From the NCBI GenBank assembly GCA_018110905.1, contig JAGBAZ010000064.1, positions 63,249 through 95,248 on the forward strand: a stretch of DNA of 32,000 bases. The letters run 5' to 3'. This stretch comes from Oscillospiraceae bacterium. Its GTDB lineage: Bacteria > Bacillota > Clostridia > Oscillospirales > Ruminococcaceae. Each line of letters starts with the position of its first letter. Position 1 is the stretch's first letter. Made by a program: the position numbers and the translations under genes. Under the pieces are notes generated by a model. That model made no database searches. It was not told where the DNA came from and was given only the letters and a program-made list of their open reading frames with translations. This document shows, piece after piece, positions 1-32,000 of the stretch.

Positions 1-474
1 GACGAATTGCCGCTGATTCATTGGTCGGATGCGTCAATCCGTGATACTATAGAGCAATTTGTGCTCGATTACGGAAGACTGCCGACTGTGACAGATTTCA
101 AGAAAGCAGGAATGCCGCCGCATCCGATTTTTAAGCAAAAGTATAAGATGACTTTGGCGGAATGGTTGGAGAAAAATTATCCTGCTCCGAAAAGAAAGCC
201 GGATGAGCTGAAAGAAAAATACACCGAAGATTTTATTGCGGATTATTACAGAATCAAACCGAGAAGTCAGGAGGCTTTCAACAAAAACAGAAGCTGCGGA
301 ACAAAGGGTTGGCAGACTCTTGCAGGATATTACGGCGTTAAATCTTGGAGGAAACTTCTTAAAGAATTGGAGCTGCCGCTCTATTTTGATATGAAGCGCG
401 ACCATATTCCCGCAAAACTGAAAGTGAATGTTCACGTGGATAATGTTTTTATGACGACAACGGAGGAGAACTGA
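1..474 (+). CDS. hypothetical protein, 5'-truncated by the window edge
   Basis: The frame is open from base 1 to TGA at 472-474. It contains two similar helical motifs (..LPTVTDFKK..TLAEWLEK / ..GWQTLAGYYGVKSWRKLLKEL). A small coupled ORF follows 3 nt later. No family was recognised with confidence. Confidence 0.45.
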   Translation, partial: DELPLIHWSDASIRDTIEQFVLDYGRLPTVTDFKKAGMPPHPIFKQKYKMTLAEWLEKNYPAPKRKPDELKEKYTEDFIADYYRIKPRSQEAFNKNRSCGTKGWQTLAGYYGVKSWRKLLKELELPLYFDMKRDHIPAKLKVNVHVDNVFMTTTEEN

Positions 475-477
475 ATT

Positions 478-651
478 ATGGAAAAAAAGTATCGAATTGT
501 TCTTGATGACCACGAATGGCGAATCGTCATAAATGCACTCAATGATTTGAGAACTTCCCTCATAAGAGAGGGAAGATATACCGATGCAGTAGATGATGTT
601 TTAATCAAAATCATAGAAGCAAAACAGCGAAAATTTCTTTTCTGGAGGTAA
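478..651 (+). CDS. small hypothetical protein (57 aa), not in the supplied ORF track
   Basis: ATG 478 is preceded by GGAGGAG (462-468); stop TAA 649-651. Hand translation: MEKKYRIVLDDHEWRIVINALNDLRTSLIREGRYTDAVDDVLIKIIEAKQRKFLFWR. It is tightly packed between two + strand genes. Confidence 0.5.
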   Translation: MEKKYRIVLDDHEWRIVINALNDLRTSLIREGRYTDAVDDVLIKIIEAKQRKFLFWR

Positions 652-655
652 CATA

Positions 656-1027
656 ATGGAACAGACAATCCACAATGAACAAAACGGACTCGATTATACC
701 CTTTGCGGCGATTATTATCTTCCGAATCTTTTGCCGCCGCAGGACGAATATGAAATCGGAATTTACGGGAAGAGATACCTGCGATACATAAGAGAACATG
801 ATAAAATTCTTTATATAAATCTTCTTACGAGTGGGAAACTGAACGCACATTTTACGAAAATCGAAGAGCGTGCTCAAAATATAAAAGAGGCGCTCATAAA
901 ACAAATGGCGGAGCAGGAAGGCGTTAACGAGGTGCTCAAAGAGCAAAATCAAATAGAATGGGTTCGGAAAATGAACAATATACGGAACAGAGTGGAAGAA
1001 GTGGTGAGGAGAGAAATATTTAAATAA
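656..1027 (+). CDS. tnpV: TnpV-like transposon-associated protein
   Basis: ATG 656 follows GGAGG (644-648). Motifs YTLCGDYYLPNL..IGIYGKRYLRYIREHDKILYINLLTSGKL..EWVRKMNNIRNRVEEVV match my memory of the TnpV family of clostridial serine-recombinase transposons. Confidence 0.6.
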   Translation: MEQTIHNEQNGLDYTLCGDYYLPNLLPPQDEYEIGIYGKRYLRYIREHDKILYINLLTSGKLNAHFTKIEERAQNIKEALIKQMAEQEGVNEVLKEQNQIEWVRKMNNIRNRVEEVVRREIFK

Positions 1028-1033
1028 AGCAGA

Positions 1034-1062
1034 GGGCGGCAATATAATTTGCCGCCCTTTCT
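1034..1062. terminator. bidirectional rho-independent terminator between convergent genes
   Basis: Stem GGGCGGC (1034-1040) / GCCGCCC (1051-1057) followed by TTTCT. It sits between the stop at 1027 (+) and the stop at 1077 (-). Confidence 0.6.
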
Positions 1063-1076
1063 AGTGATAAAAATAA

Positions 1077-2117
1077 CTAATATTCTTCTATATTACATTG
1101 ATCAGATAAATTTGCATATTCAGAAATCAGTTTTTCAATTTCATTAAGCAAGGCTTTCTTGTTGTTAAAACTTGTTTTTTCCATAATTTTAAAGTTTAAA
1201 CTTATAAGTCTCAACATAAATCCAATATCCCAATGCATATTATCGCTAAACATTTCGAGGTATTTATTTGTTGTTTTTATGTTGTGGTCAGAAGCAAATC
1301 TAAAACCAGATATTATATCACTTATTATTTCTCTATTTGTGTTGTCAAAGGAACTTAATAACTCCTGAACTTCTTCTTGAGTTTCTTTTTCCATTATAAT
1401 ATTATTTTTTTCTGAAATAGATAAAAATTTATGAGAATTAAGTAATTCTGTTGTTTCTTTATAAAGCTCCCTATTTTCATCGTCAGATATATCCGCTCTA
1501 TTTCCATGTTTCTCTATTTTTAAAGTGTAAAAGAGAATACAAAAAATAAATACATATGGAGAAATATCTATTTTTTTATCAAGTATATCATTGATTTTTT
1601 TCTCGGATAATTTTATTTTTATACTTTGAGCGTTGTCTTCAGCATTTTTTTTATGATACCAATGATTATATTCAATCGATTCATCATCATTCTCTTCTTG
1701 CGATAATGCTTCGTTTGCATTTATTCTCGAATGCAAATATGACCTTGTAATATTTAAACGAGTTAAAAGTTCATTAATATAATCAACTAATGTTTCCGGT
1801 ATCGGAATAAGACATTCAACTGTATCGTAATTAACAAACCATAATTGTTCGTCAATCTCTTTGGAAGTACATTTTATTTTTAAAGAATTATATATGCGTT
1901 CTGCGAGTTCTGTAGAATCGTTCTCTCCAGAAATAAACTGTAAGATTGAATATAGTTCTTTGGTGTCTATAGTCTGAATGTTTCCACTTTCTAACTTTGA
2001 AATAAAAGCAGGACTCTTGTTAATGTGTTTTGCGAGAAGCTTCGACTGAATTTTATTTTGTAATCGAATATTTCTAAGCGTTTCCGCAAGCTCATTTGTG
2101 ACAATTGCGCGTGGCAT
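1077..2117 (-). CDS. XRE-family HTH regulator with a ~270-aa C-terminal domain of unknown function
   Basis: N-terminus LAETLRNIRLQNKIQSKLLAKHINKSPAFISKLESGNIQ is a classic XRE/Cro-type HTH. I moved the start to ATG 2117 (MPRAIV) because GGGAGGG lies 5 nt upstream on the minus strand (2123-2129). The gene is divergent from the cyclase operon. No HEXXH peptidase motif was seen. Confidence 0.75.
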   Translation of the reverse strand: MPRAIVTNELAETLRNIRLQNKIQSKLLAKHINKSPAFISKLESGNIQTIDTKELYSILQFISGENDSTELAERIYNSLKIKCTSKEIDEQLWFVNYDTVECLIPIPETLVDYINELLTRLNITRSYLHSRINANEALSQEENDDESIEYNHWYHKKNAEDNAQSIKIKLSEKKINDILDKKIDISPYVFIFCILFYTLKIEKHGNRADISDDENRELYKETTELLNSHKFLSISEKNNIIMEKETQEEVQELLSSFDNTNREIISDIISGFRFASDHNIKTTNKYLEMFSDNMHWDIGFMLRLISLNFKIMEKTSFNNKKALLNEIEKLISEYANLSDQCNIEEY

Positions 2118-2183
2118 AGAATCCCTCCCATACATCAATTAACAACAATGTATTATATCATTTGCAAAACATAAATTCAACCG

Positions 2184-2255
2184 TTTTACTAAAATTTATT
2201 TAGAGTAAATTATTTTACTAAATTTATTGATTATTTTAAAAATATGTGTTATAAT
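2184..2255 (+). promoter_or_regulatory. sigma-A type promoter of the cyclase operon with two operator-like direct repeats
   Basis: TTGATT (2227-2232), 17 nt, TATAAT (2250-2255) with TG at -15/-14. Direct repeats TTTTACTAAAATTTATT (2184-2200) and TTTTACTAAATTTATT (2213-2228); the second abuts and overlaps the -35. Confidence 0.5.
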
Positions 2256-2305
2256 TTCATTCGAAGAATAATCATCATAAAATTCAAAAGAAAGCGGTGT
2301 AAAAC

Positions 2306-3667
2306 ATGAGGAAAGAAAAAGGCATTCACCTTTATATCAGCATTATAAATTTTAATGACATAATTTTACAGGAAGAATCTCAAACTGGAAATGTAATACA
2401 TTCCTTACATGCATTAGATACTTTTTTTACATCTATAGAACAATACGGTAAGAAAGTATCTCCCCAAGATTTTGTGATTGAAAAAATTACCGGATCGAGA
2501 CTGCATATTTATGTTTTAGGTGAACCTGATCCCGCTTTTCATGTGGTAAAAACCATATCATCATACGCACATAATCTCTCAAAATATATAAATAGTGATA
2601 TACCAAAATACAAATCCCTTGGGGATTTTAAAATACAAATCGGAGCTGATTACGGCAAATTCTATGAATTTGAGTTTGTTTCTAATGATAAATTCACCGA
2701 ACTAACCACTATTGGTTATGTTGCGAATTTTGCTGCAAAAATACAAGCTCTTTCAAAGCCTTCAAAACTCAGTATTTCTAAAAACATATTTGACACCTTG
2801 TCCGAAGATGAACAAAAGAAATACGAAAAAATTGAAAATAAAGCTATAGAAAAATATGGCCAAAAATATTTCTATTCTATACCGTTATCATCAGTTGAAT
2901 CCCCTCTTCATATTTCGGATGAAGATTTGGAATTTGCTAAAAAATATGCAAACAGCGATAACCTTTCTGACATCGAATTTACAAAAATCCGAAAACTTCT
3001 TAATTTTCAAAATCTAAGCAAAACACAATGCAAGGAATTGTACGGAATCCCTGTTTTTGCCGATGTTCGTGGTTTTACAACTTTGTTTAAAGAGGATGAC
3101 AGTAATCTTGAAGAAATGACAGAAACAACACAAAACATTCTTAAGGCAATGTATGGTGTAAGTACTGAAAACGGTGGTATTCATGTCCAATTTCAAGGAG
3201 ACCGTGAACTTTCTCTTTATCATAATATTCCTGAAAGCAATGTTTCTGGTTCTGTACATGCGGAGAAAAAATGTTTTAAAGAAGCTGTCATTGCGTCAAT
3301 GCGAATGATTGATGCAGTAAAACCCTATAATGTGCAAATTGGTATTGGTGAAGATTTTGGCAGGTTGTTTGCAACAAAAATCGGTGCTCGAGGAGAAAAA
3401 GATAATATTCTACTTGGAGAAACCATCATTGAAGCTGATAAAATGGAAGATAAATATGCCGGAGCAGATCAAATTGCCATATCGCAAAAGGTTTATTCCG
3501 GATTAGAAATAGAAGCTCCTGAACTTGCCGAACAATTTACAAAAAAAGATGACTATTATATCATCGCAATAGGACACAAACAATATTTGAGAAATGTTTC
3601 CAGCAACCAACAAACATATAACACTTCTCATAATAGTTACAATGGTGCTTGGGGGGATTTACAATAG
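2306..3667 (+). CDS. tandem class III nucleotidyl cyclase-homology-domain protein (degenerate N-terminal half, canonical C-terminal half)
   Basis: The C-terminal half has VFADVRGFTTLF (Asp at nt 3062-3064), VQFQGDRE (Asp at 3200-3202) and IGIGEDFGRLFATKIG..LLGETIIEADKME, the class III cyclase pattern. The N-terminal half has the same scaffold (IQIGADYGKFYEF..TTIGYVANFAAKIQ), but both metal-binding Asp positions are replaced (YISIINFND, ITGSRL). Confidence 0.7.
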   Translation: MRKEKGIHLYISIINFNDIILQEESQTGNVIHSLHALDTFFTSIEQYGKKVSPQDFVIEKITGSRLHIYVLGEPDPAFHVVKTISSYAHNLSKYINSDIPKYKSLGDFKIQIGADYGKFYEFEFVSNDKFTELTTIGYVANFAAKIQALSKPSKLSISKNIFDTLSEDEQKKYEKIENKAIEKYGQKYFYSIPLSSVESPLHISDEDLEFAKKYANSDNLSDIEFTKIRKLLNFQNLSKTQCKELYGIPVFADVRGFTTLFKEDDSNLEEMTETTQNILKAMYGVSTENGGIHVQFQGDRELSLYHNIPESNVSGSVHAEKKCFKEAVIASMRMIDAVKPYNVQIGIGEDFGRLFATKIGARGEKDNILLGETIIEADKMEDKYAGADQIAISQKVYSGLEIEAPELAEQFTKKDDYYIIAIGHKQYLRNVSSNQQTYNTSHNSYNGAWGDLQ

Positions 3668-4272
3668 CTAACGAACATAACACGACACACCAGGAAACTT
3701 CATGTTCCATAGATTGGAAATCGTATTACTGTAATGTAAAAAAAGATTTTCTTGAAATGAAAAAATACTATCCTTTTTCCTCTCTAATTATTCGTCCCAC
3801 TTCAACTCAAGAACTTGCTGAAATACAAGTTATCGCAGCAAATAAAAAGTTGATTGAATTGGTATGTGGAAAAAAAGAAGATTTTGTAGGAGATTATTCA
3901 AAAGAACTTCACATTATAGTTCCTATAAATTACCAGAAAGAAGGCTGCGAAGTATATGGAGCAAAGTGGTTTGACAAAACAAAGGTCAAAAGTAAACATA
4001 TTCATATGTTCCAAAATAATAGCGAAAAATACGGATTTCAACTGTGTGTAGGTGTTCCTCAATCTTTTTCTCTAATGAATAATGTTATTCTCGAAAATGT
4101 TAAAACGGCAGAGAATATGCTTATAGCATACGAACGAATTATGGCAGGAATGTCAAAACAATTTGATATGATTGCTTATTCTCATGGAGAAAAAGGGAAA
4201 AAAGAATTTGAAAAAAACAAATCAAAATATATTCCTGAAAGGCAAAAAGATGAAGAAACGAATTTTAGCTAA
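3649..4272 (+). CDS. hypothetical protein, possible E2/UBC-like fold (candidate Cys at nt 4045-4047)
   Basis: The ORF overlaps the cyclase stop (TTG 3649); an alternative ATG is at 3757. ELHIIVPINYQKEGCEVYGAKWF followed by KHIHMFQNNSEKYGFQLCVGVP resembles the UBC strand-flap plus HPN..G.lCl catalytic loop of prokaryotic E2-like proteins. The assignment is by eye only. Confidence 0.5.
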   Translation: MGGFTIANEHNTTHQETSCSIDWKSYYCNVKKDFLEMKKYYPFSSLIIRPTSTQELAEIQVIAANKKLIELVCGKKEDFVGDYSKELHIIVPINYQKEGCEVYGAKWFDKTKVKSKHIHMFQNNSEKYGFQLCVGVPQSFSLMNNVILENVKTAENMLIAYERIMAGMSKQFDMIAYSHGEKGKKEFEKNKSKYIPERQKDEETNFS

Positions 4273-4840
4273 AATAAAAAATAATAATGTTAATCAAGAT
4301 AATTCTAACAATAACATGGTTGAGCAATACAAATTTGTTTATGAGCAAGTAAAAAGTTGGATTGAAAACGCCGACAATAAAGTTAACATCTCTTGCGCAC
4401 TATTTTTTGGAATATTTACAGTTATCACTTTCCTTTCGGAAAAATGTATTGCTGTTCCAGAAAACTCTGTAGTTAATAAGTGTTTTGAAGGAATCTATAC
4501 CTTTTGTTTTGTTGCAAGTATAGTTTCAGCTTTTATTGCTTTGTTATATTATGCTTACTCAATTTTCCCCAATCTTAGTAGTAATGAAACTGATAGCAGC
4601 CTAAAAAGGTATCCAATATTTTTCGGCGATATTGCTTCTATGAGTGCAGAAGAATATAGAAATAAAATACAGAAGGGTACGGACTCTTTATTTGCTGACG
4701 AATTAATTCTTGAAACACATATGAACTCAAAAATTTGTTTGAACAAAATGAAAAGATATAGAATAGGGTTAATATTATCCCTTATTACAGTTGTTTTCTC
4801 AATGTTAAGTTTTGGGGCACATTTTATGATGTATAGATAG
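4250..4840 (+). CDS. 3-TM membrane protein, PycTM/DUF5706-like candidate effector
   Basis: I prefer ATG 4250 (GAAAGG upstream; 23-nt overlap with the previous gene) over the track start 4172. Layout: amphipathic helix ..VKSWIENADNKVN, TM1 ISCALFFGIFTVITFL, TM2 IYTFCFVASIVSAFIALLYYAYSIF, soluble ..MSAEEYRNKIQKG..LILETHMNSKICLNKMKRYR, TM3 IGLILSLITVVFSMLSF. This matches my memory of the Pycsar TM effector family. Confidence 0.6.
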   Translation: MKKRILAKIKNNNVNQDNSNNNMVEQYKFVYEQVKSWIENADNKVNISCALFFGIFTVITFLSEKCIAVPENSVVNKCFEGIYTFCFVASIVSAFIALLYYAYSIFPNLSSNETDSSLKRYPIFFGDIASMSAEEYRNKIQKGTDSLFADELILETHMNSKICLNKMKRYRIGLILSLITVVFSMLSFGAHFMMYR

Positions 4841-4897
4841 AAATATTTAAGGAAAAATCTTTTATATCCCCCAAAATATATTATGCTTCCAGCATAG

Positions 4898-4926
4898 TTT
4901 ACAAAAACTGACATTAGTATTATAAT
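4898..4926 (+). promoter_or_regulatory. sigma-A type promoter of the TIR operon
   Basis: TTTACA (4898-4903), exactly 17 nt, TATAAT (4921-4926), located 50 nt upstream of ATG 4977. Confidence 0.6.
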
Positions 4927-4976
4927 AAAAATATCTATAACTCCCATTAAAATGTAAATTTGAGGAGGAACTTGCT

Positions 4977-7418
4977 ATGGCAGTTATGAAATGTAAAATG
5001 TGCGGGGGAGATCTTGAAATTGAGGAAGGCATGAGCGTTGCTGTCTGCGAATATTGCGGAACAAAGCAGACTGTTCCGACCCTCGATAACGAAAGAAAAA
5101 CCAGCCTTTTCGGCAGAGCCGGAAGGCTTTTGCGTGCGTGTGAATTTGACAAGGCCTCAGTGGTCTTCGGCGATATCGTTTCGGAATTTCCGGAAGAAGC
5201 CGAAGCTTATTGGGGCCTTTTGCTTTGCAAATACGGCGTTGAATACGTTGATGACCCGGCAACCGGAAAGAAAATTCCCACCTGCCACCGTCTTTCTTTC
5301 GAAAGCGTAATGGAAGACAGCGATTTTGAACAGGCTTGCGAAAATGCGGATTCCGTTGCAAGGGGAGTTTACCGCGAAGAGGCAAAATTCCTTGAAAATC
5401 TCCGCAAAAACGTAATCGAGGTTTCCAGCAAGGAAGAACCTTACGACGTTTTCATCTGCTATAAAGAAACCGATCCGAACGGCGACCGCACCATCGACAG
5501 CGTTATGGCGCAGGACGTTTATGATGCCCTTACCGAAAAAGGCCTTCGTGTTTTCTTTGCAAGAATCACCCTTGAGGATAAACTCGGAATGGAATATGAG
5601 CCTTATATTTTTGCGGCTCTCAACAGTGCAAAAGTCATGCTTGCAATCGGTACCGATTACGAGTATTTCAACGCTGTCTGGGTAAAGAACGAATGGAGCC
5701 GTTTCCTCAAGCTCATCGCAAAAGGCGAAAAGAAAGTGCTGATTCCTTGCTATAAGGATATCGACGCTTACGACATGCCGAAGGAATTCAAAAACCTTCA
5801 GGCGCAGGATATGGGTAAACTCGGATTCATGCAGGACCTTGTCCGTGGTGTTTGCAAAATTCTTGGAGTTGATGAGAAGAAAGAGGCTGTTGTTGAAAAG
5901 ACCGTTGTAAAAGAAACGGTTGTAAGCGAAAAAGTTATAAATGTTAGTACTTCAAAAGCGGAATCACTTGCAAAACGAGGTTTTATGGCTCTTGAAGATA
6001 GAGATTGGGAAAAAGCGAGAGAATATTTTAATGATTCACTTAATGAAGATGCGGAATATGCAATCGCATACCTTGGTCTTGATATGTGCACCAAATGTGT
6101 TTCGACGGATGAAAGATATGCTAGAATTCTTGATAAAAATAATAAAAATTATGTAAGAGCAAAAAAATTTGCCAAGGGAGCAGCATTAGAAAGAATTACA
6201 AAAATAGAAAAAGCAAATAGTGATTTTGTTGAAGAAAAAAGAAAAGCCGAAAAGAAGAAACAAGATGAAGAAAGAAGAAAGGCGGAAGAAAAAAATCAGA
6301 AGGAAAATATAATAAAAGCCAAGCTGAAAGAATATCTTTCTGATGCTTCTCTTTTGGGTAAATTTGAACACGATAAAAATATTGATTTAGAGATAGCTAA
6401 ACTGAGAGAAGATGCTGATTTATACAGAGACCTGTATTATTCGTTGATTAAATCAGAGGATGCAAAACGGAAATTTGATATGTCAAAAGAAAAAAACAGA
6501 CTAGAAACTCTGAAAGAAGAAAAATCCAAGCTTGGTTTCTTTGCTGGTAAGGAGAAAAAAAGACTTCAGAAAGAAATTGAAGAGACTGAAAATTTAGTGA
6601 AAGCTCTTAATTACAAAGAATCAGAAAGCAATGCACGAAAAGCTATTGCGGAAAAAGAAAAAGAAAAACAATCTCTAAAGAAAAGCACAGAAGAATTTAT
6701 TCTGTTTATGCAGCAGAATGATGTTGGAGCGGTAGTAAAAAAATATAACGATGATAGAATAAAAAAATATGAAAGCTATCTTCCAAATAAAGTCAGAGTA
6801 AATTGCTTTGACAGTATAATAATGGGAAAATATGTTGGTCAACCTATCGAATGGAAAATACTTGCCGTGGAAAATAATAAGGCATTACTTATAAGTAAAT
6901 ATGCGCTTGATGCACTTCCTTTTGATGAACGACTTTATGGAGATGTTTTTTGGGAAAATTGCAGTTTGAGGAAGTGGCTTAATAATACTTTCATTTCTTC
7001 TGCATTCACAGTAAAAGAACGCACATCAATTTTGCTAACAACAATTGATGAAACAAATCCAAGAAATTTTGGATTAATAAAAACCAACGATAGAATATTT
7101 CTTCTTAATAAAAGAGAAGCAGAAAAATATTTTTCTTCAGCAAAAGACAGAGATTGCGTAGCGACATCATATGCAAGATCTGTAATGCAATCAAAAGAAA
7201 ACTGGAGTCCATATGCCCCTAAATATTCTTCTCAAACGAGCTCTAATGGTTCGTGTTGGTGGTGGCTTAGATCAAATAATTGTGAAAGTTCTTATAGAGA
7301 TTCTTACGATTCTATTGAAATTGTACAAGGTGGATATATTGGTGATATGAGAAGTTTTCCGTCTACTTATCCAAATGGCGCAGTCCGCCCTGCTATGTGG
7401 ATAGACCTTGATGTTTGA
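4977..7418 (+). CDS. zinc-ribbon / TIR-domain protein, paralog A; C-terminal WWWLRS-motif domain
   Basis: RBS GAGGAGG 4962-4968. Zinc ribbon CKMCGG..x13..CEYCG; helical module EAEAYWGLLLCKYGVEYVDDP..PTCHR; TIR-like DVFICYKETD..ALNSAKVMLAIGT..AVWVKNEWSRF (Glu codon 239, nt 5691-5693). Then a K/E-rich coiled coil. The C-terminus has IEWKILAVENNKALLISKYAL..SLRKWLNN..CWWWLRS..VRPAMWIDL, which I believe is the family named DUF6273. Confidence 0.85.
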   Translation: MAVMKCKMCGGDLEIEEGMSVAVCEYCGTKQTVPTLDNERKTSLFGRAGRLLRACEFDKASVVFGDIVSEFPEEAEAYWGLLLCKYGVEYVDDPATGKKIPTCHRLSFESVMEDSDFEQACENADSVARGVYREEAKFLENLRKNVIEVSSKEEPYDVFICYKETDPNGDRTIDSVMAQDVYDALTEKGLRVFFARITLEDKLGMEYEPYIFAALNSAKVMLAIGTDYEYFNAVWVKNEWSRFLKLIAKGEKKVLIPCYKDIDAYDMPKEFKNLQAQDMGKLGFMQDLVRGVCKILGVDEKKEAVVEKTVVKETVVSEKVINVSTSKAESLAKRGFMALEDRDWEKAREYFNDSLNEDAEYAIAYLGLDMCTKCVSTDERYARILDKNNKNYVRAKKFAKGAALERITKIEKANSDFVEEKRKAEKKKQDEERRKAEEKNQKENIIKAKLKEYLSDASLLGKFEHDKNIDLEIAKLREDADLYRDLYYSLIKSEDAKRKFDMSKEKNRLETLKEEKSKLGFFAGKEKKRLQKEIEETENLVKALNYKESESNARKAIAEKEKEKQSLKKSTEEFILFMQQNDVGAVVKKYNDDRIKKYESYLPNKVRVNCFDSIIMGKYVGQPIEWKILAVENNKALLISKYALDALPFDERLYGDVFWENCSLRKWLNNTFISSAFTVKERTSILLTTIDETNPRNFGLIKTNDRIFLLNKREAEKYFSSAKDRDCVATSYARSVMQSKENWSPYAPKYSSQTSSNGSCWWWLRSNNCESSYRDSYDSIEIVQGGYIGDMRSFPSTYPNGAVRPAMWIDLDV

Positions 7419-7465
7419 ACCGAATAAATGTTTCTGAATTTTAACGATTGAATAGAGGTAATAAT

Positions 7466-9286
7466 ATGGGAAAATTTGTTATTGAATGTCCGAACTGCGG
7501 AAGATATGTTGAAGCCAAAACCGGCTTCTTCGCAAAAAAGAAAATTGACTGCGTTTGTGGTCATACAATCAACGTAAAAACCGAAAAATTCGCTTCCAAA
7601 GTCTGTGCTCATTGCGGAAACACCGTTGTTTTCGATCAGAGCAAAGGCGACGACGCAATCTGCCCGGTCTGCCATGAAAAAATCAATACACGGGAGGATA
7701 TGAACAACATCGCGGAATTTACCTGCCCTTCCTGCAACTGCAAACTTACCGCAGATAAATCCGCCGTAAGCTATACCTGTCCTCTTTGCGATACCGTAAT
7801 CGACGTTCAGGAAAGAATCGCAAAAGAAAACGTTAAAAACCAGGGCCTTGCAAGCGTAATCAAATACGAAGGCGACAACAACACCTTTGTATGGAAGCAC
7901 CCCATCGAGGACTTTAACCTCGGTTCCCAGCTTATCGTTCACGAATCCCAGGAAGCGATTTTCTTCCGCGACGGAAAAGCGCTCGACCTTTTCGGAGCGG
8001 GTCGCTATACCCTTGCAACCCAGAATATTCCGCTTCTGGAGGAACTTTATAAACTCCCCACCAATGCTGATGAGGTTTTCCATTCCGAGGTCTATTTCGT
8101 AAATATGACCACCCAGATGGGAATCAAATGGGGCACCGACAGCAAGGTAAGACTTTTTGACCCTGCTTCCGGCTTACATATCGAAATCGGCGCCTGCGGC
8201 AATTTCAGCCTCCGTGTTTCCGATTCCAGAAAGCTTCTTGTAAAACTTGTTGGCACTATGCCGGAATTCAACCAGCACGATGTTATGGGTGTTGAGCCTT
8301 TCGGAATCCAGGTTGTTGTGGGTAAATTCAAGGCTCTTGTTATGAACAAGGTCAAATCCAACCTTGCAAAAGTTATCAAAGAAAACGATATCAACATTCT
8401 TGAAATCGACGCATATATTGACCTTCTTTCCGAAAAACTCCGCGTTGTTATCAACGAAACCCTTGCGGAATACGGTCTTACCATGCCGGAATTCTTCATT
8501 ACTTCCGTTATGACCCCGGACGACGACCCCAACTACAGAAGACTTAAACAGCAGTTCGCCGACAGAACTCTTAAAGTTCGCGAGGAGGAAATCCGCAAAG
8601 CGGAAGCTGAAGCTGCCCACGCAAGAAAACTTGTTGAAGCACAGACCGAAGCACAGCTTAAAATTGTCGGTGCGCAGGGCGAAGCGGAAGCACTTAAGAT
8701 CCAGGCCGCTGCAGAAGCCGAAGCATACAAGGCACAGGCGTTTGCCGAAGCGGAAGAAATGCGAGCAAAAGGCTATACCTATCAGCAGGAAACCGCAAGA
8801 ATGGTCGGAATGGAAGCTATGCAGAACGGCATAACCGGCTCCGGAGATTTTGGCGGCGGTTCTTCCATGCTCGGCGATATTGCAGGCCTTGGAGTAACTC
8901 TCGGCGCCATGGGCGGCGTTATCGGCATGACCAAGGAAGCACTTGACCCAATCATGAAATCCACTTCCGAAATCGGCGCAGGCGTTGTTGCCGCCGCTGT
9001 TTCTGCGGAAGCACCCGCCGCACCGGCAAATGATACATGGGACTGCGCATGCGGTTGCAAAGGAATAAAATCCAAATTCTGCCCCGAATGCGGTGCAAAG
9101 AAACCCGAACCGCCGGCAGCATGGGATTGCCCGGCTTGCGGACTTAAAGGCATAACCTCAAAATTTTGTCCGGATTGCGGAACGAAGAAACCGGAAGCAC
9201 CTGCCGTTTGGAACTGCCCTGAATGCGGATGCCAGGGAATCACTTCCAAGTTCTGCCCGGACTGCGGACATAAAAGGGAGGGTTAA
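7466..9286 (+). CDS. SPFH/band-7 (YdjI-like) protein with three N-terminal and three C-terminal zinc ribbons
   Basis: Start moved to ATG 7466 (AGAGGT upstream; the track start 7448 is TTG). N-terminus has CPNCG..CVCG, CAHCG..CPVC and CPSC..CPLC. The core VIKYEGDNNTFVWKHPIEDFNLGSQLIVHESQEAIFFRDGKALDLFGAGRYTL is typical of the 'virion core protein-like' SPFH family. An Ala/Glu coiled coil and a Gly-rich segment follow, then three CxxC..CPxCG repeats. Confidence 0.85.
   Translation: MGKFVIECPNCGRYVEAKTGFFAKKKIDCVCGHTINVKTEKFASKVCAHCGNTVVFDQSKGDDAICPVCHEKINTREDMNNIAEFTCPSCNCKLTADKSAVSYTCPLCDTVIDVQERIAKENVKNQGLASVIKYEGDNNTFVWKHPIEDFNLGSQLIVHESQEAIFFRDGKALDLFGAGRYTLATQNIPLLEELYKLPTNADEVFHSEVYFVNMTTQMGIKWGTDSKVRLFDPASGLHIEIGACGNFSLRVSDSRKLLVKLVGTMPEFNQHDVMGVEPFGIQVVVGKFKALVMNKVKSNLAKVIKENDINILEIDAYIDLLSEKLRVVINETLAEYGLTMPEFFITSVMTPDDDPNYRRLKQQFADRTLKVREEEIRKAEAEAAHARKLVEAQTEAQLKIVGAQGEAEALKIQAAAEAEAYKAQAFAEAEEMRAKGYTYQQETARMVGMEAMQNGITGSGDFGGGSSMLGDIAGLGVTLGAMGGVIGMTKEALDPIMKSTSEIGAGVVAAAVSAEAPAAPANDTWDCACGCKGIKSKFCPECGAKKPEPPAAWDCPACGLKGITSKFCPDCGTKKPEAPAVWNCPECGCQGITSKFCPDCGHKREG
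9032..9286 (+). repeat. three tandem in-frame zinc-ribbon repeats (~28 aa each) at the SPFH C-terminus
   Basis: DTWDCACGCKGIKSKFCPECGAKKPEPP / AAWDCPACGLKGITSKFCPDCGTKKPEAP / AVWNCPECGCQGITSKFCPDCGHKREG. Confidence 0.9.
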
Positions 9287-9289
9287 TCA

Positions 9290-10009
9290 ATGAAATTCAG
9301 TTTTAACGAACTTGGCAAAAAAGAAAAATCCGTTCTTCTTGTTTACGGAATTGTAGCGTTCATCTGTATTCTTGCATTCATCATTATTCCTTTCCCGAAA
9401 AGCGCTTCCAGCTGGCTTGCGCTTTTGTTCCTACTTGTTTCTTTCTGCGTAAGCCTTTATGCGATGAAACTTGCTTTTGAAAACGGAAAAGAGATCATCA
9501 GCAAAATTTACGGTTTTCCGATTTTCAAAATCAGCGTTTATTACGTTGCTGCCCAGGCAATTTTCAGCGTTCTTGTATGCGTTGTTGCAAGCTTTATCAG
9601 ACTGCCTTATTGGGTAACTCTTCTTGTTTCCGTAATCCTTCTCGGCGCAGCTGTTATCGGAATCGTTATTACCGATAACGCAAGGGATATTATCGAAGAT
9701 ACCGAAAAGAAAGACGTTCGTGATACAAAGAAAATCACTCTTTTCAAAATTGATATTGCCGGAATTGTTGACCGCTGCAAAGACGAAACCGCAAAGAAAG
9801 AACTTGAAAAACTTTCCGAAGCATTCAGATACAGCGACCCGGTTTCCAGCGATGCAACCAAGGAACTTGAGGACGAAATAACCGAAGAACTTGAGGAACT
9901 CAAAAAAGAAGTTGCCGAAAACGATGTGGAAGATATCATCGAAAAAGCAACCGAAATTTCCAACCTTCTTGCAGAAAGAAACAAAGTTTGCAAGGCGTTT
10001 AAGAAGTAA
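9290..10009 (+). CDS. 4-TM membrane protein with acidic helical cytoplasmic tail
   Basis: ATG 9290 lies 3 nt after the SPFH stop, preceded by GGGAGGG. Four hydrophobic helices (VLLVYGIVAFICILAFIIIPF, WLALLFLLVSFCVSLYAM, ISVYYVAAQAIFSVLVCVVASFI, YWVTLLVSVILLGAAVIGIVI) are followed by a D/E/K-rich tail. Confidence 0.8.
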   Translation: MKFSFNELGKKEKSVLLVYGIVAFICILAFIIIPFPKSASSWLALLFLLVSFCVSLYAMKLAFENGKEIISKIYGFPIFKISVYYVAAQAIFSVLVCVVASFIRLPYWVTLLVSVILLGAAVIGIVITDNARDIIEDTEKKDVRDTKKITLFKIDIAGIVDRCKDETAKKELEKLSEAFRYSDPVSSDATKELEDEITEELEELKKEVAENDVEDIIEKATEISNLLAERNKVCKAFKK

Positions 10010-10030
10010 TCAAACAAGGATGCGTTGTTT

Positions 10031-10477
10031 ATGACAGTAAAAGAAGCAAGCCACATTTTTAATCTTGATGAAAAAGAAATTAGAAAAAGAAAACAAGATG
10101 ATATGATTATAGGTGTAAGAAAAGACGGAAAGTTTATTTTTATACCAGATGATACAAAGATTATACCGTCTAAAATAGAAATTAAAGCTTTTTTGTTAGA
10201 AATAATTAAGTATAAAAATAATGATAAAATTGTGTTGGATAGAAGTTTATGCCCAAATAACGACACTTTAATTGCTATTGCAGAATATCTTTATAAAAAA
10301 GGCTTTATCGGTGAATTTGATTATTTTAATAACGCTTACAATTTTTTTGATGAAGTAAAACTCACCGACAAAGGTATAGAGTTCATATTTGAAAAAGAAT
10401 CACAAAAAATTGCCAAATACCAATTTTTTCCCATTCAACTGAACCCAAATAATTCTTTAGTAAGTTTAACATTGTAA
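10031..10477 (+). CDS. small protein with excisionase/MerR-type HTH-like N-terminus
   Basis: ATG 10031 (the track start 10025 is TTG). MTVKEASHIFNLDEKEIRKRKQDDMIIGVRKDGKFIFIPDD resembles the Xis-type winged HTH (..tvkEaa..lgvs..tirr....g.i....g....ip..). The gene is visibly more AT-rich than its flanks. Confidence 0.55.
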   Translation: MTVKEASHIFNLDEKEIRKRKQDDMIIGVRKDGKFIFIPDDTKIIPSKIEIKAFLLEIIKYKNNDKIVLDRSLCPNNDTLIAIAEYLYKKGFIGEFDYFNNAYNFFDEVKLTDKGIEFIFEKESQKIAKYQFFPIQLNPNNSLVSLTL

Positions 10478-10499
10478 AAAATTTTGCGGAGGCATAAAC

Positions 10500-13127
10500 A
10501 TGTCAGTTTTCAAATGTAAAATGTGCGGCGGCGACCTTGAGGTCACCGAAGGAATGAAAGTAGTCGAATGTGAATATTGCGGAACGACCCAGACCGTTCC
10601 GAACAGCGACAACGAAAAGAAAACGAATCTTTTCAACCGCGCAAACAGACTCAGAATCGCAAACGAATTTGACCGCGCGGCAGGCGTTTATGAAAATATC
10701 ATCTCCGAATTTCCCCGGGAAGCAGAAGCTTACTGGGGCCTTTGCCTTTGCAAATTCGGTATTGAATATGTAGATGACCCGAGAACGGCGGAAAAAATTC
10801 CAACCTGCCACAGAACTGCATTTGAAAGCATTTTTGACGACAGCAACTTCAAAACTGCCATTGAGCTTTCCGACCCGGTCGCAAAGAAAGTGTATAATTC
10901 CGAAGCAAGGATAATCGATACTCTTCAGCAGAACATTCTCACCATCGTAAACCGCGAAAAGCCTTTTGACGTTTTCATCTGCTACAAAGAAACTGATTCC
11001 AAAGGCGACAGAACCATGGACAGCGTTCTTGCACAGGATATCTATGATGCCTTGACCGCAAAAGGACTCAAGGTTTTCTTTGCACGCATAACTCTTGAAG
11101 ACAAGCTTGGTCAGGAATATGAGCCCTACATATTTGCGGCTTTGAACAGCGCAAAAATCATGCTTGCCATCGGCACCGCAGAAGAATACTACAATGCTGT
11201 CTGGGTCAAGAACGAATGGAGCAGATTTCTTTCTCTTATGAAGACCGACAGAAGCAAGGTGCTTATTCCTTGCTATAAAGATATCGACGCATACGATATG
11301 CCTGCTGAGTTCAGAAACCTCCAGGCACAGGATATGGGCAAACTCGGCTTTGTTCAGGATCTTACCAGAGGTGTCTGCAAAATCCTTGGGGTTGAGGAGA
11401 AGAAAGAAACTGTTGTTGAAAAAGTTATCGTAAAAGAAGTTATAAAAGAAAGAGTTGTTGGAGCAAGTACACAAAATATTCCGAACATAAATGTAAGCGG
11501 GATTCTTGATTTGGCGTTCGAAGATCTTAAAAATGGAAAATATTTTGAAGCGAGTAAATCTGCGGGAAAGGCGATTGGATTCGACCCGGCTAATGTCAGA
11601 GCGCATCTTTGCAAGCTTTGCGCAGAAATGAGAGTTAACGATATTGAAAAACTTTCCGAGTCGGAAAAAGGTAATATAGAAGATAGCGATTATTACAAAA
11701 ATATACTTTGCATAGCTGATGATGATCTTAAAGAAAAATTAAAAAAACAAGCAAAAATACAAAAAGCAAGATTTGAAGAAAGAAAGCGCAAAGAAGAGGA
11801 ACGCATCGCGGGAGAAAAAAGAAAAGAACAAGAAGAAATACACATTTTTAATGAAAAATGGGAAATAGAAAAAGTTTCTAAGTTTGAAACAGCTGATAAT
11901 TTATTAAGAAATGCAAAAAGGCTGTCAGATTATGATAAAATCAAAGAACTTTTTGTCGGATATGAAGAAATGGACGAAGTAAAAAATCTTTTAGAAGAAG
12001 TGTCCGCACAAAAAAGAGAATGTTACAGAAAGATTGTAAAACATGTTGAAAGTCAGCTTTCTTTTGGCAATCCACATATCGTTTTTCTTAATAAAGGACA
12101 TGCTTATGTTTCAGGTAAATCAACAACTGCGGCATGTGTTAAAAAAAGTGAACTGTGGAATTTAGACAGCATTTGTTTTGTGCTTGACCATTATGATAAT
12201 AATCAGCAGTGGCCGGAATTTGGATTTATCGGCTTTAAAAAGACTGGTGAAATCACTCAGACTAAAGATTCTGATAATGTGAATTCTGAATATAAAAAAA
12301 GTCCGGATTATGATTTTTCGGACTGTACTGAGATAAAAAAAGTATTGGTTTTTGAAGAAAAAGACTATATTACTCTTAAAATCGATGGAACTGTAGTAAA
12401 AAAAGGCGACTATAGCGAAAAAATTTCTCAGTGGAAAGATATTATCGATATCTCGACAAGCGGTAAACATATTGTAGGTTTAAAATCTGATGGTACTGTT
12501 GTTGCAGTAGGAGAAAACGGCAGTAAACAATGTAATGTTTCTGAATGGAAAGATATAGTTGCAATTGAAACTTCTGAAGAGAATACTTTAGGTGTTAAAC
12601 GAAACGGAACTGTTGTGCAAACAGGAAATAAATATGATATTTCAGATTGGAGAGATATCGTAATTGCTGCTAGTGAACGTGATGGTGATATAACAGCACT
12701 TCAAAGCAATGGGGAATTGGTGCATAAAAATAGAAACCAGTCTCGTTATAATTTTAAAAAAGGAAAGATTGCGGGAGTTTTTGCGAATAACTTTAATACA
12801 GTTGTAATTTATTTTGACGGAAGTGCCGAAATTAAAGGAATAGACAACAATAAGCAATGTAACTGTTGGGCGTGCAAGATATTTGATGATGCGGAAGAGT
12901 TTGCGGAACAAAGAGAAAAAATGCTGAAAGAACGGTATGAAAAGAAAATGAGAGAAAAAGCTGAACAGGAAGCCGCCCGCAAAGCTAAAATTGAGTCTCT
13001 TGAAAAAGAAAAAGCAACCCTTGAAGCGGAACTCTCCAACATAAAAGGCCTTTTCAGCGGTGGCAAAAAAGCAAAAGTTGAAGCAAGAATTGCGGAAATA
13101 GAAAAAGAACTCCAAACCTTGAAATAA
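10500..13127 (+). CDS. zinc-ribbon / TIR-domain protein, paralog B; C-terminal RCC1-like repeats
   Basis: RBS GCGGAGG. It has the same N-terminal chassis as paralog A (Glu codon 239 at 11214-11216). The C-terminus carries beta-propeller-type repeats (HIVGLKSDGTVVAVGENGSKQCNVSEWKDIVAIE.., LGVKRNGTVVQTGNKYDISDWRDIV..) and a terminal coiled coil. Confidence 0.85.
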   Translation: MSVFKCKMCGGDLEVTEGMKVVECEYCGTTQTVPNSDNEKKTNLFNRANRLRIANEFDRAAGVYENIISEFPREAEAYWGLCLCKFGIEYVDDPRTAEKIPTCHRTAFESIFDDSNFKTAIELSDPVAKKVYNSEARIIDTLQQNILTIVNREKPFDVFICYKETDSKGDRTMDSVLAQDIYDALTAKGLKVFFARITLEDKLGQEYEPYIFAALNSAKIMLAIGTAEEYYNAVWVKNEWSRFLSLMKTDRSKVLIPCYKDIDAYDMPAEFRNLQAQDMGKLGFVQDLTRGVCKILGVEEKKETVVEKVIVKEVIKERVVGASTQNIPNINVSGILDLAFEDLKNGKYFEASKSAGKAIGFDPANVRAHLCKLCAEMRVNDIEKLSESEKGNIEDSDYYKNILCIADDDLKEKLKKQAKIQKARFEERKRKEEERIAGEKRKEQEEIHIFNEKWEIEKVSKFETADNLLRNAKRLSDYDKIKELFVGYEEMDEVKNLLEEVSAQKRECYRKIVKHVESQLSFGNPHIVFLNKGHAYVSGKSTTAACVKKSELWNLDSICFVLDHYDNNQQWPEFGFIGFKKTGEITQTKDSDNVNSEYKKSPDYDFSDCTEIKKVLVFEEKDYITLKIDGTVVKKGDYSEKISQWKDIIDISTSGKHIVGLKSDGTVVAVGENGSKQCNVSEWKDIVAIETSEENTLGVKRNGTVVQTGNKYDISDWRDIVIAASERDGDITALQSNGELVHKNRNQSRYNFKKGKIAGVFANNFNTVVIYFDGSAEIKGIDNNKQCNCWACKIFDDAEEFAEQREKMLKERYEKKMREKAEQEAARKAKIESLEKEKATLEAELSNIKGLFSGGKKAKVEARIAEIEKELQTLK

Positions 13128-13145
13128 AATCCGGAGGACAGAAAA

Positions 13146-15584
13146 ATGGCAGTATTCAAATGTAAAATGTGCGGCGGTGACCTTGAGGTCACCGAAGGAA
13201 TGAAAGTAGTCGAATGCGATTTCTGCGGAACGACTCAGACTGTTCCCACTGTAAAAGATGAAAATATTCAGAGCCTTTTCAACAGGGCAAATACTCTTCG
13301 TATGAAGTCCGAATTTGACAAAGCGGAAGCAATTTATGAAAAAATCGTGCAAGCAAAAGAGGACGAATGCGAGGCATATTGGGGTATAATTCTCTGCCGC
13401 TATGGTATTGAATATGTGGAGGATCCTAAAACTTTCAAGCGTATCCCCACCTGCCACAGAACTTCCTACGATTCCGTAATTGCGGACGAAGACTATAAAT
13501 CCGCAATAAAATATGCCGATCTCGTCCAGAGAATCGTTTATGAAAACGAGGCAAAGGAAATTGACCGTATTCAAAGGGAGATTCTCGAACTTTCCCAAAA
13601 AGAAGAGCCTTACGACGTTTTTATCTGCTATAAAGAAACGGATTCTGCCGGAAGACGCACTGTTGACAGTGCCATCGCCAACGATATTTACTACCAGCTT
13701 ACCCAGGAAGGCTATAAGGTTTTCTATGCCGCTATCACCCTTGAGGACAAGCTGGGTTCTGCTTATGAACCCTGCATTTTTGCCGCGCTCAATTCCGCAA
13801 AAGTTATGCTTGCCATTGGTACAAAACCGGAATATTTTAATGCCGTCTGGGTGAAAAACGAATGGTCAAGATATCTCCGCCTTATGAAAAACGACCGCAC
13901 AAAACTGCTTATTCCTTGCTATAAGGATATGGATGCCTATGAACTTCCGGACGAATTTGCGCATCTTCAGGCGCAGGATATGGGCAAAATCGGTTTTATC
14001 AACGACATTGTCCGCGGAATCAAAAAGGTTATTGTAAAAGATGAGCAGAAAGCACCAGCTTTTACTGCCGCCGCAGTAGCATCTGCACCTGCAGGAAATG
14101 CTGCACCTCTTCTCAAACGCGCATTCATATTCCTTGAAGATGAGGAATGGGAAAGTGCTGATGAATACTTTGAAAAAGTTCTGGATATGGATCCGGAATG
14201 TGCAGAAGCATATCTTGGAAAACTTTGCGTTGAGCTTGAAGTTACTGATATTGATGAGCTTTCAAACATTAATGATGATTTTGAAAACAGAGCAAATTTC
14301 AAGAAGGCTATTCGTTTTGCAACCGGTGAAGCAAAAAAGAAAATTGATGCGATAATTGAAAACAAAAAGAACAGAATAGAAGAAGAAAAACGCAAAAAAG
14401 AAGAGCAGCTTGCGGAGAAAAAACGCCTTGAGCAGGAAAAAAAGAAAAAAGAGAAGTACTTATTTTTGATTGACAATGTAGAAACATCAACAAATTTTGA
14501 CAGTTTGGAAAATCTTTATCACAGACTGCTTGCTTTGGGAGATTATTTGGATGCGCCCAAATATGCAGAAGAATGCCGTATAAAGATGGAAGAATATGAA
14601 GTCATAGACCGAATTTGGAAAGAATATTCCGAAGCATATGCCGAATATAACTCTGCAAGAAAGGCTCTAGATAACGTTAAAGAAAAATTTTGCAGTGTTG
14701 AAAGTAATTTGACTATCTGGATAAGCGAATTTGAAACTGTTTCTGATGCACGTAATAAATTATTGGATATCGATAAAGAAATTACAGAAACATATAACAG
14801 AATAGTTTTTCTTGCAAAAGAAAAGGAAAATCTTGGAGTTTTTGCTTTTTCAAAAAAGAAAGAAATTTCCGATGAAATTGAAAGACTGGAAGCAAAAAGA
14901 CAAAGGTTGGAATGTGACAGGAAAAAATATAATTCTATAGTTACATGTTCCAAAACAGAAGAAGAATTTAGAGAAAAAATAAAAACTGCAGAGGAAAGCA
15001 AACAATCTGTAGAAAATGAACAGGCTTTTCTTCAGGAAAAAGAAAAAGAGTTCAAAAATAGTTTCGATATTGTAACTGAAAAAGTACTTGATAAAAATGT
15101 ACTTATTAAATTATTTAATTACCAAAATGCAGGTGATGTTCTGCTTTTGAATGAGAGAATAAAGGAATATATTTCGAACGATGAAGAACTTTCCGGACAA
15201 ATAAATACAAACATGGATTATGTGGATGCGGTATCTGATATAGAAGAAATATATTTTGAAGCCTGTGCTCTTCTCAGCAATACCCGTATAAGTAATTCTG
15301 CCGAGCTGGCGCTTGAAAAATTCATGTCTATAAAAGGATATAAGGATTCCAAATTAAAAATTGAAGAATGCAAGAAAAAACTTGGAAAGAACACCGTAAA
15401 ATCAATAAATAAATCCAATACACATAAAAGTATTACGAACGAAAAACGCTGTCCATATTGTGGCTTTTCCTTAGATAATAAAGTGGAGAAATTATTGGAT
15501 CTTTATTTGGAGGGGGAAGATGTTAAATGTCCGGAATGCGGCAGGCTCTTTGATGATGATATAATGATGAAAATTTTAGATTAA
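13146..15584 (+). CDS. zinc-ribbon / TIR-domain protein, paralog C; long coiled coil and C-terminal zinc ribbon
   Basis: RBS GGAGGA; 18-nt gap after paralog B. Same chassis (Glu codon 239 at 13860-13862). The C-terminal half is predicted helical/coiled coil and ends with CPYCG..x22..CPECG. Confidence 0.85.
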   Translation: MAVFKCKMCGGDLEVTEGMKVVECDFCGTTQTVPTVKDENIQSLFNRANTLRMKSEFDKAEAIYEKIVQAKEDECEAYWGIILCRYGIEYVEDPKTFKRIPTCHRTSYDSVIADEDYKSAIKYADLVQRIVYENEAKEIDRIQREILELSQKEEPYDVFICYKETDSAGRRTVDSAIANDIYYQLTQEGYKVFYAAITLEDKLGSAYEPCIFAALNSAKVMLAIGTKPEYFNAVWVKNEWSRYLRLMKNDRTKLLIPCYKDMDAYELPDEFAHLQAQDMGKIGFINDIVRGIKKVIVKDEQKAPAFTAAAVASAPAGNAAPLLKRAFIFLEDEEWESADEYFEKVLDMDPECAEAYLGKLCVELEVTDIDELSNINDDFENRANFKKAIRFATGEAKKKIDAIIENKKNRIEEEKRKKEEQLAEKKRLEQEKKKKEKYLFLIDNVETSTNFDSLENLYHRLLALGDYLDAPKYAEECRIKMEEYEVIDRIWKEYSEAYAEYNSARKALDNVKEKFCSVESNLTIWISEFETVSDARNKLLDIDKEITETYNRIVFLAKEKENLGVFAFSKKKEISDEIERLEAKRQRLECDRKKYNSIVTCSKTEEEFREKIKTAEESKQSVENEQAFLQEKEKEFKNSFDIVTEKVLDKNVLIKLFNYQNAGDVLLLNERIKEYISNDEELSGQINTNMDYVDAVSDIEEIYFEACALLSNTRISNSAELALEKFMSIKGYKDSKLKIEECKKKLGKNTVKSINKSNTHKSITNEKRCPYCGFSLDNKVEKLLDLYLEGEDVKCPECGRLFDDDIMMKILD

Positions 15585-15608
15585 ACTTAACAAGGAAGTG
15601 TTCATAAA

Positions 15609-18224
15609 ATGGCAGTATTCAAATGTAAAATGTGCGGCGGAGCACTTGAAGTAAATAACGGCGAAAGCGTTGCAGTATGTGATTATTGCGGCACTAAACA
15701 GACTTTGCCGAAAACCGATGACGGCGTTGTTGCAAATCTTTTCAACCGCGCAAATAATCTTCGCCTTAAATGTGAATTCGATAAAGCGGAAGCAATCTAT
15801 GAGAAAATTCTTGAGCAGGACAATACCGAAGCAGAAGCTCATTGGGGCATAATTCTCTGCAAATACGGCATTGAATACGTTGAAGATCCGAAAACTTTTG
15901 AACGTATTCCCACCTGTCACAGAACTTCCTATGAATCCATAACCGCAAGCGCAGAATACCTTGCAGCGCTTGAGCATGCGGATTCTGTGCAGAGAGAAGT
16001 CTATGAGCACGAAGCTAAAGCAATTGATTCTATCCAGAAGAACATTTTGAGCATCGTCAAAAACGAAAAGCCATTCGATGTTTTTATCTGCTATAAAGAA
16101 ACGGACGAAAATGGAAAACGCACTGTTGATAGCGCCATCGCCAACGATATTTACTATCAGCTTACTCAGGAGGGTTTTAAAGTTTTCTATGCCGCAATCA
16201 CCCTTGAGGACAAGCTCGGTCAGGAATATGAACCTTACATATTTGCCGCTCTTAACAGTGCAAAGGTTATGCTTGCAATCGGAACAAAGCCGGAATATTT
16301 TGAAGCGGTATGGGTCAAAAACGAATGGAGCCGTTTTATGAACCTTATGAAAACCGACCGTTCCAAGCTTCTTATTCCTTGCTATAAGGATATGGATGCT
16401 TACGATCTGCCGGAGGATTTTGCTCACCTTCAGGCGCAGGATATGGGTAAAATCGGTTTTATCAACGATGTAGTCCGCGGCATCAAAAAGGTTATTGTAA
16501 AAGATGAGCCGAAAGTGGTTGCACCGGTTGTTACAAAAGTTGTCGCTTCTTCCGGAAGTGAACCGAACACCGCCCAGCTTCTCAAGCGTGCATTTATGTT
16601 CCTCGAGGACAGGGAATGGGAAAGCGCGGACGAATACTGTGAAAAAGTTCTTGACCTCGATGCGGAAAATGCAGAAGCATATCTTGGAAAGCTTATGGCG
16701 GAACTCAGAATCAGTAAAAAAGAATATTTGAGTAGTTGTTCTGACCCGTTCGACAACCGAAACAATTACAAAAAAATAATTCGTTTCGGTGATGAAAAAC
16801 TTTGTGAGGAACTTAAGAGTTATAACAAGCAAATCAGAGAGCGCAACGAACTGAACCGTAAAAATGTAATTTACAACGCCGCCTGCGGATTTATGAATTC
16901 AGCAGAATCTGAAGATGATTATAAAGAAGCGGCTGCAAAATTTGGCGAAGTTTTGAACTTTAAGGACGCAAAAGCAAGAAAAGAAAAGTGCATTGATTTG
17001 GCAGAAGAAGCAAGAAAAGAAACAATTTACCAGCAAGCAGAGAGAAAATATAGTTGTTCTTCATTTGCTGAAGCTGCAGAAACATATGGAAAAATATCCG
17101 GGTATAAAGATTCTGATAAAAGAAAAAAAGAGAGCCTTGAAAAAGCTGAGGATGAACGAAAAAATTCAATTTACCTCGAGGCATGCGAATATAAAAATAC
17201 ACAAACTATTGCTGGATATAAATATGCAATAGAAAAATTTGAAACGATTTTGGAGTGGCGAGACGCTTCTAATCAAATAGAAATTTGTAAAGACAGGATT
17301 TGCATACTTGAACAAAAGGAAGAAAAAGCAAGAATCGAAGCACAGCATAAAGCCGAAGTGGATAGAATTGCGGCAGAAAAGAGAAAGAAGAAAAATAAAA
17401 TAATGGCAGCAATCGTGACGTCAATCGCACTTATTTCTATTGCTGCAATCGTTGTGTTTATAACTGTAATTCAGCCGCAGAACGAATATAATGCTGCTGT
17501 TGCTCTTGTGGAAGAAGGAAAATATGAAGAGGCGTATAATATTTTTATTAAACTTGGAGATTATAAAGATTCTGCTGAAATAGTGTCTAGTGTCCGTATA
17601 CAAAAAATTAAAAATCTTGGAGATATAAAAATCGGTGATGAAATAATACTAGGAGCGTATGAACAAGATAACGATACATCTAATGGCAAAGAAGAAATAA
17701 AATGGATTGTTATTGATTCAAATGGTGGTAAAATTCTTGTTATAAGCAAATATGCCCTTGATTGTAAACCATTTAATACCAAAAATGAAAACACTACTTG
17801 GGAAAAATGTACTCTTCGTAGTTGGTTGAATAATGATTTTTTGAATTTTGCTTTTTCTGAAGCTGAAAAGGAAGTTATTCCAACAATGGTAATTGCGGGA
17901 GCTTGGAATAGTGAACAAAAAACAAGTTCTGGTAATAATACTCAAGATAAAATCTTCTTATTAAGTATAAGTGAGACGGATAAATATTTCAAAACTTATA
18001 AAGATAAATTATGTAAACCGACAGCATATGCTATAGCTAATGGGGCGTTTGCTGACGAATCAAAAGGAAATTGTTGGTGGTGGCTTCGCTCTTTTGGAAA
18101 TGCCCAAAATTTAGTTGAGTATATTAACTATAAAAATACGGATCAAAAGAACAGTTTTAATGTGGATTTTGCCCGGTGTGCTGTCCGCCCCGCAATGTGG
18201 ATTGATTTATCGGCAGTGGAATAA
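15609..18224 (+). CDS. zinc-ribbon / TIR-domain protein, paralog D; single TM helix and C-terminal WWWLRS-motif domain
   Basis: RBS AAGGAAG; 24-nt gap after paralog C. Same chassis (Glu codon 239 at 16323-16325). Repeated ..GYKDS/..FKDA helical repeats. TM helix IMAAIVTSIALISIAAIVVFITVI (nt ~17403-17470) is preceded by KRKKKNK. C-terminus: IKWIVIDSNGGKILVISKYAL..TLRSWLNN..CWWWLRS..VRPAMWIDL. Confidence 0.85.
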   Translation: MAVFKCKMCGGALEVNNGESVAVCDYCGTKQTLPKTDDGVVANLFNRANNLRLKCEFDKAEAIYEKILEQDNTEAEAHWGIILCKYGIEYVEDPKTFERIPTCHRTSYESITASAEYLAALEHADSVQREVYEHEAKAIDSIQKNILSIVKNEKPFDVFICYKETDENGKRTVDSAIANDIYYQLTQEGFKVFYAAITLEDKLGQEYEPYIFAALNSAKVMLAIGTKPEYFEAVWVKNEWSRFMNLMKTDRSKLLIPCYKDMDAYDLPEDFAHLQAQDMGKIGFINDVVRGIKKVIVKDEPKVVAPVVTKVVASSGSEPNTAQLLKRAFMFLEDREWESADEYCEKVLDLDAENAEAYLGKLMAELRISKKEYLSSCSDPFDNRNNYKKIIRFGDEKLCEELKSYNKQIRERNELNRKNVIYNAACGFMNSAESEDDYKEAAAKFGEVLNFKDAKARKEKCIDLAEEARKETIYQQAERKYSCSSFAEAAETYGKISGYKDSDKRKKESLEKAEDERKNSIYLEACEYKNTQTIAGYKYAIEKFETILEWRDASNQIEICKDRICILEQKEEKARIEAQHKAEVDRIAAEKRKKKNKIMAAIVTSIALISIAAIVVFITVIQPQNEYNAAVALVEEGKYEEAYNIFIKLGDYKDSAEIVSSVRIQKIKNLGDIKIGDEIILGAYEQDNDTSNGKEEIKWIVIDSNGGKILVISKYALDCKPFNTKNENTTWEKCTLRSWLNNDFLNFAFSEAEKEVIPTMVIAGAWNSEQKTSSGNNTQDKIFLLSISETDKYFKTYKDKLCKPTAYAIANGAFADESKGNCWWWLRSFGNAQNLVEYINYKNTDQKNSFNVDFARCAVRPAMWIDLSAVE

Positions 18225-18235
18225 GGAGTGATAAA

Positions 18236-18433
18236 ATGCCGAACTTAAGTCAGATGCAGGGTGTTTCTGCACATTTGGAAACGCTTAAAGCAAAAGATTC
18301 CCGAAGGCATCCTGCACATTGTATTTTTGCAGAGGGAAAAGGTATAAACCGCGTTTGCACCTGCCCTCAATGCGAAATTTATTTACAGCATTGTGGAACT
18401 GCAAAGCTGTGTGGATATTATGAAAAGAAATAA
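18236..18433 (+). CDS. small Cys-rich hypothetical protein (65 aa)
   Basis: Strong RBS AAGGAG lies 7 nt before ATG 18236, 11 nt after the paralog D stop. Six Cys and several His (..HCIFAEG..CTCPQCEIYLQHCGTAKLCGYY). No family recognised. Confidence 0.5.
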   Translation: MPNLSQMQGVSAHLETLKAKDSRRHPAHCIFAEGKGINRVCTCPQCEIYLQHCGTAKLCGYYEKK

Positions 18434-18449
18434 TTAGCTGTTTACAGAA

Positions 18450-19030
18450 AACGCCGAGCCAAGCCTGCTTTACAGGAAGGTGTAACGACTGGACACGGAG
18501 CAACCCAAGCGGTTGAAGGCACAGTCTGAACTTGCAGGTGACTGCAAGAGCCACACAGAAATGATGTGGCCTCCGCGAAAGCGGTGTAACAAAATTGAAA
18601 ATTAATGTATGTCAAAAAAATAATGACAAAAATTAAGAAATTCGCCTCCACTGTTTTCGCAGCAGTGAGCGAATAGCTTAAGACGGTAACAGCGAATATA
18701 GGTTCCGCAATCATCAGCGAACTAATAGCTGATGCGATAATAAAACAATTTAGTGTAGGTTCTGTTGAGCGTACATAGGCAAACGCTGAATTTATTTGTG
18801 CGATAGTTTTTTTGATATTGTTGTTAGTACAAAAGACTATAGAAAACTATAACAACCTCCTGGAAAACCGTAAAGCCGCAATAACGGTTGACAGAAAAAA
18901 CTGCGGTAAATATTTAAATATGGAGGTAAGAAAGTTGCCTCCCTACACAGTAATGTGTAGCAAACAACTCCGTAAATTCGGTGAAACTCTGTATGCAATG
19001 ACCGGTATAACAATTTGTTTATACCGGTCA
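18450..19030 (+). ncRNA. candidate structured RNA or DNA-structure region (ORF-poor, hairpin-dense)
   Basis: No convincing ORF on either strand. Plus-strand hairpins: CTTGCAG-GTGA-CTGCAAG (18531-18548), GCCACA..TGTGGC (18550-18570), CCGC-GAAA-GCGG (18573-18584), GACTG..CAGTC (18487-18526) enclosing CAACC-CAAGC-GGTTG, TTCGC..GCGAA (18656-18673), CATCAGC..GCTGATG (18712-18734), GGAGG..CCTCC (18922-18942), CTACACA-GTAA-TGTGTAG (18943-18960) and ACCGGTATA..TATACCGGT (19001-19028). Three loops are GNRA only when read on the + strand. Confidence 0.3.
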
Positions 19031-19038
19031 TTCTTTTG

Positions 19039-19374
19039 TTAAATCTCCTCCGGCAAAAGTACCGCTTCCTCGATTTTTGTAATCGCTTTGCAAAACTTTT
19101 CAAAATTCTGGTTGTATTTTTCCGCGTCGATGTTTCCGGTAGCGTTTGCAATTCGCGCGATCTGGTTTAGGTTGTTTCCGATTCCGTAAAGCTGACGCAT
19201 CATGCTCCAGAAAACCTCGTCCGGGTTTGCTTTCGGAACATAACCATTTATATACATTCGGATATATGTTTCCTTCGGAAGTCCTGCCTTTTTTGCGTTT
19301 TTCTCAAGAGTTTTCATCTCAGTTTCATAGAGGCGGACTTTTACGGATTTGGTTCGTTTTCTCATTCTTATCAC
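19039..19374 (-). CDS. mobC: MobC-family relaxosome accessory protein
   Basis: ..RTKSVKVRLYETEMKTLEKNAKKAGL..YGIGNNLNQIARIANATG.. is the RHH plus IGNNLNQIAR signature of the MobC family. No relaxase ORF follows it. Confidence 0.8.
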   Translation of the reverse strand: MIRMRKRTKSVKVRLYETEMKTLEKNAKKAGLPKETYIRMYINGYVPKANPDEVFWSMMRQLYGIGNNLNQIARIANATGNIDAEKYNQNFEKFCKAITKIEEAVLLPEEI

Positions 19375-19391
19375 TCCTTTCTGTTGGGGTT

Positions 19392-19478
19392 GCAGGGGAT
19401 TTCACCTGCCAAACTGCCTTTGGCCGTCCAAAGGCGATGCTTGCGACGGATTACCGGCGGATTCTCACCGCCGGTAAT
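19392..19478. promoter_or_regulatory. hairpin cluster upstream of mobC; candidate oriT
   Basis: GCAGG..CCTGC (19392-19409), CCTTTGG-CCGT-CCAAAGG (19417-19434) and a perfect 11-bp inverted repeat ATTACCGGCGG-ATTCTCA-CCGCCGGTAAT (19450-19478), directly 5' of mobC. Confidence 0.35.
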
Positions 19479-19605
19479 TTTTACAAAAGAGAAAAATATG
19501 TTTGTTTGTTAATGATACAACTTTGGTATCAAAAAATATAAAAATCGATATGAATATTCAGTTTCTTTTTTCAGACGGTAAATCATGGTGCTGAAAAGAG
19601 ATAAA

Positions 19606-20396
19606 TCAAGCACCGGATTCAAAAATGTTGCGCAGTTCTTTGAGTTTTTCAGCTGCATTCTGTTTTCGTATGTTTGCATTGTTGATTTTTACAGGAACAC
19701 AAAGCTCCAGAATTCGGTCATATATCCTTGCTTTGGCAAGATTCTCAGGATTTTGGATTTCATCAAGGGTGAGGTTAGTTGTGACAATTAGAGGCTTTTT
19801 GCTGCGGTAGCGGCTGTCGATCACGCTGAAAACCTGTTCCAGCGCGAATTCGGAATTTCGCTCGATTCCAAGGTCGTCTATTATCAACAGTTCACATTTT
19901 ACTAAGGATTCAAGATATCGGTTTCGTTCTTCAGAAAAGATTCCGGTCAAGGTGTTGATGATTTTTGAAAAGTTGGTCATAACAACCGGGATACCTTTTT
20001 CAATCAGGGCGTTTGCAATGCAGCCGGCGAAAAAGGTTTTTCCGGTTCCGACGTTTCCCCAGATGAGCAGTCCGAGATTTTTCTCCTTCATTTCCGCCCA
20101 GCGGTCAACGTAAGTTTTTGCCTTTTCCATTTCCGGGTTATAGCCTTTGTCGTTTTCAAAGGTGTATTCGGAAAACGCTCGTCGGAAAGTCCGCTTTTCC
20201 TCAAAGCCAGAACCCTTTGACGAAAATCCCGCTTCTTTTCTTTTCGGCGCTGTTCGTTAATTCTGTCAAGCTGGCATCGGCAACTTATGGGAACAAGCTG
20301 TTCCCGGTCGAAGATCGAAATTCTCAGCTGCCGGGGAGTGCCGCAGTTTTTGCAATAAACAATTCCGTCCTCGTTAAGATATTCATCGGGTTTCAT
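19606..20396 (-). pseudogene. DnaC/IstB-like AAA+ helper ATPase with N-terminal zinc ribbon, split by a -1 frameshift
   Basis: The upstream ORF (MKPDEYLNEDGIVYCKNCGTPRQ..LRKSGLSDERF) and the downstream ORF (..[YTFENDKGYNPE]MEKAKTYVDRW..LLIWGNVGTGKTF..LLIIDDLG) are consecutive parts of one protein. The frames join if the A4 run at 20172-20175 (T4 on the coding strand) were 5 nt long. The start ATG 20396 overlaps the upstream stop as ATGA and is preceded by AAGGAGG. Confidence 0.7.
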
Positions 20397-20845
20397 AAGC
20401 TTTCGTCCTCCTTGCATTCATAAATTCTTTTATAATCTTTATCTTTGTTATTGCTTATATAGGGTGGGGAAGGTTTTCTTTCCGTCAAAGGGATAATATT
20501 CTGTCTTTCAGTAAAAGGCGGGATTTTTACATAAATCCTGTTTGTAAGTCCGCCGCCCCTGCGCTTTCTTGCGATAAGGTCAATGCCTTCCAAAGCCCGC
20601 AAAGAGCTTTTTACGGTCATTTCGCTTTTGCCGATAACAGTTGCCAGTTCCTTGAGAGAAAAGGAAACAAAGGCGTTTCCACAGTCGTCAATCCATTTTT
20701 CGCTTTTGAGCGAAAGCCTTGCTCTGTCGAGCAATAAGCAATAAAGGATTTTTGCGGTTTCGTTTATCCGGCGTTCGCTGATCAGGAATTTAGGGAAGAA
20801 CATATACGGAGGAAAGACCGTTTCTTTTGTGATAAAATTGTTCAT
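20393..20845 (-). CDS. RepA_N-type replication initiator / winged-helix protein
   Basis: ..PKFLISERRINETAKILYCLLLDRARLSLKSEKWIDDCGNAFVSFSLKELATVIGKSEMTVKSSLRALEGIDLI.. matches the RepA_N pattern (l..ls..Ak.lY.lL.dr..lS..n.w.De.G..y..f...el). RBS GAAGGAGAGG. Confidence 0.7.
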   Translation of the reverse strand: MNNFITKETVFPPYMFFPKFLISERRINETAKILYCLLLDRARLSLKSEKWIDDCGNAFVSFSLKELATVIGKSEMTVKSSLRALEGIDLIARKRRGGGLTNRIYVKIPPFTERQNIIPLTERKPSPPYISNNKDKDYKRIYECKEDESL

Positions 20846-20869
20846 AACGTCCTCTCCTTCGTACTTGTT

Positions 20870-21235
20870 TTATTCGCCGAGAAAATCCCAGTCAAAGTTT
20901 TCTTCGGGTTTGGATTTTTCAGGAGGAGGGGATGAGGAGCTGTTTATTACGGCGGCACAGCCGGAGAGAAAAAAAGGAAGGGATTTTTCAATGGAACTTT
21001 CAACGGAAGAAACTATTCGTTCGATAAATTTTTCTTCCTTTTCTCTTGTTTCAAGATAAGGATCATTTTCGCTTCGGTAGTATCTTTCAAAGAAATATAC
21101 AATAGCTATTGAAACAGCGTTGCTGTATGATTTGAATTTCTTTTTATCCATCGTTTGAAGATATTGCCATGCTTTCTTTTGAATTTCTTTTCCAAGATTG
21201 AAGCGAATATTTGTGGTTTTAACTTCGTTTTTCAT
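20870..21235 (-). CDS. hypothetical protein, ParR-like by position (possible RHH N-terminus)
   Basis: Its start overlaps the parM stop as ATGA (21232-21235). The N-terminus TTNIRFNLGKEIQKKAWQYL resembles a ribbon-helix-helix strand-helix. The function is inferred from position only. Confidence 0.45.
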   Translation of the reverse strand: MKNEVKTTNIRFNLGKEIQKKAWQYLQTMDKKKFKSYSNAVSIAIVYFFERYYRSENDPYLETREKEEKFIERIVSSVESSIEKSLPFFLSGCAAVINSSSSPPPEKSKPEENFDWDFLGE

Positions 21236-22155
21236 TGGTGTTCCTTTCTGCGAAGAGAAGAATATGCGATATATTCATATCCCTTTGCGGTTGCACAGAT
21301 ATCGTCGATGATGGTTACTCGTTCTTTATCGTAGTTTCCGAAATTTTTGATAAGACAGCCACCGCCGCCGATGACATAGAGTCTTACCAAATCCGGATTG
21401 TATTCATATTTTCGCAGTATTGCGAAAATGTTGTTCACATATTGGTTTACGGTGCGGAGAATGCAGTCGAGATAAGGTTTTGCGATATCTGCGGTTCTTT
21501 TGCGTATAACGGTTTCTATAACGGAATCATCGATTTTTATTCCGAAATTATCAAGAACAGCATTTTTAGCGGCGATCATACATTGGTTTACGCCGGCTTT
21601 TTCCGTCCAGCAGCGGCTTTCAATAGGTTTTCTGTTGCTGATGTAAAGAATATTCATGGTTCCGTTTCCGATATCCACAAGAAGATTTGTTCCGTCAAAA
21701 TCGGATATTTTGCTGATTACGGCGGGGTATCCCTGGGGATAGATACTGCAACCGATAAAACGGATTTTGTAGTCTTTTCCGTTAAAACGGAATTCGGCGG
21801 TTTTGTTTTGCATAAGGTAGCTTCGGAATTCTTCGCGCTGTTTTCTTACCCATGTAAGCGGAAGTCCTGCGGCAAGATGAACATCTGCTTCTTTAATTCC
21901 AAAAGTATTCAGTTCTTTTGCAACAGCCGCAAGGGTGAGAAGGTAGTAATCATCATCGGATGATTTATCAGGGATAAATTCCTTATGTTCTTCGCCGATT
22001 CGATAAAATTTTCCGCCGTATTCAAGAATATTCCCGGCGAAAATCGGTTCGCTTTCATATTCGGTGATTCCGGCAGGGAAAACAGTGTTTGCGGTTTTAA
22101 TGTTGCCGTAACCGTGGTCAACGGCGATGATTTTGACATTGTTCAGGTTTTTCAT
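21232..22155 (-). CDS. parM: ParM/StbA-family actin-like segregation ATPase
   Basis: Start moved to ATG 22155 (MKNLNNV), 6 nt after GGAGGT. IIAVDHGYGNIKTA.. (phosphate 1), LLVDIGNGTMNI (phosphate 2) and YVIGGGG (adenosine) are actin-fold motifs. Confidence 0.8.
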   Translation of the reverse strand: MKNLNNVKIIAVDHGYGNIKTANTVFPAGITEYESEPIFAGNILEYGGKFYRIGEEHKEFIPDKSSDDDYYLLTLAAVAKELNTFGIKEADVHLAAGLPLTWVRKQREEFRSYLMQNKTAEFRFNGKDYKIRFIGCSIYPQGYPAVISKISDFDGTNLLVDIGNGTMNILYISNRKPIESRCWTEKAGVNQCMIAAKNAVLDNFGIKIDDSVIETVIRKRTADIAKPYLDCILRTVNQYVNNIFAILRKYEYNPDLVRLYVIGGGGCLIKNFGNYDKERVTIIDDICATAKGYEYIAYSSLRRKEHQ

Positions 22156-22251
22156 TTTATAACCTCCGTTCATTTTTTTGATTTGATGTTTTGCTTAGGA
22201 TTTGATTCGGTACCGTTTTTTTGAAAACGGTGCCTTTTTCTTTGCAAATTC

Positions 22252-22307
22252 ATTCTAACAAAACAAAAGAGAAACTACATTGAGCGGCTTTTGAGCGAAA
22301 ATTGAGC
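22252..22307 (-). promoter_or_regulatory. parM-operon promoter with three 11-bp-phased GCTCAA repeats (parC/operator candidate)
   Basis: Minus strand reads GCTCAAttttcGCTCAAaagccGCTCAAtg, then 20 nt, then TAGAAT (22252-22257) preceded by TGT. Hexamers start at + coordinates 22280, 22291 and 22302, spaced 11 nt. Confidence 0.5.
22278..22307. repeat. left arm of a perfect 30-bp inverted repeat
   Basis: CATTGAGCGGCTTTTGAGCGAAAATTGAGC is the exact reverse complement of 24778-24807. Confidence 0.95.
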
Positions 22308-22345
22308 AAAAAACAGCTTGTGCAAATTTTGCACAAGCTGTTTTA
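22308..22345 (-). terminator. rho-independent terminator of the STAND gene
   Basis: Stem ACAGCTTGTGC (22313-22323) / GCACAAGCTGT (22331-22341), followed on the minus strand by a T run (A run at 22307-22312 on +). It lies 17 nt past the stop at 22362. Confidence 0.75.
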
Positions 22346-22361
22346 AAATAGAATTTTGTTG

Positions 22362-24671
22362 TTATTTTGGATTTTTCAGAGCTTTCTGACCGGCTTTCCC
22401 AAGTATCGTACCGACATTTACGTAATCGTTTTGGATTTCATTTTTATATTCTTCAATCTTTTCGGGTTCGTCTTTAAAAATGTCTTCGTATATTTTCAGG
22501 GATTTTTTATAGTATTTTAATCCATTTTTGAAATCACTTTTCAGGTAGTAAATAAAACCTAAGGAACGAAGTATTTCCGCACATCCGAGAGTGTTATCAC
22601 CACCGGATTTTTTCATTATCTTAAGAACTTTTTCATACATCTTAACGCCGGAATCAAAATCACCGGTATCAACCAAAAGTGCAGAATAATTTGCAAGCTG
22701 GGTAACTGTGTCATAGGTTGTAAGATTATATTTTTCTATAATCTGTATTCCGCGTTCCATGTATTCTTTTGCTTTGGAATAATTATAAGAGATTCTATAA
22801 AGGCTGCCGAGATTACTGCAGATATTTGCAGTAAGAAGAGCGTTTTCCTCATTGATTTCTGTAATCAAAGAAAGAGCTTTTTCTTCTTCCTTGATTCGCT
22901 TTGTTATATTATCCTCAAGAAAAGCATTGTATTCATGGAGCAATGCTCTGTCAGATGCCGTTCCGACAGAAGGATCTTTTAAAACGGATTCCATTTTGAA
23001 AAGAATACATTTCATGCCATATTTATAGTTATAACAATCCATATAGGGGAAAACATCTTCCATAAAAAGCAGAAATTTTTCCGTATCATCATCTGTAATC
23101 ATATCAAGGATATTTTCAATAGTATGGAACATTGGAAAATAATAAGGAACAGTTTCTCCGTGGCGAAGACAAATGTTTTGCAAGCTTTTGATAAGAGTTA
23201 TGCAATTGTTTATTGTAGGTTTTGTTTCATCAAAGGCAACCTCTTTTATCATCGGGTGGAGCAAAATGCTTTTGCCAGAACCTTCCTGAACAAATCCCTT
23301 TTCAATCAAATCGTTTATTACGTTCATATTTTTAAGGTTCAGCCAATGGGCAAAAAGCTTTCCGCTTATTCCGGAAGAGGGAATAAAAGTGAGATTTCTC
23401 ATAAAATCTGTTTCATCTTTCGAGAGTTTATAAAGAGAAAACAGAGTGTGGATATGAATATAATAAGTTTCCTTTTCGCTTTTTCCGTCCTTGAAAATTT
23501 TAATTTTGTCGGAAGAATCAAGGGAAGCTTTTTCCTTCCGAAGTTTTTCAGCAAGTTCTTCCGGCTCAAGGATTCCGTTTCCCAAAAGTCTTGCGGCAAG
23601 CTCAACCGCAAGGGTATGACTATGAACGGAAAATATGATTTCACTGAGTGCTTCGGAATGCTTATTTGCGTCGGAATAATAATTTTCCATAAGCACAAGG
23701 AGCGTTTCCAGGTTTTCAATTTCCCGAAGATGAAGGCATTTTTGATTATCAAAGCGGCTTCTTGTCGTAAAAAGAACACGGCAGCCGAATTTGAGCACGG
23801 TCCAAAGCAGTTTTTCGTCTGAATAGGTCGTATCGAAATTGTCGATAATCAAAAGAGAATCGCTTTTAAGCGTTTTGAGAAAACGGCTGTGTCGGGAAAA
23901 ACGCTTTTCAAAATTATCTTCAGGGGAATCATCAGCAAAAACCATTTCGGCAATATCATGTTCAAGGTTACCGGAATAGGATATATATAAAATATTGGTA
24001 TATTCCTTTTTATAATGTTTTGCGTATGCTTTTGCGGTCTCGCTTTTGCCGATGCCGGGAATTCCAAAGAGGAATACTTTTCCGTTTTTGCATAAAAGTT
24101 CATGCAGAGCTTCAATTTCGCTTTCTCTTCCGCAGAAATTTTTGCAGGGAGCAGGTACCCCGCAACCGAAAATATAATCGCTTATACCAGGGGAGGTTTT
24201 TGTATTCGGAACGGATTTTGTTTTGGAATCACGCTTGATAAAATTCCGTTCCATGGCGAAAAGCAAAGCGGAAGCAATAAATTCTGCTTCTTCGGAATCA
24301 TTTTCGCATGGGTGTTTTTCAAGAAGCTTTTTCTTCTTCTTTTCGGAAATTCCGCTGTCGCCGATAACGATTTCATAAATTTCGTTAACTGCCGTGGCGC
24401 TGTCGAACATCAGCGGCAGAATGTGGTTTTTAATATCGGAAACCAGTTTTTCAAAATTTTCGCTTTTTGAATAAAAGGAGGGAATCTGAGGACTTACCCT
24501 GTTCTGACCGTTAAACCATTTGCAAACGGAACCGTAGTCGAAATAATATCCGCTTTCCGAAGCGAAGCTACCGAAAAGCTCGTAAAGCAGATCCACCTGG
24601 TCAATGCTTTTGTTTTCACTGATGTATTTTTTGATGGCTGTGATTACCGAATAAAAATCAAGGCGTTCCAT
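22362..24671 (-). CDS. STAND/NB-ARC-like P-loop NTPase with C-terminal TPR array and unknown N-terminal ~190-aa domain
   Basis: Start moved to ATG 24671 (MERLDFY), 4 nt after GGGAGGA. Walker A is FLFGIPGIGKSETAKAYA and Walker B is SLLIIDNFD. The C-terminal third has TPR-type repeats (..LGSLYRISYNYSKAKEYMERGIQI.., ..LANYSALLVDTGDFDSGVKMYEKVLKI.., ..LRSLGFIYYLKSDFKNGLKYYKKSLKIYE). Confidence 0.8.
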   Translation of the reverse strand: MERLDFYSVITAIKKYISENKSIDQVDLLYELFGSFASESGYYFDYGSVCKWFNGQNRVSPQIPSFYSKSENFEKLVSDIKNHILPLMFDSATAVNEIYEIVIGDSGISEKKKKKLLEKHPCENDSEEAEFIASALLFAMERNFIKRDSKTKSVPNTKTSPGISDYIFGCGVPAPCKNFCGRESEIEALHELLCKNGKVFLFGIPGIGKSETAKAYAKHYKKEYTNILYISYSGNLEHDIAEMVFADDSPEDNFEKRFSRHSRFLKTLKSDSLLIIDNFDTTYSDEKLLWTVLKFGCRVLFTTRSRFDNQKCLHLREIENLETLLVLMENYYSDANKHSEALSEIIFSVHSHTLAVELAARLLGNGILEPEELAEKLRKEKASLDSSDKIKIFKDGKSEKETYYIHIHTLFSLYKLSKDETDFMRNLTFIPSSGISGKLFAHWLNLKNMNVINDLIEKGFVQEGSGKSILLHPMIKEVAFDETKPTINNCITLIKSLQNICLRHGETVPYYFPMFHTIENILDMITDDDTEKFLLFMEDVFPYMDCYNYKYGMKCILFKMESVLKDPSVGTASDRALLHEYNAFLEDNITKRIKEEEKALSLITEINEENALLTANICSNLGSLYRISYNYSKAKEYMERGIQIIEKYNLTTYDTVTQLANYSALLVDTGDFDSGVKMYEKVLKIMKKSGGDNTLGCAEILRSLGFIYYLKSDFKNGLKYYKKSLKIYEDIFKDEPEKIEEYKNEIQNDYVNVGTILGKAGQKALKNPK

Positions 24672-24707
24672 AAAATCCTCCCTTCTCAAAAACTGTATTC
24701 TAAGGAA

Positions 24708-24736
24708 AATATATCAACAGGGAAAAGGCTTGTCAA
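24708..24736 (-). promoter_or_regulatory. sigma-A type promoter of the STAND gene
   Basis: On the minus strand: TTGACA (24731-24736), 17 nt, TATATT (24708-24713), about 37 nt upstream of ATG 24671. Confidence 0.55.
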
Positions 24737-24777
24737 CGCAAAATGAGAAGTTTACGGAAATTTAATATTTGATTTTT

Positions 24778-24807
24778 GCTCAATTTTCGCTCAAAAGCCG
24801 CTCAATG
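24778..24807. repeat. right arm of a perfect 30-bp inverted repeat
   Basis: GCTCAATTTTCGCTCAAAAGCCGCTCAATG is the exact reverse complement of 22278-22307. Confidence 0.95.
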
Positions 24808-24833
24808 AGAAAGACCAGAAAAACGACTATAAT
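24778..24833 (+). promoter_or_regulatory. rightward promoter/operator built on the right repeat arm
   Basis: The repeat arm is followed by exactly 20 nt and then TATAAT (24828-24833). The leftward parM promoter has the same geometry (arm, 20 nt, TAGAAT). Confidence 0.45.
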
Positions 24834-24906
24834 ACAGTCAGACGGAAAAACTGAATGATCAGTTGTTTTTCTGTCAATAATCTTTGCGGAAAGGACGGGT
24901 TCGATT

Positions 24907-25080
24907 ATGGGATTCAGAGTAAGACTTTTCCTCGACGGCGAAATGGTCGAACCGTCGGAGGTCAATATCAAAAGCGTCACCATTGACAGAATAGTGAACG
25001 ACTGCATTGATAATCGGATGCAGGCGGAAGAAACAGCTCCTAAAAAGAAAGCAAAAAGGCAGGAAGCACTATCCAGGTAA
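24907..25080 (+). CDS. small hypothetical protein (57 aa), not in the ORF track
   Basis: ATG 24907 follows AAGGACGG. Hand translation: MGFRVRLFLDGEMVEPSEVNIKSVTIDRIVNDCIDNRMQAEETAPKKKAKRQEALSR; stop TAA 25078-25080. It lies downstream of the 24828 -10 box. The antisense 135-aa track ORF looks non-coding. Confidence 0.4.
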   Translation: MGFRVRLFLDGEMVEPSEVNIKSVTIDRIVNDCIDNRMQAEETAPKKKAKRQEALSR

Positions 25081-25118
25081 GGAAAAGTGCTTTTTTGCAT
25101 AGAAGGCTTAAAAAAGCG

Positions 25119-25147
25119 TTGACAAAATTTCCATATCGTAGTACAAT
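25119..25147 (+). promoter_or_regulatory. sigma-A type promoter of the toxin-antitoxin pair
   Basis: TTGACA (25119-25124), 17 nt, TACAAT (25142-25147), 27 nt before ATG 25174. Confidence 0.6.
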
Positions 25148-25173
25148 GTATTACAGAGAAAGGGGCTGAATTT

Positions 25174-25395
25174 ATGAGTTTTTCCATCAGATTATCCGAA
25201 GAAGAAAAAAGCCTTGCGGAAAGCTATGCAAAACTTCATTCCGTTTCCGTAGGCGAAGCATTTAAAAGAGCGCTTTTCGAAAAAATCGAGGACGAATACG
25301 ATATTGCGATAGCGCAGGAAGCACACGCCGAATATGTTGCCGAAGGAGAAAAAAGCCGTCCCATTTCCGAACTTTGGAAGGAACTTGATTTATGA
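25174..25395 (+). CDS. type II antitoxin (RelB/DinJ-like, RHH)
   Basis: MSFSIRLSEEEKSLAESYAKLHSVSVGEAFKRALFEKIEDEYD is an RHH-type antitoxin N-terminus. Its stop overlaps the toxin start as ATGA (25392-25395). Confidence 0.75.
   Translation: MSFSIRLSEEEKSLAESYAKLHSVSVGEAFKRALFEKIEDEYDIAIAQEAHAEYVAEGEKSRPISELWKELDL
25385..25385. other. placeholder removed
   Basis: Not a feature; ignore this entry. Confidence 0.
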
Positions 25396-25661
25396 GCTAT
25401 AAAGTTGAGGTAACCGCAAGGTTTGAAAGGGAATTTAAAAAACTGGACAGATACACTCAGCGTATGATAAAAGCCTGGATTGAAAAGAACCTTGTGGGTT
25501 GTTCCGACCCAAGACAGCACGGCAAGGGCCTTACAGCGAATAGAAGCGGTCAATGGAGATACCGCATAGGCGATTACAGGCTTATCTGTGAGATAAAGGA
25601 CGGAGAATTGGTTATTCTTGCGCTTTCTGTGGGTCACCGCAGGGAAATATATGAAAGCTGA
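25392..25661 (+). CDS. relE: RelE/ParE-family toxin
   Basis: ..ARFEREFKKLDRYTQRMIKAWIEKNL..GKGLTANRSGQWRYRIGDYRLICEIKDGELVILALSVGHRREIY is a typical RelE/StbE-family signature. Confidence 0.8.
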   Translation: MSYKVEVTARFEREFKKLDRYTQRMIKAWIEKNLVGCSDPRQHGKGLTANRSGQWRYRIGDYRLICEIKDGELVILALSVGHRREIYES

Positions 25662-25796
25662 TTTTTTGAGCAGTAACAGAAATGTTTCTGCTTTTTCTTT
25701 TATAATTTTCCAAATTTCGCCATACATATGAAAATATCAAAATATACTTGTGTAAGGCGAAATTATATGATAGAATGATACCAAAGAACAGAAAGG

Positions 25797-27386
25797 GTGA
25801 TACCTTTGGCGGCAGAAAAAAAGAATTACAAACTCACGAACATACTTGAATTGAGCCGTTATATGAAAATCGCAATCGATGATTCCGTTGAAACGGATGA
25901 AAACGGAAATTATCTCATAAACGTGGGCTATCTCCGTGTTTCAACAGACAGACAGGCGGACCTTGGTTACGGCCTTGATTTGCAGGAAACGGCGGTAGTC
26001 AACTACTGTAAATTGAATGGTTATAAAAACCTCGTTCTTTTTATCGATGACGGTTATACCGGTACAAATATGGAAAGACCTGCGCTCCAGGGAATCATTT
26101 CCATGATTCAGGATTTCAACAAGGAAAAATCCCATATCCGGATCAACACAATGGTTATTCCCCGAATGGACCGTCTTGGCAGAACCCTGCTCGGAACTTT
26201 GCAGTTCATACAGGATTACATAGTTTCCAAAAAGGACAGTAAAAACAGCCTTATAAACGGCAACAAAGAGGACATAAACTTTGTTTCCGTTGCGGAAAGT
26301 GCAATCCGCATTGATAAAAACAATCCACAGAGCAAGTTTTTGCTTATGCTTTTCGCAACCCTTGCGGAGTATGACCGCGACCTTATCGTAAAAAAACTTA
26401 AAGACGGAAGAAAGGCGAGAGCCGCTTCCGGAAAATGGTCCGGCGGCGGAAACGTTCCCTATGGCTACCGTTATGATAAGGAGCTTTCGAAGCTGATAGT
26501 TATTCCGGAGGAAGCGGAAAAAATCCGGGAAATCTTCCGGCTTTACATCGAGGAAAAAGTTTCTCCGCAAAAAATTTCCGATATGCTCGGCTTCAAGGGA
26601 GACAGAATCATCACCCAGATCCTCAAACGGAAATCCCTAACTGGTTGCGTTATTTATGACGGAGAGGAATATGAGGGAGAGCACGAAGCAATCATTTCCC
26701 TTGACCGCTGGCAGGAAGCGCAGGACGAAATTGAAAAGAGAAGCGTCCACAGAGTGGATTCCAACTATCTGCTTTCTGGTCTCCTGGTCTGCGGCGAATG
26801 CGGTGCTAAAATGCGCTATCAGAAATGGGGCAAATCCGGAGAATGCAAAATCGTCTGCTATTCAAGGCAGAAATCCAAACCGAACCTTGTGAAAGACGAG
26901 AACTGCGAGAACGAGCTTTTCTGGGCGTACGAAATAGAAGAAGCCGTAATCGGCGAACTTTTCAGAATGACATATTTGGGAGATGAGGACAACGTAAAAT
27001 CTGCCGGAATAAATGTCAGGGATTCACTTACGGAAGAACTTAAAAAAGCGAACGCAAGGCTTAATTCTTACTACGCGAGACTTGATAAAATCGAGAACGG
27101 GGAAAGCGAAGAACTTCCGGATATTATTGAAGAAAAAATCCAGGAAATAAGCCGACAGATAAAATCAATCAAAGCACAGCTTCAGAGCGAAGATGAAAAA
27201 CAGAAAATCAGCAGAAAAGTCGGCAAGGCAAGGGAACTTTTCAAAACCATAAAAACCGCCTGGGAAACCATGACAGATAAAGAAAAACAATCCGTTAGCC
27301 AGGAACTTATTGATAGGATTATAATAAACAAAGATGGTACCATCGATGTCCATTTGAAACTGCAAAGTTGTTTTGCAAGAAGATAA
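25797..27386 (+). CDS. large serine recombinase (element integrase)
   Basis: Catalytic motif GYLRVSTDRQ, resolvase-type N-terminal domain, recombinase domain (GKWSGGGNVPYGYRYD), zinc ribbon (CGECGAKMRY..CKIVCYSRQ) and a C-terminal coiled coil. The start is uncertain (GTG 25797 or ATG 25863). A TTGTGT-17-TAGAAT promoter with TG extension lies at about 25748-25776. The gene ends ~60 nt from the element/host junction. Confidence 0.85.
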   Translation: MIPLAAEKKNYKLTNILELSRYMKIAIDDSVETDENGNYLINVGYLRVSTDRQADLGYGLDLQETAVVNYCKLNGYKNLVLFIDDGYTGTNMERPALQGIISMIQDFNKEKSHIRINTMVIPRMDRLGRTLLGTLQFIQDYIVSKKDSKNSLINGNKEDINFVSVAESAIRIDKNNPQSKFLLMLFATLAEYDRDLIVKKLKDGRKARAASGKWSGGGNVPYGYRYDKELSKLIVIPEEAEKIREIFRLYIEEKVSPQKISDMLGFKGDRIITQILKRKSLTGCVIYDGEEYEGEHEAIISLDRWQEAQDEIEKRSVHRVDSNYLLSGLLVCGECGAKMRYQKWGKSGECKIVCYSRQKSKPNLVKDENCENELFWAYEIEEAVIGELFRMTYLGDEDNVKSAGINVRDSLTEELKKANARLNSYYARLDKIENGESEELPDIIEEKIQEISRQIKSIKAQLQSEDEKQKISRKVGKARELFKTIKTAWETMTDKEKQSVSQELIDRIIINKDGTIDVHLKLQSCFARR

Positions 27387-27424
27387 AAAAATAAGGAATT
27401 GCCCGAAATAGAAGGCAATTCCTT
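27385..27424 (-). terminator. rho-independent terminator at the element edge, oriented against read-through from sigG
   Basis: Stem AAGGAATTGCC (27393-27403) / GGCAATTCCTT (27414-27424). On the minus strand it is followed by TTATTTTTTT (A run 27385-27391 on +). There is no T run on the + side. Confidence 0.65.
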
Positions 27425-27746
27425 ATGGATAAATACTGTTTCGACATTCTATAATCATCGGTACCCCATAAGTTGAAAAGCGCACATCAAGGCTTGGGTC
27501 AAAATTATCAATGGCTTTGATAAGACCGATGCAGCCCACCTGAAAAAGATCATCCGGAGGTTCTCCACGGCCGGAGAATTTTTGGACCACGCTTAAAACA
27601 AGCCGCAGATTTCCGTTTATCATTTTTTCTCTCGCGTTTTTGTCGCCGTTTTTTGCAAGTTTCAAAAGTTCTGTCTTTTCCTTTTCTGTGAGCACCGGAA
27701 GCTTTGCAGTATTGATCCCGCAGATTTCAACTTTACCGTAATACAT
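27423..27746 (-). pseudogene. sigG: sigG (sporulation sigma-G) 5' portion, interrupted by the element after ..VPMII
   Basis: MYYGKVEICGINTAKLPVLTEKE..AREKMINGNLRLVLSVVQKFSGRGEPPDDLFQVGCIGLIKAIDNFDPSLDVRFSTYGVPMII aligns residue for residue with my memory of B. subtilis SigG (..KVEICGVDTSKLPVLKNEE..NGNLRLVLSVIQRFNNRGEYVDDLFQVGCIGLMKSVDNFD..KFSTYAVPMIIGEIRRYLRD). After MII (nt ~27450) the ORF reads ECRNSIYP-stop instead of GEIRRYLRD. Confidence 0.8.
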
Positions 27747-27907
27747 AAAAAATTCCCCGTTCGAAATGTTTTTGCAAAGTTGATTTTTGACTTTTGAGCA
27801 CGGATATATTCATTTGAGCACGAAATAAAAATCTGGTAAAAATTGAGCACGGACATACAGAAAAATACTTTGAACTGAATATATTTTCAAAAGGGGAGGG
27901 GCGTAAC

Positions 27908-28210
27908 ATGTTTGTAACTTTTGAAGAAATTTGTGAAAAAGAGATAATAAATATCCTTGACGGAAGCTCTCTCGGTTTTGTCGGGGACATTCTTTTTGAT
28001 ACAGAAACCAGAAAAATAAATGCGTTGATAATCAAACAAAAACCAAGATTTTTTGGTTTTTTAAAAAATGAAGAAGACCTTTCCATAGGCTGGGATAAAA
28101 TCGAAGCAGTAGGCAAAGACACAATTCTGGTAAAAATAAAAGAATGTGGCAGAATACACAACGAAAAACAAAATTTAATACAAAAATTTTTAAATATTTT
28201 CTTTTATTAA
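27908..28210 (+). CDS. ylmC: YlmC/YmxH-family sporulation protein (PRC-barrel)
   Basis: RBS GGGGAGGGG. ..CEKEIINILDGSSLGFVGDILFDTETRKINALII.. matches the YlmC/YmxH pattern (..gKeViN..dG..LG...D..iD..tG.I.aiil). Confidence 0.75.
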   Translation: MFVTFEEICEKEIINILDGSSLGFVGDILFDTETRKINALIIKQKPRFFGFLKNEEDLSIGWDKIEAVGKDTILVKIKECGRIHNEKQNLIQKFLNIFFY

Positions 28211-28223
28211 ACAGCAAAAACGG

Positions 28224-28252
28224 TTGCAATAAATTGCTTTTAGTGTTATAAT
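28224..28252 (+). promoter_or_regulatory. sigma-A type promoter of rpsB-tsf
   Basis: TTGCAA (28224-28229), 17 nt, TATAAT (28247-28252). A ~140-nt GC-rich leader follows. Confidence 0.6.
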
Positions 28253-28396
28253 CTAATGGCTGGAAGACTGTAAGTCTATAAGTGCGTCTTCTAAAAGCAC
28301 ACACACCCCACAATCCCGTCGGTCGTTGACCGGGAAAAGCCCGGTTGCTGCCGGGAAATGACTGGGGTGGAGGTAATAACAAGGAGGAAAAAAACA

Positions 28397-29119
28397 ATGT
28401 CCGTAGTATCTATGAAACAGCTGCTTGAAGCTGGTGTACACTTTGGCCACCAGACCCGCCGCTGGAACCCTAAAATGGCTCCGTATATCTTCACCGAAAG
28501 AAACGGAATCTACATCATCGACCTTCAGAAAACCGTTAAAAAAATCGAGGAAGCATATTCCTTCGTAAACGAAATTTCTGCAGAAGGCAAATCCGTTCTT
28601 TTCGTTGGCACCAAAAAACAGGCTGCTGACTCCGTTCGTGAAGAAGCTGAAAGAGCAGGCGCTTACTGGGTAAACGCTCGCTGGCTCGGCGGCATGCTCA
28701 CCAACTTCAAAACCATCAGAAGAAGAATCGCTCGTCTTCAGCAGCTCCGCAAAATGGAAGAAGACGGCACTTTCGAACGTCTTACCAAGAAAGAAGCAAC
28801 CAAACTTACTCTTGAAATCGAAAAACTTGAAAAATTCCTTGGTGGTATCGAAGATATGACCGAGCTTCCCGGCGCTCTTTTCATCGTTGACTCCAGAAAA
28901 GAAAAAATTGCCGTTGCAGAAGCAAAAAGACTCGGTATTCCGATCGTAGCTATTGTTGACACTAACTGTGACCCCGACGATGTCGATTATGTTATCCCCG
29001 GCAACGATGACGCTATCCGCGCTGTAAAACTCATCGCAGGCACCATCGCTGACGCTATCATCGAAGGCAGACAGGGTGAACAGAATCTTCCTGAAGAATC
29101 TGAAGAGGAGGCAGAATAA
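28397..29119 (+). CDS. rpsB: 30S ribosomal protein S2
   Basis: Start moved to ATG 28397 after [34 protein letters not shown].. is the canonical S2 N-terminus. Confidence 0.95.
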
Positions 29120-29120
29120 T

Positions 29121-30041
29121 ATGCCCTTTACCGCTCAAGACGTTAAAACTCTCCGTGAAATGACCGAATGCGGAATGCTCGACTGCAAAAAAGCTCTCAT
29201 CGAAACCGATGGCGACATGGAAAAAGCAGTTGAATTCCTTCGTGAAAAAGGTCTTGCATCCGTAGCAAAAAAATCCGGCAGAATCGCAGCAGAAGGTCTT
29301 GTTCTTGCATTTACCGATGCAGAAAAGAAAGTTTCCGTTGCAATCGAAGTTAACTCCGAAACCGACTTCGTTTCCAAGAACGAAGACTTCCGTGAGTTTG
29401 TAAAACTTGCAGGACAGGCTGTTATCGACAACGTTCCTGCAGACGTTGAAGCTCTCCTCGCATGTGTTGTTGACGGCAGAACCGTTAACGAACACCTTCA
29501 GGACAGACAGCTTAAAATCCGTGAAAACCTCAAGGTTCGCCGCTTCGTTCGTTACGAAGGCGATGTTGCAACTTATGTTCACGGCGGCGGCACCATCGGT
29601 GTTATGGTAAAATTTGCAACCGATGTTGCAGACAAAGAAGGCTTTGCTGAATACGGCAAAGACGTTGCTATGCAGGTCGCTGCAGCAAACCCCTCTTACA
29701 TCTGCGAGCACTGCGTTCCCGCAGAAGTTATTGCTCATGAGAAAGAAATCCTCTTTGCTCAGATCAGCAACGACGAAAAACTTGCAAACAAACCCGACGC
29801 AGTTAAAGAAAAAATGGTTGACGGCAGAATCGGCAAATTCTATAAAGAAAACTGCCTCATGAACCAGGAATTCGTAAAAGATCCTGATCTCGATATCAAA
29901 GGCTACACCGAAAAAGTTGCAAAAGAACTCGGCGGTTCCATCAAAATCACTGAATTCGTTCGCATGGAAAAAGGCGAAGGCATCGAGAAAAAACAGGAAA
30001 ACTTCGCAGACGAAGTTGCCAAACAGATGGCAGGCAAATAA
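29121..30041 (+). CDS. tsf: translation elongation factor Ts
   Basis: Start moved to ATG 29121 after GAGGAGG. MPFTAQDVKTLREMTECGMLDCKKALIETDGDMEKAVEFLREKG is the canonical EF-Ts UBA-like N-terminus. Conserved rpsB-tsf gene order. Confidence 0.95.
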   Translation: MPFTAQDVKTLREMTECGMLDCKKALIETDGDMEKAVEFLREKGLASVAKKSGRIAAEGLVLAFTDAEKKVSVAIEVNSETDFVSKNEDFREFVKLAGQAVIDNVPADVEALLACVVDGRTVNEHLQDRQLKIRENLKVRRFVRYEGDVATYVHGGGTIGVMVKFATDVADKEGFAEYGKDVAMQVAAANPSYICEHCVPAEVIAHEKEILFAQISNDEKLANKPDAVKEKMVDGRIGKFYKENCLMNQEFVKDPDLDIKGYTEKVAKELGGSIKITEFVRMEKGEGIEKKQENFADEVAKQMAGK

Positions 30042-30071
30042 TTCAGCCTTAATGAATTAAGTGCGTTATGA

Positions 30072-30118
30072 CAGAAGAATATAAATTTGTATTATAATTT
30101 ATATTCTTCTGGATTTTA
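30072..30118 (+). terminator. rho-independent terminator after tsf
   Basis: Stem CAGAAGAATATAAAT (30072-30086) / ATTTATATTCTTCTG (30097-30111) followed by GATTTTATT. Confidence 0.75.
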
Positions 30119-30160
30119 TTAAAGCGTAAATTGCAGAAAATTACAGGGAGGTGCATTCAT

Positions 30161-31516
30161 ATGAGTTTAGTCGAAACCGTAAAGAATGCCGGTATAGTCG
30201 GTGCGGGCGGCGCAGGTTTTCCTACCCATGTAAAACTGAACGCTAAATCCGAGTACTTCATTGTCAATGCAGCAGAGTGTGAGCCCCTTATCGAAACCGA
30301 TAAGTTCCTCATGCGTACCAGAGCAGCAGACCTTGTAAAAGGTGTTGACATGATCGCAAAAGAACTCGGCGCTGACAAAAAGTACATAGCTCTTAAAGCA
30401 GCATACAAAACCGAAATTGCTGCTCTCGAAGCTGCTATTGCTGAAGCCGGAAGCGACATCAAACTCCACAAAATGGGCTATTTCTACCCGGCTGGTGACG
30501 AGCAGGTAATCGTTTGCGAAATCACCGGTAAATCCGTTCCCGAAAGAGGAATTCCGCTTATGGTAGGCGCTGTTGTTGACAACGTCGGTACTGTTCTCAA
30601 CATCGTAGATGCTTTTGAGGGCAAACCTGTTACCGATAAATTCCTCAGCGTTGTCGGTGAAGTAAAACATCCTGTTATGCTTTCCGTACCGCTCGGAACT
30701 TCTGTTCGTGCGTGCGTTGAAGCAGCAAACCCCACCATTTCCAACTATGCAGTAATCATGGGCGGACCTATGATGGGCGGTGTTCACGATCAGGAAGAAG
30801 ATATCGATAAACTTGTTATCACCAAAACCGATGGTAACATCATCGTTCTTCCCAAAGATCATCACCTTGTAAGATGGGCTCACCTCAAATCCGAGTCCAT
30901 GAAGAACAGAGCAAAATCCAGCTGCATCCAGTGCCGTATGTGCACTGATAACTGCCCCAGATATCAGATTGGTCATGATATTGAACCTCATAAGATTATG
31001 AGAAACCTTTACAGAGTTAACATGATCAACGATAATGACGAATTCCTTCGCGTATTCGGACATGCAATCAACTGCTGCGAATGCGGCGCTTGCGAACTCT
31101 TCTCCTGCCCGATGCACCTTGCTCCCAGAAAAGCAAACGTTTATATCAAGAACGAGCTTCGCGCAAGAGGAATCGATGTTCCCAAGAACATGGAACCCGT
31201 TGAAAGACCTGAACGCGAGGTCAGAAAGATTCCGACCAACCGCCTTGCAGCTCGTCTTGACCTTACCAAATACTATGGCAAACATCTTCTTACCGATGAA
31301 CCCATCGTTCTTGAACCCGAAACTGTTGAGATTCCTCTCAAACAGCATATCGGCGCTCCTTCCACCGCTTGTGTTGCCGTTGGCGACAAAGTTAAGAAAG
31401 GCGACATAATCGGCCAGATGGACGAAGGCAAACTTGGTGCGAATGTTTATGCAAGCTTTGACGGCGAAGTTATCGCTGTTACTGACAGAGTAGTATTAAG
31501 GAGGGAGAGCAAATGA
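30161..31516 (+). CDS. PduS/RnfC-like flavo-iron-sulfur protein (SLBB plus two 4Fe-4S motifs), microcompartment-associated
   Basis: Start moved to ATG 30161 after GGGAGG. ..NAGIVGAGGAGFPTHVKL.. is an RnfC/PduS-type nucleotide-binding motif. CIQCRMCTDNCP and CCECGACELFSCP are ferredoxin-type clusters. A BMC shell gene follows. Confidence 0.75.
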   Translation: MSLVETVKNAGIVGAGGAGFPTHVKLNAKSEYFIVNAAECEPLIETDKFLMRTRAADLVKGVDMIAKELGADKKYIALKAAYKTEIAALEAAIAEAGSDIKLHKMGYFYPAGDEQVIVCEITGKSVPERGIPLMVGAVVDNVGTVLNIVDAFEGKPVTDKFLSVVGEVKHPVMLSVPLGTSVRACVEAANPTISNYAVIMGGPMMGGVHDQEEDIDKLVITKTDGNIIVLPKDHHLVRWAHLKSESMKNRAKSSCIQCRMCTDNCPRYQIGHDIEPHKIMRNLYRVNMINDNDEFLRVFGHAINCCECGACELFSCPMHLAPRKANVYIKNELRARGIDVPKNMEPVERPEREVRKIPTNRLAARLDLTKYYGKHLLTDEPIVLEPETVEIPLKQHIGAPSTACVAVGDKVKKGDIIGQMDEGKLGANVYASFDGEVIAVTDRVVLRRESK

Positions 31517-32000
31517 TCCAGACTATCGGAATGCTTGAATTCAACAGCATTGCAAAAGGTATCGAAACCTGCGATGTAATGCTCAAAGCAGCGGACGTTT
31601 CTCTTATCAGAACTTCCACTGTATGCCCCGGCAAATATATCATCATCATCACCGGCGACACCGGTTCCGTTAAAGCCTCCATTCTTGCCGGCGAAATGAA
31701 CGGTGCAAACTGCGTTGTTGATAAGATGATTATCCAGAACGTACATCCCCAGCTTATTCCTGCACTCAGCGGCACCGCTCAGGTTGTTAAAGGCGATGCA
31801 ATCGGTGCAATGGAATTCTACAGCATCACTTCTGCTATCAAAGCAGCTGATGTTGCTGCAAAAGCTGCACAGATCAGCCTCGTTGGTATCACCATGGGTT
31901 ATGCTGTCGGCGGTAAAGGTATTGTAACCCTTACCGGTGATGTTGGTGCTGTAAGAGCCGCAGTTGCTGCTGGTATTGAAGAAGCAGCAAGAATGGACCT
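31513..32000 (+). CDS. tandem BMC-domain shell protein (PduT-like), 3'-truncated by the window edge
   Basis: ATG 31513 overlaps the upstream stop as ATGA. There are two BMC repeats: MIQTIGMLEFNSIAKGIETCDVMLKAADVSL..VCPGKYIIIITGDTGSVKAS and ..AIGAMEFYSITSAIKAADVAAKAAQISL..GKGIVTLTGDVGAVRAAV. Not in the ORF track because there is no stop inside the window. Confidence 0.8.
   Translation, partial: MIQTIGMLEFNSIAKGIETCDVMLKAADVSLIRTSTVCPGKYIIIITGDTGSVKASILAGEMNGANCVVDKMIIQNVHPQLIPALSGTAQVVKGDAIGAMEFYSITSAIKAADVAAKAAQISLVGITMGYAVGGKGIVTLTGDVGAVRAAVAAGIEEAARMD

Follow-up and report, generated by a model that had tools for sequence, protein, structure and literature searches.

What does a third gene contribute to a Pycsar operon? 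Pycsar, which Tal and colleagues are said to have described in 2021, reportedly consists of a cyclase, PycC, and an effector, PycTM. Genes for both lie within positions 1077-4840 of the window (the whole stretch of 32,000 nucleotides that was analysed), but here a gene for a small, cytosolic protein, E2L, is inserted between them, and a divergent gene for an XRE-type regulator faces the operon (Table 1). The overlapping reading frames claimed in the initial annotation are all present as described: E2L starts 19 nt inside the cyclase gene, and PycTM, read from its ATG, overlaps the E2L stop by 23 nt. Its remark that the module is more AT-rich than its surroundings was also correct: at 0.302, the GC content of 1077-4840 lies under the window median (0.388), and no other segment of equal length in the window has a lower value. 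A GC-rich hairpin that separates tnpV (656-1027) from the 3' end of the XRE gene likely marks where the module begins on the left. Pfam scans detected TIR and STAND genes in the window, and the genes neighbouring E2L encode PycC, PycTM, the XRE protein, and a TIR protein.

Table 1. Features of the three-gene operon and its divergent regulator (window coordinates).
Feature	Position	Strand	Details
GC-rich hairpin, likely terminator	1033..1058		10 pairs and a T run
XRE repressor gene	1077..2117	-	346 aa from ATG 2117
XRE ORF, extended form	1077-2138	-	TTG at 2138, 353 aa
XRE promoter-like site	2152..2180	-	TTGAAT-17-TATAAT, upstream TG
Candidate operator	2184..2229		two direct TTTTACTAAA(A)TT copies (2184, 2213)
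Operon promoter	2227..2255	+	TTGATT-17-TATAAT, upstream TG (extended -10); conserved in alignment A5
PycC cyclase gene	2306..3667	+	453 aa
Tail motif codons Y445-N-G-A-W449	3638..3652	+	followed by four variable residues, GDLQ
E2L middle gene	3649..4272	+	207 aa from TTG 3649; alternative ATG 3757
PycTM effector gene	4250..4840	+	196 aa from ATG 4250

The first gene product joins two class III cyclase halves in tandem as a pseudo-heterodimer, of which one half is catalytically intact. The PADLOC PycC model PDLC00765 matches aa 5-423 (E 6.8e-35), in agreement with the initial assignment, and Pfam Guanylate_cyc matches aa 250-420 (E 9e-12; 45.4 bits vs. a cut-off of 21.9). An annotated uridylate cyclase PycC of P. 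aeruginosa, which has the same tandem architecture, aligns with both halves (aa 6-397). The C-terminal half (aa ~248-420) retains the FADVRGFT and QGDRE motifs together with the metal-binding Asp residues, and D253, R255, G298, and D299 are invariant in the PycC alignment (A4); in the degenerate N-terminal half (aa ~5-190), the metal-binding Asp pair is missing. UTP, GTP, or ATP have been reported as substrates of related cyclase clades (bioRxiv 10.64898/2026.08.12.744502). The third gene product is the 3-TM Pycsar effector PycTM, as had been proposed: it is matched by the PycTM models of Pfam (E 2.5e-10; 41.2 bits vs. a cut-off of 27.2) and PADLOC (E 1e-25), and its hydrophobic segments span about aa 47-66, 81-106, and 171-194, with an ENADNK motif ahead of the first of the three. 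Pycsar likewise pairs a PycC-type class III cyclase with an adjoining PycTM effector, within defence islands or mobile elements, and judging from its gene content we regard 2306-4840 as a Pycsar operon (PycC, E2L, PycTM) and a candidate anti-phage system.

E2L is always encoded between PycC and PycTM, the three genes co-occurring in all loci examined when the cassette was sought elsewhere; an obligate third gene at this place distinguishes the operon from Pycsar. The order PycC-E2L-PycTM was found in ~100 independent loci of gut and rumen Clostridia, including those of the most distant E2L members (18-33% identity). PycC lies directly upstream of E2L in 16 of the 16 genome loci with upstream DNA. 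PycTM was detected downstream by phmmer in 11 genome loci, and five further genome loci carry a similar 3-TM ORF of 185-205 aa (3/3 scanned match PADLOC PycTM). Essentially all 80 metagenome loci with room for the genes have this order. One locus (L019) carries AbiLi/AbiLii directly upstream, and similar ORF pairs occur at other loci; together with the TIR and STAND genes of the window, they make up the support, of a contextual kind, for a role in phage defence.

The E2L family amounts to 115 clusters when grouped at 90% identity and to 88 when grouped at 50%, all of them unannotated; only the 88 were retrieved when 1.84 billion representative proteins were searched with its profile. Except for short fragments and two weak matches in much longer proteins, these are stand-alone proteins of ~170-230 aa. 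The E2L start lies inside the end of pycC, or a few nt beyond it, across loci. Gene callers differ on the start of our E2L (TTG 3649 or ATG 3757), and the long form is favored because aa 23-40, encoded 5' of ATG 3757, form a conserved, confidently modelled helix. E2L has no match in Pfam, PADLOC, NCBIfam, or PDB sequences, and in Pfam none at E values up to 10, where the copy used misses genuine E2-CBASS proteins too. Members are stand-alone proteins of 171-207 aa, and neither Pfam scans of the window nor the related loci gave an E1 or JAB domain beside E2L, unlike the Cap2-Cap3-type systems of Type II CBASS and Type II Pycsar, where an E1 domain is fused to the E2 or adjoins it and a JAB peptidase is present.

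The description of the middle protein as E2-like stood in part. The AF2 model of E2L (pLDDT 85; pTM 0.80) has its predicted elements in an order resembling that of a UBC fold: a helix, a four-stranded meander, a Cys-bearing loop, and a long helix. The 50 best Foldseek matches in the PDB are all E2 or UEV proteins, with a best E of 0.0099, probabilities up to 0.90, and TM-scores of 0.3-0.5, below significance; in BFVD, ranks 1-3 and 5 are viral E2s, also below significance, and rank 8 is a protein named "Type II CBASS E2." E2L thus gives its best fold matches to E2 proteins in two structure libraries, but sequence profiles show nothing of the kind: hhalign of E2L against eukaryotic E2s and against E2-CBASS found no similarity (~0.5% probability), while the positive control, E2-CBASS against eukaryotic E2, reached 81.6%. 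In the alignment, which is non-significant, H119 and C133 of E2L fall opposite the His and Cys that E2-CBASS proteins conserve. Within the model, H119-x13-C133 occupies the place of the HPN motif and catalytic Cys of E2s, that is, a conserved catalytic-type Cys follows an HPN-like His, and C133 immediately precedes a short helix and the long helix. On this structural modelling, we infer that E2L is probably a highly diverged E2-fold enzyme.

The cyclases associated with E2L end in a conserved YNxAW tail, which is new here and sets them apart from Pycsar cyclases. Of 68 distinct PycC tails, 65 carry Y[NT]xA[WY] with 1-12 variable residues after it, and x is Gly in 54/65 of these. Gly directly follows the Trp in only 34/65, and no glycine is invariant, so that ubiquitin-like chemistry at a C-terminal Gly is not directly transferable to these tails. 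Two tandem PycC proteins without an E2L were compared (n = 2), and neither has the YNxAW motif. In two assemblies, a 1-nt deletion joins PycC and E2L into a single ORF; this fused allele may be a pseudogene, and one copy (L017) is clearly decayed.

On balance we lean, by a modest degree, toward the reading that the locus encodes an XRE-repressed, three-gene Pycsar abortive-infection system, or "E2-Pycsar," in which E2L would act on the cyclase tail. E2L would recognize the ...Y-N-G-A-W tail and, through Cys133 together with His119 and His179, trim or covalently capture it without an E1, a step that would set or gate cyclase activity. Upon infection, PycC would make a cyclic mononucleotide, for which Pycsar uses cCMP or cUMP, and this would activate PycTM, leading to membrane damage and death of the infected cell. 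The recurring tail pattern, its retention through synonymous codon changes and where E2L begins beyond the pycC stop, its absence from the two E2L-less cyclases, and the fused ORF speak for the tail as the substrate. A precedent for E2L acting on the PycC tail is provided by E2-CBASS, whose E2 cuts off a C-terminal extension of the CD-NTase and becomes linked to the CD-NTase C-terminus without an E1, passing from a thioester to an isopeptide (PMC12948482).

It is unlikely, though the most durable of the alternatives, that E2L is instead a non-catalytic UEV-like adaptor or sensor that binds the cyclase tail, a phage protein, or both, and controls PycC allosterically with no covalent chemistry. 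The UEV domains of TSG101 and Vps23 are among the fold matches of E2L, no profile links it to active E2 families, and both the lack of an E1 or JAB gene and the lack of a conserved terminal glycine in the tail would suit such a role; but H119 (4003-4005), C133 (4045-4047), and H179 (4183-4185) are invariant among 35 diverse members of a family whose identity falls to 18%, a pattern typical of catalytic residues and not of a binding surface. We consider it quite improbable that E2L is a new Cys/His hydrolase, for example a peptidase removing an autoinhibitory PycC tail, whose resemblance to E2 is convergent or a modelling artefact. The silence of the profiles where the control works, the sub-significant fold matches, and a conserved motif with variable trailing residues, which resembles a processing site, are all compatible with a hydrolase, whereas the uniformity of the best PDB matches, the top named BFVD matches, and the His-to-Cys spacing and position ahead of the long helix fit the E2 layout. 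Finally, the tail could be conserved as a by-product of gene overlap, E2L acting elsewhere (e.g., as an antidote or assembly factor of PycTM), since part of the tail DNA doubles as E2L start codon or Shine-Dalgarno sequence (AAT-GGN and GCA-TGG hold ATGs used as E2L starts in different frames, and TGGGGAGAA resembles a Shine-Dalgarno sequence) and E2L also overlaps PycTM, but this has little to recommend it when the amino-acid motif is kept through synonymous codon changes among loci and in at least 15 loci where E2L begins beyond the pycC stop (L004, L010, L015, and L064-L072 among them), and when the E2L N-terminus is variable and poorly modelled.

With action on the cyclase tail as the preferred reading, the E2L operon looks like the Pycsar counterpart of "E2-only" CBASS. 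As in E2-CBASS (type II "short"; PMC12948482), a single small protein, here one of predicted E2 type, is encoded beside the synthase without E1 or JAB, and the C-terminal region of the signalling enzyme is distinctive. Unlike in E2-CBASS, the synthase is a class III cyclase and not a CD-NTase, the gene order is cyclase, E2L, effector, and E2L has no detectable sequence relationship to E2-CBASS proteins; the tail is centred on Trp, whereas the E2-CBASS synthase uses a conserved terminal Gly for E2 linkage. The initial annotation held that ubiquitin-type components were known only with CD-NTases, which is superseded by a "Type II Pycsar" in which E2 and E1 are fused, together with a JAB, cited as known (PMC11601596), and by the "Pycsar-like-4" clade, whose cyclases are linked to E2-like genes (bioRxiv 10.64898/2026.08.12.744502). 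They share with our operon a Pycsar-type cyclase and a ubiquitin-system-like partner thought to modify or regulate it; the partners described there combine E2 with E1 and/or an inactive JAB in a fusion, and a JAB peptidase or WYL regulators often accompany them. E2L differs from these partners in being a stand-alone protein of ~185 aa that lacks a neighbouring E1 or JAB, has PycTM as its companion, and has been seen in Clostridia alone. The literature that could be searched yielded no description of a stand-alone E2L family without an E1 or JAB partner.

The dedicated XRE repressor is a further difference from Pycsar. Its HTH spans aa 21-68 of the 353-aa ORF (Pfam HTH_3; E 6.6e-6; 26.5 bits vs. 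a cut-off of 23), and its homologues form more than 231 clusters with a length of ~347 aa, which makes ATG 2117 the likely start. PDB matches of the AF2 model (pLDDT 85) are restricted to the HTH, which resembles controller proteins, ClgR, and the N-terminal domain of CapH; the helical C-terminal domain of ~270 aa has no confident structural match. An N-terminal XRE HTH with a large C-terminal domain, divergent autoregulated promoters, and repeated operators are features of Stl-type and controller-protein repressors, but the model matches Stl and PrgX at TM-scores of only ~0.2-0.4. In the intergenic region, an inverted copy, AGAGTAAA, lies between the two direct repeats of the candidate operator, and the second direct copy extends to the -35 box of the operon promoter, as the initial annotation had noticed. 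In DNA this rich in AT, promoter and repeat matches alone do not exceed chance; the promoter and the repeats are nevertheless retained at loci with unrelated downstream operons, and the TTCAA element of the XRE promoter is kept in the aligned intergenic regions. The protein would bind TTTACTnAA operators spanning both divergent promoters and hold the operon low, with its large C-terminal domain as the candidate sensor.

Homologues of the XRE gene face one other E2L-Pycsar, E2-CBASS operons of two kinds, and a further CD-NTase operon, in each case divergently. The three operator half-sites align in XRE-linked regions 5' of unrelated E2-CBASS operons (L109, L110, and L113), and related sites are present at L107. 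One XRE regulator family, with the same candidate operators, thus seems to serve both E2-CBASS and E2L-Pycsar, and the regulator with its operators appears from these alignments to be a portable unit, new here, that also flanks E2-CBASS operons; the divergent gene and repeats noted at the outset are real and belong to this conserved unit. Because most E2L-Pycsar loci have no adjacent XRE gene, the XRE protein is best seen as an optional layer.

Taken further, and tentatively, it is possible that E2L represents a new E2-fold family that captures or trims a class III cyclase without an E1, by way of a Trp-centred, non-glycine C-terminal tail, and that, in addition, a single portable XRE sensor-repressor cassette controls E2-assisted nucleotide immunity in Pycsar and CBASS alike. 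If this is true, the chemistry and recognition mode of E2L would be unlike those of all described ubiquitin-like systems.

All four open reading frames of the initial annotation were found in the window: a tandem class III cyclase gene (PycC), a middle gene with a predicted E2-like fold (E2L), a gene for a three-TM Pycsar effector (PycTM) and a divergent XRE-type HTH gene (see table). The module was also said to be AT-rich, and its GC content at 1077-4840 (0.302) is indeed the lowest for that length, against a window median of 0.388. The start of E2L at 3649-3757 differs by gene caller, giving 207 aa from TTG 3649 or 171 aa from ATG 3757; the short form would drop the first helix, which is conserved and confidently modelled. 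Across loci, E2L starts in various frames inside the same few cyclase codons. The downstream TIR-DUF6273 gene was rejected as a member of the system because it has its own promoter; moreover, the other genome loci have no such gene after PycTM on the strand of the operon, and a relative was seen only in L018 (a related locus), on the opposite strand ~2 kb downstream.

Features of the window, with coordinates and basis
Feature	Position	Strand	Details
tnpV	656-1027		
Hairpin	1033-1058	.	between tnpV and module
XRE-type gene	1077-2138	-	homologues begin at position of ATG 2117, giving 346 aa
Candidate operators and operon promoter elements	2184-2255		cross-locus intergenic alignment
Cyclase gene (PycC)	2306-3667	+	453 aa
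E2L ORF	3649-4272	+	207 aa; TTG start 19 nt within cyclase gene
Membrane-protein gene (PycTM)	4250-4840	+	likely ATG 4250; 196 aa; 23-nt overlap with E2L stop
Strong promoter-like site of next downstream gene	4898-4926		promoter-like match
Four TIR paralogues	4977-7418, 10500-13127, 13146-15584, 15609-18224		810-875 aa; TIR_2 at aa 158-280
Genes between TIR paralogues	7448-9286, 9290-10477		
STAND NTPase with TPR repeats	22362-24689		
Large serine recombinase	25797-27386		

The PADLOC models for PycC cover the whole protein (E 6.8e-35, aa 5-423), and the Pfam Guanylate_cyc match corresponds to its C-terminal half. Among 16 aligned orthologues, both metal-binding Asp motifs (FADVRGFT and QGDRE) are kept in the C-terminal half, while the N-terminal half has lost both and retained other conserved positions; judging from these residues, we read PycC as a putative pseudo-heterodimer with one active site. 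This tandem architecture is not unusual, being like that of the annotated Pycsar uridylate cyclase of P. aeruginosa, to whose gene, adjoining pycTIR, PycC was aligned over aa 6-397. PycTM scored above the Pfam PycTM gathering score, matched the PADLOC PycTM model (E 1e-25), and has three hydrophobic segments with an ENADNK motif ahead of the first. Because both the cyclase and the third protein match their profiles, the Pycsar assignment proposed initially is solid.

The co-occurrence of the three genes was borne out in other genomes. When one genome per species was scanned, 18 loci came up, almost all of them placed in Clostridia of gut or rumen, with hosts including Butyrivibrio sp. INlla14 and Coprococcus sp. 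OM04-5BH. PycC lies directly upstream of E2L in 16/16 genome loci having upstream DNA. PycTM was detected downstream of E2L by phmmer in 11 loci, and five further loci carry a similar 185-205-aa three-TM ORF, which matched PADLOC PycTM in all three scanned. The same gene order was seen in 80 metagenome loci found via the cyclase, wherever contig room allows, and the most distant E2L members (18-33% identity) share this PycC/PycTM context. An E1 or JAB gene was found in none of the genome, metagenome or distant-member loci. E2L is shown to be an obligate, translationally coupled third gene of a Pycsar cyclase-effector pair, and the E2L-Pycsar observation is genuine rather than artefactual. Directly upstream of the cassette, an AbiLi-like ATPase and an AbiLii-like protein are encoded at L019:3753-5649, and similar ORF pairs, putatively AbiLi/AbiLii, lie upstream in L003, L012, L013, L014 and L016, which fits a defence-island setting.

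E2L is a hypothetical protein in the source databases, without matches in Pfam, PADLOC and NCBIfam scans, among PDB sequences (by single protein or by profile) or in a tblastn search of plasmids. Its homologues form 115 clusters at 90% identity. Searching 1.84 billion representative proteins with a profile returned only 88 clusters and no bridge to any larger family; barring short fragments and two weak matches in far longer sequences, the members stand alone as proteins of ~170-230 aa. Residues P42, G99, H119, C133, Y161 and H179 are invariant among 35 diverse members. Cys100 was rejected as the catalytic residue because it is lost in distant members of that set.

The E2-like nature of E2L, claimed from sequence at the outset, found weak support at the level of predicted fold and none at that of sequence. 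The AlphaFold2 model (48 sequences) is confident (pLDDT 85, pTM 0.80) and runs from a helix through four strands with a short helical insert, a loop and hairpin, and a short helix to a long helix. All of the best 50 matches in the PDB (50/50) were E2 enzymes or UEV domains, though weak (best E 0.0099, probabilities up to 0.90, TM-scores 0.3-0.5); in BFVD, giant-virus E2s took ranks 1-3 and 5 and a 'Type II CBASS E2' protein rank 8, all again weak. H119 and C133 are positioned in the model at the E2 HPN motif and the catalytic Cys. On the other hand, hhalign gave E2L a probability of ~0.5% both against six eukaryotic E2s and against an 11-sequence profile of genuine E2-CBASS proteins, compared with 81.6% for the control of E2-CBASS against eukaryotic E2s. 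The non-significant alignment with E2-CBASS nevertheless places H119 and C133 opposite its conserved His and Cys. A viral-contig scan yielded no relatives of E2-CBASS. From the model, an E2-like fold is probable; E2 membership lacking sequence-level support is a main weakness of the mechanism proposed below.

In E2L-linked cyclases, a variable polar linker is followed by a C-terminal Y-[N/T]-x-A-[W/Y], which is Y445-N-G-A-W449 in the window, then GDLQ. The motif was found in 65/68 distinct tails, with 1-12 variable residues after it; the Trp is followed by Gly in 34 of them and by Arg in 19. The three distant exceptions end in ...NPW.., ...KPW.. and ...YYGVH... The DNA of the tail often doubles as the E2L start codon (ATG or TTG inside AAT-GGN or GCN-TGG), or alternatively carries a Shine-Dalgarno-like TGGGGAGAA, and part of the conservation could therefore be at the nucleotide level. 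However, the tail codons vary synonymously, and the motif is kept in at least 15 loci in which E2L starts past the pycC stop. The tails of tandem PycC proteins lacking E2L are unrelated to the motif, a comparison of two plasmid-derived tails (P. aeruginosa and Moraxella), since the PycC homologue search listed close relatives only and supplied no E2L-less cyclases. At L091:4001-5869 and L017:107-1198, in two independent assemblies, a 1-nt deletion just past the YNKAWG codons joins PycC and E2L in a single ORF; this fusion is weak evidence because the L017 copy also has large deletions and looks like a pseudogene. The tails lack a conserved terminal glycine, another main weakness of that mechanism.

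We propose that E2L would bind the YNxAW tail of PycC and might process or covalently capture it via Cys133 without an E1, and that this action would gate the cyclase. PycC would then produce a cyclic mononucleotide that activates PycTM, and the infected cell would be killed. There is a precedent in E2-CBASS, in which a lone E2 cuts a C-terminal extension from the CD-NTase and becomes covalently joined to that enzyme's C-terminus (PMC12948482). The initial statement that ubiquitin-type components are known only with CD-NTases is out of date, because PMC11601596 cites as already known a 'Type II Pycsar' that has E2 fused to E1 along with a JAB peptidase; the literature already contains Pycsar-like cyclases with E2-type partners. 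Searchable papers yielded neither the stand-alone E2L family nor the strict pairing of E2L with PycTM, nor the Trp-centred cyclase tail, nor an XRE cassette common to E2-CBASS and E2L-Pycsar.

An identical XRE protein stands beside the cassette in 6/6 contig places listed (18 contigs read). Its homologues are divergent to another PycC-E2L-PycTM cassette (55% identity, L107), to operons of SAVED, CD-NTase and E2-CBASS (70%, L109-L112) or of Sa_NUDIX, CD-NTase and E2-CBASS (65%, L113-L118), and to a further CD-NTase operon (another at 55%). The intergenic regions linked to XRE genes are alignable although the downstream genes are unrelated, and share two TTTTACTnAA sites, an inverted AGAGTAAA, a -35 TTGA box and an extended -10. 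Because motif counts alone were not above chance in the AT-rich window, this cross-locus conservation is the evidence for the candidate operators, and it upholds the proposal of a divergent regulator with operator-like repeats. The XRE protein would repress both promoters until a signal arrives, its C-terminal domain being a candidate sensor. The XRE gene does not belong to the Pycsar core, since the majority of E2L-Pycsar loci are without it, and forms a layer that is optional and portable. In the model (pLDDT 85), the HTH alone matches known structures, namely controller proteins, ClgR and the CapH N-terminal domain; structure comparison of the C-terminal domain gave no confident match, those to Stl and PrgX being weak. 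An ImmA-like fusion was rejected, as no HExxH motif was found in the sequence. Between the XRE regulator and the E2-CBASS operon, L109-L118 carry a conserved basic 57-aa ORF (MATNPPKGDGHRNG...; e.g., L113:5663-5836, minus strand), and in L107 the same position is taken by an unrelated, Cys-rich ORF of 73 aa; neither occurs there in the window.

Downstream of the module, the four TIR paralogues, with no PADLOC matches, may constitute an uncharacterised TIR defence cluster. In some of them TPR-like matches are weak or lacking; their C-termini carry DUF6273 in two, an RCC1-like region in one and nothing assigned in one, and an SPFH/Band-7 protein with several zinc ribbons is interleaved among them. 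At 19606-27386 and 28358-31516, an IstB-like ATPase, an actin-like ParM, the minus-strand STAND NTPase and the large serine recombinase lie next to rpsB, tsf and an RnfC-like gene. It appears that the window takes in the right end of a defence-gene-rich integrative mobile element.

Mutation of Cys133 or of the tail offers two direct handles on how a Pycsar cyclase is kept inactive and switched on by infection. The XRE cassette is a second lead, as a layer of transcriptional control that moves together with CBASS and Pycsar operons of the E2 type in Firmicutes of the gut. If E2L acts on the tail, E2-only regulation would reach beyond CD-NTases to an unrelated cyclase fold and a non-glycine recognition motif, which would point to 'E2 plus signalling enzyme' as a control module of general and exchangeable use in bacterial immunity.

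Follow-up and report, generated by a model that had tools for sequence, protein, structure and literature searches.

A three-part gene set of Clostridia, so far unnamed, forms the core of an operon at 4977-18433 of the window, the 32,000-nucleotide stretch of Oscillospiraceae DNA analyzed here. Its core unit consists of a gene for an SPFH protein, a gene for a protein with four transmembrane (TM) helices (4TM), and one to five genes for TIR proteins that begin with a zinc ribbon (ZnR-TIR). Most likely, this gene set is a membrane-based anti-phage system. No PADLOC or NCBIfam model describes the combination of SPFH, 4TM, and TIR genes, and a literature search found no publication that does so.

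A reading made from the sequence alone had described the locus as a candidate TIR immune system of eight genes. Its account of the gene layout was borne out by ORF calling and translation: all eight ORFs lie in the places given, co-directional on the + strand, with gaps of 3-47 nt and a purine-rich Shine-Dalgarno-like motif 5′ of every start (Table 1). The promoter it proposed is indeed the top-scoring sigma-70-type candidate on that strand in the interval searched, and it lies inside a stretch (4865-5932) that is 95% identical to the sister locus L004. The promoter region (4872-5079) also recurs 5′ of a second TIR gene in L004, with 83% identity. At the other end, a terminator-like hairpin is likely to be the 3′ boundary of the transcription unit. 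An Rfam search of the window returned no matches. The SPFH reading frame extends upstream to a TTG at 7448, and the ATG at 7466 is the likelier start. TIR-A is present in NCBI as MBQ5329530.1, where it is labeled 'TIR domain-containing protein'.

Table 1. Positions of operon features, counted from the first nucleotide of the window.
Feature	Residues	Position (nt)	Strand	Evidence or remark
Candidate sigma-70-type promoter, TTTACA-17-TATAAT		4898..4926	+	Best + strand match in 4000-19500, 11/12 positions
TIR-A	813 aa	4977..7418	+	TIR_2 2.5e-10, DUF6273 1.7e-22
TIR-A GAA codon, candidate catalytic Glu	239	5691..5693	+	In W-V-K-N-E-W
TIR-A GLF-basic motif	510-544	6504-6608	+	HMM
TIR-A DUF6273, C-type-lectin-like	633-810		+	Pfam 1.7e-22
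SPFH protein	612 aa from TTG	7448..9286	+	Band_7_1 9.7e-40
4TM protein	239 aa	9290..10009	+	Hydropathy
150-aa ORF	150 aa	10025..10477	+	Variable accessory slot 3′ of 4TM gene
TIR-B	875 aa	10500..13127	+	TIR_2 1.1e-10, RCC1_2 2.7e-5
TIR-B GAA codon	239	11214	+
TIR-B RCC1-type repeats	around 646-711		+	RCC1_2 2.7e-5
TIR-B GLF-basic motif, C-terminal	839-874	13014-13121	+	HMM
TIR-C	812 aa	13146..15584	+	TIR_2 3.9e-11, TPR matches
TIR-C GAA codon	239	13860	+
TIR-C GLF-basic motif	556-584	14811-14897	+	HMM
TIR-D	871 aa	15609..18224	+	TIR_2 4.1e-11, DUF6273 7.1e-28
TIR-D GAA codon	239	16323	+
TIR-D TM helix	600-618	17406-17462	+	Hydropathy peak 2.78
TIR-D DUF6273	707-866	17727-18206	+	Pfam 7.1e-28
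Cys-rich ORF, last of gene string	65 aa	18236..18433	+	No profile matches
Terminator-like hairpin, 14-bp stem then T-run		18997..19032	+	Closes 560-nt non-coding stretch

TIR proteins with a common chassis and swapped C-termini

The four large paralogs, TIR-A to TIR-D (812-875 aa), share the chassis of ~300 aa that had been proposed for them, which is composed of a zinc ribbon, a helical module, and a TIR domain. They are 60-76% identical over residues 1-300 and cannot be aligned beyond residue 300. Both profile and model evidence indicate that the central domain, previously called TIR-like, is a TIR domain with a flavodoxin-like fold, and it contains a candidate catalytic Glu motif. The TIR_2 profile (PF13676) covers residues 158-280 and scores 41.3-43.9 bits in all four paralogs, against a Pfam cut-off of 28, and it matches each of 57 sampled family members. 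When an AlphaFold model of TIR-A residues 1-310 (pLDDT 86.9, pTM 0.79) was submitted to Foldseek, all 11 matches at E ≤ 0.001 were TIR domains, with target-normalized TM-scores of 0.51-0.74 for the entries that are isolated TIR domains. The best of these matches are the TIR domains of L7, SARM1, RPS4, MAL, AbTir, and SPARTA.

The candidate catalytic residue, Glu239, is encoded by GAA in all four paralogs, as the sequence-only reading had it. This residue is invariant in alignments of 41 and of 57 homologs, and of the 149 proteins that represent the family's 50% clusters, 146 have the surrounding motif WV[KR]NEW. In the AlphaFold model, WVKNE239W sits in a predicted helix after strand beta-C. 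The family profile tentatively pairs Glu239 with the Glu of 'WCVRELEKI' in the RPS4 TIR domain, with a weak score. Chassis identity is 70-79% across Oscillospiraceae, Lachnospiraceae, Christensenellales, and other Clostridia, and the best-conserved part of the TIR proteins is the non-catalytic N-terminal module.

Behind the chassis, TIR-A carries a coiled coil, a GLF-basic motif, and a DUF6273 domain, and hydropathy finds no TM helix in it. TIR-B has RCC1-type repeats and a GLF-basic motif at its C-terminus. In TIR-C, the chassis is followed by TPR, a coiled coil, a GLF-basic motif, and a C-terminal CPYC...CPEC zinc ribbon, and in TIR-D by TPR, one TM helix, and then DUF6273. The TIR-D helix is preceded by the basic stretch KRKKKNK and followed by neutral or acidic residues; the predicted topology is N-in/C-out, which would leave the TIR domain in the cytosol and the lectin-like domain outside the cell. 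Every paralog has one such membrane feature, a TM helix in TIR-D and a GLF-basic motif in the other three. Among the 149 family representatives, at least one TM helix is predicted after the chassis in 62 (~40%), and the GLF-basic motif occurs in 40 of the 87 proteins that lack a TM helix versus none of the 62 that contain one (Fisher p=3e-12). Thus, the two features are mutually exclusive across the family.

Family members range from 600 to 1,400 aa in length, and the C-termini of the 57 that were sampled include TPR, RCC1, DUF6273, LRR (in ~5%), ankyrin, and WG repeats. These C-termini are swapped as cassettes behind the conserved chassis. Between the window and L004, the DNA for the chassis, SPFH, and 4TM is 93-97% identical, and the TIR-A C-termini are unrelated. 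We also considered that the TIR proteins might be targets of diversity-generating retroelements (DGRs) and rejected this, as there is no reverse transcriptase (RT) in the window and no repeat that forms a pair with the 3′ end of the TIR-A or the TIR-D gene. An RT is encoded near the closest relative, locus L167, yet no TR/VR pair was found there.

The SPFH and 4TM partners and the conserved core

The identification of an SPFH-zinc-ribbon protein and a 4TM protein as the partners of the TIR proteins was confirmed. The SPFH protein matches Band_7_1 with 136.9 bits (cut-off 24) and gives DZR-type zinc-ribbon matches as well. Zinc ribbons at its N-terminus are followed by the SPFH domain (residues 155-390), a coiled coil rich in Ala and Glu, a segment rich in Gly, and three zinc-ribbon repeats at the C-terminus; the protein has ten CxxC motifs in total and no TM helix or hydrophobic segment by hydropathy. 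The SPFH region weakly matches the cage-forming protein QmcA, and homologs of the protein fall into at least 7,996 clusters at 90% identity. The 4TM gene begins 3 nt past the SPFH stop codon. Its product combines four TM helices with a helical domain of ~110 aa in the cytoplasm, in which the motifs SDPVS and ERN..CK are invariant among 39 orthologs. An AlphaFold model of this protein (pLDDT 75) has no structural match in the PDB at E below 0.3, and one homolog gives a weak, sub-threshold match to NfeD_membrane (E=0.007). Because profile and structure searches revealed no recognizable nucleotide-binding or pore domain in either the 4TM or the SPFH protein, any effector step assigned to them is guesswork.

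That this neighborhood is conserved was a claim that other genomes could have overturned, and it was strongly upheld from both directions. Both a ZnR-TIR and a 4TM gene are present on the same strand in all 35 SPFH-anchored metagenome loci with adequate flanks. Conversely, of 26 TIR-anchored genome loci whose flanks extend 8 kb or more in both directions, 21 contain an SPFH gene, and the remaining five have none nearby. Where at least 1 kb of downstream sequence is available, 4TM adjoins SPFH in 63 of 65 loci. When ORFs from 80 loci were clustered, the only recurrent families were SPFH, 4TM, and TIR, together with an upstream RHH gene in 14 loci. The gene set is very widespread in gut Clostridia and is not a rarity of one mobile element: across Clostridia, chassis sequences fall into more than 3,000 clusters at 90% identity and into over 5,000 at 50%, and the N-terminal 149 aa match 5,153 clusters at 50% identity.

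Of the eight-gene system that was originally proposed, the three-family core stands, and the 150-aa and 65-aa ORFs do not belong to it as components; they are lineage-specific extras. The 'HTH' label once attached to the 150-aa ORF came from appearance only, and the protein has no match in Pfam, PADLOC, NCBIfam, or PHROG. Among 82 loci its sole homolog is in L040 (51% identity), and it is absent from L004, a near-identical locus (95-97%). In L167, a 471-aa ZnR-TPR protein is encoded in the slot 3′ of the 4TM gene, and in other loci weakly HEPN-like proteins of ~200 aa are. The 65-aa ORF has no profile match in Pfam, PADLOC, or NCBIfam and no homolog in the 82 surveyed loci. Only close relatives carry it. 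The cluster that it forms at 90% identity comprises 11 proteins, including a 68-aa protein (P0544) from the L167 contig, where a 68-aa ORF lies directly 3′ of the last TIR gene.

Genomic context and possible functions

The operon had been seen as mobile-element cargo beside immune-type modules, and the window agrees with this description. A Pycsar cyclase and PycTM (2306-4840; PADLOC) lie immediately upstream, a STAND-TPR protein is encoded at 22362-24689, and the mobile-element genes include TnpV, RepA_N, ParM-like, and IstB-like genes as well as a large serine recombinase that adjoins rpsB/tsf. Similar surroundings occur elsewhere. L167 is flanked by a retron-like RT with a PRTase and by a Fic/Phd pair; two loci (L085 and L083) have the gene set in an accessory slot at a prophage end, the former with a type I restriction-modification system nearby; and Abi_2 and an integrase are near another (L084). 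In other loci, SIR2_2/AbiH-like, DUF2971, and weakly HEPN-like genes are embedded inside the cluster, and the SIR2_2-like genes, found within six related loci, come without SLOG. Across the 80 genome loci, the nearest neighbors are mostly housekeeping genes (tRNA synthetases, acetyltransferases) with a few scattered defense matches; the enrichment of defense genes among immediate neighbors is modest. A 2025 systematic survey of TIR systems in defense islands mentions neither SPFH, Band 7, zinc ribbons, RCC1, nor DUF6273 in its text or supplements. Perhaps the family failed the defense-enrichment filter of that survey.

We lean, by a little more than even confidence, toward an immune module that is based on TIR proteins, is associated with the membrane, and needs all three of its parts. 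Its TIR proteins would cleave NAD+ upon ligand binding and thereby halt the infected cell. The zinc-ribbon SPFH protein (flotillin/YdjI-like) and 4TM might form a platform at the cytoplasmic side of the membrane, on which one to five TIR enzymes would dock through their N-terminal zinc-ribbon/helical modules, each tethered to the membrane through either a TM helix of its own or a GLF-basic motif. The differing C-terminal domains (an RCC1 propeller, DUF6273, TPR, and a zinc ribbon here; LRR and ankyrin elsewhere) would serve as sensors that face the cytoplasm or, as in TIR-D, the cell exterior, and that bind a phage component or respond to an envelope perturbation. Ligand binding could cluster the TIR domains into a composite active site, including Glu239, that cleaves NAD+. 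Either direct depletion or an ADP-ribose-derived signal that opens or activates 4TM/SPFH might then stop growth before the phage cycle is completed. Tandem paralogs would broaden the range of triggers, and recombination that swaps C-terminal cassettes would supply new specificities. In favor of this explanation stand the TIR fold and motif, the linkage of the three gene families, the diverse sensor-like C-termini, the membrane features, the defense genes near several loci, and the scaffolding precedent of YdjI in Bacillus subtilis. The sequence-only reading is partly supported as a whole, and its term 'immune system' is one that we also infer. Mostly housekeeping neighbors, the TIR loci that lack a nearby SPFH gene, the silence of the 2025 survey, the absence of a PADLOC match, the lack of a recognizable effector domain in SPFH or 4TM, and the weak pairing of Glu239 with a known catalytic Glu speak against this reading, and chassis identity of ~75% across bacterial families is unusually high for an arms-race role.

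A variant of this explanation, which differs in the part that kills the cell, seems possible to us rather than probable. By analogy with Thoeris, the TIR proteins might act solely as sensors, producing a diffusible nucleotide derived from ADP-ribose, and a 4TM protein gated or caged by SPFH would be the shared, membrane-permeabilizing effector. The presence of SPFH and 4TM with the TIR genes in all 35 SPFH-anchored loci is hard to square with self-sufficient TIR NADases, many TIR genes beside one invariant pair of partners reproduce the Thoeris layout, and the invariant polar motifs of 4TM could form a ligand site. Furthermore, membrane-spanning effectors of unknown fold are common in new Thoeris types (10.64898/2025.12.03.692087). 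However, the operon encodes none of the known signal-binding domains (SLOG, Macro, SAVED, CARF-like, and others), and the 4TM model has no PDB counterpart. The conserved, non-catalytic N-terminal module argues for a physical complex, whereas ThsB proteins, which can do without docking because their signal diffuses, are small and diverse. Thoeris models also miss these proteins; NCBIfam gave a single sub-threshold match, ThcB4 to TIR-D (22.6 bits; cut-off 220).

The same chassis identity and housekeeping neighbors would fit a role outside immunity, which we consider rather unlikely: an envelope-surveillance or signaling module of Clostridia like PspA-YdjGHI, in which SPFH and 4TM sense membrane state and the TIR proteins couple cues to NAD+-linked physiology. 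Such cues might be extracellular or cytoplasmic, for example glycans, cell-wall fragments, or neighboring cells. There is precedent in YdjI, YdjG, and YdjH, a stress-response SPFH protein with a zinc ribbon and its membrane partners (PMC8581546), and the ectodomain families DUF6273, BspA-type LRR, and RCC1 are common in surface proteins of gut Firmicutes. Against this proposal, neither PspA nor any other stress-response gene recurs in the loci, location varies between species, copy number runs from one to five, and C-terminal cassettes are swapped between near-identical loci. The gene set also rides an integrative element here and prophage ends elsewhere, and defense-type genes (SIR2_2, DUF2971, HEPN-like) are embedded in its clusters.

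The TIR family is abundant in gut and rumen commensals, and bacterial TIR proteins that interfere with host TLR signaling are known. These facts would suit host- or competitor-directed factors (TcpB/TcpC-like mimics or polymorphic toxins) whose variable tails target victims, a proposal that is already disfavored and that we regard as highly improbable. The TIR proteins lack a signal peptide, and the loci and their surroundings contain no secretion-system gene. The enzyme domain occupies the N-terminus and is predicted to be cytosolic, that of TIR-D lies on the cytoplasmic side of its TM helix, and what varies is a binding domain, not a toxin. Moreover, this model has no use for the obligate linkage to an SPFH protein of the cytoplasm.

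Comparison with known systems

Thoeris systems (types I-XI) pair ThsB TIR sensors with one effector. The likeness in layout noted in the sequence-only reading holds: several TIR genes stand beside one invariant set of non-TIR partners in a single operon. In addition, a candidate catalytic Glu is conserved, and some loci lie in defense islands or prophages. Thoeris membership does not follow, and the analogy is one of resemblance. The partners here are SPFH and 4TM, and Pfam and PADLOC searches of 4977-18433 detected none of the known Thoeris effector domains (SIR2-SLOG, TM-Macro, caspase-like, DUF2270, SLATT, and others), in agreement with the earlier statement that no SIR2, SLOG, or Macro effector is present. 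In contrast to small ThsB proteins, these TIR proteins are long, with a zinc-ribbon/helical N-terminal module and large repeat-type C-termini. PADLOC matched none of the eight operon proteins, in line with the sequence-only reading, which could not place the gene set in a named defense system. STAND/NLR-type TIR receptors (Avs, bNACHT, plant TNL) were likewise rejected, as profile searches found no central NTPase domain (NB-ARC/NACHT/STAND) in the four paralogs or in the 57 family members.

With only 3 nt between the SPFH gene and that of a small multi-pass membrane protein, the SPFH-4TM pair recalls the SPFH-NfeD and HflK/C-FtsH pairs (an SPFH cage with a membrane client), and the weak NfeD_membrane and QmcA matches are further likenesses, but it has no NfeD OB-fold, protease domain, or protease client. 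In Bacillus subtilis, the Band 7 protein YdjI, which has a zinc finger at its C-terminus, requires the membrane proteins YdjG and YdjH for membrane localization and PspA recruitment (PMC8581546), a precedent for scaffolding by SPFH and membrane partners. The operon likewise encodes a Band 7 SPFH protein that ends in a zinc finger and has no TM anchor of its own, next to integral membrane partners and a protein with a zinc ribbon at its start (PMC8581546; 10.1101/2021.02.15.431232). Unlike their counterparts, the zinc-ribbon proteins of the operon are equipped with TIR domains and sensor repeats, and no PspA/ESCRT-III gene is present in the window or recurrent in the 80 surveyed loci.

Eukaryotic TIR receptors (Toll-like receptors, plant TIR-NLRs, and SARM1) also fuse TIR to variable ligand-binding repeats, and the nearest structural matches of the chassis are TIR domains of plants, SARM1, and MyD88/MAL. 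As in Toll-like receptors, TIR-D and ~40% of the family are predicted to cross the membrane once, which would place TIR inside and the binding domain outside. In the bacterial proteins, however, the domain order is reversed, with TIR N-terminal; there is no NB-ARC/STAND module; and ectodomains are mostly DUF6273 or RCC1 and seldom LRR. The resemblance is architectural and implies no common descent of the whole architecture. Tentatively, and with doubt outweighing confidence, we propose that gut Clostridia possess an unrecognized innate immune receptor complex, in which TIR arrays, some of them with a genuine Toll-like-receptor topology, dock through a zinc-ribbon adaptor on an SPFH/4TM platform, this platform rather than a diffusible nucleotide couples recognition to killing, and cassette recombination renews the repertoire. 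If this is true, docked TIR arrays would be a bacterial counterpart of raft-organized TLR signaling and a new organizing principle for TIR immunity.

The operon and its conserved core

The sequence-only reading of this region described a co-directional operon with four TIR paralogs, its own promoter and short intergenic gaps, and this observation is confirmed in detail. Eight ORFs occupy the + strand at 4977-18433, separated by gaps of 3-47 nt and each with a Shine-Dalgarno-like purine run ahead of its start. The proposed promoter ranks first among + strand promoter-consensus matches in the region, and GAA is found at codon 239 in all four paralogs, precisely where the reading had placed it. 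In NCBI the proteins of the source contig (MBQ5329530-MBQ5329536) bear no labels other than 'hypothetical protein' and 'TIR domain-containing protein', and the SPFH protein there differs from the TTG-start translation of 7448-9286. Between the 65-aa ORF and the hairpin lies a 560-nt stretch (18434-18996) lacking a convincing ORF, and an Rfam scan of the whole window, including this non-coding tail, gave no match.

Features of the window (nucleotide positions) and of the TIR proteins (aa positions)
Feature	Position (nt)	Strand	Details
Integrative-element backbone genes	656-1027, 19606-22173, 25797-27386, 28358 onward
Pycsar PycC cyclase	2306-3667	+	PADLOC
Pycsar PycTM	4172-4840	+	PADLOC
Promoter candidate TTTACA-17-TATAAT	4898-4926	+	Top + strand consensus match in region
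TIR-A	4977-7418	+	813 aa; tail DUF6273
TIR-A, four-strand zinc ribbon			aa 2-32, AlphaFold model
TIR-A, three helices			aa 39-85, AlphaFold model
TIR-A, beta-hairpin with invariant C84, C103, H104			aa 88-103, AlphaFold model
TIR-A, two helices			aa 115-151, AlphaFold model
TIR-A, flavodoxin-like TIR			aa 158-296, AlphaFold model
TIR-A, GLF-basic motif	6504-6608		aa 510-544
SPFH gene	7448-9286	+	TTG start as first translated; ATG at 7466 likelier start
4TM gene	9290-10009	+
150-aa ORF	10025-10477	+
TIR-B	10500-13127	+	875 aa; tail RCC1 repeats
TIR-B, GLF-basic motif	13014-13121		aa 839-874
TIR-C	13146-15584	+	812 aa; tail TPR and terminal zinc ribbon
TIR-C, GLF-basic motif	14811-14897		aa 556-584
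TIR-D	15609-18224	+	871 aa; tail TPR, one TM helix and DUF6273
65-aa ORF	18236-18433	+	Six cysteines
Strong hairpin, then T-run	18997-19032
STAND/NB-ARC-type NTPase	22362-24689	-	775 aa; C-terminal TPRs and unassigned ~180-aa N-terminal region

Conservation of the neighborhood, named beforehand as a test that could refute the proposal, holds whether the search starts from the TIR or from the SPFH gene. The chassis, the common N-terminal ~300 aa of the zinc-ribbon TIR (ZnR-TIR) proteins, was compared with one genome per species and gave at least 551 matches, of which the best 80 were analyzed. Oscillospiraceae, Ruminococcus, Lachnospiraceae, Blautia, Christensenellales, Acutalibacteraceae and a small number of further groups supply these 80. 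Clustering of all their ORFs yielded three recurrent families, namely ZnR-TIR with 139 ORFs across the 80 loci, SPFH, seen in 44 loci, and 4TM, seen in 41. Of the 26 TIR-anchored loci whose flanks extend 8 kb or more each way, 21 have an SPFH gene. When metagenome contigs were searched with an SPFH profile, ZnR-TIR and 4TM genes lay on one strand in 35/35 loci with enough flank (3 kb or more on the upstream side and 3.5 kb or more on the downstream side), and the same arrangement occurs on three long contigs picked via SPFH homologs. Nearly all loci, L048 and L050 excepted, have their core genes in one direction, most commonly in the order SPFH-4TM-TIR, with additional TIR genes on either side. 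L053 and L076 are natural loci with just three genes, and cultured carriers are Pseudoflavonifractor capillosus An827 (L011) and Blautia sp. HCP3S3_H10_2 (L014); in Allobaculum stercoricanis the match is to a 4TM homolog alone.

The genes flanking the core show no conservation across the surveyed loci. Among 82 loci, one has a homolog of the 150-aa ORF, and L004, an Oscillospiraceae MAG contig that is a near relative of the window, lacks this ORF (window 10027-10492 unmatched). The 65-aa ORF is found in close relatives only. Because three families recur and the others are not conserved, the unit consists of SPFH, 4TM and one to five ZnR-TIR genes. Thus, the eight-gene operon originally put forward as the system stands in its SPFH, 4TM and TIR genes, whereas the 150-aa and 65-aa ORFs are lineage-specific.

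Several loci carry additional genes. In 14 of the 80 loci (e.g., L008 9774-10010), a small ribbon-helix-helix gene (~80 aa, ISMRLPKDMLRDIDAVA..GRTRNEI) lies directly upstream of the cluster's first gene, which in most cases encodes a TIR protein. The ribbon-helix-helix gene is absent from the window, and its product may regulate transcription of the system. Extra genes inside clusters occur at L015 12722-13648, L040 13065-14360, L014 9138-9983, L033 12541-13278, L082 7198-7776 and L084 12595-13179. Some clusters include SIR2_2/AbiH-like and DUF2971 genes, mostly just upstream of SPFH, and in some loci the slot behind the 4TM gene, filled by the 150-aa ORF in the window, contains weakly HEPN-like (pEK499_p136) genes.

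The TIR chassis and its exchangeable tails

As had been claimed, the four large proteins have a common chassis, with 60-76% identity over residues 1-300, and they are unrelated beyond it. Their central domain had been called TIR-like, and Pfam TIR_2 exceeds its gathering threshold in all four paralogs (aa 158-280). Searches of PDB sequences with the chassis gave no TIR match by phmmer, and a profile search returned only a TPR located after the chassis; BLASTP against an approximate SARM1 TIR sequence gave nothing usable. The TIR call is settled by fold comparison. The AlphaFold model of TIR-A residues 1-310 (41 homologs in the input) is confident, with a pLDDT of 86.9 and a pTM of 0.79, and TIR domains make up 100% of its Foldseek matches in the PDB with E ≤ 0.001. 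Among the matches are flax L7, SARM1, RPS4, MAL, AbTir and MyD88, with SPARTA lower in the list.

The W-x-x-x-E motif bears the catalytic glutamate in SARM1 and plant TIRs. The W-V-K-N-E239-W segment, which is invariant in family alignments and found in 146 of 149 cluster representatives, is by sequence of the same form. A family profile also aligns E239 with the catalytic glutamate of RPS4. Because this alignment scores weakly and used an approximate RPS4 sequence, we grade E239 as a likely, not proven, catalytic residue.

Thousands of sequence clusters from human-gut and rumen Clostridia make this a very large family. At 90% identity, over 3,000 clusters are retrieved with the chassis, and SPFH homologs account for at least 7,996. 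With just the N-terminal 149 residues as the query, 5,153 clusters are retrieved at 50% identity, and 2,279 of these fall below 1e-30. A search for TIR-less proteins with the N-module, the non-catalytic front part of the chassis, found a TIR in all of the best ~150 of 5,153 matches. Homology of this module to the N-terminal zinc ribbons of SPFH was considered and rejected, as profile-profile comparison was negative.

Behind the chassis the proteins diversify. Tails among 57 family representatives include TPR (39), RCC1 (15), DUF6273 (8), BspA-type LRR (3), LRR_8 (3), ankyrin (2) and WG repeats (1). In two of the 57 the tail includes the C-terminal domain of ribosomal protein L7/L12, which would be odd as a sensor. 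DUF6273 has a C-type-lectin-like fold and is found in phage receptor-binding proteins, where it is a known target of diversity-generating retroelements (DGRs) (PMC10743442). Both DUF6273 copies in the window, in TIR-A and TIR-D, also match phage families, one of them Hoc-like. Diversification of these tails by a DGR was rejected, since neither the window nor L167, the closest related locus, has a template/variable repeat pair.

Chassis identity across bacterial families is 70-79%, whereas the C-termini differ. The comparison with L004 is instructive: identity is 95% over window positions 4865-5932, 96.8% over 7455-10026 and 92.8% over 10493-11775, but its TIR-A C-terminus is unrelated to that of the window (5933-7454 unmatched). 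Near-identical chassis joined to unrelated tails place the breakpoints just behind the chassis, and this alignment provides direct evidence of cassette replacement at that point. At the nucleotide level the tandem paralogs are 64-75% identical over 900 nt, which offers ample substrate for such exchange. G+C content is ~46% in the TIR-A chassis versus ~31% in its tail.

Membrane partners and putative receptor attachment

The SPFH protein, a Band_7_1 match at 1e-39, lacks a TM helix and contains an Ala/Glu-rich coiled coil as well as ten CxxC motifs, five of them N-terminal and five C-terminal, the latter forming three tandem ribbon repeats. Its stop codon is 3 nt from the start of the 4TM gene, whose product combines four TM helices with a cytoplasmic helical domain bearing invariant SDPVS and ERN..CK motifs. 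The 4TM protein matches no Pfam family and its structure model has no match in the PDB; sub-threshold matches of a homolog to NfeD_membrane and DExH14_plug are the only hints to its identity.

The TIR proteins appear to have their own links to the membrane. TIR-D has a single TM helix (aa 600-618, nt 17406-17462) preceded by KRKKKNK, which predicts that the TIR domain should be cytosolic and DUF6273 extracellular. TIR-A, TIR-B and TIR-C have no TM helix, and all three carry a short GLF-basic motif, approximately (L/K)G(L/I/V)F(A/S)G and, after it, three basic residues and a heptad-like stretch (e.g., KLGFFAGKEKKRLQKEIE). An HMM scan of 149 representatives found this motif in 40 of 87 TM-less proteins versus 0 of 62 TM-containing proteins (Fisher p=3e-12), so the two never occur together in one protein. 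Within the surveyed loci the motif is confined to TIR-family ORFs, and BLAST also detects it in a TIR-less zinc-ribbon/TPR protein of L167. It may be an alternative device for attachment to the membrane or to a platform. The L167 protein itself (471 aa, 12563-13978, in the accessory slot after the 4TM gene) has a like N-terminal zinc ribbon and TPRs, and it may be a decoy or adaptor paralog.

The best-supported reading, which we consider somewhat probable, is a membrane-organized TIR immune module whose receptors dock on a common scaffold. SPFH and 4TM would form a platform on which the ZnR-TIR receptors dock via the conserved N-module, each held at the membrane by its TM helix or GLF-basic motif. 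The diversified tails might sense triggers within or outside the cell, and receptor clustering would then lead to NAD+ cleavage by TIR. Cells could be killed either by depletion of NAD+ or by the action of a TIR product on 4TM/SPFH. A shared downstream component is favored because the layout has many sensors and one partner and because SPFH/4TM are obligate. These same features, which resemble Thoeris, are what one would expect if a diffusible TIR product acted on an ever-present 4TM/SPFH effector. We regard this Thoeris-like form as rather improbable, since the extreme conservation of the non-catalytic N-module speaks against a purely diffusible signal and favors physical docking. Taken together, the docked and the Thoeris-like forms make an immune role probable.

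Genomic setting and relation to known systems

The window derives from a 123.7-kb Oscillospiraceae MAG contig, and the suggestion that the operon is mobile-element cargo beside immune modules is borne out. It lies on an integrative element with TnpV, a short (174-aa) IstB-like ATPase, RepA_N, a ParM/ALP-like gene and a large serine recombinase adjoining rpsB/tsf; the right end is probably near 27.4-28.3 kb and the left end is outside the window. A complete PADLOC-recognized Pycsar system (2306-4840) is directly upstream on the same strand. A 207-aa ORF (3649-4272) between and overlapping its two genes has no profile match. The 775-aa STAND/NB-ARC-type protein has no PADLOC match and may be an Avs-like sensor.

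Elsewhere, L167 has a Fic/Phd pair and an RT + PRTase-CE pair in its flanks, the latter looking like a separate retron-type system. Abi_2 and an integrase are near L084, and a resolvase, toxin-antitoxin pairs and DUF4062 are near L086. In L085 and the IMG/VR contig L083 (UViG_3300023505_000289) the system sits at a prophage end, beside endolysin/holin lysis genes and tandem large serine recombinases. Phage carriage is rare, given that one of 2.9 million viral contigs has a chassis match. In a blind Pfam and PADLOC survey, 148 ORFs from the immediate flanks were mostly housekeeping genes, with scattered defense matches. Because this picture is mixed and has no usable baseline, we make no claim of defense enrichment. 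The frequent housekeeping neighborhoods, together with the high conservation of the chassis, are consistent with a non-immune module that senses the state of the envelope, which we treat as a serious alternative to the docked immune module.

That the sequence-only reading could place the gene set in no named defense system agrees with the searches. PADLOC models did not match any of the eight operon proteins, and the June 2026 NCBIfam release gave only a far sub-threshold match to ThcB4. Full-text literature searches for SPFH or flotillin with TIR and defense found no such system described. A December 2025 survey of TIR signaling lists 29 putative Thoeris types, and its text and supplements make no mention of SPFH, Band 7, zinc ribbons, RCC1 or DUF6273 (10.64898/2025.12.03.692087). 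We file the gene set as a probable TIR-based defense variant outside Thoeris and every other named system.

To our knowledge, almost no defense systems of human-gut and rumen Clostridia have been characterized by experiment. If the system is anti-phage, it would represent a significant share of the gut-microbiome immune repertoire and a tractable model of TIR signaling organized by membrane platforms. If it instead senses the envelope, it would reveal a new physiological role for SPFH proteins and bacterial TIRs.

For the SPFH/4TM half, the closest parallel of known function is PspA-YdjGHI of B. subtilis, in which the SPFH protein YdjI reaches the membrane only with the membrane proteins YdjG and YdjH (PMC8581546) and YdjG has a zinc ribbon (10.1101/2021.02.15.431232). 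Unlike that system, no PspA gene accompanies the SPFH-4TM-TIR set. TIR domains serve innate immunity in animals, plants and bacteria alike, and the bacterial TIR systems characterized to date, so far as we know, combine TIR with an effector that is either soluble or a simple membrane protein. The present gene set differs from these in the obligate tie of its TIR enzymes to an SPFH/flotillin-type scaffold, in its receptor-like, highly diversified sensor tails and, in many members, in a sensor predicted to lie outside the cell.

Follow-up and report, generated by a model that had tools for sequence, protein, structure and literature searches.

TIR proteins with exchanged C-terminal tails in an apparently undescribed SPFH-containing operon of gut Clostridia

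Positions 4977-18224 of the stretch of DNA analysed here (the window, 32,000 nt in all) encode four paralogous proteins, A-D, that begin alike, end differently and change in base composition part-way through each gene. What kind of system do such genes form, and what does the change of composition inside them record? The genes run on one strand in the order A-SPFH-TM-(inserted ORF)-B-C-D, with the following features, numbered as in the window, the ORFs and positions given for A-D having been confirmed:

4977..7418, + strand: TIR paralog A (813 aa; ORF call confirmed)
5835..5906, + strand: support interval for the GC3 break in A (best fit after codon 289, nt 5844)
7466..9286, + strand: SPFH/zinc-ribbon gene, operon partner 1 (Pfam Band_7_1)
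9290..10009, + strand: four-TM gene, operon partner 2 (239 aa; located in relatives by tblastn)
10025..10477, + strand: inserted ORF between the TM gene and TIR paralog B (150 aa; GC 0.26)
10500..13127, + strand: TIR paralog B (875 aa; soluble; Pfam TIR_2)
10533..10570, + strand: 38-nt run identical to 13179-13216, in the 5' ends of B and C
13146..15584, + strand: TIR paralog C (812 aa; soluble)
15609..18224, + strand: TIR paralog D (871 aa; one TM helix; Pfam TIR_2 and DUF6273)

The inserted ORF was found in 0 of 80 related loci, had no family match in Pfam, NCBIfam, PADLOC or PHROGs, and lies outside the conserved operon. A protein identical to A (P0121) is encoded on an independent ENA contig. 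Pycsar genes and a STAND NTPase adjoin the window copy of the operon (Pfam, PADLOC), and Rfam and tRNA scans of the window returned nothing. Antisense ORFs at 10503-11606, 15576-16832 and 12642-13598 were rejected as overlapping genes, lying in the codon-aligned antisense frame; such long frames arise over the front ends because TTA and CTA are absent there and TCA nearly so (0-1 per front end).

Residues 1-300 of A-D aligned without gaps at 60-76% pairwise amino acid identity (mean column identity 78%), bearing out the constant N-terminal chassis proposed in the preliminary description. This front end consists of a zinc ribbon, a helical module and a TIR domain, which in A occupy aa 1-34, aa 35-152 (helical/beta-hairpin) and aa 155-296, respectively. 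Pfam placed TIR_2 (PF13676) at aa 158-280 in all four proteins (E 4e-11 to 2.5e-10; 41-44 bits, cut-off 28), and an AF2 model of C aa 1-375 (pLDDT 80.6) matched the TIR structures of L6, L7, RPS4, SPARTA, TcpB and MyD88 with probability 1.0 and target-normalised TM-scores of 0.5-0.66. By profile and by flavodoxin-like fold, A-D belong to the TIR domain superfamily. W235, V236, E239 and W240 were invariant in 70 family sequences, the motif WVKNE, which holds E239, was identical in all four paralogs and 70 family members, and E239 aligned with the glutamate of WCQYE (the WCxxE motif) in a TLR TIR domain. The W-x-x-x-E glutamate of catalytically competent (NADase/cyclase) TIR domains is present, and activity is predicted on this basis. 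The dN/dS ratio was 0.02-0.05 for the front end and 0.13-0.33 for the tails, 5-8 times higher. A search with the N-terminal module alone recovered one real stand-alone case amid mostly short fragments. Such extreme conservation and host-like composition of the front ends are unusual for fast-moving defence genes.

Beyond the front end, A (full-length AF2 model m5a0eca1fef6d, pLDDT 80.5) continues through a disordered linker (aa 300-324), TPR-like helices (aa 327-398) and a long helical stalk (aa 401-596) into a C-type-lectin-like DUF6273 domain (domain span aa 613-810); it lacks a TM helix and is soluble (maximum 19-residue hydropathy 0.91). B has a diverged TPR-like motif, a coiled coil and putative RCC1-like beta-propeller repeats (~aa 520-790) and closes with a 'LFSGGKK...EARIAEIEKEL' helix; Pfam gave a marginal single RCC1_2 repeat (24.3 bits, cut-off 22) and WD40_RLD at 20 bits (cut-off 150), and iterative search grouped its tail with family tails matching RCC1_2 up to E 7e-66. 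C carries an Ala-rich linker, TPR-like helices (aa 319-374), a long coiled coil, one GYKDS-type repeat and a terminal CPYCG...CPECG zinc ribbon (aa ~766-800, nt ~15440-15545). D passes from TPR-like helices (aa 333-372) through GYKDS-type helical repeats and a K/R-rich stretch to a TM helix (aa ~598-622, nt 17400-17474; hydropathy 2.78 at aa 600), followed by a DUF6273 domain predicted to be extracytoplasmic (nt 17727-18206).

Four different terminal modules had been expected; the four architectures stand, but since A and D both end in DUF6273 they draw on three kinds of module. Assignment to DUF6273 (PF19789), taken as a profile match that includes the CWWWLRS and VRPAxWI motifs, applied to A (aa 633-810, E 1.7e-22) and D (aa 707-866, E 7e-28), which aligned with each other by blastp at 34% over 211 aa (E 5e-31); Pfam found no DUF6273 match in B or C. 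Nor are the tails wholly unrelated to one another: A and D share DUF6273, C and D share the GYKDS-type helical repeat (E 1e-4) and all four share the TPR-like motif. In gut phages, DUF6273 has been described as a receptor-binding fold resembling C-type lectins (PMC10743442; bioRxiv 10.1101/2024.10.15.618418). The full-length A model resembled a gut-phage DUF6273 protein with a target-normalised TM-score of 0.63, and the similarity of A to such phage proteins is at the level of fold, with identity of 13-15%. The domain also occurs as a putative ectodomain of Ser/Thr kinases.

Across the family the front end is joined to a variety of terminal modules, the classes among 101 tails being RCC1-like (26), DUF6273 (24), LRR_5 (5), LRR_8 (3), MORN (3) and others. 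These were assigned by Pfam and iterative search, single-linkage blastp clustering having been uninformative (92 of 106 tails fell together through their coiled-coil and TPR segments). A TM helix occurs in 38 of 106 family members, roughly one in three, including two of TIR-TM-LRR layout (L057 and L072), and all 32 single-TM members show an N-in/C-out, positive-inside charge bias, by which TM-bearing members are predicted to place the binding domain outside the cell. The action of a diversity-generating retroelement (DGR) on the DUF6273 ends was rejected: no template repeat was found, there being no direct repeat involving 7200-7418 or 18000-18224, and no reverse transcriptase was present among the window ORFs scanned.

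Two genes that lie between A and B, passed over in the preliminary description, proved to be conserved partners of the TIR family. The first encodes an SPFH protein with Band_7_1 (PF13421, YdjI-type) at aa 155-359 (E 1e-39; 136.9 bits against a cut-off of 24), N-terminal zinc ribbons, an Ala/Glu-rich coiled coil, a Gly-rich hydrophobic segment and three C-terminal zinc-ribbon repeats; its GC3 (0.51) and codon usage are host-like, and its start was called at ATG 7466 (gene call in L081), the mechanical ORF beginning at TTG 7448. The second, the four-TM protein, begins with hydrophobic helices and ends in an acidic helical segment, found no family match in Pfam, NCBIfam, PADLOC or PHROGs, and is always encoded directly downstream of the SPFH gene. 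An SPFH gene lay on the same strand in 45 of 80 TIR-anchored loci and the four-TM gene was detected by tblastn in 38 of them; conversely, 38 of 39 SPFH-anchored loci had an adjacent TIR front-end gene and all 39 had the four-TM gene. The TIR family comprises >3,300 protein clusters at 90% identity, with at least 583 hits among species-representative genomes, and cultured carriers include Pseudoflavonifractor capillosus An827, Lachnospiraceae NE2001, Ruminococcaceae YRB3002 and a Blautia isolate. No PADLOC model matched any operon component, and the TIR/SPFH/four-TM system was absent from PADLOC and from the literature searched; this three-part operon of gut Clostridia is widespread and apparently so far undescribed. 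Flanking genes at 39 other loci were heterogeneous and mostly housekeeping; about 10 of 138 had PADLOC matches, no defence neighbour recurred, and defence-island enrichment was at most weak.

The reading we favour, to which we give a probability of roughly 0.6, is that the locus is a receptor-bank operon of gut and rumen Clostridia with swapped AT-rich tails. It has the co-directional form [TIR protein]n - SPFH/zinc-ribbon - four-TM - [TIR protein]n, each TIR protein joining a constrained front end to a replaceable back end made of flexible linker, TPR-like motif, coiled-coil stalk and a putative ligand-binding terminal module. DUF6273 with its C-type-lectin-like fold, RCC1-like propellers, LRRs, MORN repeats, zinc ribbons and other domains can fill this terminal place, either in the cytoplasm or, beyond a TM helix, outside the cell. 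The intragenic GC3 break would mark the junction of the two ends, front ends, SPFH gene and TM gene having host codon usage and back ends being AT-rich cassettes exchanged by homologous recombination, for which each tail's own front end and the front end of the next gene, or the SPFH gene, may serve as homology arms. The array would then offer differing specificities with one common TIR output: ligand at the tail may cluster the TIR domains through the coiled-coil stalk, clustered TIRs may cleave NAD+ or produce a signal nucleotide, and the SPFH/TM pair may act as membrane scaffold or downstream effector, a logic like that of Thoeris (several TIR sensors, one effector) and, for TM-bearing members, like that of Toll-like receptors. 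A defence or conflict function is inferred, and an immune role is plausible. In its most specific form, a three-component system whose sensor cassettes are swapped between strains and whose TM members are Toll-like surface receptors for phages or other threats, signalling through TIR-dependent NAD+ chemistry at an SPFH platform, the proposal is tentative and on balance doubtful. If the receptor-bank reading is right, the locus would bring into the known range of bacterial TIR proteins a large family built differently from the TIRs of Thoeris, Avs, CBASS and pAgo, and tie TIR signalling to an SPFH membrane scaffold. It would also provide a natural case of receptor-repertoire diversification through cassette exchange, with junctions readable from codon composition and hence a reusable scanning signature for modular receptors. 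The TM members would be the closest bacterial analogue of Toll-like receptors in layout, making extracellular threat sensing by bacterial TIR proteins testable.

An unlikely alternative, although the strongest of those weighed, is a housekeeping module for envelope stress or surface sensing, in which SPFH and TM proteins form a surveillance scaffold like YdjI/YdjH and the TIR proteins are YdjG-like clients or sensors of cell-wall, glycan or host-mucus ligands that adjust NAD metabolism or signalling. In B. subtilis, YdjI requires the membrane proteins YdjG (zinc ribbon) and YdjH and links PspA to the membrane (PMC8581546, PMC9239133). The SPFH protein here is of the same PF13421 (YdjI-type) family as that of pspA-ydjGHI, and, as there, it is accompanied by a small multi-TM protein and zinc-ribbon protein(s). 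The placement of the operon mostly among ordinary chromosomal genes, its host-like composition, front-end dN/dS at core-gene level and the many extracytoplasmic tails of lectin-like, LRR or propeller type would all suit such a role. However, no PspA gene was present among the window ORFs scanned, and the zinc-ribbon proteins here carry a TIR domain and variable sensors; the likeness to YdjG is confined to an N-terminal zinc ribbon, and the TM protein is a putative counterpart of YdjH. Multi-copy arrays, pervasive tail replacement and the elevated tail dN/dS are typical of conflict systems, and the TIR catalytic glutamate is invariant.

The compositional break that the receptor-bank reading takes for a junction was confirmed in all four genes. 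GC within A-D drops from 0.42-0.49 to 0.29-0.35, and GC3 falls from 0.52 to 0.21 after codon 289 in A (nt 5844; support 286-310), from 0.52 to 0.24 after codon 301 in B (nt 11403), from 0.46 to 0.26 after codon 294 in C (nt 14028) and from 0.43 to 0.23 after codon 429 in D (nt 16896), with likelihood gains matched by 0 of 500 shuffles. Four of five control genes in the window had no comparable break, the STAND gene showing a weaker one (1/200 shuffles). Amino acid composition was rejected as the source of tail AT-richness, since a GC3 difference of 0.15-0.30 persisted after amino-acid stratification and hence does not merely reflect K/E-rich sequence. Codons of the front ends (no TTA/CTA; TCC/AGC serine) match those of rpsB/tsf (GC3 0.46), whereas tail codons are like those of AT-rich cargo, for example the Pycsar genes next to the operon, tail GC3 being 0.21-0.26 against 0.37-0.51 in host-type window genes. 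Contrary to what had been thought, the compositional boundary and the limit of conservation are at different places: in A-C, GC3 drops where the TIR domain ends, ahead of the TPR-like motif. This motif had been counted with the chassis; it is indeed conserved in all four proteins, but it is on the AT-rich side of the break in A-C and GC-richer in D.

The pattern is family-wide. Tail GC3 was lower in 88 of 102 genome homologs, with no difference (front end minus tail) below -0.1, and strong change points were found in 23 of 106 genes (the 102 homologs and the four window genes), all from high to low, at codons 196-465 and in 22 cases within 279-465. Front-end GC3 equalled that of flanking genes (+0.01, not significant), and tail GC3 was lower (-0.08, p 3e-10). 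In a metagenome set, the mean difference was +0.19, exceeding 0.1 in 64 of 75 genes, and 59 of 75 had significant change points of identical direction. Among isolates, GC3 falls from 0.81-0.85 to 0.54-0.71 in P. capillosus An827 (L004), and the break is present also in Ruminococcaceae YRB3002. The one-way direction, even in low-GC hosts, would not be predicted by simple exchange between hosts, and a persistent AT-biasing force may act on the tails.

It is improbable, in our estimation, that the break is no recombination scar at all but a steady state, in which AT-biased mutation pulls down weakly selected tails and constrained front ends retain C/G-ending codons through selection for translational accuracy. 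Tails were richer by >0.1 in 0 of 177 genes, the GC3 difference rises with host GC3 (r = 0.54), tails follow host GC3 at an offset, and they have the higher dN/dS, all as such a balance would produce. Yet the change points are abrupt, that of A falling at a homology breakpoint; the TPR-like motif, for all its conservation, is AT-rich in A-C and GC-richer in D; and tail GC3 in the window matches only AT-rich cargo genes such as Pycsar. Moreover, in one set of orthologs (L018/L022/L024...), tails are 47-77% and front ends 86-97% identical while the GC3 difference is ~0; as these colinear genes have fast tails and no GC3 drop, evolutionary speed alone is not the cause. Direct mosaics (L070/L049; L135/L165) further favour cassette exchange.

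Swapping of tails onto a fixed TIR front end, proposed at the outset from the four paralogs, is real and documented in relatives. In 175 gene pairs, front ends were 90-99.5% identical in nucleotides and tails unalignable, compared with 111 colinear pairs among near-identical front-end genes. Operons of relatives were 97-99% identical save for a single tail, which differs from codon ~295 as far as the stop, the clean cassette replacement between L135 and L165 having these same limits. Conversely, L070 and L049 share a tail (98-100% identical) behind 5' ends of 72-80% identity. Between A and its relative P0006, homology breaks at nt ~880 of the gene, coincident with the GC3 break of A, and between A and P0122 an internal patch has dS of 0.89 against 0.10-0.22 elsewhere. 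The probability that host-like 5' sequence was fused to unrelated AT-rich DNA by chimeric assembly of a metagenome is negligible: the window apparently comes from a metagenome assembly and repeated front ends could mislead assemblers, but the same junctions recur in L083, assembled independently from a different run (95-100% nucleotide identity over the A junction), reading frames stay open across all four junctions and isolates An827 and YRB3002 show the identical pattern. Capture of tails from known phages was rejected, the phage collection giving two small unannotated faecal contigs only, at ~35% identity; IMG/VR held no front-end relatives, and neither source contained a donor pool for the AT-rich tails.

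Several known systems resemble the receptor bank in part. As in Thoeris, TIR proteins lie beside a constant non-TIR partner, often with several divergent TIR paralogs per locus, an arrangement thought to widen recognition (bioRxiv 10.64898/2025.12.03.692087), and some Thoeris types have TM-containing effectors. The TIR proteins here differ in their length (800-1100 aa), zinc-ribbon/helical N-terminus and large modular sensor tails, and their partners are SPFH and four-TM proteins with no recognised nucleotide-binding domain. Thoeris identity was rejected because no gene in 4977-18224 had a PADLOC match to ThsA or ThsB, the partners being SPFH and TM proteins; the sole NCBIfam match was a sub-threshold, TIR-level hit to ThcB4 (22.6 bits, cut-off 220), and SPFH, Band 7, PF13421 and DUF6273 are absent from the text and supplements of the Thoeris survey cited above. 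As no nucleotide-sensing domain was detected in the SPFH or four-TM protein, a Thoeris-like relay would be without an identified receiver.

The preliminary description had likened A-D to NLR/Avs-type receptors, which, like them, join an effector to variable C-terminal recognition domains and shuffle domains family-wide. The comparison fails at the centre of the protein, where a coiled-coil stalk takes the place of a STAND/NACHT/NB-ARC NTPase: the region between TIR and terminal module was modelled as TPR-like helices and long coiled-coil helices, and A-D had no NTPase family match in Pfam, NCBIfam or PADLOC. Lacking this central domain, A-D are not NLR/Avs proteins; many family members are, in addition, transmembrane with the sensor predicted outside the cell. 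Rhs proteins combine a conserved 5' part with an in-frame, AT-richer variable 3' tip exchanged by recombination (PMC7259588). However, the Rhs tip is a toxin followed by an immunity gene and the Rhs core is foreign to its host, whereas here the variable part is a binding domain and the constant, TIR-bearing part is host-like. A polymorphic toxin of Rhs type was rejected on the same grounds, the variable parts being binding or repeat domains and the N-terminus a cytoplasmic zinc ribbon; gene gaps are 18-30 nt, with no immunity-like small ORFs between.

TM-bearing members recall Toll-like receptors: one TM helix is predicted to separate a cytoplasmic TIR domain from an external domain of LRR (L057, L072), lectin-like or propeller type. 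Unlike in those receptors, the TIR domain is N-terminal, with N-in/C-out orientation, and a coiled coil and a zinc-ribbon/helical module accompany it. Between the two groups the TIR domains have only their fold in common, and the resemblance is best taken as analogy and not as a sign of shared architectural ancestry.

Recent gene conversion among the four paralogs was rejected as the origin of their GC-rich 5' parts, third positions being only 44-56% identical, and the duplicates in the window are therefore old. The exception is the 38-nt identical run at the 5' ends of B and C, whose first 60 nt are 95% identical, against ~65% for the rest; a short tract of conversion or recombination has probably left its mark here.

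The locus is best read as a receptor bank, in which a common, constrained TIR output would be combined with exchangeable putative binding modules. Its four TIR paralogs (A to D) and the genes between A and B are as follows.

4977-7418, + strand, TIR paralog A, ORF of 813 aa
7466-9286, SPFH/Band-7 protein (PF13421) with several zinc ribbons, between A and B
9290-10009, 239-aa membrane protein (TM gene), between A and B
10025-10477, orf10025, AT-rich, 150 aa with an HTH-like N-terminus, inserted between the TM gene and TIR B
10500-13127, + strand, TIR paralog B, ORF of 875 aa
13146-15584, + strand, TIR paralog C, ORF of 812 aa
15609-18224, + strand, TIR paralog D, ORF of 871 aa

The first 300 residues of A to D (hereafter the front end; the remainder is the tail) aligned without gaps at 60 to 76% pairwise identity, and Pfam TIR_2 was matched at aa 158-280 in all four with scores above the curated threshold. 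Structures were modeled with AlphaFold2 for C aa 1-375 (pLDDT 80.6) and full-length A (pLDDT 80.5). The models place a zinc ribbon with four cysteines at aa 1-34, followed up to aa ~152 by a TPR-like helical hairpin, a beta hairpin that bears the invariant PTCHR motif, and a further pair of helices. The TIR fold (aa ~155-296), a predicted disordered linker (aa ~300-324), and TPR-like helices (aa ~327-398) come next. The modeled TIR part resembles the TIR structures of plant L6/L7/RPS4, SPARTA, TcpB, and MyD88. E239, the glutamate of WVKNE, was invariant in 70 relatives and aligned with the WCxxE-motif glutamate of a TLR TIR domain; in TIR NADases, this position is that of the catalytic residue. 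Ratios of dN/dS (0.02-0.05 in front ends versus 0.13-0.33 in tails) indicate very strong purifying selection on the front ends, with the tails less constrained.

An intragenic compositional break in each gene, claimed in the preliminary description, was borne out. Third-codon-position GC (GC3) dropped from 0.43-0.52 in the front ends to 0.21-0.26 in the tails, with maximum-likelihood change points after codon 289 (A), 301 (B), 294 (C), and 429 (D), and no shuffle of 500 matched the observed likelihood gain. Among the five window genes used as controls, the STAND gene had a weaker break (1/200 shuffles) and the other four had nothing comparable. After amino-acid stratification the GC3 difference was still 0.15-0.30; the break is real and located at synonymous sites. 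Front ends avoid TTA/CTA and encode serine by TCC/AGC, a habit identical to that of rpsB and tsf at the right window end, while the tail codons TTA, TCT, and AGT are those of the adjacent Pycsar genes. In A to C the break falls where the TIR domain ends, ahead of the conserved TPR-like motif, and the motif is therefore AT-rich in these three and GC-richer in D. The TPR-like segment is common to all four paralogs, as previously described, but in A to C it lies on the AT-rich side of the break. Antisense ORFs of 318-418 aa over the conserved 5' parts (10503-11606, 15576-16832, and 12642-13598, all - strand) were rejected as genes, since the absence of TTA/CTA and rarity of TCA account for long ORFs in the codon-aligned antisense frame.

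A search with a front-end profile recovered 3,333 protein clusters and at least 583 matches in species-representative genomes. Among the matches listed, all hosts were gut or rumen Clostridia (Oscillospiraceae, Lachnospiraceae, Acutalibacteraceae, Ruminococcus, Pseudoflavonifractor, and Blautia), and 36 of 80 loci held two to four front-end genes. Tail GC3 was below that of the front end in 88 of 102 complete genome homologs; it was lower by >0.1 in 31 (33 after amino-acid control) and higher by >0.1 in none. Relative to flanking genes, GC3 differed by +0.01 in front ends (not significant) and was 0.08 lower in tails (p 3e-10). Strong change points occurred in 23 of 106 genes (the 102 homologs plus the four window genes), all from high to low, spanning codons 196-465, with 22 between 279 and 465. 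In a second set, metagenome genes retrieved via the SPFH gene, which are phylogenetically clustered and do not represent independent events, the GC3 difference exceeded 0.1 in 64 of 75 unique genes (mean 0.19) and change points were significant in 59, with the same direction throughout. No donor pool for AT-rich tails was found in a phage collection or IMG/VR. AT-biased mutation under weaker selection may contribute to the AT-richness of tails. In one colinear ortholog group the tails diverge fast and the GC3 drop is absent; hence, rapid evolution alone does not make the break.

Exchange of tails was evident from pairwise comparisons. Among 190 genes, 175 pairs combined front ends that were 90-99.5% identical in nucleotide sequence with unalignable tails, and 111 pairs were colinear. 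Paralogs within single loci (L004, L016, L049, L053, and L065) shared ~90% front-end nucleotide identity, falling to random level from nt 850-1100. The gene for the related protein P0006 was 75-97% identical to A over the first ~880 nt, beyond which the two are unrelated; this limit is exactly the change point of A. Related loci L135 and L165 were 97-99% identical along the operon, except for the first TIR gene, which was unalignable from codon ~295 to the stop. Conversely, genes L070_9201 and L049_11069 from two Lachnospiraceae genomes were 72-80% identical over nt 1-550 and 98-100% identical from nt ~550 to the stop, with unrelated flanks. Together, the 175 swapped pairs, the L135/L165 cassette, and the L070/L049 pair uphold the earlier proposal that domains are swapped onto a constant TIR front end. 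Because each array tail lies between two conserved stretches, we infer that tails could be replaced as cassettes through homologous recombination. P0122, another related protein, was 95-100% identical to A except at codons ~452-580, where dS reached 0.89 versus 0.10-0.22 elsewhere. The same coiled-coil segment (6330-6720) was just 42-78% identical at the nucleotide level between the window allele of A and that of the related locus L083. This divergent patch points to mosaicism within the stalk too, besides the front-end/tail junction.

The tails of A to D form four architectures, but not from four different C-terminal modules as first described; there are three kinds of terminal module, with DUF6273 terminal in both A and D (34% identity over 211 aa, E 5e-31). 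In the model of A, ~200 residues of long helices follow the TPR-like helices and lead to a globular DUF6273 at aa 613-810. The RCC1-like repeats of B gave a marginal match alone, and its tail clusters with strongly matching relatives; its C-terminal helix (LFSGGKK...EARIAEIEKEL) recurs across the family. The tail of C is a long coiled coil with a CPYCG...CPECG zinc ribbon at its end, and a GYKDS-type helical repeat is common to C and D (E 1e-4). D has a strong predicted TM helix (aa ~598-622) with KRKKKNK just before it; no hydrophobic segment is present in the other three paralogs, whose 19-residue hydropathy peaks below 1.2.

Further architectures were found by database search. Among 101 tails, Pfam matches were RCC1-like (26), DUF6273 (24), BspA-type LRR (5), LRR_8 (3), MORN (3), Wzt_C (2), and WG repeats (1), and many family tails had no Pfam match. 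A C-terminal zinc ribbon (CQHCGG...CGKxKDY) recurs in 15 family members. TM helices were predicted in the tails of 38 of 106 proteins, and K/R was higher before than after the helix in 32/32 single-TM members (5.8 versus 1.5), which indicates a predicted N-in/C-out topology. Two proteins at related loci (L057 2015-5071 and L072 6873-9929) have one TM helix (aa ~594) followed by a large LRR domain of the BspA type (LRR_5, E 1.6e-103), a layout similar to that of a Toll-like receptor (predicted cytoplasmic TIR, TM, LRR), in Clostridia. DUF6273 serves gut phages as a receptor-binding domain that is C-type-lectin-like and diversified by DGRs (PMC10743442; bioRxiv 10.1101/2024.10.15.618418); a fold-level match to this phage domain was found, and no DGR components were found in the window. 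Related bacteria also carry fusions of DUF6273 with Ser/Thr protein kinase domains of the Hanks type (P0135, P0138, P0148, P0152, and P0213), in which DUF6273 appears to be reused as a putative sensor for another signaling output. The Zn-ribbon/helical N-terminal module also stands alone (169-aa P0249; L084/L085 6001-6510) on 12 contigs, the longest of 105 kb, with a gene for a 62-aa ribbon-helix-helix protein immediately upstream of the P0249 gene in a toxin-antitoxin-like arrangement.

The SPFH and TM genes, overlooked in the preliminary description, have host-like codon usage. In 80 TIR-anchored loci, SPFH homologs were present in 45 and TM homologs in 38, always on the shared strand, and the operon order in relatives is [TIR]0-3 - SPFH - TM - [TIR]0-4. 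Among cultured carriers, Pseudoflavonifractor capillosus An827 has three TIR genes together with SPFH. Reciprocally, when metagenome loci were anchored on SPFH and extended at least 3 kb to either side (n = 39), a front-end gene was adjacent in 38 and a TM homolog was present in all 39. We propose that the linker and coiled-coil stalk would join the TIR output module to swappable binding modules, some displayed outside the cell, and that the receptor bank would work together with the SPFH/TM membrane module. On the model of known TIR systems, clustering upon ligand binding would switch on NAD+ cleavage or signal synthesis, and SPFH/TM would either serve as a receptor scaffold or carry out the response.

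The suggested kinship with NLR/Avs receptors did not hold, as A to D contain no STAND NTPase and no operon component had a PADLOC match. The locus is best classed among TIR-based sensor/effector systems. It is close in logic to the multi-ThsB organization of Thoeris (bioRxiv 10.64898/2025.12.03.692087) and to the Bacillus subtilis YdjG/H/I membrane module (PMC8581546), but is a member of neither. SPFH, Band 7, PF13421, and DUF6273 are not mentioned in the text or supplements of a systematic TIR survey (bioRxiv 10.64898/2025.12.03.692087), and other literature searches were also negative. Rhs elements, with a GC-rich core and variable AT-rich extension (PMC7259588), offer a precedent for the compositional pattern, but there the variable tip is a toxin.

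The operon is flanked by the following genes.

2306-3667, PycC cyclase (PADLOC E 7e-35)
3649/3757-4272, extra Pycsar-locus gene, 171-207 aa, between PycC and PycTM, no family match
about 4250-4840, PycTM effector (E 1e-25)
19039-19374, - strand, MobC-like ORF, identified by eye
19606-20130, IstB/DnaC-like ATPase
20393-20845, RepA_N
21232-22173, ParM/ALP actin-like protein
22362-24689, - strand, STAND NTPase-TPR gene (NB-ARC, nSTAND3, and TPR matches; no PADLOC match)
25797-27386, serine recombinase

The Pycsar system (2306-4840) lies directly upstream of TIR A and all its genes are AT-rich (GC3 0.23-0.27). None of the 80 related loci contained Pycsar, HTH, orf10025, STAND, RepA_N, or ParM-like genes, and IstB-like and serine-recombinase genes had only distant matches (23-29% identity) in one and four loci, respectively. 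Flanking genes at other loci were heterogeneous and mostly housekeeping, and defense-island association was weak beyond the window. In the closest relative, L083, similarity upstream of A is lost 90 nt ahead of the start codon, and Pycsar is absent there. The TM stop and next TIR start are 10-30 nt apart in relatives; orf10025, which occupies this interval in the window, had no family match. Downstream, a plasmid-like/mobilizable module (18225-27400) beside host rpsB/tsf, with the MobC-like ORF, the IstB/DnaC-like ATPase, RepA_N, the ParM/ALP actin-like protein, and the serine recombinase, suggests an integrated element adjoining the TIR operon. A 38-nt inverted repeat, 97% complementary (22278-22315/24770-24807), flanks the entire STAND gene, whose weaker GC3 step (0.51 to 0.34) falls at codon 121. 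The STAND gene may thereby form a cassette that is mobile or can invert; the large serine recombinase lies nearby.

Follow-up and report, generated by a model that had tools for sequence, protein, structure and literature searches.

The window analysed here, a 32,000-nucleotide stretch of DNA, carries an array of paralogous genes, A to D, together with their partner genes, all on the + strand and separated by gaps of 3-30 nt. Paralog A (4977..7418) encodes a ZnR-TIR module followed by a coiled coil and a DUF6273 domain (Pfam E 2e-22); as judged by Pfam and hydrophobicity, it has no transmembrane (TM) segment and would be a cytoplasmic version of the sensor. Next to it are genes for an SPFH/Band_7_1 protein with Zn ribbons (7448..9286; Pfam E 1e-39) and for a 4-TM protein with a predicted cytoplasmic helical tail (9290..10009; identified by hydrophobicity and comparison of loci), and an ORF of 150 aa (10025..10477) in the variable slot of the cassette, which holds ORFs of 206 or 211 aa in other cassettes. 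By the same two analyses, paralogs B (10500..13127; ZnR-TIR-RCC1-like) and C (13146..15584; ZnR-TIR-TPR-coiled coil-ZnR) also lack a TM segment. The array is completed by paralog D (15609..18224), an 871-aa protein with the domain architecture ZnR-TIR-TPR-like repeats-TM-stalk-DUF6273. The best promoter-like site (TTTACA-17-TATAAT; 4898..4926, + strand), a consensus match only (11/12), lies upstream of A and is a possible promoter of the A-to-D array. The ZnR-TIR parts of A to D are nearly identical whereas the sensors differ, namely DUF6273 predicted inside the cell in A, an RCC1-like domain in B, a coiled coil in C and DUF6273 predicted outside in D.

The gene neighborhood is conserved: of 75 related loci, 49 contain the SPFH gene, and the SPFH and 4-TM genes are adjacent in 49/75 (13/19 where each flank extends for 5 kb or more). 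The SPFH protein of the window is 44% identical to the product of the SPFH gene of unrelated cassettes, and the 4-TM protein has 307 homologs, all without annotation. The array is located on a mobile island beside a Pycsar system, of which PADLOC detects a complete pair upstream (PycC, 2306-3667; PycTM, 4172-4840); these are the only genes matched by the PADLOC models, with no match for A-D, the SPFH and 4-TM proteins or the STAND protein. Related cassettes adjoin integrases, McrBC/type I R-M, CBASS and Pycsar systems. Among 142 randomly sampled neighboring ORFs, there are about 10 matches to defense families, several of them to housekeeping-like families, and defense enrichment in this sample was rejected as evidence.

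The ORF of paralog D is intact, with an ATG start and a Shine-Dalgarno sequence (AAGGAAG) about 8 nt upstream, and exactly the same protein is found in NCBI/ENA assemblies. At the N-terminus, there is a Cys4 zinc ribbon (C6, C9, C24, C27; 15609..15710), recognized from the sequence and predicted to be cytoplasmic, in which C9, C24 and C27 do not vary among 45 homologs and C6 hardly does. The TIR domain (Pfam TIR_2, aa 158-280; 16080..16448) scores above threshold (E 4e-11; 43.9 bits, the cut-off being 28) and is the least variable part of the protein (entropy 0.44 bits). The best match of the family TIR profile in the PDB is the TLR15/TLR2 TIR (7ylf, E 7e-6); the NCBIfam search with the TIR of D yields only a match far below threshold to the Thoeris type III protein ThcB4 (E 4e-5; 22.6 bits, where 220 are required). 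In alignments of 45, 57 and 70 sequences, the WVxNEW motif (W235-V236-x-N238-E239-W240) is invariant, and E239 (codon 16323..16325) aligns with the Glu of the SxWCxxEL motif in TLR and plant L6 TIRs, so that, by analogy with established TIR NADases, E239 is putatively catalytic. The TIR domain is followed by TPR-like helical repeats (aa 321-597; 16569..17399; Pfam TPR_19), predicted to be cytoplasmic, which include 'GYKDS/FKDA' repeats and a K/R-rich juxtamembrane segment. In the full-length AF2 model, this region is all-helical with pLDDT above 90 and the TIR region is unreliable, at about 35; a fold search with the same model added only TPR proteins, and the comparison of the cytoplasmic half with PDB sequences returned designed TPRs only.

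There is exactly one hydrophobic segment in D, IMAAIVTSIALISIAAIVVFITVI (aa 598-621; 17400..17471), a stretch of 24 uncharged residues with a Kyte-Doolittle 19-mer mean of 2.78 and a summed Hessa apparent free energy of -2.65 kcal/mol for its core. The preliminary description had placed a single strongly hydrophobic helix at about 17403-17470, preceded by KRKKKNK and followed by acidic sequence, and both statements are borne out: the N-side flank contains KRKKKNK, with 7 K/R in 15 residues, and the C-side flank, QPQNEYNAAVALVEE, contains no K/R and 3 D/E. The N-terminus itself has neither a signal peptide nor a hydrophobic segment, and, from hydrophobicity and homologs, the helix is predicted to be an N-in/C-out signal anchor. 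One helix between the TIR and DUF6273 domains is found in 120 of the 120 top full-length homologs, its sequence being only moderately conserved; because the position is kept throughout, the helix in D is beyond chance. The charge bias is conserved as well, with an excess of K/R on the N-side in 67 of 67 unique contexts (mean 6.7 vs 1.6) and, in species genomes, in 49/49 members with DUF6273 and 25/25 with other ectodomains. No comparable hydrophobic helix is present in paralogs A, B and C (the KD19 maximum in A is 0.91). Thus, the sequence data support well the predicted topology of D, with the TIR inside, a single TM helix and DUF6273 outside, hydrophobicity and charge bias bearing on it indirectly.

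The alternative is that the helix does not span the membrane, or is inserted in the reverse orientation, which would place DUF6273 in the cytoplasm, like that of paralog A. Indeed, A demonstrates that DUF6273 can work without a TM segment, and the 'GYKDS' repeats are found on both sides of the helix, so that they could form one continuous soluble array. This explanation is nevertheless highly improbable considering the length, hydrophobicity and conserved position of the uncharged segment, the charge bias that is universal among the sampled members, and an N-terminal half that combines a Cys4 zinc ribbon with a putatively NAD-dependent domain and no signal peptide. It also conflicts with the company kept by the C-terminal module in relatives. 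The stalk and DUF6273 are found behind lipoboxes in four proteins (P0150, P0158, P0169 and P0238), behind Sec-type signal peptides in three (P0122, P0127 and P0136), and behind a short N-tail and a TM helix in others, and in these relatives the module is extracytoplasmic; one more relative of the module, P0199, is annotated as a Ser/Thr kinase of the PASTA type (PknB/PrkC). Furthermore, the domains that follow the helix in sister proteins are typically surface or extracytoplasmic ones, including BspA-type LRR and LRR_5, Listeria-Bacteroides repeats (Flg_new), M23 peptidase, TPM and FMN_bind. The claim that the ZnR-TIR half would be inside and the half with the WWWLRS motif outside is therefore supported by the charge bias, the conservation of the helix, the relatives of the ectodomain and its fold.

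The predicted ectodomain of D starts with a helical stalk (aa 622-670; 17472..17618) that includes one 'LGDYKDS' TPR-like repeat, is modeled by AF2 as helices with pLDDT above 90 and shows a motif conserved in relatives (xPNxKYNxAxxLMxxGxYxEA...LxGYKDS). The stalk is followed by the globular DUF6273 domain (17619..18221; Pfam aa 707-866, E 7e-28, 98 bits against a gathering cut-off of 23.5), likewise predicted to be outside the membrane; it lies within the 250 residues after the helix and has a CWWWLRS motif at aa 822. In a Gram-positive envelope, an ectodomain of 250 aa would be located beneath or within the cell wall, where the access of large ligands is limited. The AF2 model of the ectodomain (pLDDT 95.3) is matched by Foldseek to 9qa6 (E 5e-8), which is the N-terminal DUF6273 domain of an IgA peptidase from T. 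ramosa, a secreted or wall-anchored protein (PMC12402451), and to phage DUF6273 and tail proteins (E 1e-9 to 1e-4); the domain also matches a Hoc-like PHROG family. In the comparison of folds that had been proposed, the model thus resembles both the domain of the IgA peptidase and receptor-binding proteins of phages (PMC12402451, PMC10743442). DUF6273 has been described as a C-type-lectin fold (PMC10743442; preprint 2024.10.15.618418), and this label is applied to D from the literature, not from matches to classical C-lectin structures. Searching PDB sequences with the ectodomain profile gave only noise, namely GPCR-BRIL fusions that match the helical part. In the phage and plasmid collections searched, the DUF6273 part alone is matched (gut phages and two plasmids) and the ZnR-TIR module was not found, so that nothing in these collections suggests carriage of the family by phages or plasmids.

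The C-terminal regions of A and D, including DUF6273, share 31% identity over 275 aligned residues, in agreement with the earlier statement that A carries a related C-terminal domain without a TM helix. The suggestion that the same type of sensor is deployed on both sides of the membrane holds, and applies also to the RCC1-like sensor, which has no TM segment in paralog B and follows a TM helix in relatives. Since DUF6273 and RCC1 sensors also exist without a TM segment (A and B), the family can function without sensing on the outside.

The most variable part of D is the tip of the ectodomain (aa 831-857; 18099..18179), which lies between CWWWLRSFG and AVRPAMWIDL; its entropy, 2.61 bits, is the highest in the protein, compared with 1.17 for the domain core. 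The tip is likely the ligand-binding site. In four related loci (L012, L013, L020 and L023), the DUF6273 tip is the target of a diversity-generating retroelement (DGR): there are TR/VR pairs that differ almost only at TR adenines, and the VRs line up collinearly with the D scaffold, CWWWLRSxG-27 aa-AVRPAxWIDL, with equal 27-residue spacing. In L012 and L013, bAvd and RVT_1 genes adjoin the TR/VR, forming canonical target-Avd-TR-RT cassettes. In the 32-kb window, there is neither a second copy of the 3' end of D or a TR-like repeat nor an Avd or RT gene; D is therefore apparently not diversified at present, though a DGR may lie elsewhere in the genome, and is not classed as a DGR target. The differences between the tip of D and the TRs of the relatives show no adenine bias.

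Searching with the N-terminal module yielded 4,078 clusters at 50% identity (E<=1e-30), and the family was found to be restricted to gut Clostridia. Among representatives of the best 150 family clusters, 75 have a single TM helix and 29 have several, so that about 70% are membrane-anchored. The multi-TM proteins have multi-pass C-termini and almost no ectodomain. The ectodomains in 57 single-TM members are DUF6273 (16), RCC1-like (9) and BspA LRR (5), with M23 peptidase, TPM, FKBP and FMN_bind found once each. No description of a TIR-TM-DUF6273 or TIR-TM-LRR architecture was found in the literature, nor any paper that joins TIR with SPFH and anti-phage function; most likely, D belongs to a large Toll-receptor-like family that seems not to have been described. 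The remark that a bacterial TIR protein sensing outside the cell would be unusual accordingly fits the literature, but not nature, where gut Clostridia carry the family in great abundance.

Considered as a whole, D is probably a membrane receptor, bitopic and of type II (N-in/C-out), that has ZnR, TIR and TPR-like parts inside and a lectin-like DUF6273 domain outside and signals through its TIR. The ectodomains of D would be clustered by a ligand at the surface, for which a phage particle or tail protein, or some other antigen that evolves fast, is the most plausible candidate; the cytoplasmic TIRs would thereby be brought together, switching on NAD+ cleavage or synthesis of a signal nucleotide, by analogy with the ligand-induced apposition in TLRs and with bacterial and plant TIRs activated by oligomerization. 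D would be one sensor within the A-D array, and the SPFH and 4-TM proteins might scaffold the receptors or be the effector.

Alternatively, D might be tethered to the membrane with the predicted topology while its ectodomain is an anchor, adhesin or decoy, binding phage receptor-binding proteins or cell-wall glycans and sending no signal inward; the helix would only localize the TIR to an SPFH/4-TM complex, and the TPR region would read cytoplasmic cues. This appears unlikely, although several observations point in its direction: the paralogs without a TM segment (A-C) share the ZnR-TIR-TPR module and must be activated inside, 29 of the 150 representatives are multi-pass proteins almost without an ectodomain, and the TPR-like region is long and confidently folded. 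On the opposite side, the ectodomains are long, diverse and of binding types (DUF6273/C-type-lectin-like, LRR, beta-propeller), and a tip hypermutated by DGRs in some members is hard to reconcile with a passive anchor. Moreover, classes of sensors take one another's place in the protein whether the helix is there or not, which argues that the C-terminal module determines specificity in all paralogs.

If D is a signaling receptor, as preferred here, it might still serve a non-immune purpose, sensing host or microbial surface molecules (glycans, IgA, neighboring cells, kin) and controlling growth or NAD-derived signaling. The occurrence of DUF6273 in an IgA-cleaving surface peptidase (PMC12402451) and the predominance of membrane-anchored binders of extracellular substrates among cellular DGR targets (Roux et al., PMC8144416) are compatible with such a role, as are the restriction of the family to gut Clostridia, the lack of matches to known defense models and the weak defense enrichment in the neighborhood. 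However, the cassettes reside on integrative or mobilizable elements beside Pycsar, CBASS and McrBC/R-M systems, and arrays of paralogs with swapped sensors are typical of immune receptor families. To our knowledge, all experimentally characterized bacterial TIR enzymes either take part in defense or are virulence effectors. A non-immune role is accordingly considered quite improbable. By weak guilt by association, the genomic setting hints at an immune, antiphage role of the family. Tentatively, and with somewhat less than even confidence, we propose that gut Clostridia possess a very large family of transmembrane immune receptors, built of ZnR-TIR, one TM helix and a variable ectodomain, that sense phages, or antigens of another kind, on the outside and transmit the signal inward by TIR oligomerization, with an SPFH/4-TM module and, in some members, a tip rewritten by DGRs.

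In the bacterial TIR proteins investigated to date, infection is sensed from within. According to a 2024 survey (PMC11350192), bacterial TIR systems seem to lack the TM and LRR features that TLRs have. Should the predicted topology be correct, a sensor outside combined with a TIR inside is a design that bacteria use as well, in thousands of variants, including ones with LRR and with DGR-hypermutated, lectin-like ectodomains; if the reading as a large receptor family is true as well, this would be a somatically diversifying surface antigen receptor with a TIR output, a functional analog of both TLRs and adaptive antigen receptors. Questions that would then become testable are the detection of phages before genome entry, the switching of TIRs across the membrane and the selection acting on the DGRs of gut commensals. 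In addition, DUF6273, SPFH (Band_7_1) and the unannotated 4-TM family gain a concrete functional context.

Several known systems resemble D in part. From the TIR effector type of Pycsar, the array differs in that no cNMP-binding domain is fused to the TIR in A-D (Pfam). Thoeris shares with the D cassette a TIR with a conserved catalytic-type Glu and the presence of one to several TIR paralogs beside a conserved partner module; however, neither PADLOC nor Pfam detects a ThsA-like effector (SIR2/SLOG, Macro-TM, caspase) in the cassette, and ThsB is a small, cytoplasmic protein that senses inside whereas D, with 871 aa, has a TM helix and an ectodomain. The PASTA Ser/Thr kinases of Firmicutes (PknB/PrkC) have an N-terminal catalytic domain inside, one TM helix and a binding domain of about 250 aa outside. 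This is the topology predicted for D, which differs in its TIR output and DUF6273 sensor. Zorya (PMC11946911) is similar in concept, with the attack detected at the envelope and relayed to cytoplasmic effectors, but consists of the ZorAB motor-like complex and nucleases and has no homology or shared domain with D. The DGR-diversified C-lectin 'antigen sensors' (Dore et al. 2024, PMC10907252; Kaur et al. 2020, PMC7159879) also have a C-terminal C-lectin-fold domain with the VR at the tip, as in the relatives of D, and are coupled to conflict effectors including TIR, some of the sensors being predicted to be periplasmic. Those sensors, however, occur in multicellular Proteobacteria and cyanobacteria, in systems organized around STAND NTPases or in MoxR-vWA ternary systems; in the D family, from gut Clostridia, the TIR is fused to the sensor via one TM helix, with SPFH and 4-TM partners and no NTPase, and the window contains no DGR for D itself.

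With respect to animal TLRs, the Toll-like topology originally proposed for D stands as far as the predicted arrangement of a TIR inside, one TM helix and a sensor outside is concerned, but not in the orientation or the type of ectodomain. D is a type II protein with an N-terminal TIR and no signal peptide whereas TLRs are type I with a C-terminal TIR; the ectodomain of D is DUF6273 rather than LRR, and the LRRs found in its relatives are of the BspA rather than the TLR type. No gene resembling a TIR adaptor (MyD88/TRIF type) was seen in the window, and the TIR of D, which keeps the enzymatic-type Glu, is probably an enzyme. Beyond the TIR fold, nothing points to a common origin. Nevertheless, as in TLRs and IL-1R, one helix (predicted in D) lies between a binding ectodomain and a TIR in the cytoplasm and, as in TLRs, a conserved TIR, which for the D family has a TLR TIR as the best PDB match of its profile, goes with diversified ectodomains, in some relatives LRR ones.

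Paralog D (15609-18224, + strand) is an intact ORF of 871 aa with an AAGGAAG Shine-Dalgarno sequence 8 nt 5' of its ATG. The domains identified by Pfam are TIR_2 (aa 158-280, E 4e-11, exceeding the gathering score), TPR and DUF6273 (aa 707-866, E 7e-28). The sole membrane-type segment in the hydrophobicity scan is located at aa 598-621 (nt 17400-17471, + strand), with a Kyte-Doolittle 19-mer mean of 2.78 and a summed Hessa free energy of -2.65 kcal/mol; the 15 residues on its N-terminal side include 7 K/R and the 15 on its C-terminal side are acidic and include 0 K/R, which bears out the proposed single hydrophobic helix with basic sequence before it and acidic sequence after. A TPR-like repeat (xxAxxxFxxLxGYKDS/FKDA...C) flanks the helix on both sides (16900-17399 and 17472-17618), with about three copies on the predicted cytoplasmic side and one in the predicted extracellular stalk; the post-helix copy number varies among relatives.

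A search with full-length D yields >8,000 homologues, and the best 120 all contain TIR_2 and DUF6273, most of them aligning over the full length at 45-57% identity. In each of these 120, the hydrophobic segment is single and lies between the TIR and DUF6273 domains. K/R residues are more numerous on the N-terminal than on the C-terminal side in 67/67 non-identical helix contexts (mean 6.7 vs 1.6); a second, independent set drawn from genomes that represent species shows this bias in 49/49 members with DUF6273 and in 25/25 whose domain after the helix is of another kind. A helix that does not span the membrane is an unlikely rival reading. Because the helix and the charge bias are kept, and because the ZnR-TIR half combines a Cys4 zinc ribbon with an NAD-dependent domain type and lacks a signal peptide, D is consistently read as a predicted N-in/C-out type II signal anchor, in agreement with the earlier proposal of a cytoplasmic ZnR-TIR half and an external C-terminal domain. 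Firmicute PASTA kinases have the same N-in/C-out layout.

An extracytoplasmic location of the post-helix module is predicted from evidence independent of the helix. When the 250 post-helix residues of D alone are used as the query, the module consisting of the stalk and DUF6273 is found after many unlike N-termini. These include lipoprotein signal peptides with a lipobox (P0158, ...LLTGC; P0150, ...CTGC; P0169, ...MACGC; P0238, ...LSAC), Sec-type signal peptides (P0122, P0127 and P0136), N-termini in which a TM segment comes after a short tail or a simple zinc ribbon, and one protein annotated as a Ser/Thr kinase. Modelled with AlphaFold2, aa 589-871 gave a very confident structure (pLDDT 95.3, pTM 0.86), with a single significant match in the PDB, 9qa6 (E 5e-8, probability 1.0). 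This entry is the IgA peptidase of Thomasclavelia ramosa, solved by cryo-EM, whose N-terminal domain is DUF6273 and which carries a sortase motif as well as a signal peptide (PMC12402451). Matches of the model in BFVD are phage DUF6273, tail and head-decoration proteins, and PHROGs are in agreement. DUF6273 has been published as a C-type-lectin fold (PMC10743442) and, in gut phages, as a receptor-binding domain diversified by diversity-generating retroelements (DGRs).

The first ~400 residues of D are common to paralogs A (4977-7418), B (10500-13127) and C (13146-15584), with 55% identity over 401 aa between A and D. The hydrophobicity scan gave no hydrophobic segment in A, B or C. Paralog A ends in DUF6273 (Pfam E 2e-22), and its C-terminal region including this domain is 31% identical to that of D over 275 aligned residues; B is RCC1-like. 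A was thus rightly described as carrying a related C-terminal domain without a TM helix, and the description of D and its paralog is correct in all elements, since ORF, domain, hydrophobicity and paralog results agree. Because A and B are TM-less counterparts of two single-helix ectodomain classes, the suggested use of one module on either side of the membrane holds as a general property of the family.

This family is large: the ZnR-TIR module (D aa 1-300) retrieves 4,078 clusters (50% identity, E<=1e-30). Among the best 150 representatives, picked by the N-terminus alone, 75 have one helix past residue 300 (in 65 of these 75, it is followed by 150 residues or more), 29 contain more than one, and 46, fragments among them, have none. 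In the Pfam census of 57 single-helix representatives, TIR_2 is present in all 57, DUF6273 in 16, an RCC1-like propeller in 9, BspA-type LRR_5 in 5, and Peptidase_M23, TPM, FKBP_C and FMN_bind in one each; no ectodomain family is listed for the remaining ones. Post-helix regions in individual genomes comprise 814 aa of LRR_5 (E 2e-208), LRR_5 with Listeria-Bacteroides repeats, RHS/MORN repeats and RCC1-like repeats, all typical surface or extracytoplasmic modules (related loci L059:10001-13990, L084:4617-7403, L017:6098-9859, L053:9926-13168, L039:103-3078 and L060:9947-13183). The family is carried by Clostridia of gut and rumen (Oscillospiraceae, Acutalibacteraceae, Lachnospiraceae, Ruminococcaceae, Anaerovoracaceae and others), with at least 354 species-level genomes matched. 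The sub-class ending in 3-4 TM helices almost without an ectodomain (29/150 best representatives; e.g., L048:10149-11993, L033:6979-8988, L086:1812-3641, L087:192-2387 and L015:98-1846) possibly represents TIR joined, in place of a sensor, to a part that anchors it in the membrane or acts there as effector.

Sequence entropy in the family is minimal in the TIR domain (0.44 bits), intermediate in the DUF6273 core (1.17) and maximal at the tip, aa 831-857 of D (2.61 bits). In four related loci (L012:4124-8572, L013:10001-14477, L023:8959-15913 and L020:10001-13250), the 3' end of the TIR-TM-DUF6273 gene (120-150 nt) is duplicated just downstream, and the gene differs from this copy almost only at adenines of the copy. 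By base of the template repeat (TR), the differences are A 24 and C 2 in L012; A 16 and C 1 in L013; A 18, G 2 and T 1 in L020; and A 17 and G 1 for the first, and A 17, G 2 and C 1 for the second gene of L023. The translated TR, CWWWLRSPGNNQNNAANVNNDG...NN...AVRPAL, has the Asn-codon-rich pattern of DGR templates. In L012 and L013, the TR is flanked by the accessory protein bAvd and the reverse transcriptase RVT_1 (E 4e-9 and 8e-22/5e-22); L023 encodes bAvd and a TR for two target genes with no reverse transcriptase ORF nearby, and L020 has the TR only. Judged from these sequences, TIR-TM-DUF6273 relatives of D are DGR targets. The tip of D itself, CWWWLRSFG - 27 aa - AVRPAMWIDL (nt 18072-18224), is collinear with the variable repeats of the four loci. 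No TR was detected across the 32-kb window and the differences of D from the TRs of its relatives show no adenine bias, so D itself would be an undiversified representative of a scaffold to which DGRs are targeted elsewhere.

The best PDB match of a TIR profile built from 70 family TIR regions is the TLR15/TLR2 TIR (7ylf, E 7e-6), with a weak match to the flax L6 TIR. The invariant family motif W235-V-x-N-E239-W aligns with SxWCxxEL, the Glu of which is catalytic in enzymatic TIRs, and the highly conserved TIR of D is probably enzymatic. In the full-length AlphaFold2 model, the TIR region (aa 149-319, window 16053-16565) has a pLDDT of about 35, with the flanking helical repeats and the ectodomain above 90; the lowest confidence falls on the most conserved part of D. 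This is probably caused by the shallow, low-diversity alignment (45 sequences).

The A-to-D array is co-directional, with gaps of 3-30 nt, and is preceded by a strong promoter-like consensus match at 4898-4926. Between A and B (7448-10477), an SPFH/Band_7_1 protein with zinc ribbons (7448-9286), a 4-TM protein (9290-10009) and a 150-aa ORF are encoded. Unrelated genomes, too, have the SPFH and 4-TM pair beside members of the family (44% and 30% identity); the pair is present in 49/75 loci and in 13/19 of those that extend 5 kb or more on each side. None of the 307 homologues of the 4-TM protein is annotated. The cassette, in which the 4-TM protein has a conserved cytoplasmic tail (RYSDPxS) and a third small ORF is often present, adjoins 1-4 ZnR-TIR genes on the same strand (L003-L089, e.g., L005:2000-4493) and matches no PADLOC model. 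Cultured carriers include Allobaculum stercoricanis GCA_000384195.1 (L088:4814-10336; TM-less ZnR-TIR, SPFH, 4-TM and a 206-aa ORF), where the cassette sits on a mobilisable element and, on a related contig, beside CBASS, and Anaerotignum sp. MSJ-24 (L024:10001-12454; SPFH and TIR-TM-DUF6273). A 65-aa Cys-rich ORF (...CTCPQC...HCGTAKLC...; 18236-18433) begins 12 nt past the D stop, has an AAGGAG ribosome-binding site to itself and is also gene-called on the two metagenome contigs carrying D.

Directly upstream of A, a complete Pycsar-type pair (2306-4840) consists of the PycC cyclase (2306-3667, PADLOC E 7e-35) and the PycTM effector (4172-4840, E 1e-25); an unassigned overlapping ORF lies within this region at 3649-4272. 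The array is located on an integrated, mobilisable element, inserted beside rpsB-tsf, that encodes (within 18285-27386) a serine recombinase (25797-27386), RepA_N, an IstB-like ATPase, a ParM-like protein and a 775-aa STAND NTPase with TPRs (22362-24689, minus strand); MobC is found in the same element on another contig, and a variant contig also carries a ParE toxin pair. Other cassettes adjoin integrases, McrBC with type I R-M, or CBASS. The defence context is suggestive, not statistically established, because only about 10 PADLOC hits came from 142 randomly sampled neighbouring ORFs.

The best-supported reading of D is a type II bitopic receptor, with the hypervariable binding tip outside and a helical stalk, one TM helix and the TPR-like cytoplasmic region connecting it to TIR. 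TIR enzymes are activated by self-association, so ligand-driven clustering of the ectodomain would be the simplest signalling route across a single helix. The A-D array could be a sensor set covering both compartments, and the SPFH/4-TM pair a membrane scaffold or effector; we infer these steps of the mechanism. Rival readings are a TIR tethered to the membrane, with an ectodomain that serves only for anchoring or as a decoy, and surface sensing with a role outside immunity.

In the literature, we found no description of TIR-TM-DUF6273, TIR-TM-LRR or the SPFH-4TM-TIR cassette, and a survey of TIR systems in E. coli, published in 2024, explicitly remarks that bacterial TIR systems seem to lack the TM and LRR features of TLRs (PMC11350192). 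D is not a TLR homologue, given its reversed orientation, unlike ectodomain and lack of adaptors, yet its predicted topology reproduces the TLR compartment logic; the TIR-TM-LRR relatives have the domain composition of TLR in reversed order. In Thoeris, several TIR sensors accompany one effector, as A-D and the SPFH/4-TM pair would. In concept, D comes closest to the C-lectin 'antigen sensors' that DGRs diversify in multicellular bacteria; these sensors are built on STAND or MoxR-vWA NTPases and come from other phyla (PMC10907252, PMC7159879). Altogether, we rate D, with its putative physiological role, as a variant within known kinds, the bacterial TIR immune proteins and the DGR-targeted lectin sensors.

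Follow-up and report, generated by a model that had tools for sequence, protein, structure and literature searches.

The window analysed here, a 32,000-nt stretch of contig JAGBAZ010000064.1, comes from a ruminant-gut Oscillospiraceae bacterium. It very likely holds a 27.6-kb non-phage integrative element, lacking only the leftmost 137 bp of that element, together with the interrupted 5' part of the host sporulation gene sigG and a host flank. The length of the element is based on contig L001, which overlaps the window with 12,270 of 12,271 bases identical. Features of the window are given in Table 1.

Table 1. Features of the window (positions count from its first base; "." marks features without a strand).
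Feature	Position	Strand	Basis or remarks
Element body	1..27453	.	27,598-bp element; window starts 137 bp inside the left end
Left-end block: 188-aa ORF (start outside window), 57-aa ORF, TnpV	7..1027	+	Gene calls; Pfam TnpV, 138.7 bits
Pycsar-type defence: PycC cyclase (2306-3667), PycTM effector (to 4840)	2306..4840	+	PADLOC
Four paralogous zinc-ribbon + TIR proteins (4977-7418, 10500-13127, 13146-15584, 15609-18224)	4977..18224	+	Pfam TIR_2, DUF6273 (precomputed)
Band_7 protein	7448-9286	+	Among the TIR genes, with two unknown ORFs; Pfam Band_7_1
Plasmid-like backbone: NikA/MobC-like, IstB/DnaC-like, RepA_N initiator, ParM-like ATPase	19039..22173	-	Pfam
STAND NTPase with TPR repeats	22362..24689	-	Pfam
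Conserved small ORF, candidate recombination directionality factor	24907..25080	+	57 aa, MGFRVRLFLDG..PSE..IDRIVND..
DUF6290 antitoxin and ParE toxin pair	25174..25661	+	Between small ORF and recombinase gene; Pfam
Motif AATTTCGCCATACATA	25713..25728	+	About 20 nt upstream of the first hexamer of the promoter
Housekeeping-type promoter candidate of recombinase	25748..25776	+	TTGTGT, 17 nt, TGaTAGAAT
Large serine recombinase (integrase)	25806..27386	+	526 aa from TTG 25806; mechanical ORF start GTG 25797
Terminator-like hairpin	27391..27426	-	14-bp stem and T-run on minus strand; right after recombinase stop codon
Element right-end arm GTTTCGACATTCTATAATCAT	27438..27458	.	Inverted repeat of left-end arm; homologous arms in relatives
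Core ATCATCGG of right junction (attR)	27454..27461	.	Both junction sequences; ORF restored by core join
sigG 5' part	27450..27746	-	Codons 1-99/100, regions 1.2 to 2.4; tblastn, Pfam, NCBIfam
Host flank, ylmC/ymxH-family sporulation gene	27908..28210	+	Divergent from sigG; NCBIfam TIGR02888; also neighbours the empty site

The minus-strand ORF at 27746..27423 (107 aa) encodes SigG residues 1-100, followed by 7 element-encoded junk codons and a stop. It is 64% identical to residues 1-100 of Bacillus subtilis SigG (tblastn) up to ..FSTYGVPMII at 27450, and continues as ECRNSIYP-stop. A first-pass annotation, made without database searches, had assigned this ORF to SigG with a break at about 27450; the break does lie exactly there. 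The fragment contains Sigma70_r2 as its only Pfam domain, and the NCBIfam model ranked first is that of SigG (NF006071), fragment residues 3-99 aligning to positions 3-99 of the 258-position model. The 3' half of sigG is absent from the entire window (tblastn); its 161 codons, which begin with PMIIGEIKRFLRD and encode Sigma70_r3/r4, adjoin the opposite end of the element, 137 bp beyond the left edge of the window. Joining the flanks in silico at core ATCATCGG removes 27,598 bp and gives an intact in-frame ORF of 256 aa, where about 250 aa had been expected. The joined protein passes the SigG equivalog NF006071 (410.4 bits; cut-off 372) and falls under the cut-offs of the SigF model TIGR02885 (295.5 bits; cut-off 321) and of the stricter TIGR02850 model (401; cut-off 457). 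In Bacillus and Clostridioides SigG is expressed and active in the forespore; for the present organism this is not known.

The two junctions meet what is expected of the att sites of large serine recombinases: an identical 8-bp core is present at both, the left copy lying 137-144 bp before the first base of the window, and the right-end arm GTTTCGACATTCTATAATCAT and left-end arm ATGATTATAGAATGTTGAAAC form a 21-nt inverted repeat with 20 of 21 positions matching. The crossover dinucleotide is inferred to be the non-palindromic GG (CC in the sense of sigG), the exact crossover position being itself an inference, and the symmetry centre of the deduced attP would be CGGA. Insertion into sigG codons 96-99 (..VPMI|IGE.., region 2.4) by a large serine recombinase is very likely. 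While the element is integrated, sigG is inferred to be unable to yield a working sigma factor, and completion of a spore would require precise exit of the element.

Removal of the element at the core rebuilds, in frame and without a scar, the exact SigG of uninterrupted relatives. Other samples and one metagenome-assembled genome (MAG) have this locus uninterrupted, between the same neighbours, and encode an intact SigG with 100% identity to the 256-aa protein; the uninterrupted locus is the empty attB. The intact protein is listed in 79 collection blocks; 24 contigs carrying the intact gene were read, with identical protein and synteny on at least 10 of them. Empty-site contigs align to the joined locus collinearly and free of gaps, at 98-98.6% identity over 5 kb, and the 7-13 differences within sigG are all synonymous. 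All of the runnable checks put forward in the first-pass annotation favoured its structural reading.

An alternative is that a chimeric metagenome assembly fused a mobile element to half of sigG. In its favour, the data consist only of metagenome assemblies or MAGs, no isolate genome having been found. Against it, both junctions were found again, base for base alike, in many independent assemblies from different pipelines and studies (ENA and Logan), the core and arms are common to both junctions and the join is exact, and 15 diverged relatives (see below) show the same architecture. Because the junctions recur across so many independent assemblies, an artefact is all but excluded.

The recombinase has the domains of its class: PF00239 Resolvase (82.6 bits, cut-off 23.3; residues 43-214, with the motif YLRVSTDRQ), PF07508 Recombinase (36.5 bits) and PF13408 Zn_ribbon_recom (39.6 bits), the last two also over their cut-offs. 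The 526-aa product is recorded for 6 contigs. Its gene faces the junction, as had been noted with an estimated distance of about 60 nt; the stop codon lies 68 nt from the core, and in relatives the recombinase gene is likewise beside the junction. Catalysis of attP x attB recombination, and of attL x attR recombination together with a directionality factor, is the expectation for the class, inferred from sequence alone. The housekeeping-type promoter candidate occurs at the same place in relatives (13 upstream regions compared side by side, plus relative L076). Motif AATTTCGCCATACATA is recognisable in 5 of the 13 regions (the window and L022-L025); it looks like the outer part of the att arms, and its function is unknown. 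A reading of this motif as a Spo0A box was rejected, the likeness being at chance level with the exception of one locus.

The hairpin beyond the recombinase gene had been described as a strong terminator at 27385-27424, oriented to stop transcripts entering from the sigG promoter. The hairpin is real (scored at 27426..27391 on the minus strand); the proposed role is possible and is not needed to account for it. Terminator-like hairpins also follow the recombinase gene in several relatives, and since the one in the window adjoins the recombinase stop codon, it may simply be the terminator of that gene, perhaps acting in both directions.

A homologue of the 57-aa small ORF adjoins the recombinase gene in every relative examined. 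The ORF is a possible directionality factor, a role inferred from this linkage only and without a family or fold match: Pfam, NCBIfam and PHROGs gave no match, only 7 close homologues were found, and the AlphaFold model is mediocre (pLDDT 70), with no PDB match by Foldseek. In 15 loci the sequence upstream of the small ORF was scanned with the consensus motifs of sigma F, G, E, K and A; a single match, to sigma A, resulted, and none to a sporulation sigma factor. Read off the same 15 loci, a -10-like AATAAT/CATAAT element alone recurs. Relatives L022-L032 have no space for the antitoxin/toxin pair between the small ORF and the recombinase gene.

The remainder of the element carries defence and plasmid-like genes. 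PycC (PADLOC, 6.8e-35) and PycTM (1e-25) are encoded by neighbouring genes, the pyrimidine cyclase beside its effector as expected of a Pycsar system. No phage structural, packaging or lysis genes were found among precomputed Pfam matches or by a PHROGs scan of the unknown ORFs of the element. The called genes contain neither a relaxase nor secretion genes, the sole function of this kind being a NikA/MobC-like accessory protein; mobilisation of the element in trans is possible. Rfam finds no RNA family in the window.

The element is currently mobile, since near-identical copies (99.4-99.8%) occupy this site in three host lineages, with host flanks that share just 82-84% identity. The sigG 3' part is full length in all three. 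The fixed choice of site extends to a large family of recombinases (558 clusters at E<=1e-40): in 15 of 15 independent relatives with readable flanks (50-70% identity), sigG is broken at the same residues beside the recombinase gene. These comprise all 12 GTDB genomes with readable flanks, two rumen metagenome loci and one IMG/VR contig. All checkable members of the clade occupy this sigG site, in either orientation, and include plasmid-like islands, a pilus island and a probable prophage; relative L076 looks phage-borne. Two family members that are unrelated to each other encode replication and partition functions. No cultured isolate with a family member was found among the clusters checked, and no close relatives were found among deposited plasmids or phages (best 34% identity).

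Vertical inheritance within the rumen clade was considered and rejected: the recombinase region is 92-97% alike between rumen species, whereas host flanks are about 50-90% alike, and dS is lower for the recombinase (0.16-0.34) than for sigG (0.31-0.65), which indicates horizontal movement. Purifying selection acts on both genes, strongly so on sigG of these lineages (dN/dS 0.01-0.08) and with dN/dS of about 0.01-0.06 on the recombinase gene, which is intact; the reading frame of the small ORF is likewise kept.

These data bear on whether the insertion is a dead end, in which it would be effectively permanent, its carriers asporogenous and losing sporulation, and split sigG a young pseudogene. 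Carriers do seem to be a minority, with the split gene on 9 contigs read and the intact gene on 24 from the same species, and loss of sporulation is common in gut-adapted Firmicutes. Against a dead end, decay in the form of a frameshift, internal stop or truncation is absent from every recovered sigG fragment (split loci of the window element in three lineages, and of 15 family members), the recombinase gene and small ORF are maintained by selection or in frame as described above, and the very recent move between species indicates that the element does excise. A dead-end knock-out is unlikely.

The reading preferred here, though it may as easily prove wrong as right, is that the element is mainly a selfish mobile island for which sigG is a highly conserved landing site that is silent in growth, with a conditional block on sporulation as the result. 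Conserved, conditionally dispensable genes often host large serine recombinases (PMC10083194). Excision would require the recombinase, expressed from its family-conserved housekeeping-type promoter, and probably also the always-linked small ORF as directionality factor. It would be reversible and could take place in cells other than a terminal one; the circle, once excised, could persist by means of the RepA_N and ParM-like genes and then re-enter attB. The element would thus be a conditional block on sporulation, unlike a mother-cell rearrangement of the skin type. Reversibility is inferred only: in ENA and Logan assemblies no contig was found that joins both ends of the element as an excised circle, and no mixed attB/attL state. 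An exact attP search found nothing in IMG/VR; it also found nothing in JGI metagenomes, but these lack the element altogether, so that result is uninformative. Two further points weigh against the selfish-island reading. Sporulation seems to matter to the hosts because sigG is under strong purifying selection, and if so, a knock-out not coupled to sporulation would be costly and a solution coupled to sporulation would be favoured. In addition, the clade has diverged to 50% identity yet remains fixed on one forespore gene, a hint of something beyond a convenient landing site.

The closest rival, which we are slightly inclined to doubt, is programmed germ-line excision at the start of sporulation or in the forespore, with sigG restored in time. 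The small ORF might, for example, be controlled by an early sporulation regulator, and the circle either trapped in the non-dividing forespore or maintained as a replicon; after germination the recombinase alone would reinsert the circle into sigG, allowing inheritance through spores despite the forespore target. Several observations favour this rival. Insertion fully inactivates a sigG that is nevertheless strongly conserved in these lineages; the clade is faithful to one site over deep divergence and different kinds of element; the conserved unit of recombinase and small ORF resembles the layout of Clostridioides difficile skin and SPbeta (PMC5025042, PMC4191935); two unrelated family members have replication/partition genes; and the Listeria comK prophage is a precedent for reversible excision in a non-terminal cell (cited in PMC5025042). 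Against it, the region upstream of the small ORF lacks a sporulation-sigma consensus in all 15 loci, likeness to a Spo0A box does not exceed chance, and attP was not recovered on any contig; the element has clearly spread horizontally and recently, so that vertical inheritance in spores is unnecessary for its persistence. A bolder reading, no more than a possibility, is that excision is programmed in the forespore or just before the division, and that the free and possibly replicating circle rides out dormancy in the spore and reintegrates into sigG after germination. The three outcomes listed in the first-pass annotation (excision in the forespore, earlier excision, or an asporogenous lineage) remain undecided, with neither an excised form nor a sporulation-type promoter found.

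No report of a sigG-interrupting element was found in the open-access literature searched, although the wording "almost all" in Suzuki et al. leaves an earlier in-silico mention possible; the family is large and apparently undescribed. By the accepted logic, elements choose mother-cell genes, where excision takes place in a dying cell and the element stays in the genome of the spore. A large family that uses only sigG does not fit this logic. If these elements survive in another way, such as by reversible excision or as an episome in the spore, spore development and the control of serine integrases would gain new biology; if not, they would be mobile switches, widespread among abundant anaerobes of the gut and rumen, that shut down spore formation, which would matter for how these bacteria are transmitted and persist and for how sporulation comes to be lost. 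If the bolder reading is true, no earlier developmentally regulated DNA rearrangement would be known from a bacterial germ-line compartment, and activation of sigma-G would have an additional control point; both would be widespread among Oscillospirales of the rumen and gut. The family also offers many diverged integrases for one well-defined conserved attB, along with a candidate new directionality factor, and defence islands spread between species through the sigG site.

Among known systems, the class of sporulation-gene intervening elements is the obvious comparison. Two features of the class are met: the ORF of a sporulation gene is interrupted and its frame restored on removal, and the element has its own recombinase at the junction. 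A mother-cell target is not, the gene being sigG by model score. The contrast drawn in the first-pass annotation is fair, in that all characterised elements of this kind named in the literature searched lie in mother-cell genes (PMC4191935, PMC6957869). Its likening of the geometry to that of skin/SpoIVCA held structurally, in the arms, the core and the precise join. Like skin (B. subtilis sigK, with SpoIVCA and Skr; C. difficile, CD1231 with CD1234), the present element encodes a large serine recombinase and splits the ORF of a sporulation sigma factor, with inverted-repeat arms, a short common core and a gene rebuilt by precise excision. In C. difficile skin the timing is set by a small directionality factor (PMC5025042); in this system and in SPbeta alike, the recombinase is made constitutively and the directionality factor alone is developmentally controlled (PMC5025042, PMC4191935). 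Unlike skin, which interrupts the mother-cell gene sigK, the present element targets forespore sigG, is not phage-like and has not been shown to excise in sporulation. Here the gene is broken at residue ~100 (region 2.4); in the sigK-type relatives found, the breakpoints align to SigG ~159-197. The recombinase is only 23-28% identical to sigK-adjacent relatives.

The gin element in gerE of Bacillus cereus ATCC 10987 is similar in being a non-prophage element of comparable size (28.6 kb) that uses serine recombinases and interrupts a short sporulation regulator gene (PMC5595907); it differs in its mother-cell target, its three recombinase genes and its demonstrated excision in sporulation. SPbeta in spsM (SprA with SprB) and phi3T / phi12-5 in kamA are, like the sigG element, active mobile elements with a sporulation gene as attB. 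In the SPbeta/phi3T group the unit of recombinase and directionality factor is exchangeable between kinds of element (PMC4191935, PMC6957869), and the sigG family likewise covers plasmid-like islands and a probable prophage. The targets of SPbeta and phi3T / phi12-5 are mother-cell genes, however, and excision limited to the mother cell has been shown experimentally.

Tn4451/Tn4453 (TnpX, TnpV) resemble the sigG element as clostridial non-phage elements with a large serine recombinase, and TnpV is encoded in the sigG element too (138.7 bits), at the opposite end from the recombinase. Among the few relatives with a solved structure is the TnpX catalytic domain. Small, mobilisable and loose in their choice of target, the TnpX transposons differ from the sigG element, which uses one fixed site. 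By analogy, the comK prophage of Listeria monocytogenes may serve as a working model for survival of the sigG element: in this case of active lysogeny, the prophage interrupts a regulator needed in the surviving cell, excises without being lost and reintegrates (PMC5025042). It differs in that it is a phage, sits in a competence gene and has a host that does not sporulate; for the sigG element, no such behaviour has been demonstrated.

A large serine recombinase has placed a mobile, non-phage defence island precisely within sigG, an insertion that is reversible in principle. On the minus strand, a 107-residue ORF (window 27746..27423) shares 64% identity over residues 1-100 with B. subtilis SigG, to ..FSTYGVPMII at 27450; its final seven codons (ECRNSIYP) are unrelated to SigG. 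Sigma70_r2 is the sole Pfam match in this fragment, which matches positions 3-99 of the 258 in the NCBIfam SigG model. The first-pass annotation had described the split ORF, the converging recombinase gene and the hairpin, and its account proves accurate.

The 453-aa product of window 2306..3667 is recorded as an exact protein in ruminant gut metagenomes. Contig L001, identical to the window at 12,270 of 12,271 overlapping bases, continues leftward past it (window base 1 is L001 7696) and carries the sigG 3' part; the SigG frame runs upstream past the called start of this gene as far as the junction and has the sequence PMIIGEIKRFLRD at that point. The left junction (..CTCGCCGATT ATCATCGG AATGATTATAGAATGTTGAAAC..) and the right junction (..GTTTCGACATTCTATA ATCATCGG TACCCCATAAGT..) have the 8-bp core ATCATCGG in common, and the element is bounded by inverted repeats of 21 nt, 20 of which match. 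When the 27,598 bp from core to core are taken out in silico, the flanks form a 256-aa ORF (..FSTYGVPMIIGEIKRFLRD..), which passes the NCBI SigG equivalog NF006071 (410 bits; cut-off 372) and falls under the cut-off of the SigF model. Thus two checks proposed in the annotation, a sigG 3' portion left of the window and an intact ORF on joining the flanks, are both met. The attP deduced from the junctions is GTTTCGACATTCTATAATCAT-CGGA-ATGATTATAGAATGTTGAAAC; because CGGA is its symmetry centre, the crossover dinucleotide is inferred to be GG (CC in the sigG sense).

The identical 256-aa SigG (P0001) is uninterrupted in other samples and in the MAG GCA_017465425.1 (Oscillospiraceae bacterium); 79 collection blocks list P0001, and 24 contigs encoding it were read, of which ten are shown. 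These empty sites have the same neighbours as the window locus (ylmC/ymxH, sigG, and pcp). The in-silico join is collinear with the ten contigs, without gaps, at 98.0-98.6% identity across 5,008 bp, and its sigG has 7-13 differences from theirs, every one synonymous; the window locus is therefore the native sigG with a precise insertion. The same evidence rules out a decayed paralogue, the case that the annotation had named as refuting its proposal.

Features of the element and its sigG junctions (window coordinates unless L001 is named)
Feature	Position	Strand	Remarks
sigG 3' part, called gene	L001 7073..7528	-	Sigma70_r3 and r4 domains
Left end	7-1027		188-aa ORF, 57-aa ORF, TnpV
Regulator	1077-2138	-	Xre-type
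Defence, Pycsar pair	PycC 2306-3667; PycTM ending 4840
Defence, TIR genes	4977-18224		four zinc-ribbon + TIR paralogues, Band_7 protein among them
Plasmid-like backbone	19039-22173	-	NikA/MobC-like, IstB-like, RepA_N, ParM-like
Defence, STAND NTPase	22362-24689	-	TPR repeats
Recombination unit, conserved ORF	24907-25080		57 aa
Recombination unit, toxin module	25174-25661		DUF6290/ParE; followed by recombinase
Large serine recombinase	25797/25806..27386	+	Resolvase, Recombinase, Zn_ribbon_recom, all above cut-offs (Pfam); converges on sigG fragment
Hairpin	27426..27391	-	14-bp stem, T-run on minus strand; between recombinase and sigG fragment

No phage structural genes were found in the element by Pfam hits or a PHROGs scan of unknown ORFs, and its plasmid-like backbone has no relaxase. 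The Pycsar-type pair of a cyclase (PycC) and an effector (PycTM) rides on the element as cargo; between the two genes is an extra overlapping 207-aa ORF without family match. The four large TIR paralogues have an N-terminal zinc ribbon (MAVFKCKMCGGDLE..) in common, two have a C-terminal DUF6273, and the Band_7/SPFH protein has several zinc ribbons; since none of these matched a PADLOC model, the TIR/Band_7 genes could form a defence set not yet described. Where a relaxase gene would be expected, downstream of the NikA/MobC-like gene, ~800 bp (18225-19038) have few ORFs and include a perfect 14-nt inverted repeat (AATGACCGGTATAA / TTATACCGGTCATT; 18997-19032); this may represent a terminator, an oriT or what is left of a relaxase gene. 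The left-end block begins ~45 nt from the junction (L001 7559-7602) with no promoter of its own visible by eye; because in the excised circle it would follow the recombinase gene in the same direction, its expression may depend on excision. In host intergenic DNA upstream of sigG, three direct repeats TTGAGCACG(G/A)A(T/A/C)AT, spaced 20-29 nt (27794-27856), could be regulator binding sites.

The recombinase belongs to a large clade dedicated to the sigG site. When GTDB was scanned with each species represented by a single genome, 13 relatives (50-70% identity) turned up in MAGs of Oscillospirales (Acutalibacteraceae, Faecousia, rumen 'RUG' Ruminococcaceae, and others), and in all 12 with readable flanks a sigG fragment broken between ..VPMI and IGE.. 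adjoins the recombinase. In four, as in the window, the recombinase gene and the sigG 5' part converge; in seven the orientation is reversed and the recombinase gene reads into the 3' part; and one, L034, is odd. Rumen metagenomes supply two more relatives (64% and 60% identity), which adjoin the sigG 5' part at the same break with cargo unlike that of the window, namely pilin and sortase genes in one and UvrD/NYN-type and RepA_N genes in the other. L076, a 62.6-kb predicted viral IMG/VR contig (IMGVR_UViG_3300032167_000130), ends with the small ORF found beside the recombinase gene, a recombinase (61% identity), an arm and CCAATGATCATCGGCGAG, the beginning of the sigG 3' part; upstream are phage-type nucleotide-metabolism genes (ribonucleotide reductase, dUTPase, thymidylate synthase, HNH endonuclease, and guanylate kinase). 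At E<=1e-40 the clade comprises 558 clusters, and among 120 of them all but one are distinct from the query recombinase, with 58-74% identity to it; no cluster checked is from a named isolate, and the deposited plasmids and phages searched contain no close relative. In Paenibacillus and Alicyclobacillus, more remote relatives with 23-28% identity adjoin fragments resembling sigK 3' parts and are likely of the classical skin type.

Both orientations relative to sigG occur at the same break (L024-L027, L030-L032, and L076 versus the window, L022, L023, L028, L029, L062, and L065). Read from the recombinase-proximal arm, one class has the core ..CAT CGG.., the other ..CAT TCC.., which suggests a flipped central dinucleotide in attP. 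In L034 (Hadza gut MAG, CAKSFK010000003.1, 2800-5100) the sigG stop codon is immediately followed by the recombinase gene and small ORF, placing the pair beyond the 3' part, on its host side, and outside the arm-bounded segment; an att arm and core stand at the usual break, followed by ABC-transporter genes, and no second arm occurs within the 7.5 kb examined. Rearrangement, nested insertion, misassembly, or a recombinase kept in the chromosome after excision could each account for this layout.

The small ORF, in the window the conserved 57-aa ORF at 24907-25080, stands next to the recombinase gene in all family loci examined and has 33-96 residues with the pattern M-E-F-K-V-R-L-F .. P-S-D/E .. 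I-D-R-I-V-N-D. Neither a family match (Pfam, NCBIfam, PHROGs) nor a fold match (Foldseek against PDB) was obtained for it; from position and linkage only, it is the best candidate for a directionality factor. A housekeeping-type promoter, TTGnnn-17-TGnTAnAAT (25748-25776), is conserved ahead of the recombinase gene, and a motif like the outer att arm, recognisable in five loci, precedes its first hexamer by ~20 nt. A resemblance of the motif upstream of this promoter to a Spo0A box was rejected as at chance level, and scans for sporulation sigma consensus sequences upstream of the small ORF gave nothing consistent; thus the sequence is silent on excision timing. In the C. difficile skin element and in SPbeta the recombinase is constitutive and a small factor is regulated (PMC5025042, PMC4191935); the layout here is compatible with regulated excision without showing it. 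Seven Logan contigs from independent runs (L050, L051, and L070-L074) share a start point 129 nt before the small ORF (about window 24778), and some stop inside the sigG 5' part. These ends look like assembly-graph branch points, which suggests that the small ORF, toxin module and recombinase are a block common to variants with different cargo, and that each sample holds several host backgrounds.

The TnpV protein of the element is identical in many sequencing runs, and in every TnpV contig with a left flank a sigG 3' part adjoins the element at the same base; an assembly artefact, in which the split would be created by contig construction, is very unlikely. Two further host backgrounds (L052/L057 and L054/L055) carry the element with its first 4.8 kb 99.4-99.8% identical to the window, whereas the adjoining host DNA (sigG 3' part and pcp) is only 82-84% identical, and in L054/L055 the genes past pcp differ too. 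No sigG 3' part in these backgrounds is truncated; all are full length. The element has therefore undergone recent horizontal transfer and site-specific insertion, from which it is inferred to excise at least occasionally in growing cells. Among five rumen species, all with split sigG, the recombinases have lower dS (0.16-0.34) than the sigG 3' parts (0.31-0.65), and the recombinase region is 92-97% identical compared with about 50-90% for the host flank, so the recombination unit is younger than its hosts, pointing to horizontal spread.

Since the break lies inside region 2.4, sigG is inferred to be null while interrupted, and precise excision would be required for spore completion. A permanent knock-out in lineages losing sporulation is unlikely. 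The dN/dS of the five sigG 3' parts is 0.01-0.08, a strong constraint suggesting that sigma G is still needed in these lineages and that a permanent insertion would be costly. A selfish-element reading is as likely as not to be correct; sigG would be a conserved landing site, silent in growth, with excision reversible and not limited to a terminal cell, and the element would act as a conditional block on sporulation. The rival reading is programmed excision, either within the forespore or shortly before division; the circle would stay in the forespore, which does not divide, and reintegrate once the spore has germinated. The replication and partition genes of the element and the Listeria comK prophage precedent make this mechanically plausible; it is held with rather less confidence than the selfish-element reading.

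Genes given as targets of such elements in the papers cited here are sigK, spoVFB, spoVR, spoIVFB, gerE, spsM, kamA, and yabG, and element retention is attributed to mother-cell restriction (PMC4191935, PMC6957869, PMC5595907, PMC10747680). No mention of sigG as a target was found in the literature searched; the 'almost all' of Suzuki et al. means that an earlier passing mention is not excluded. The sigG element is of real interest to the sporulation and serine integrase fields: it has the same mechanistic arrangement as skin, SPbeta and gin, but the explanatory feature of that class is a mother-cell target, and this feature the sigG element fails.
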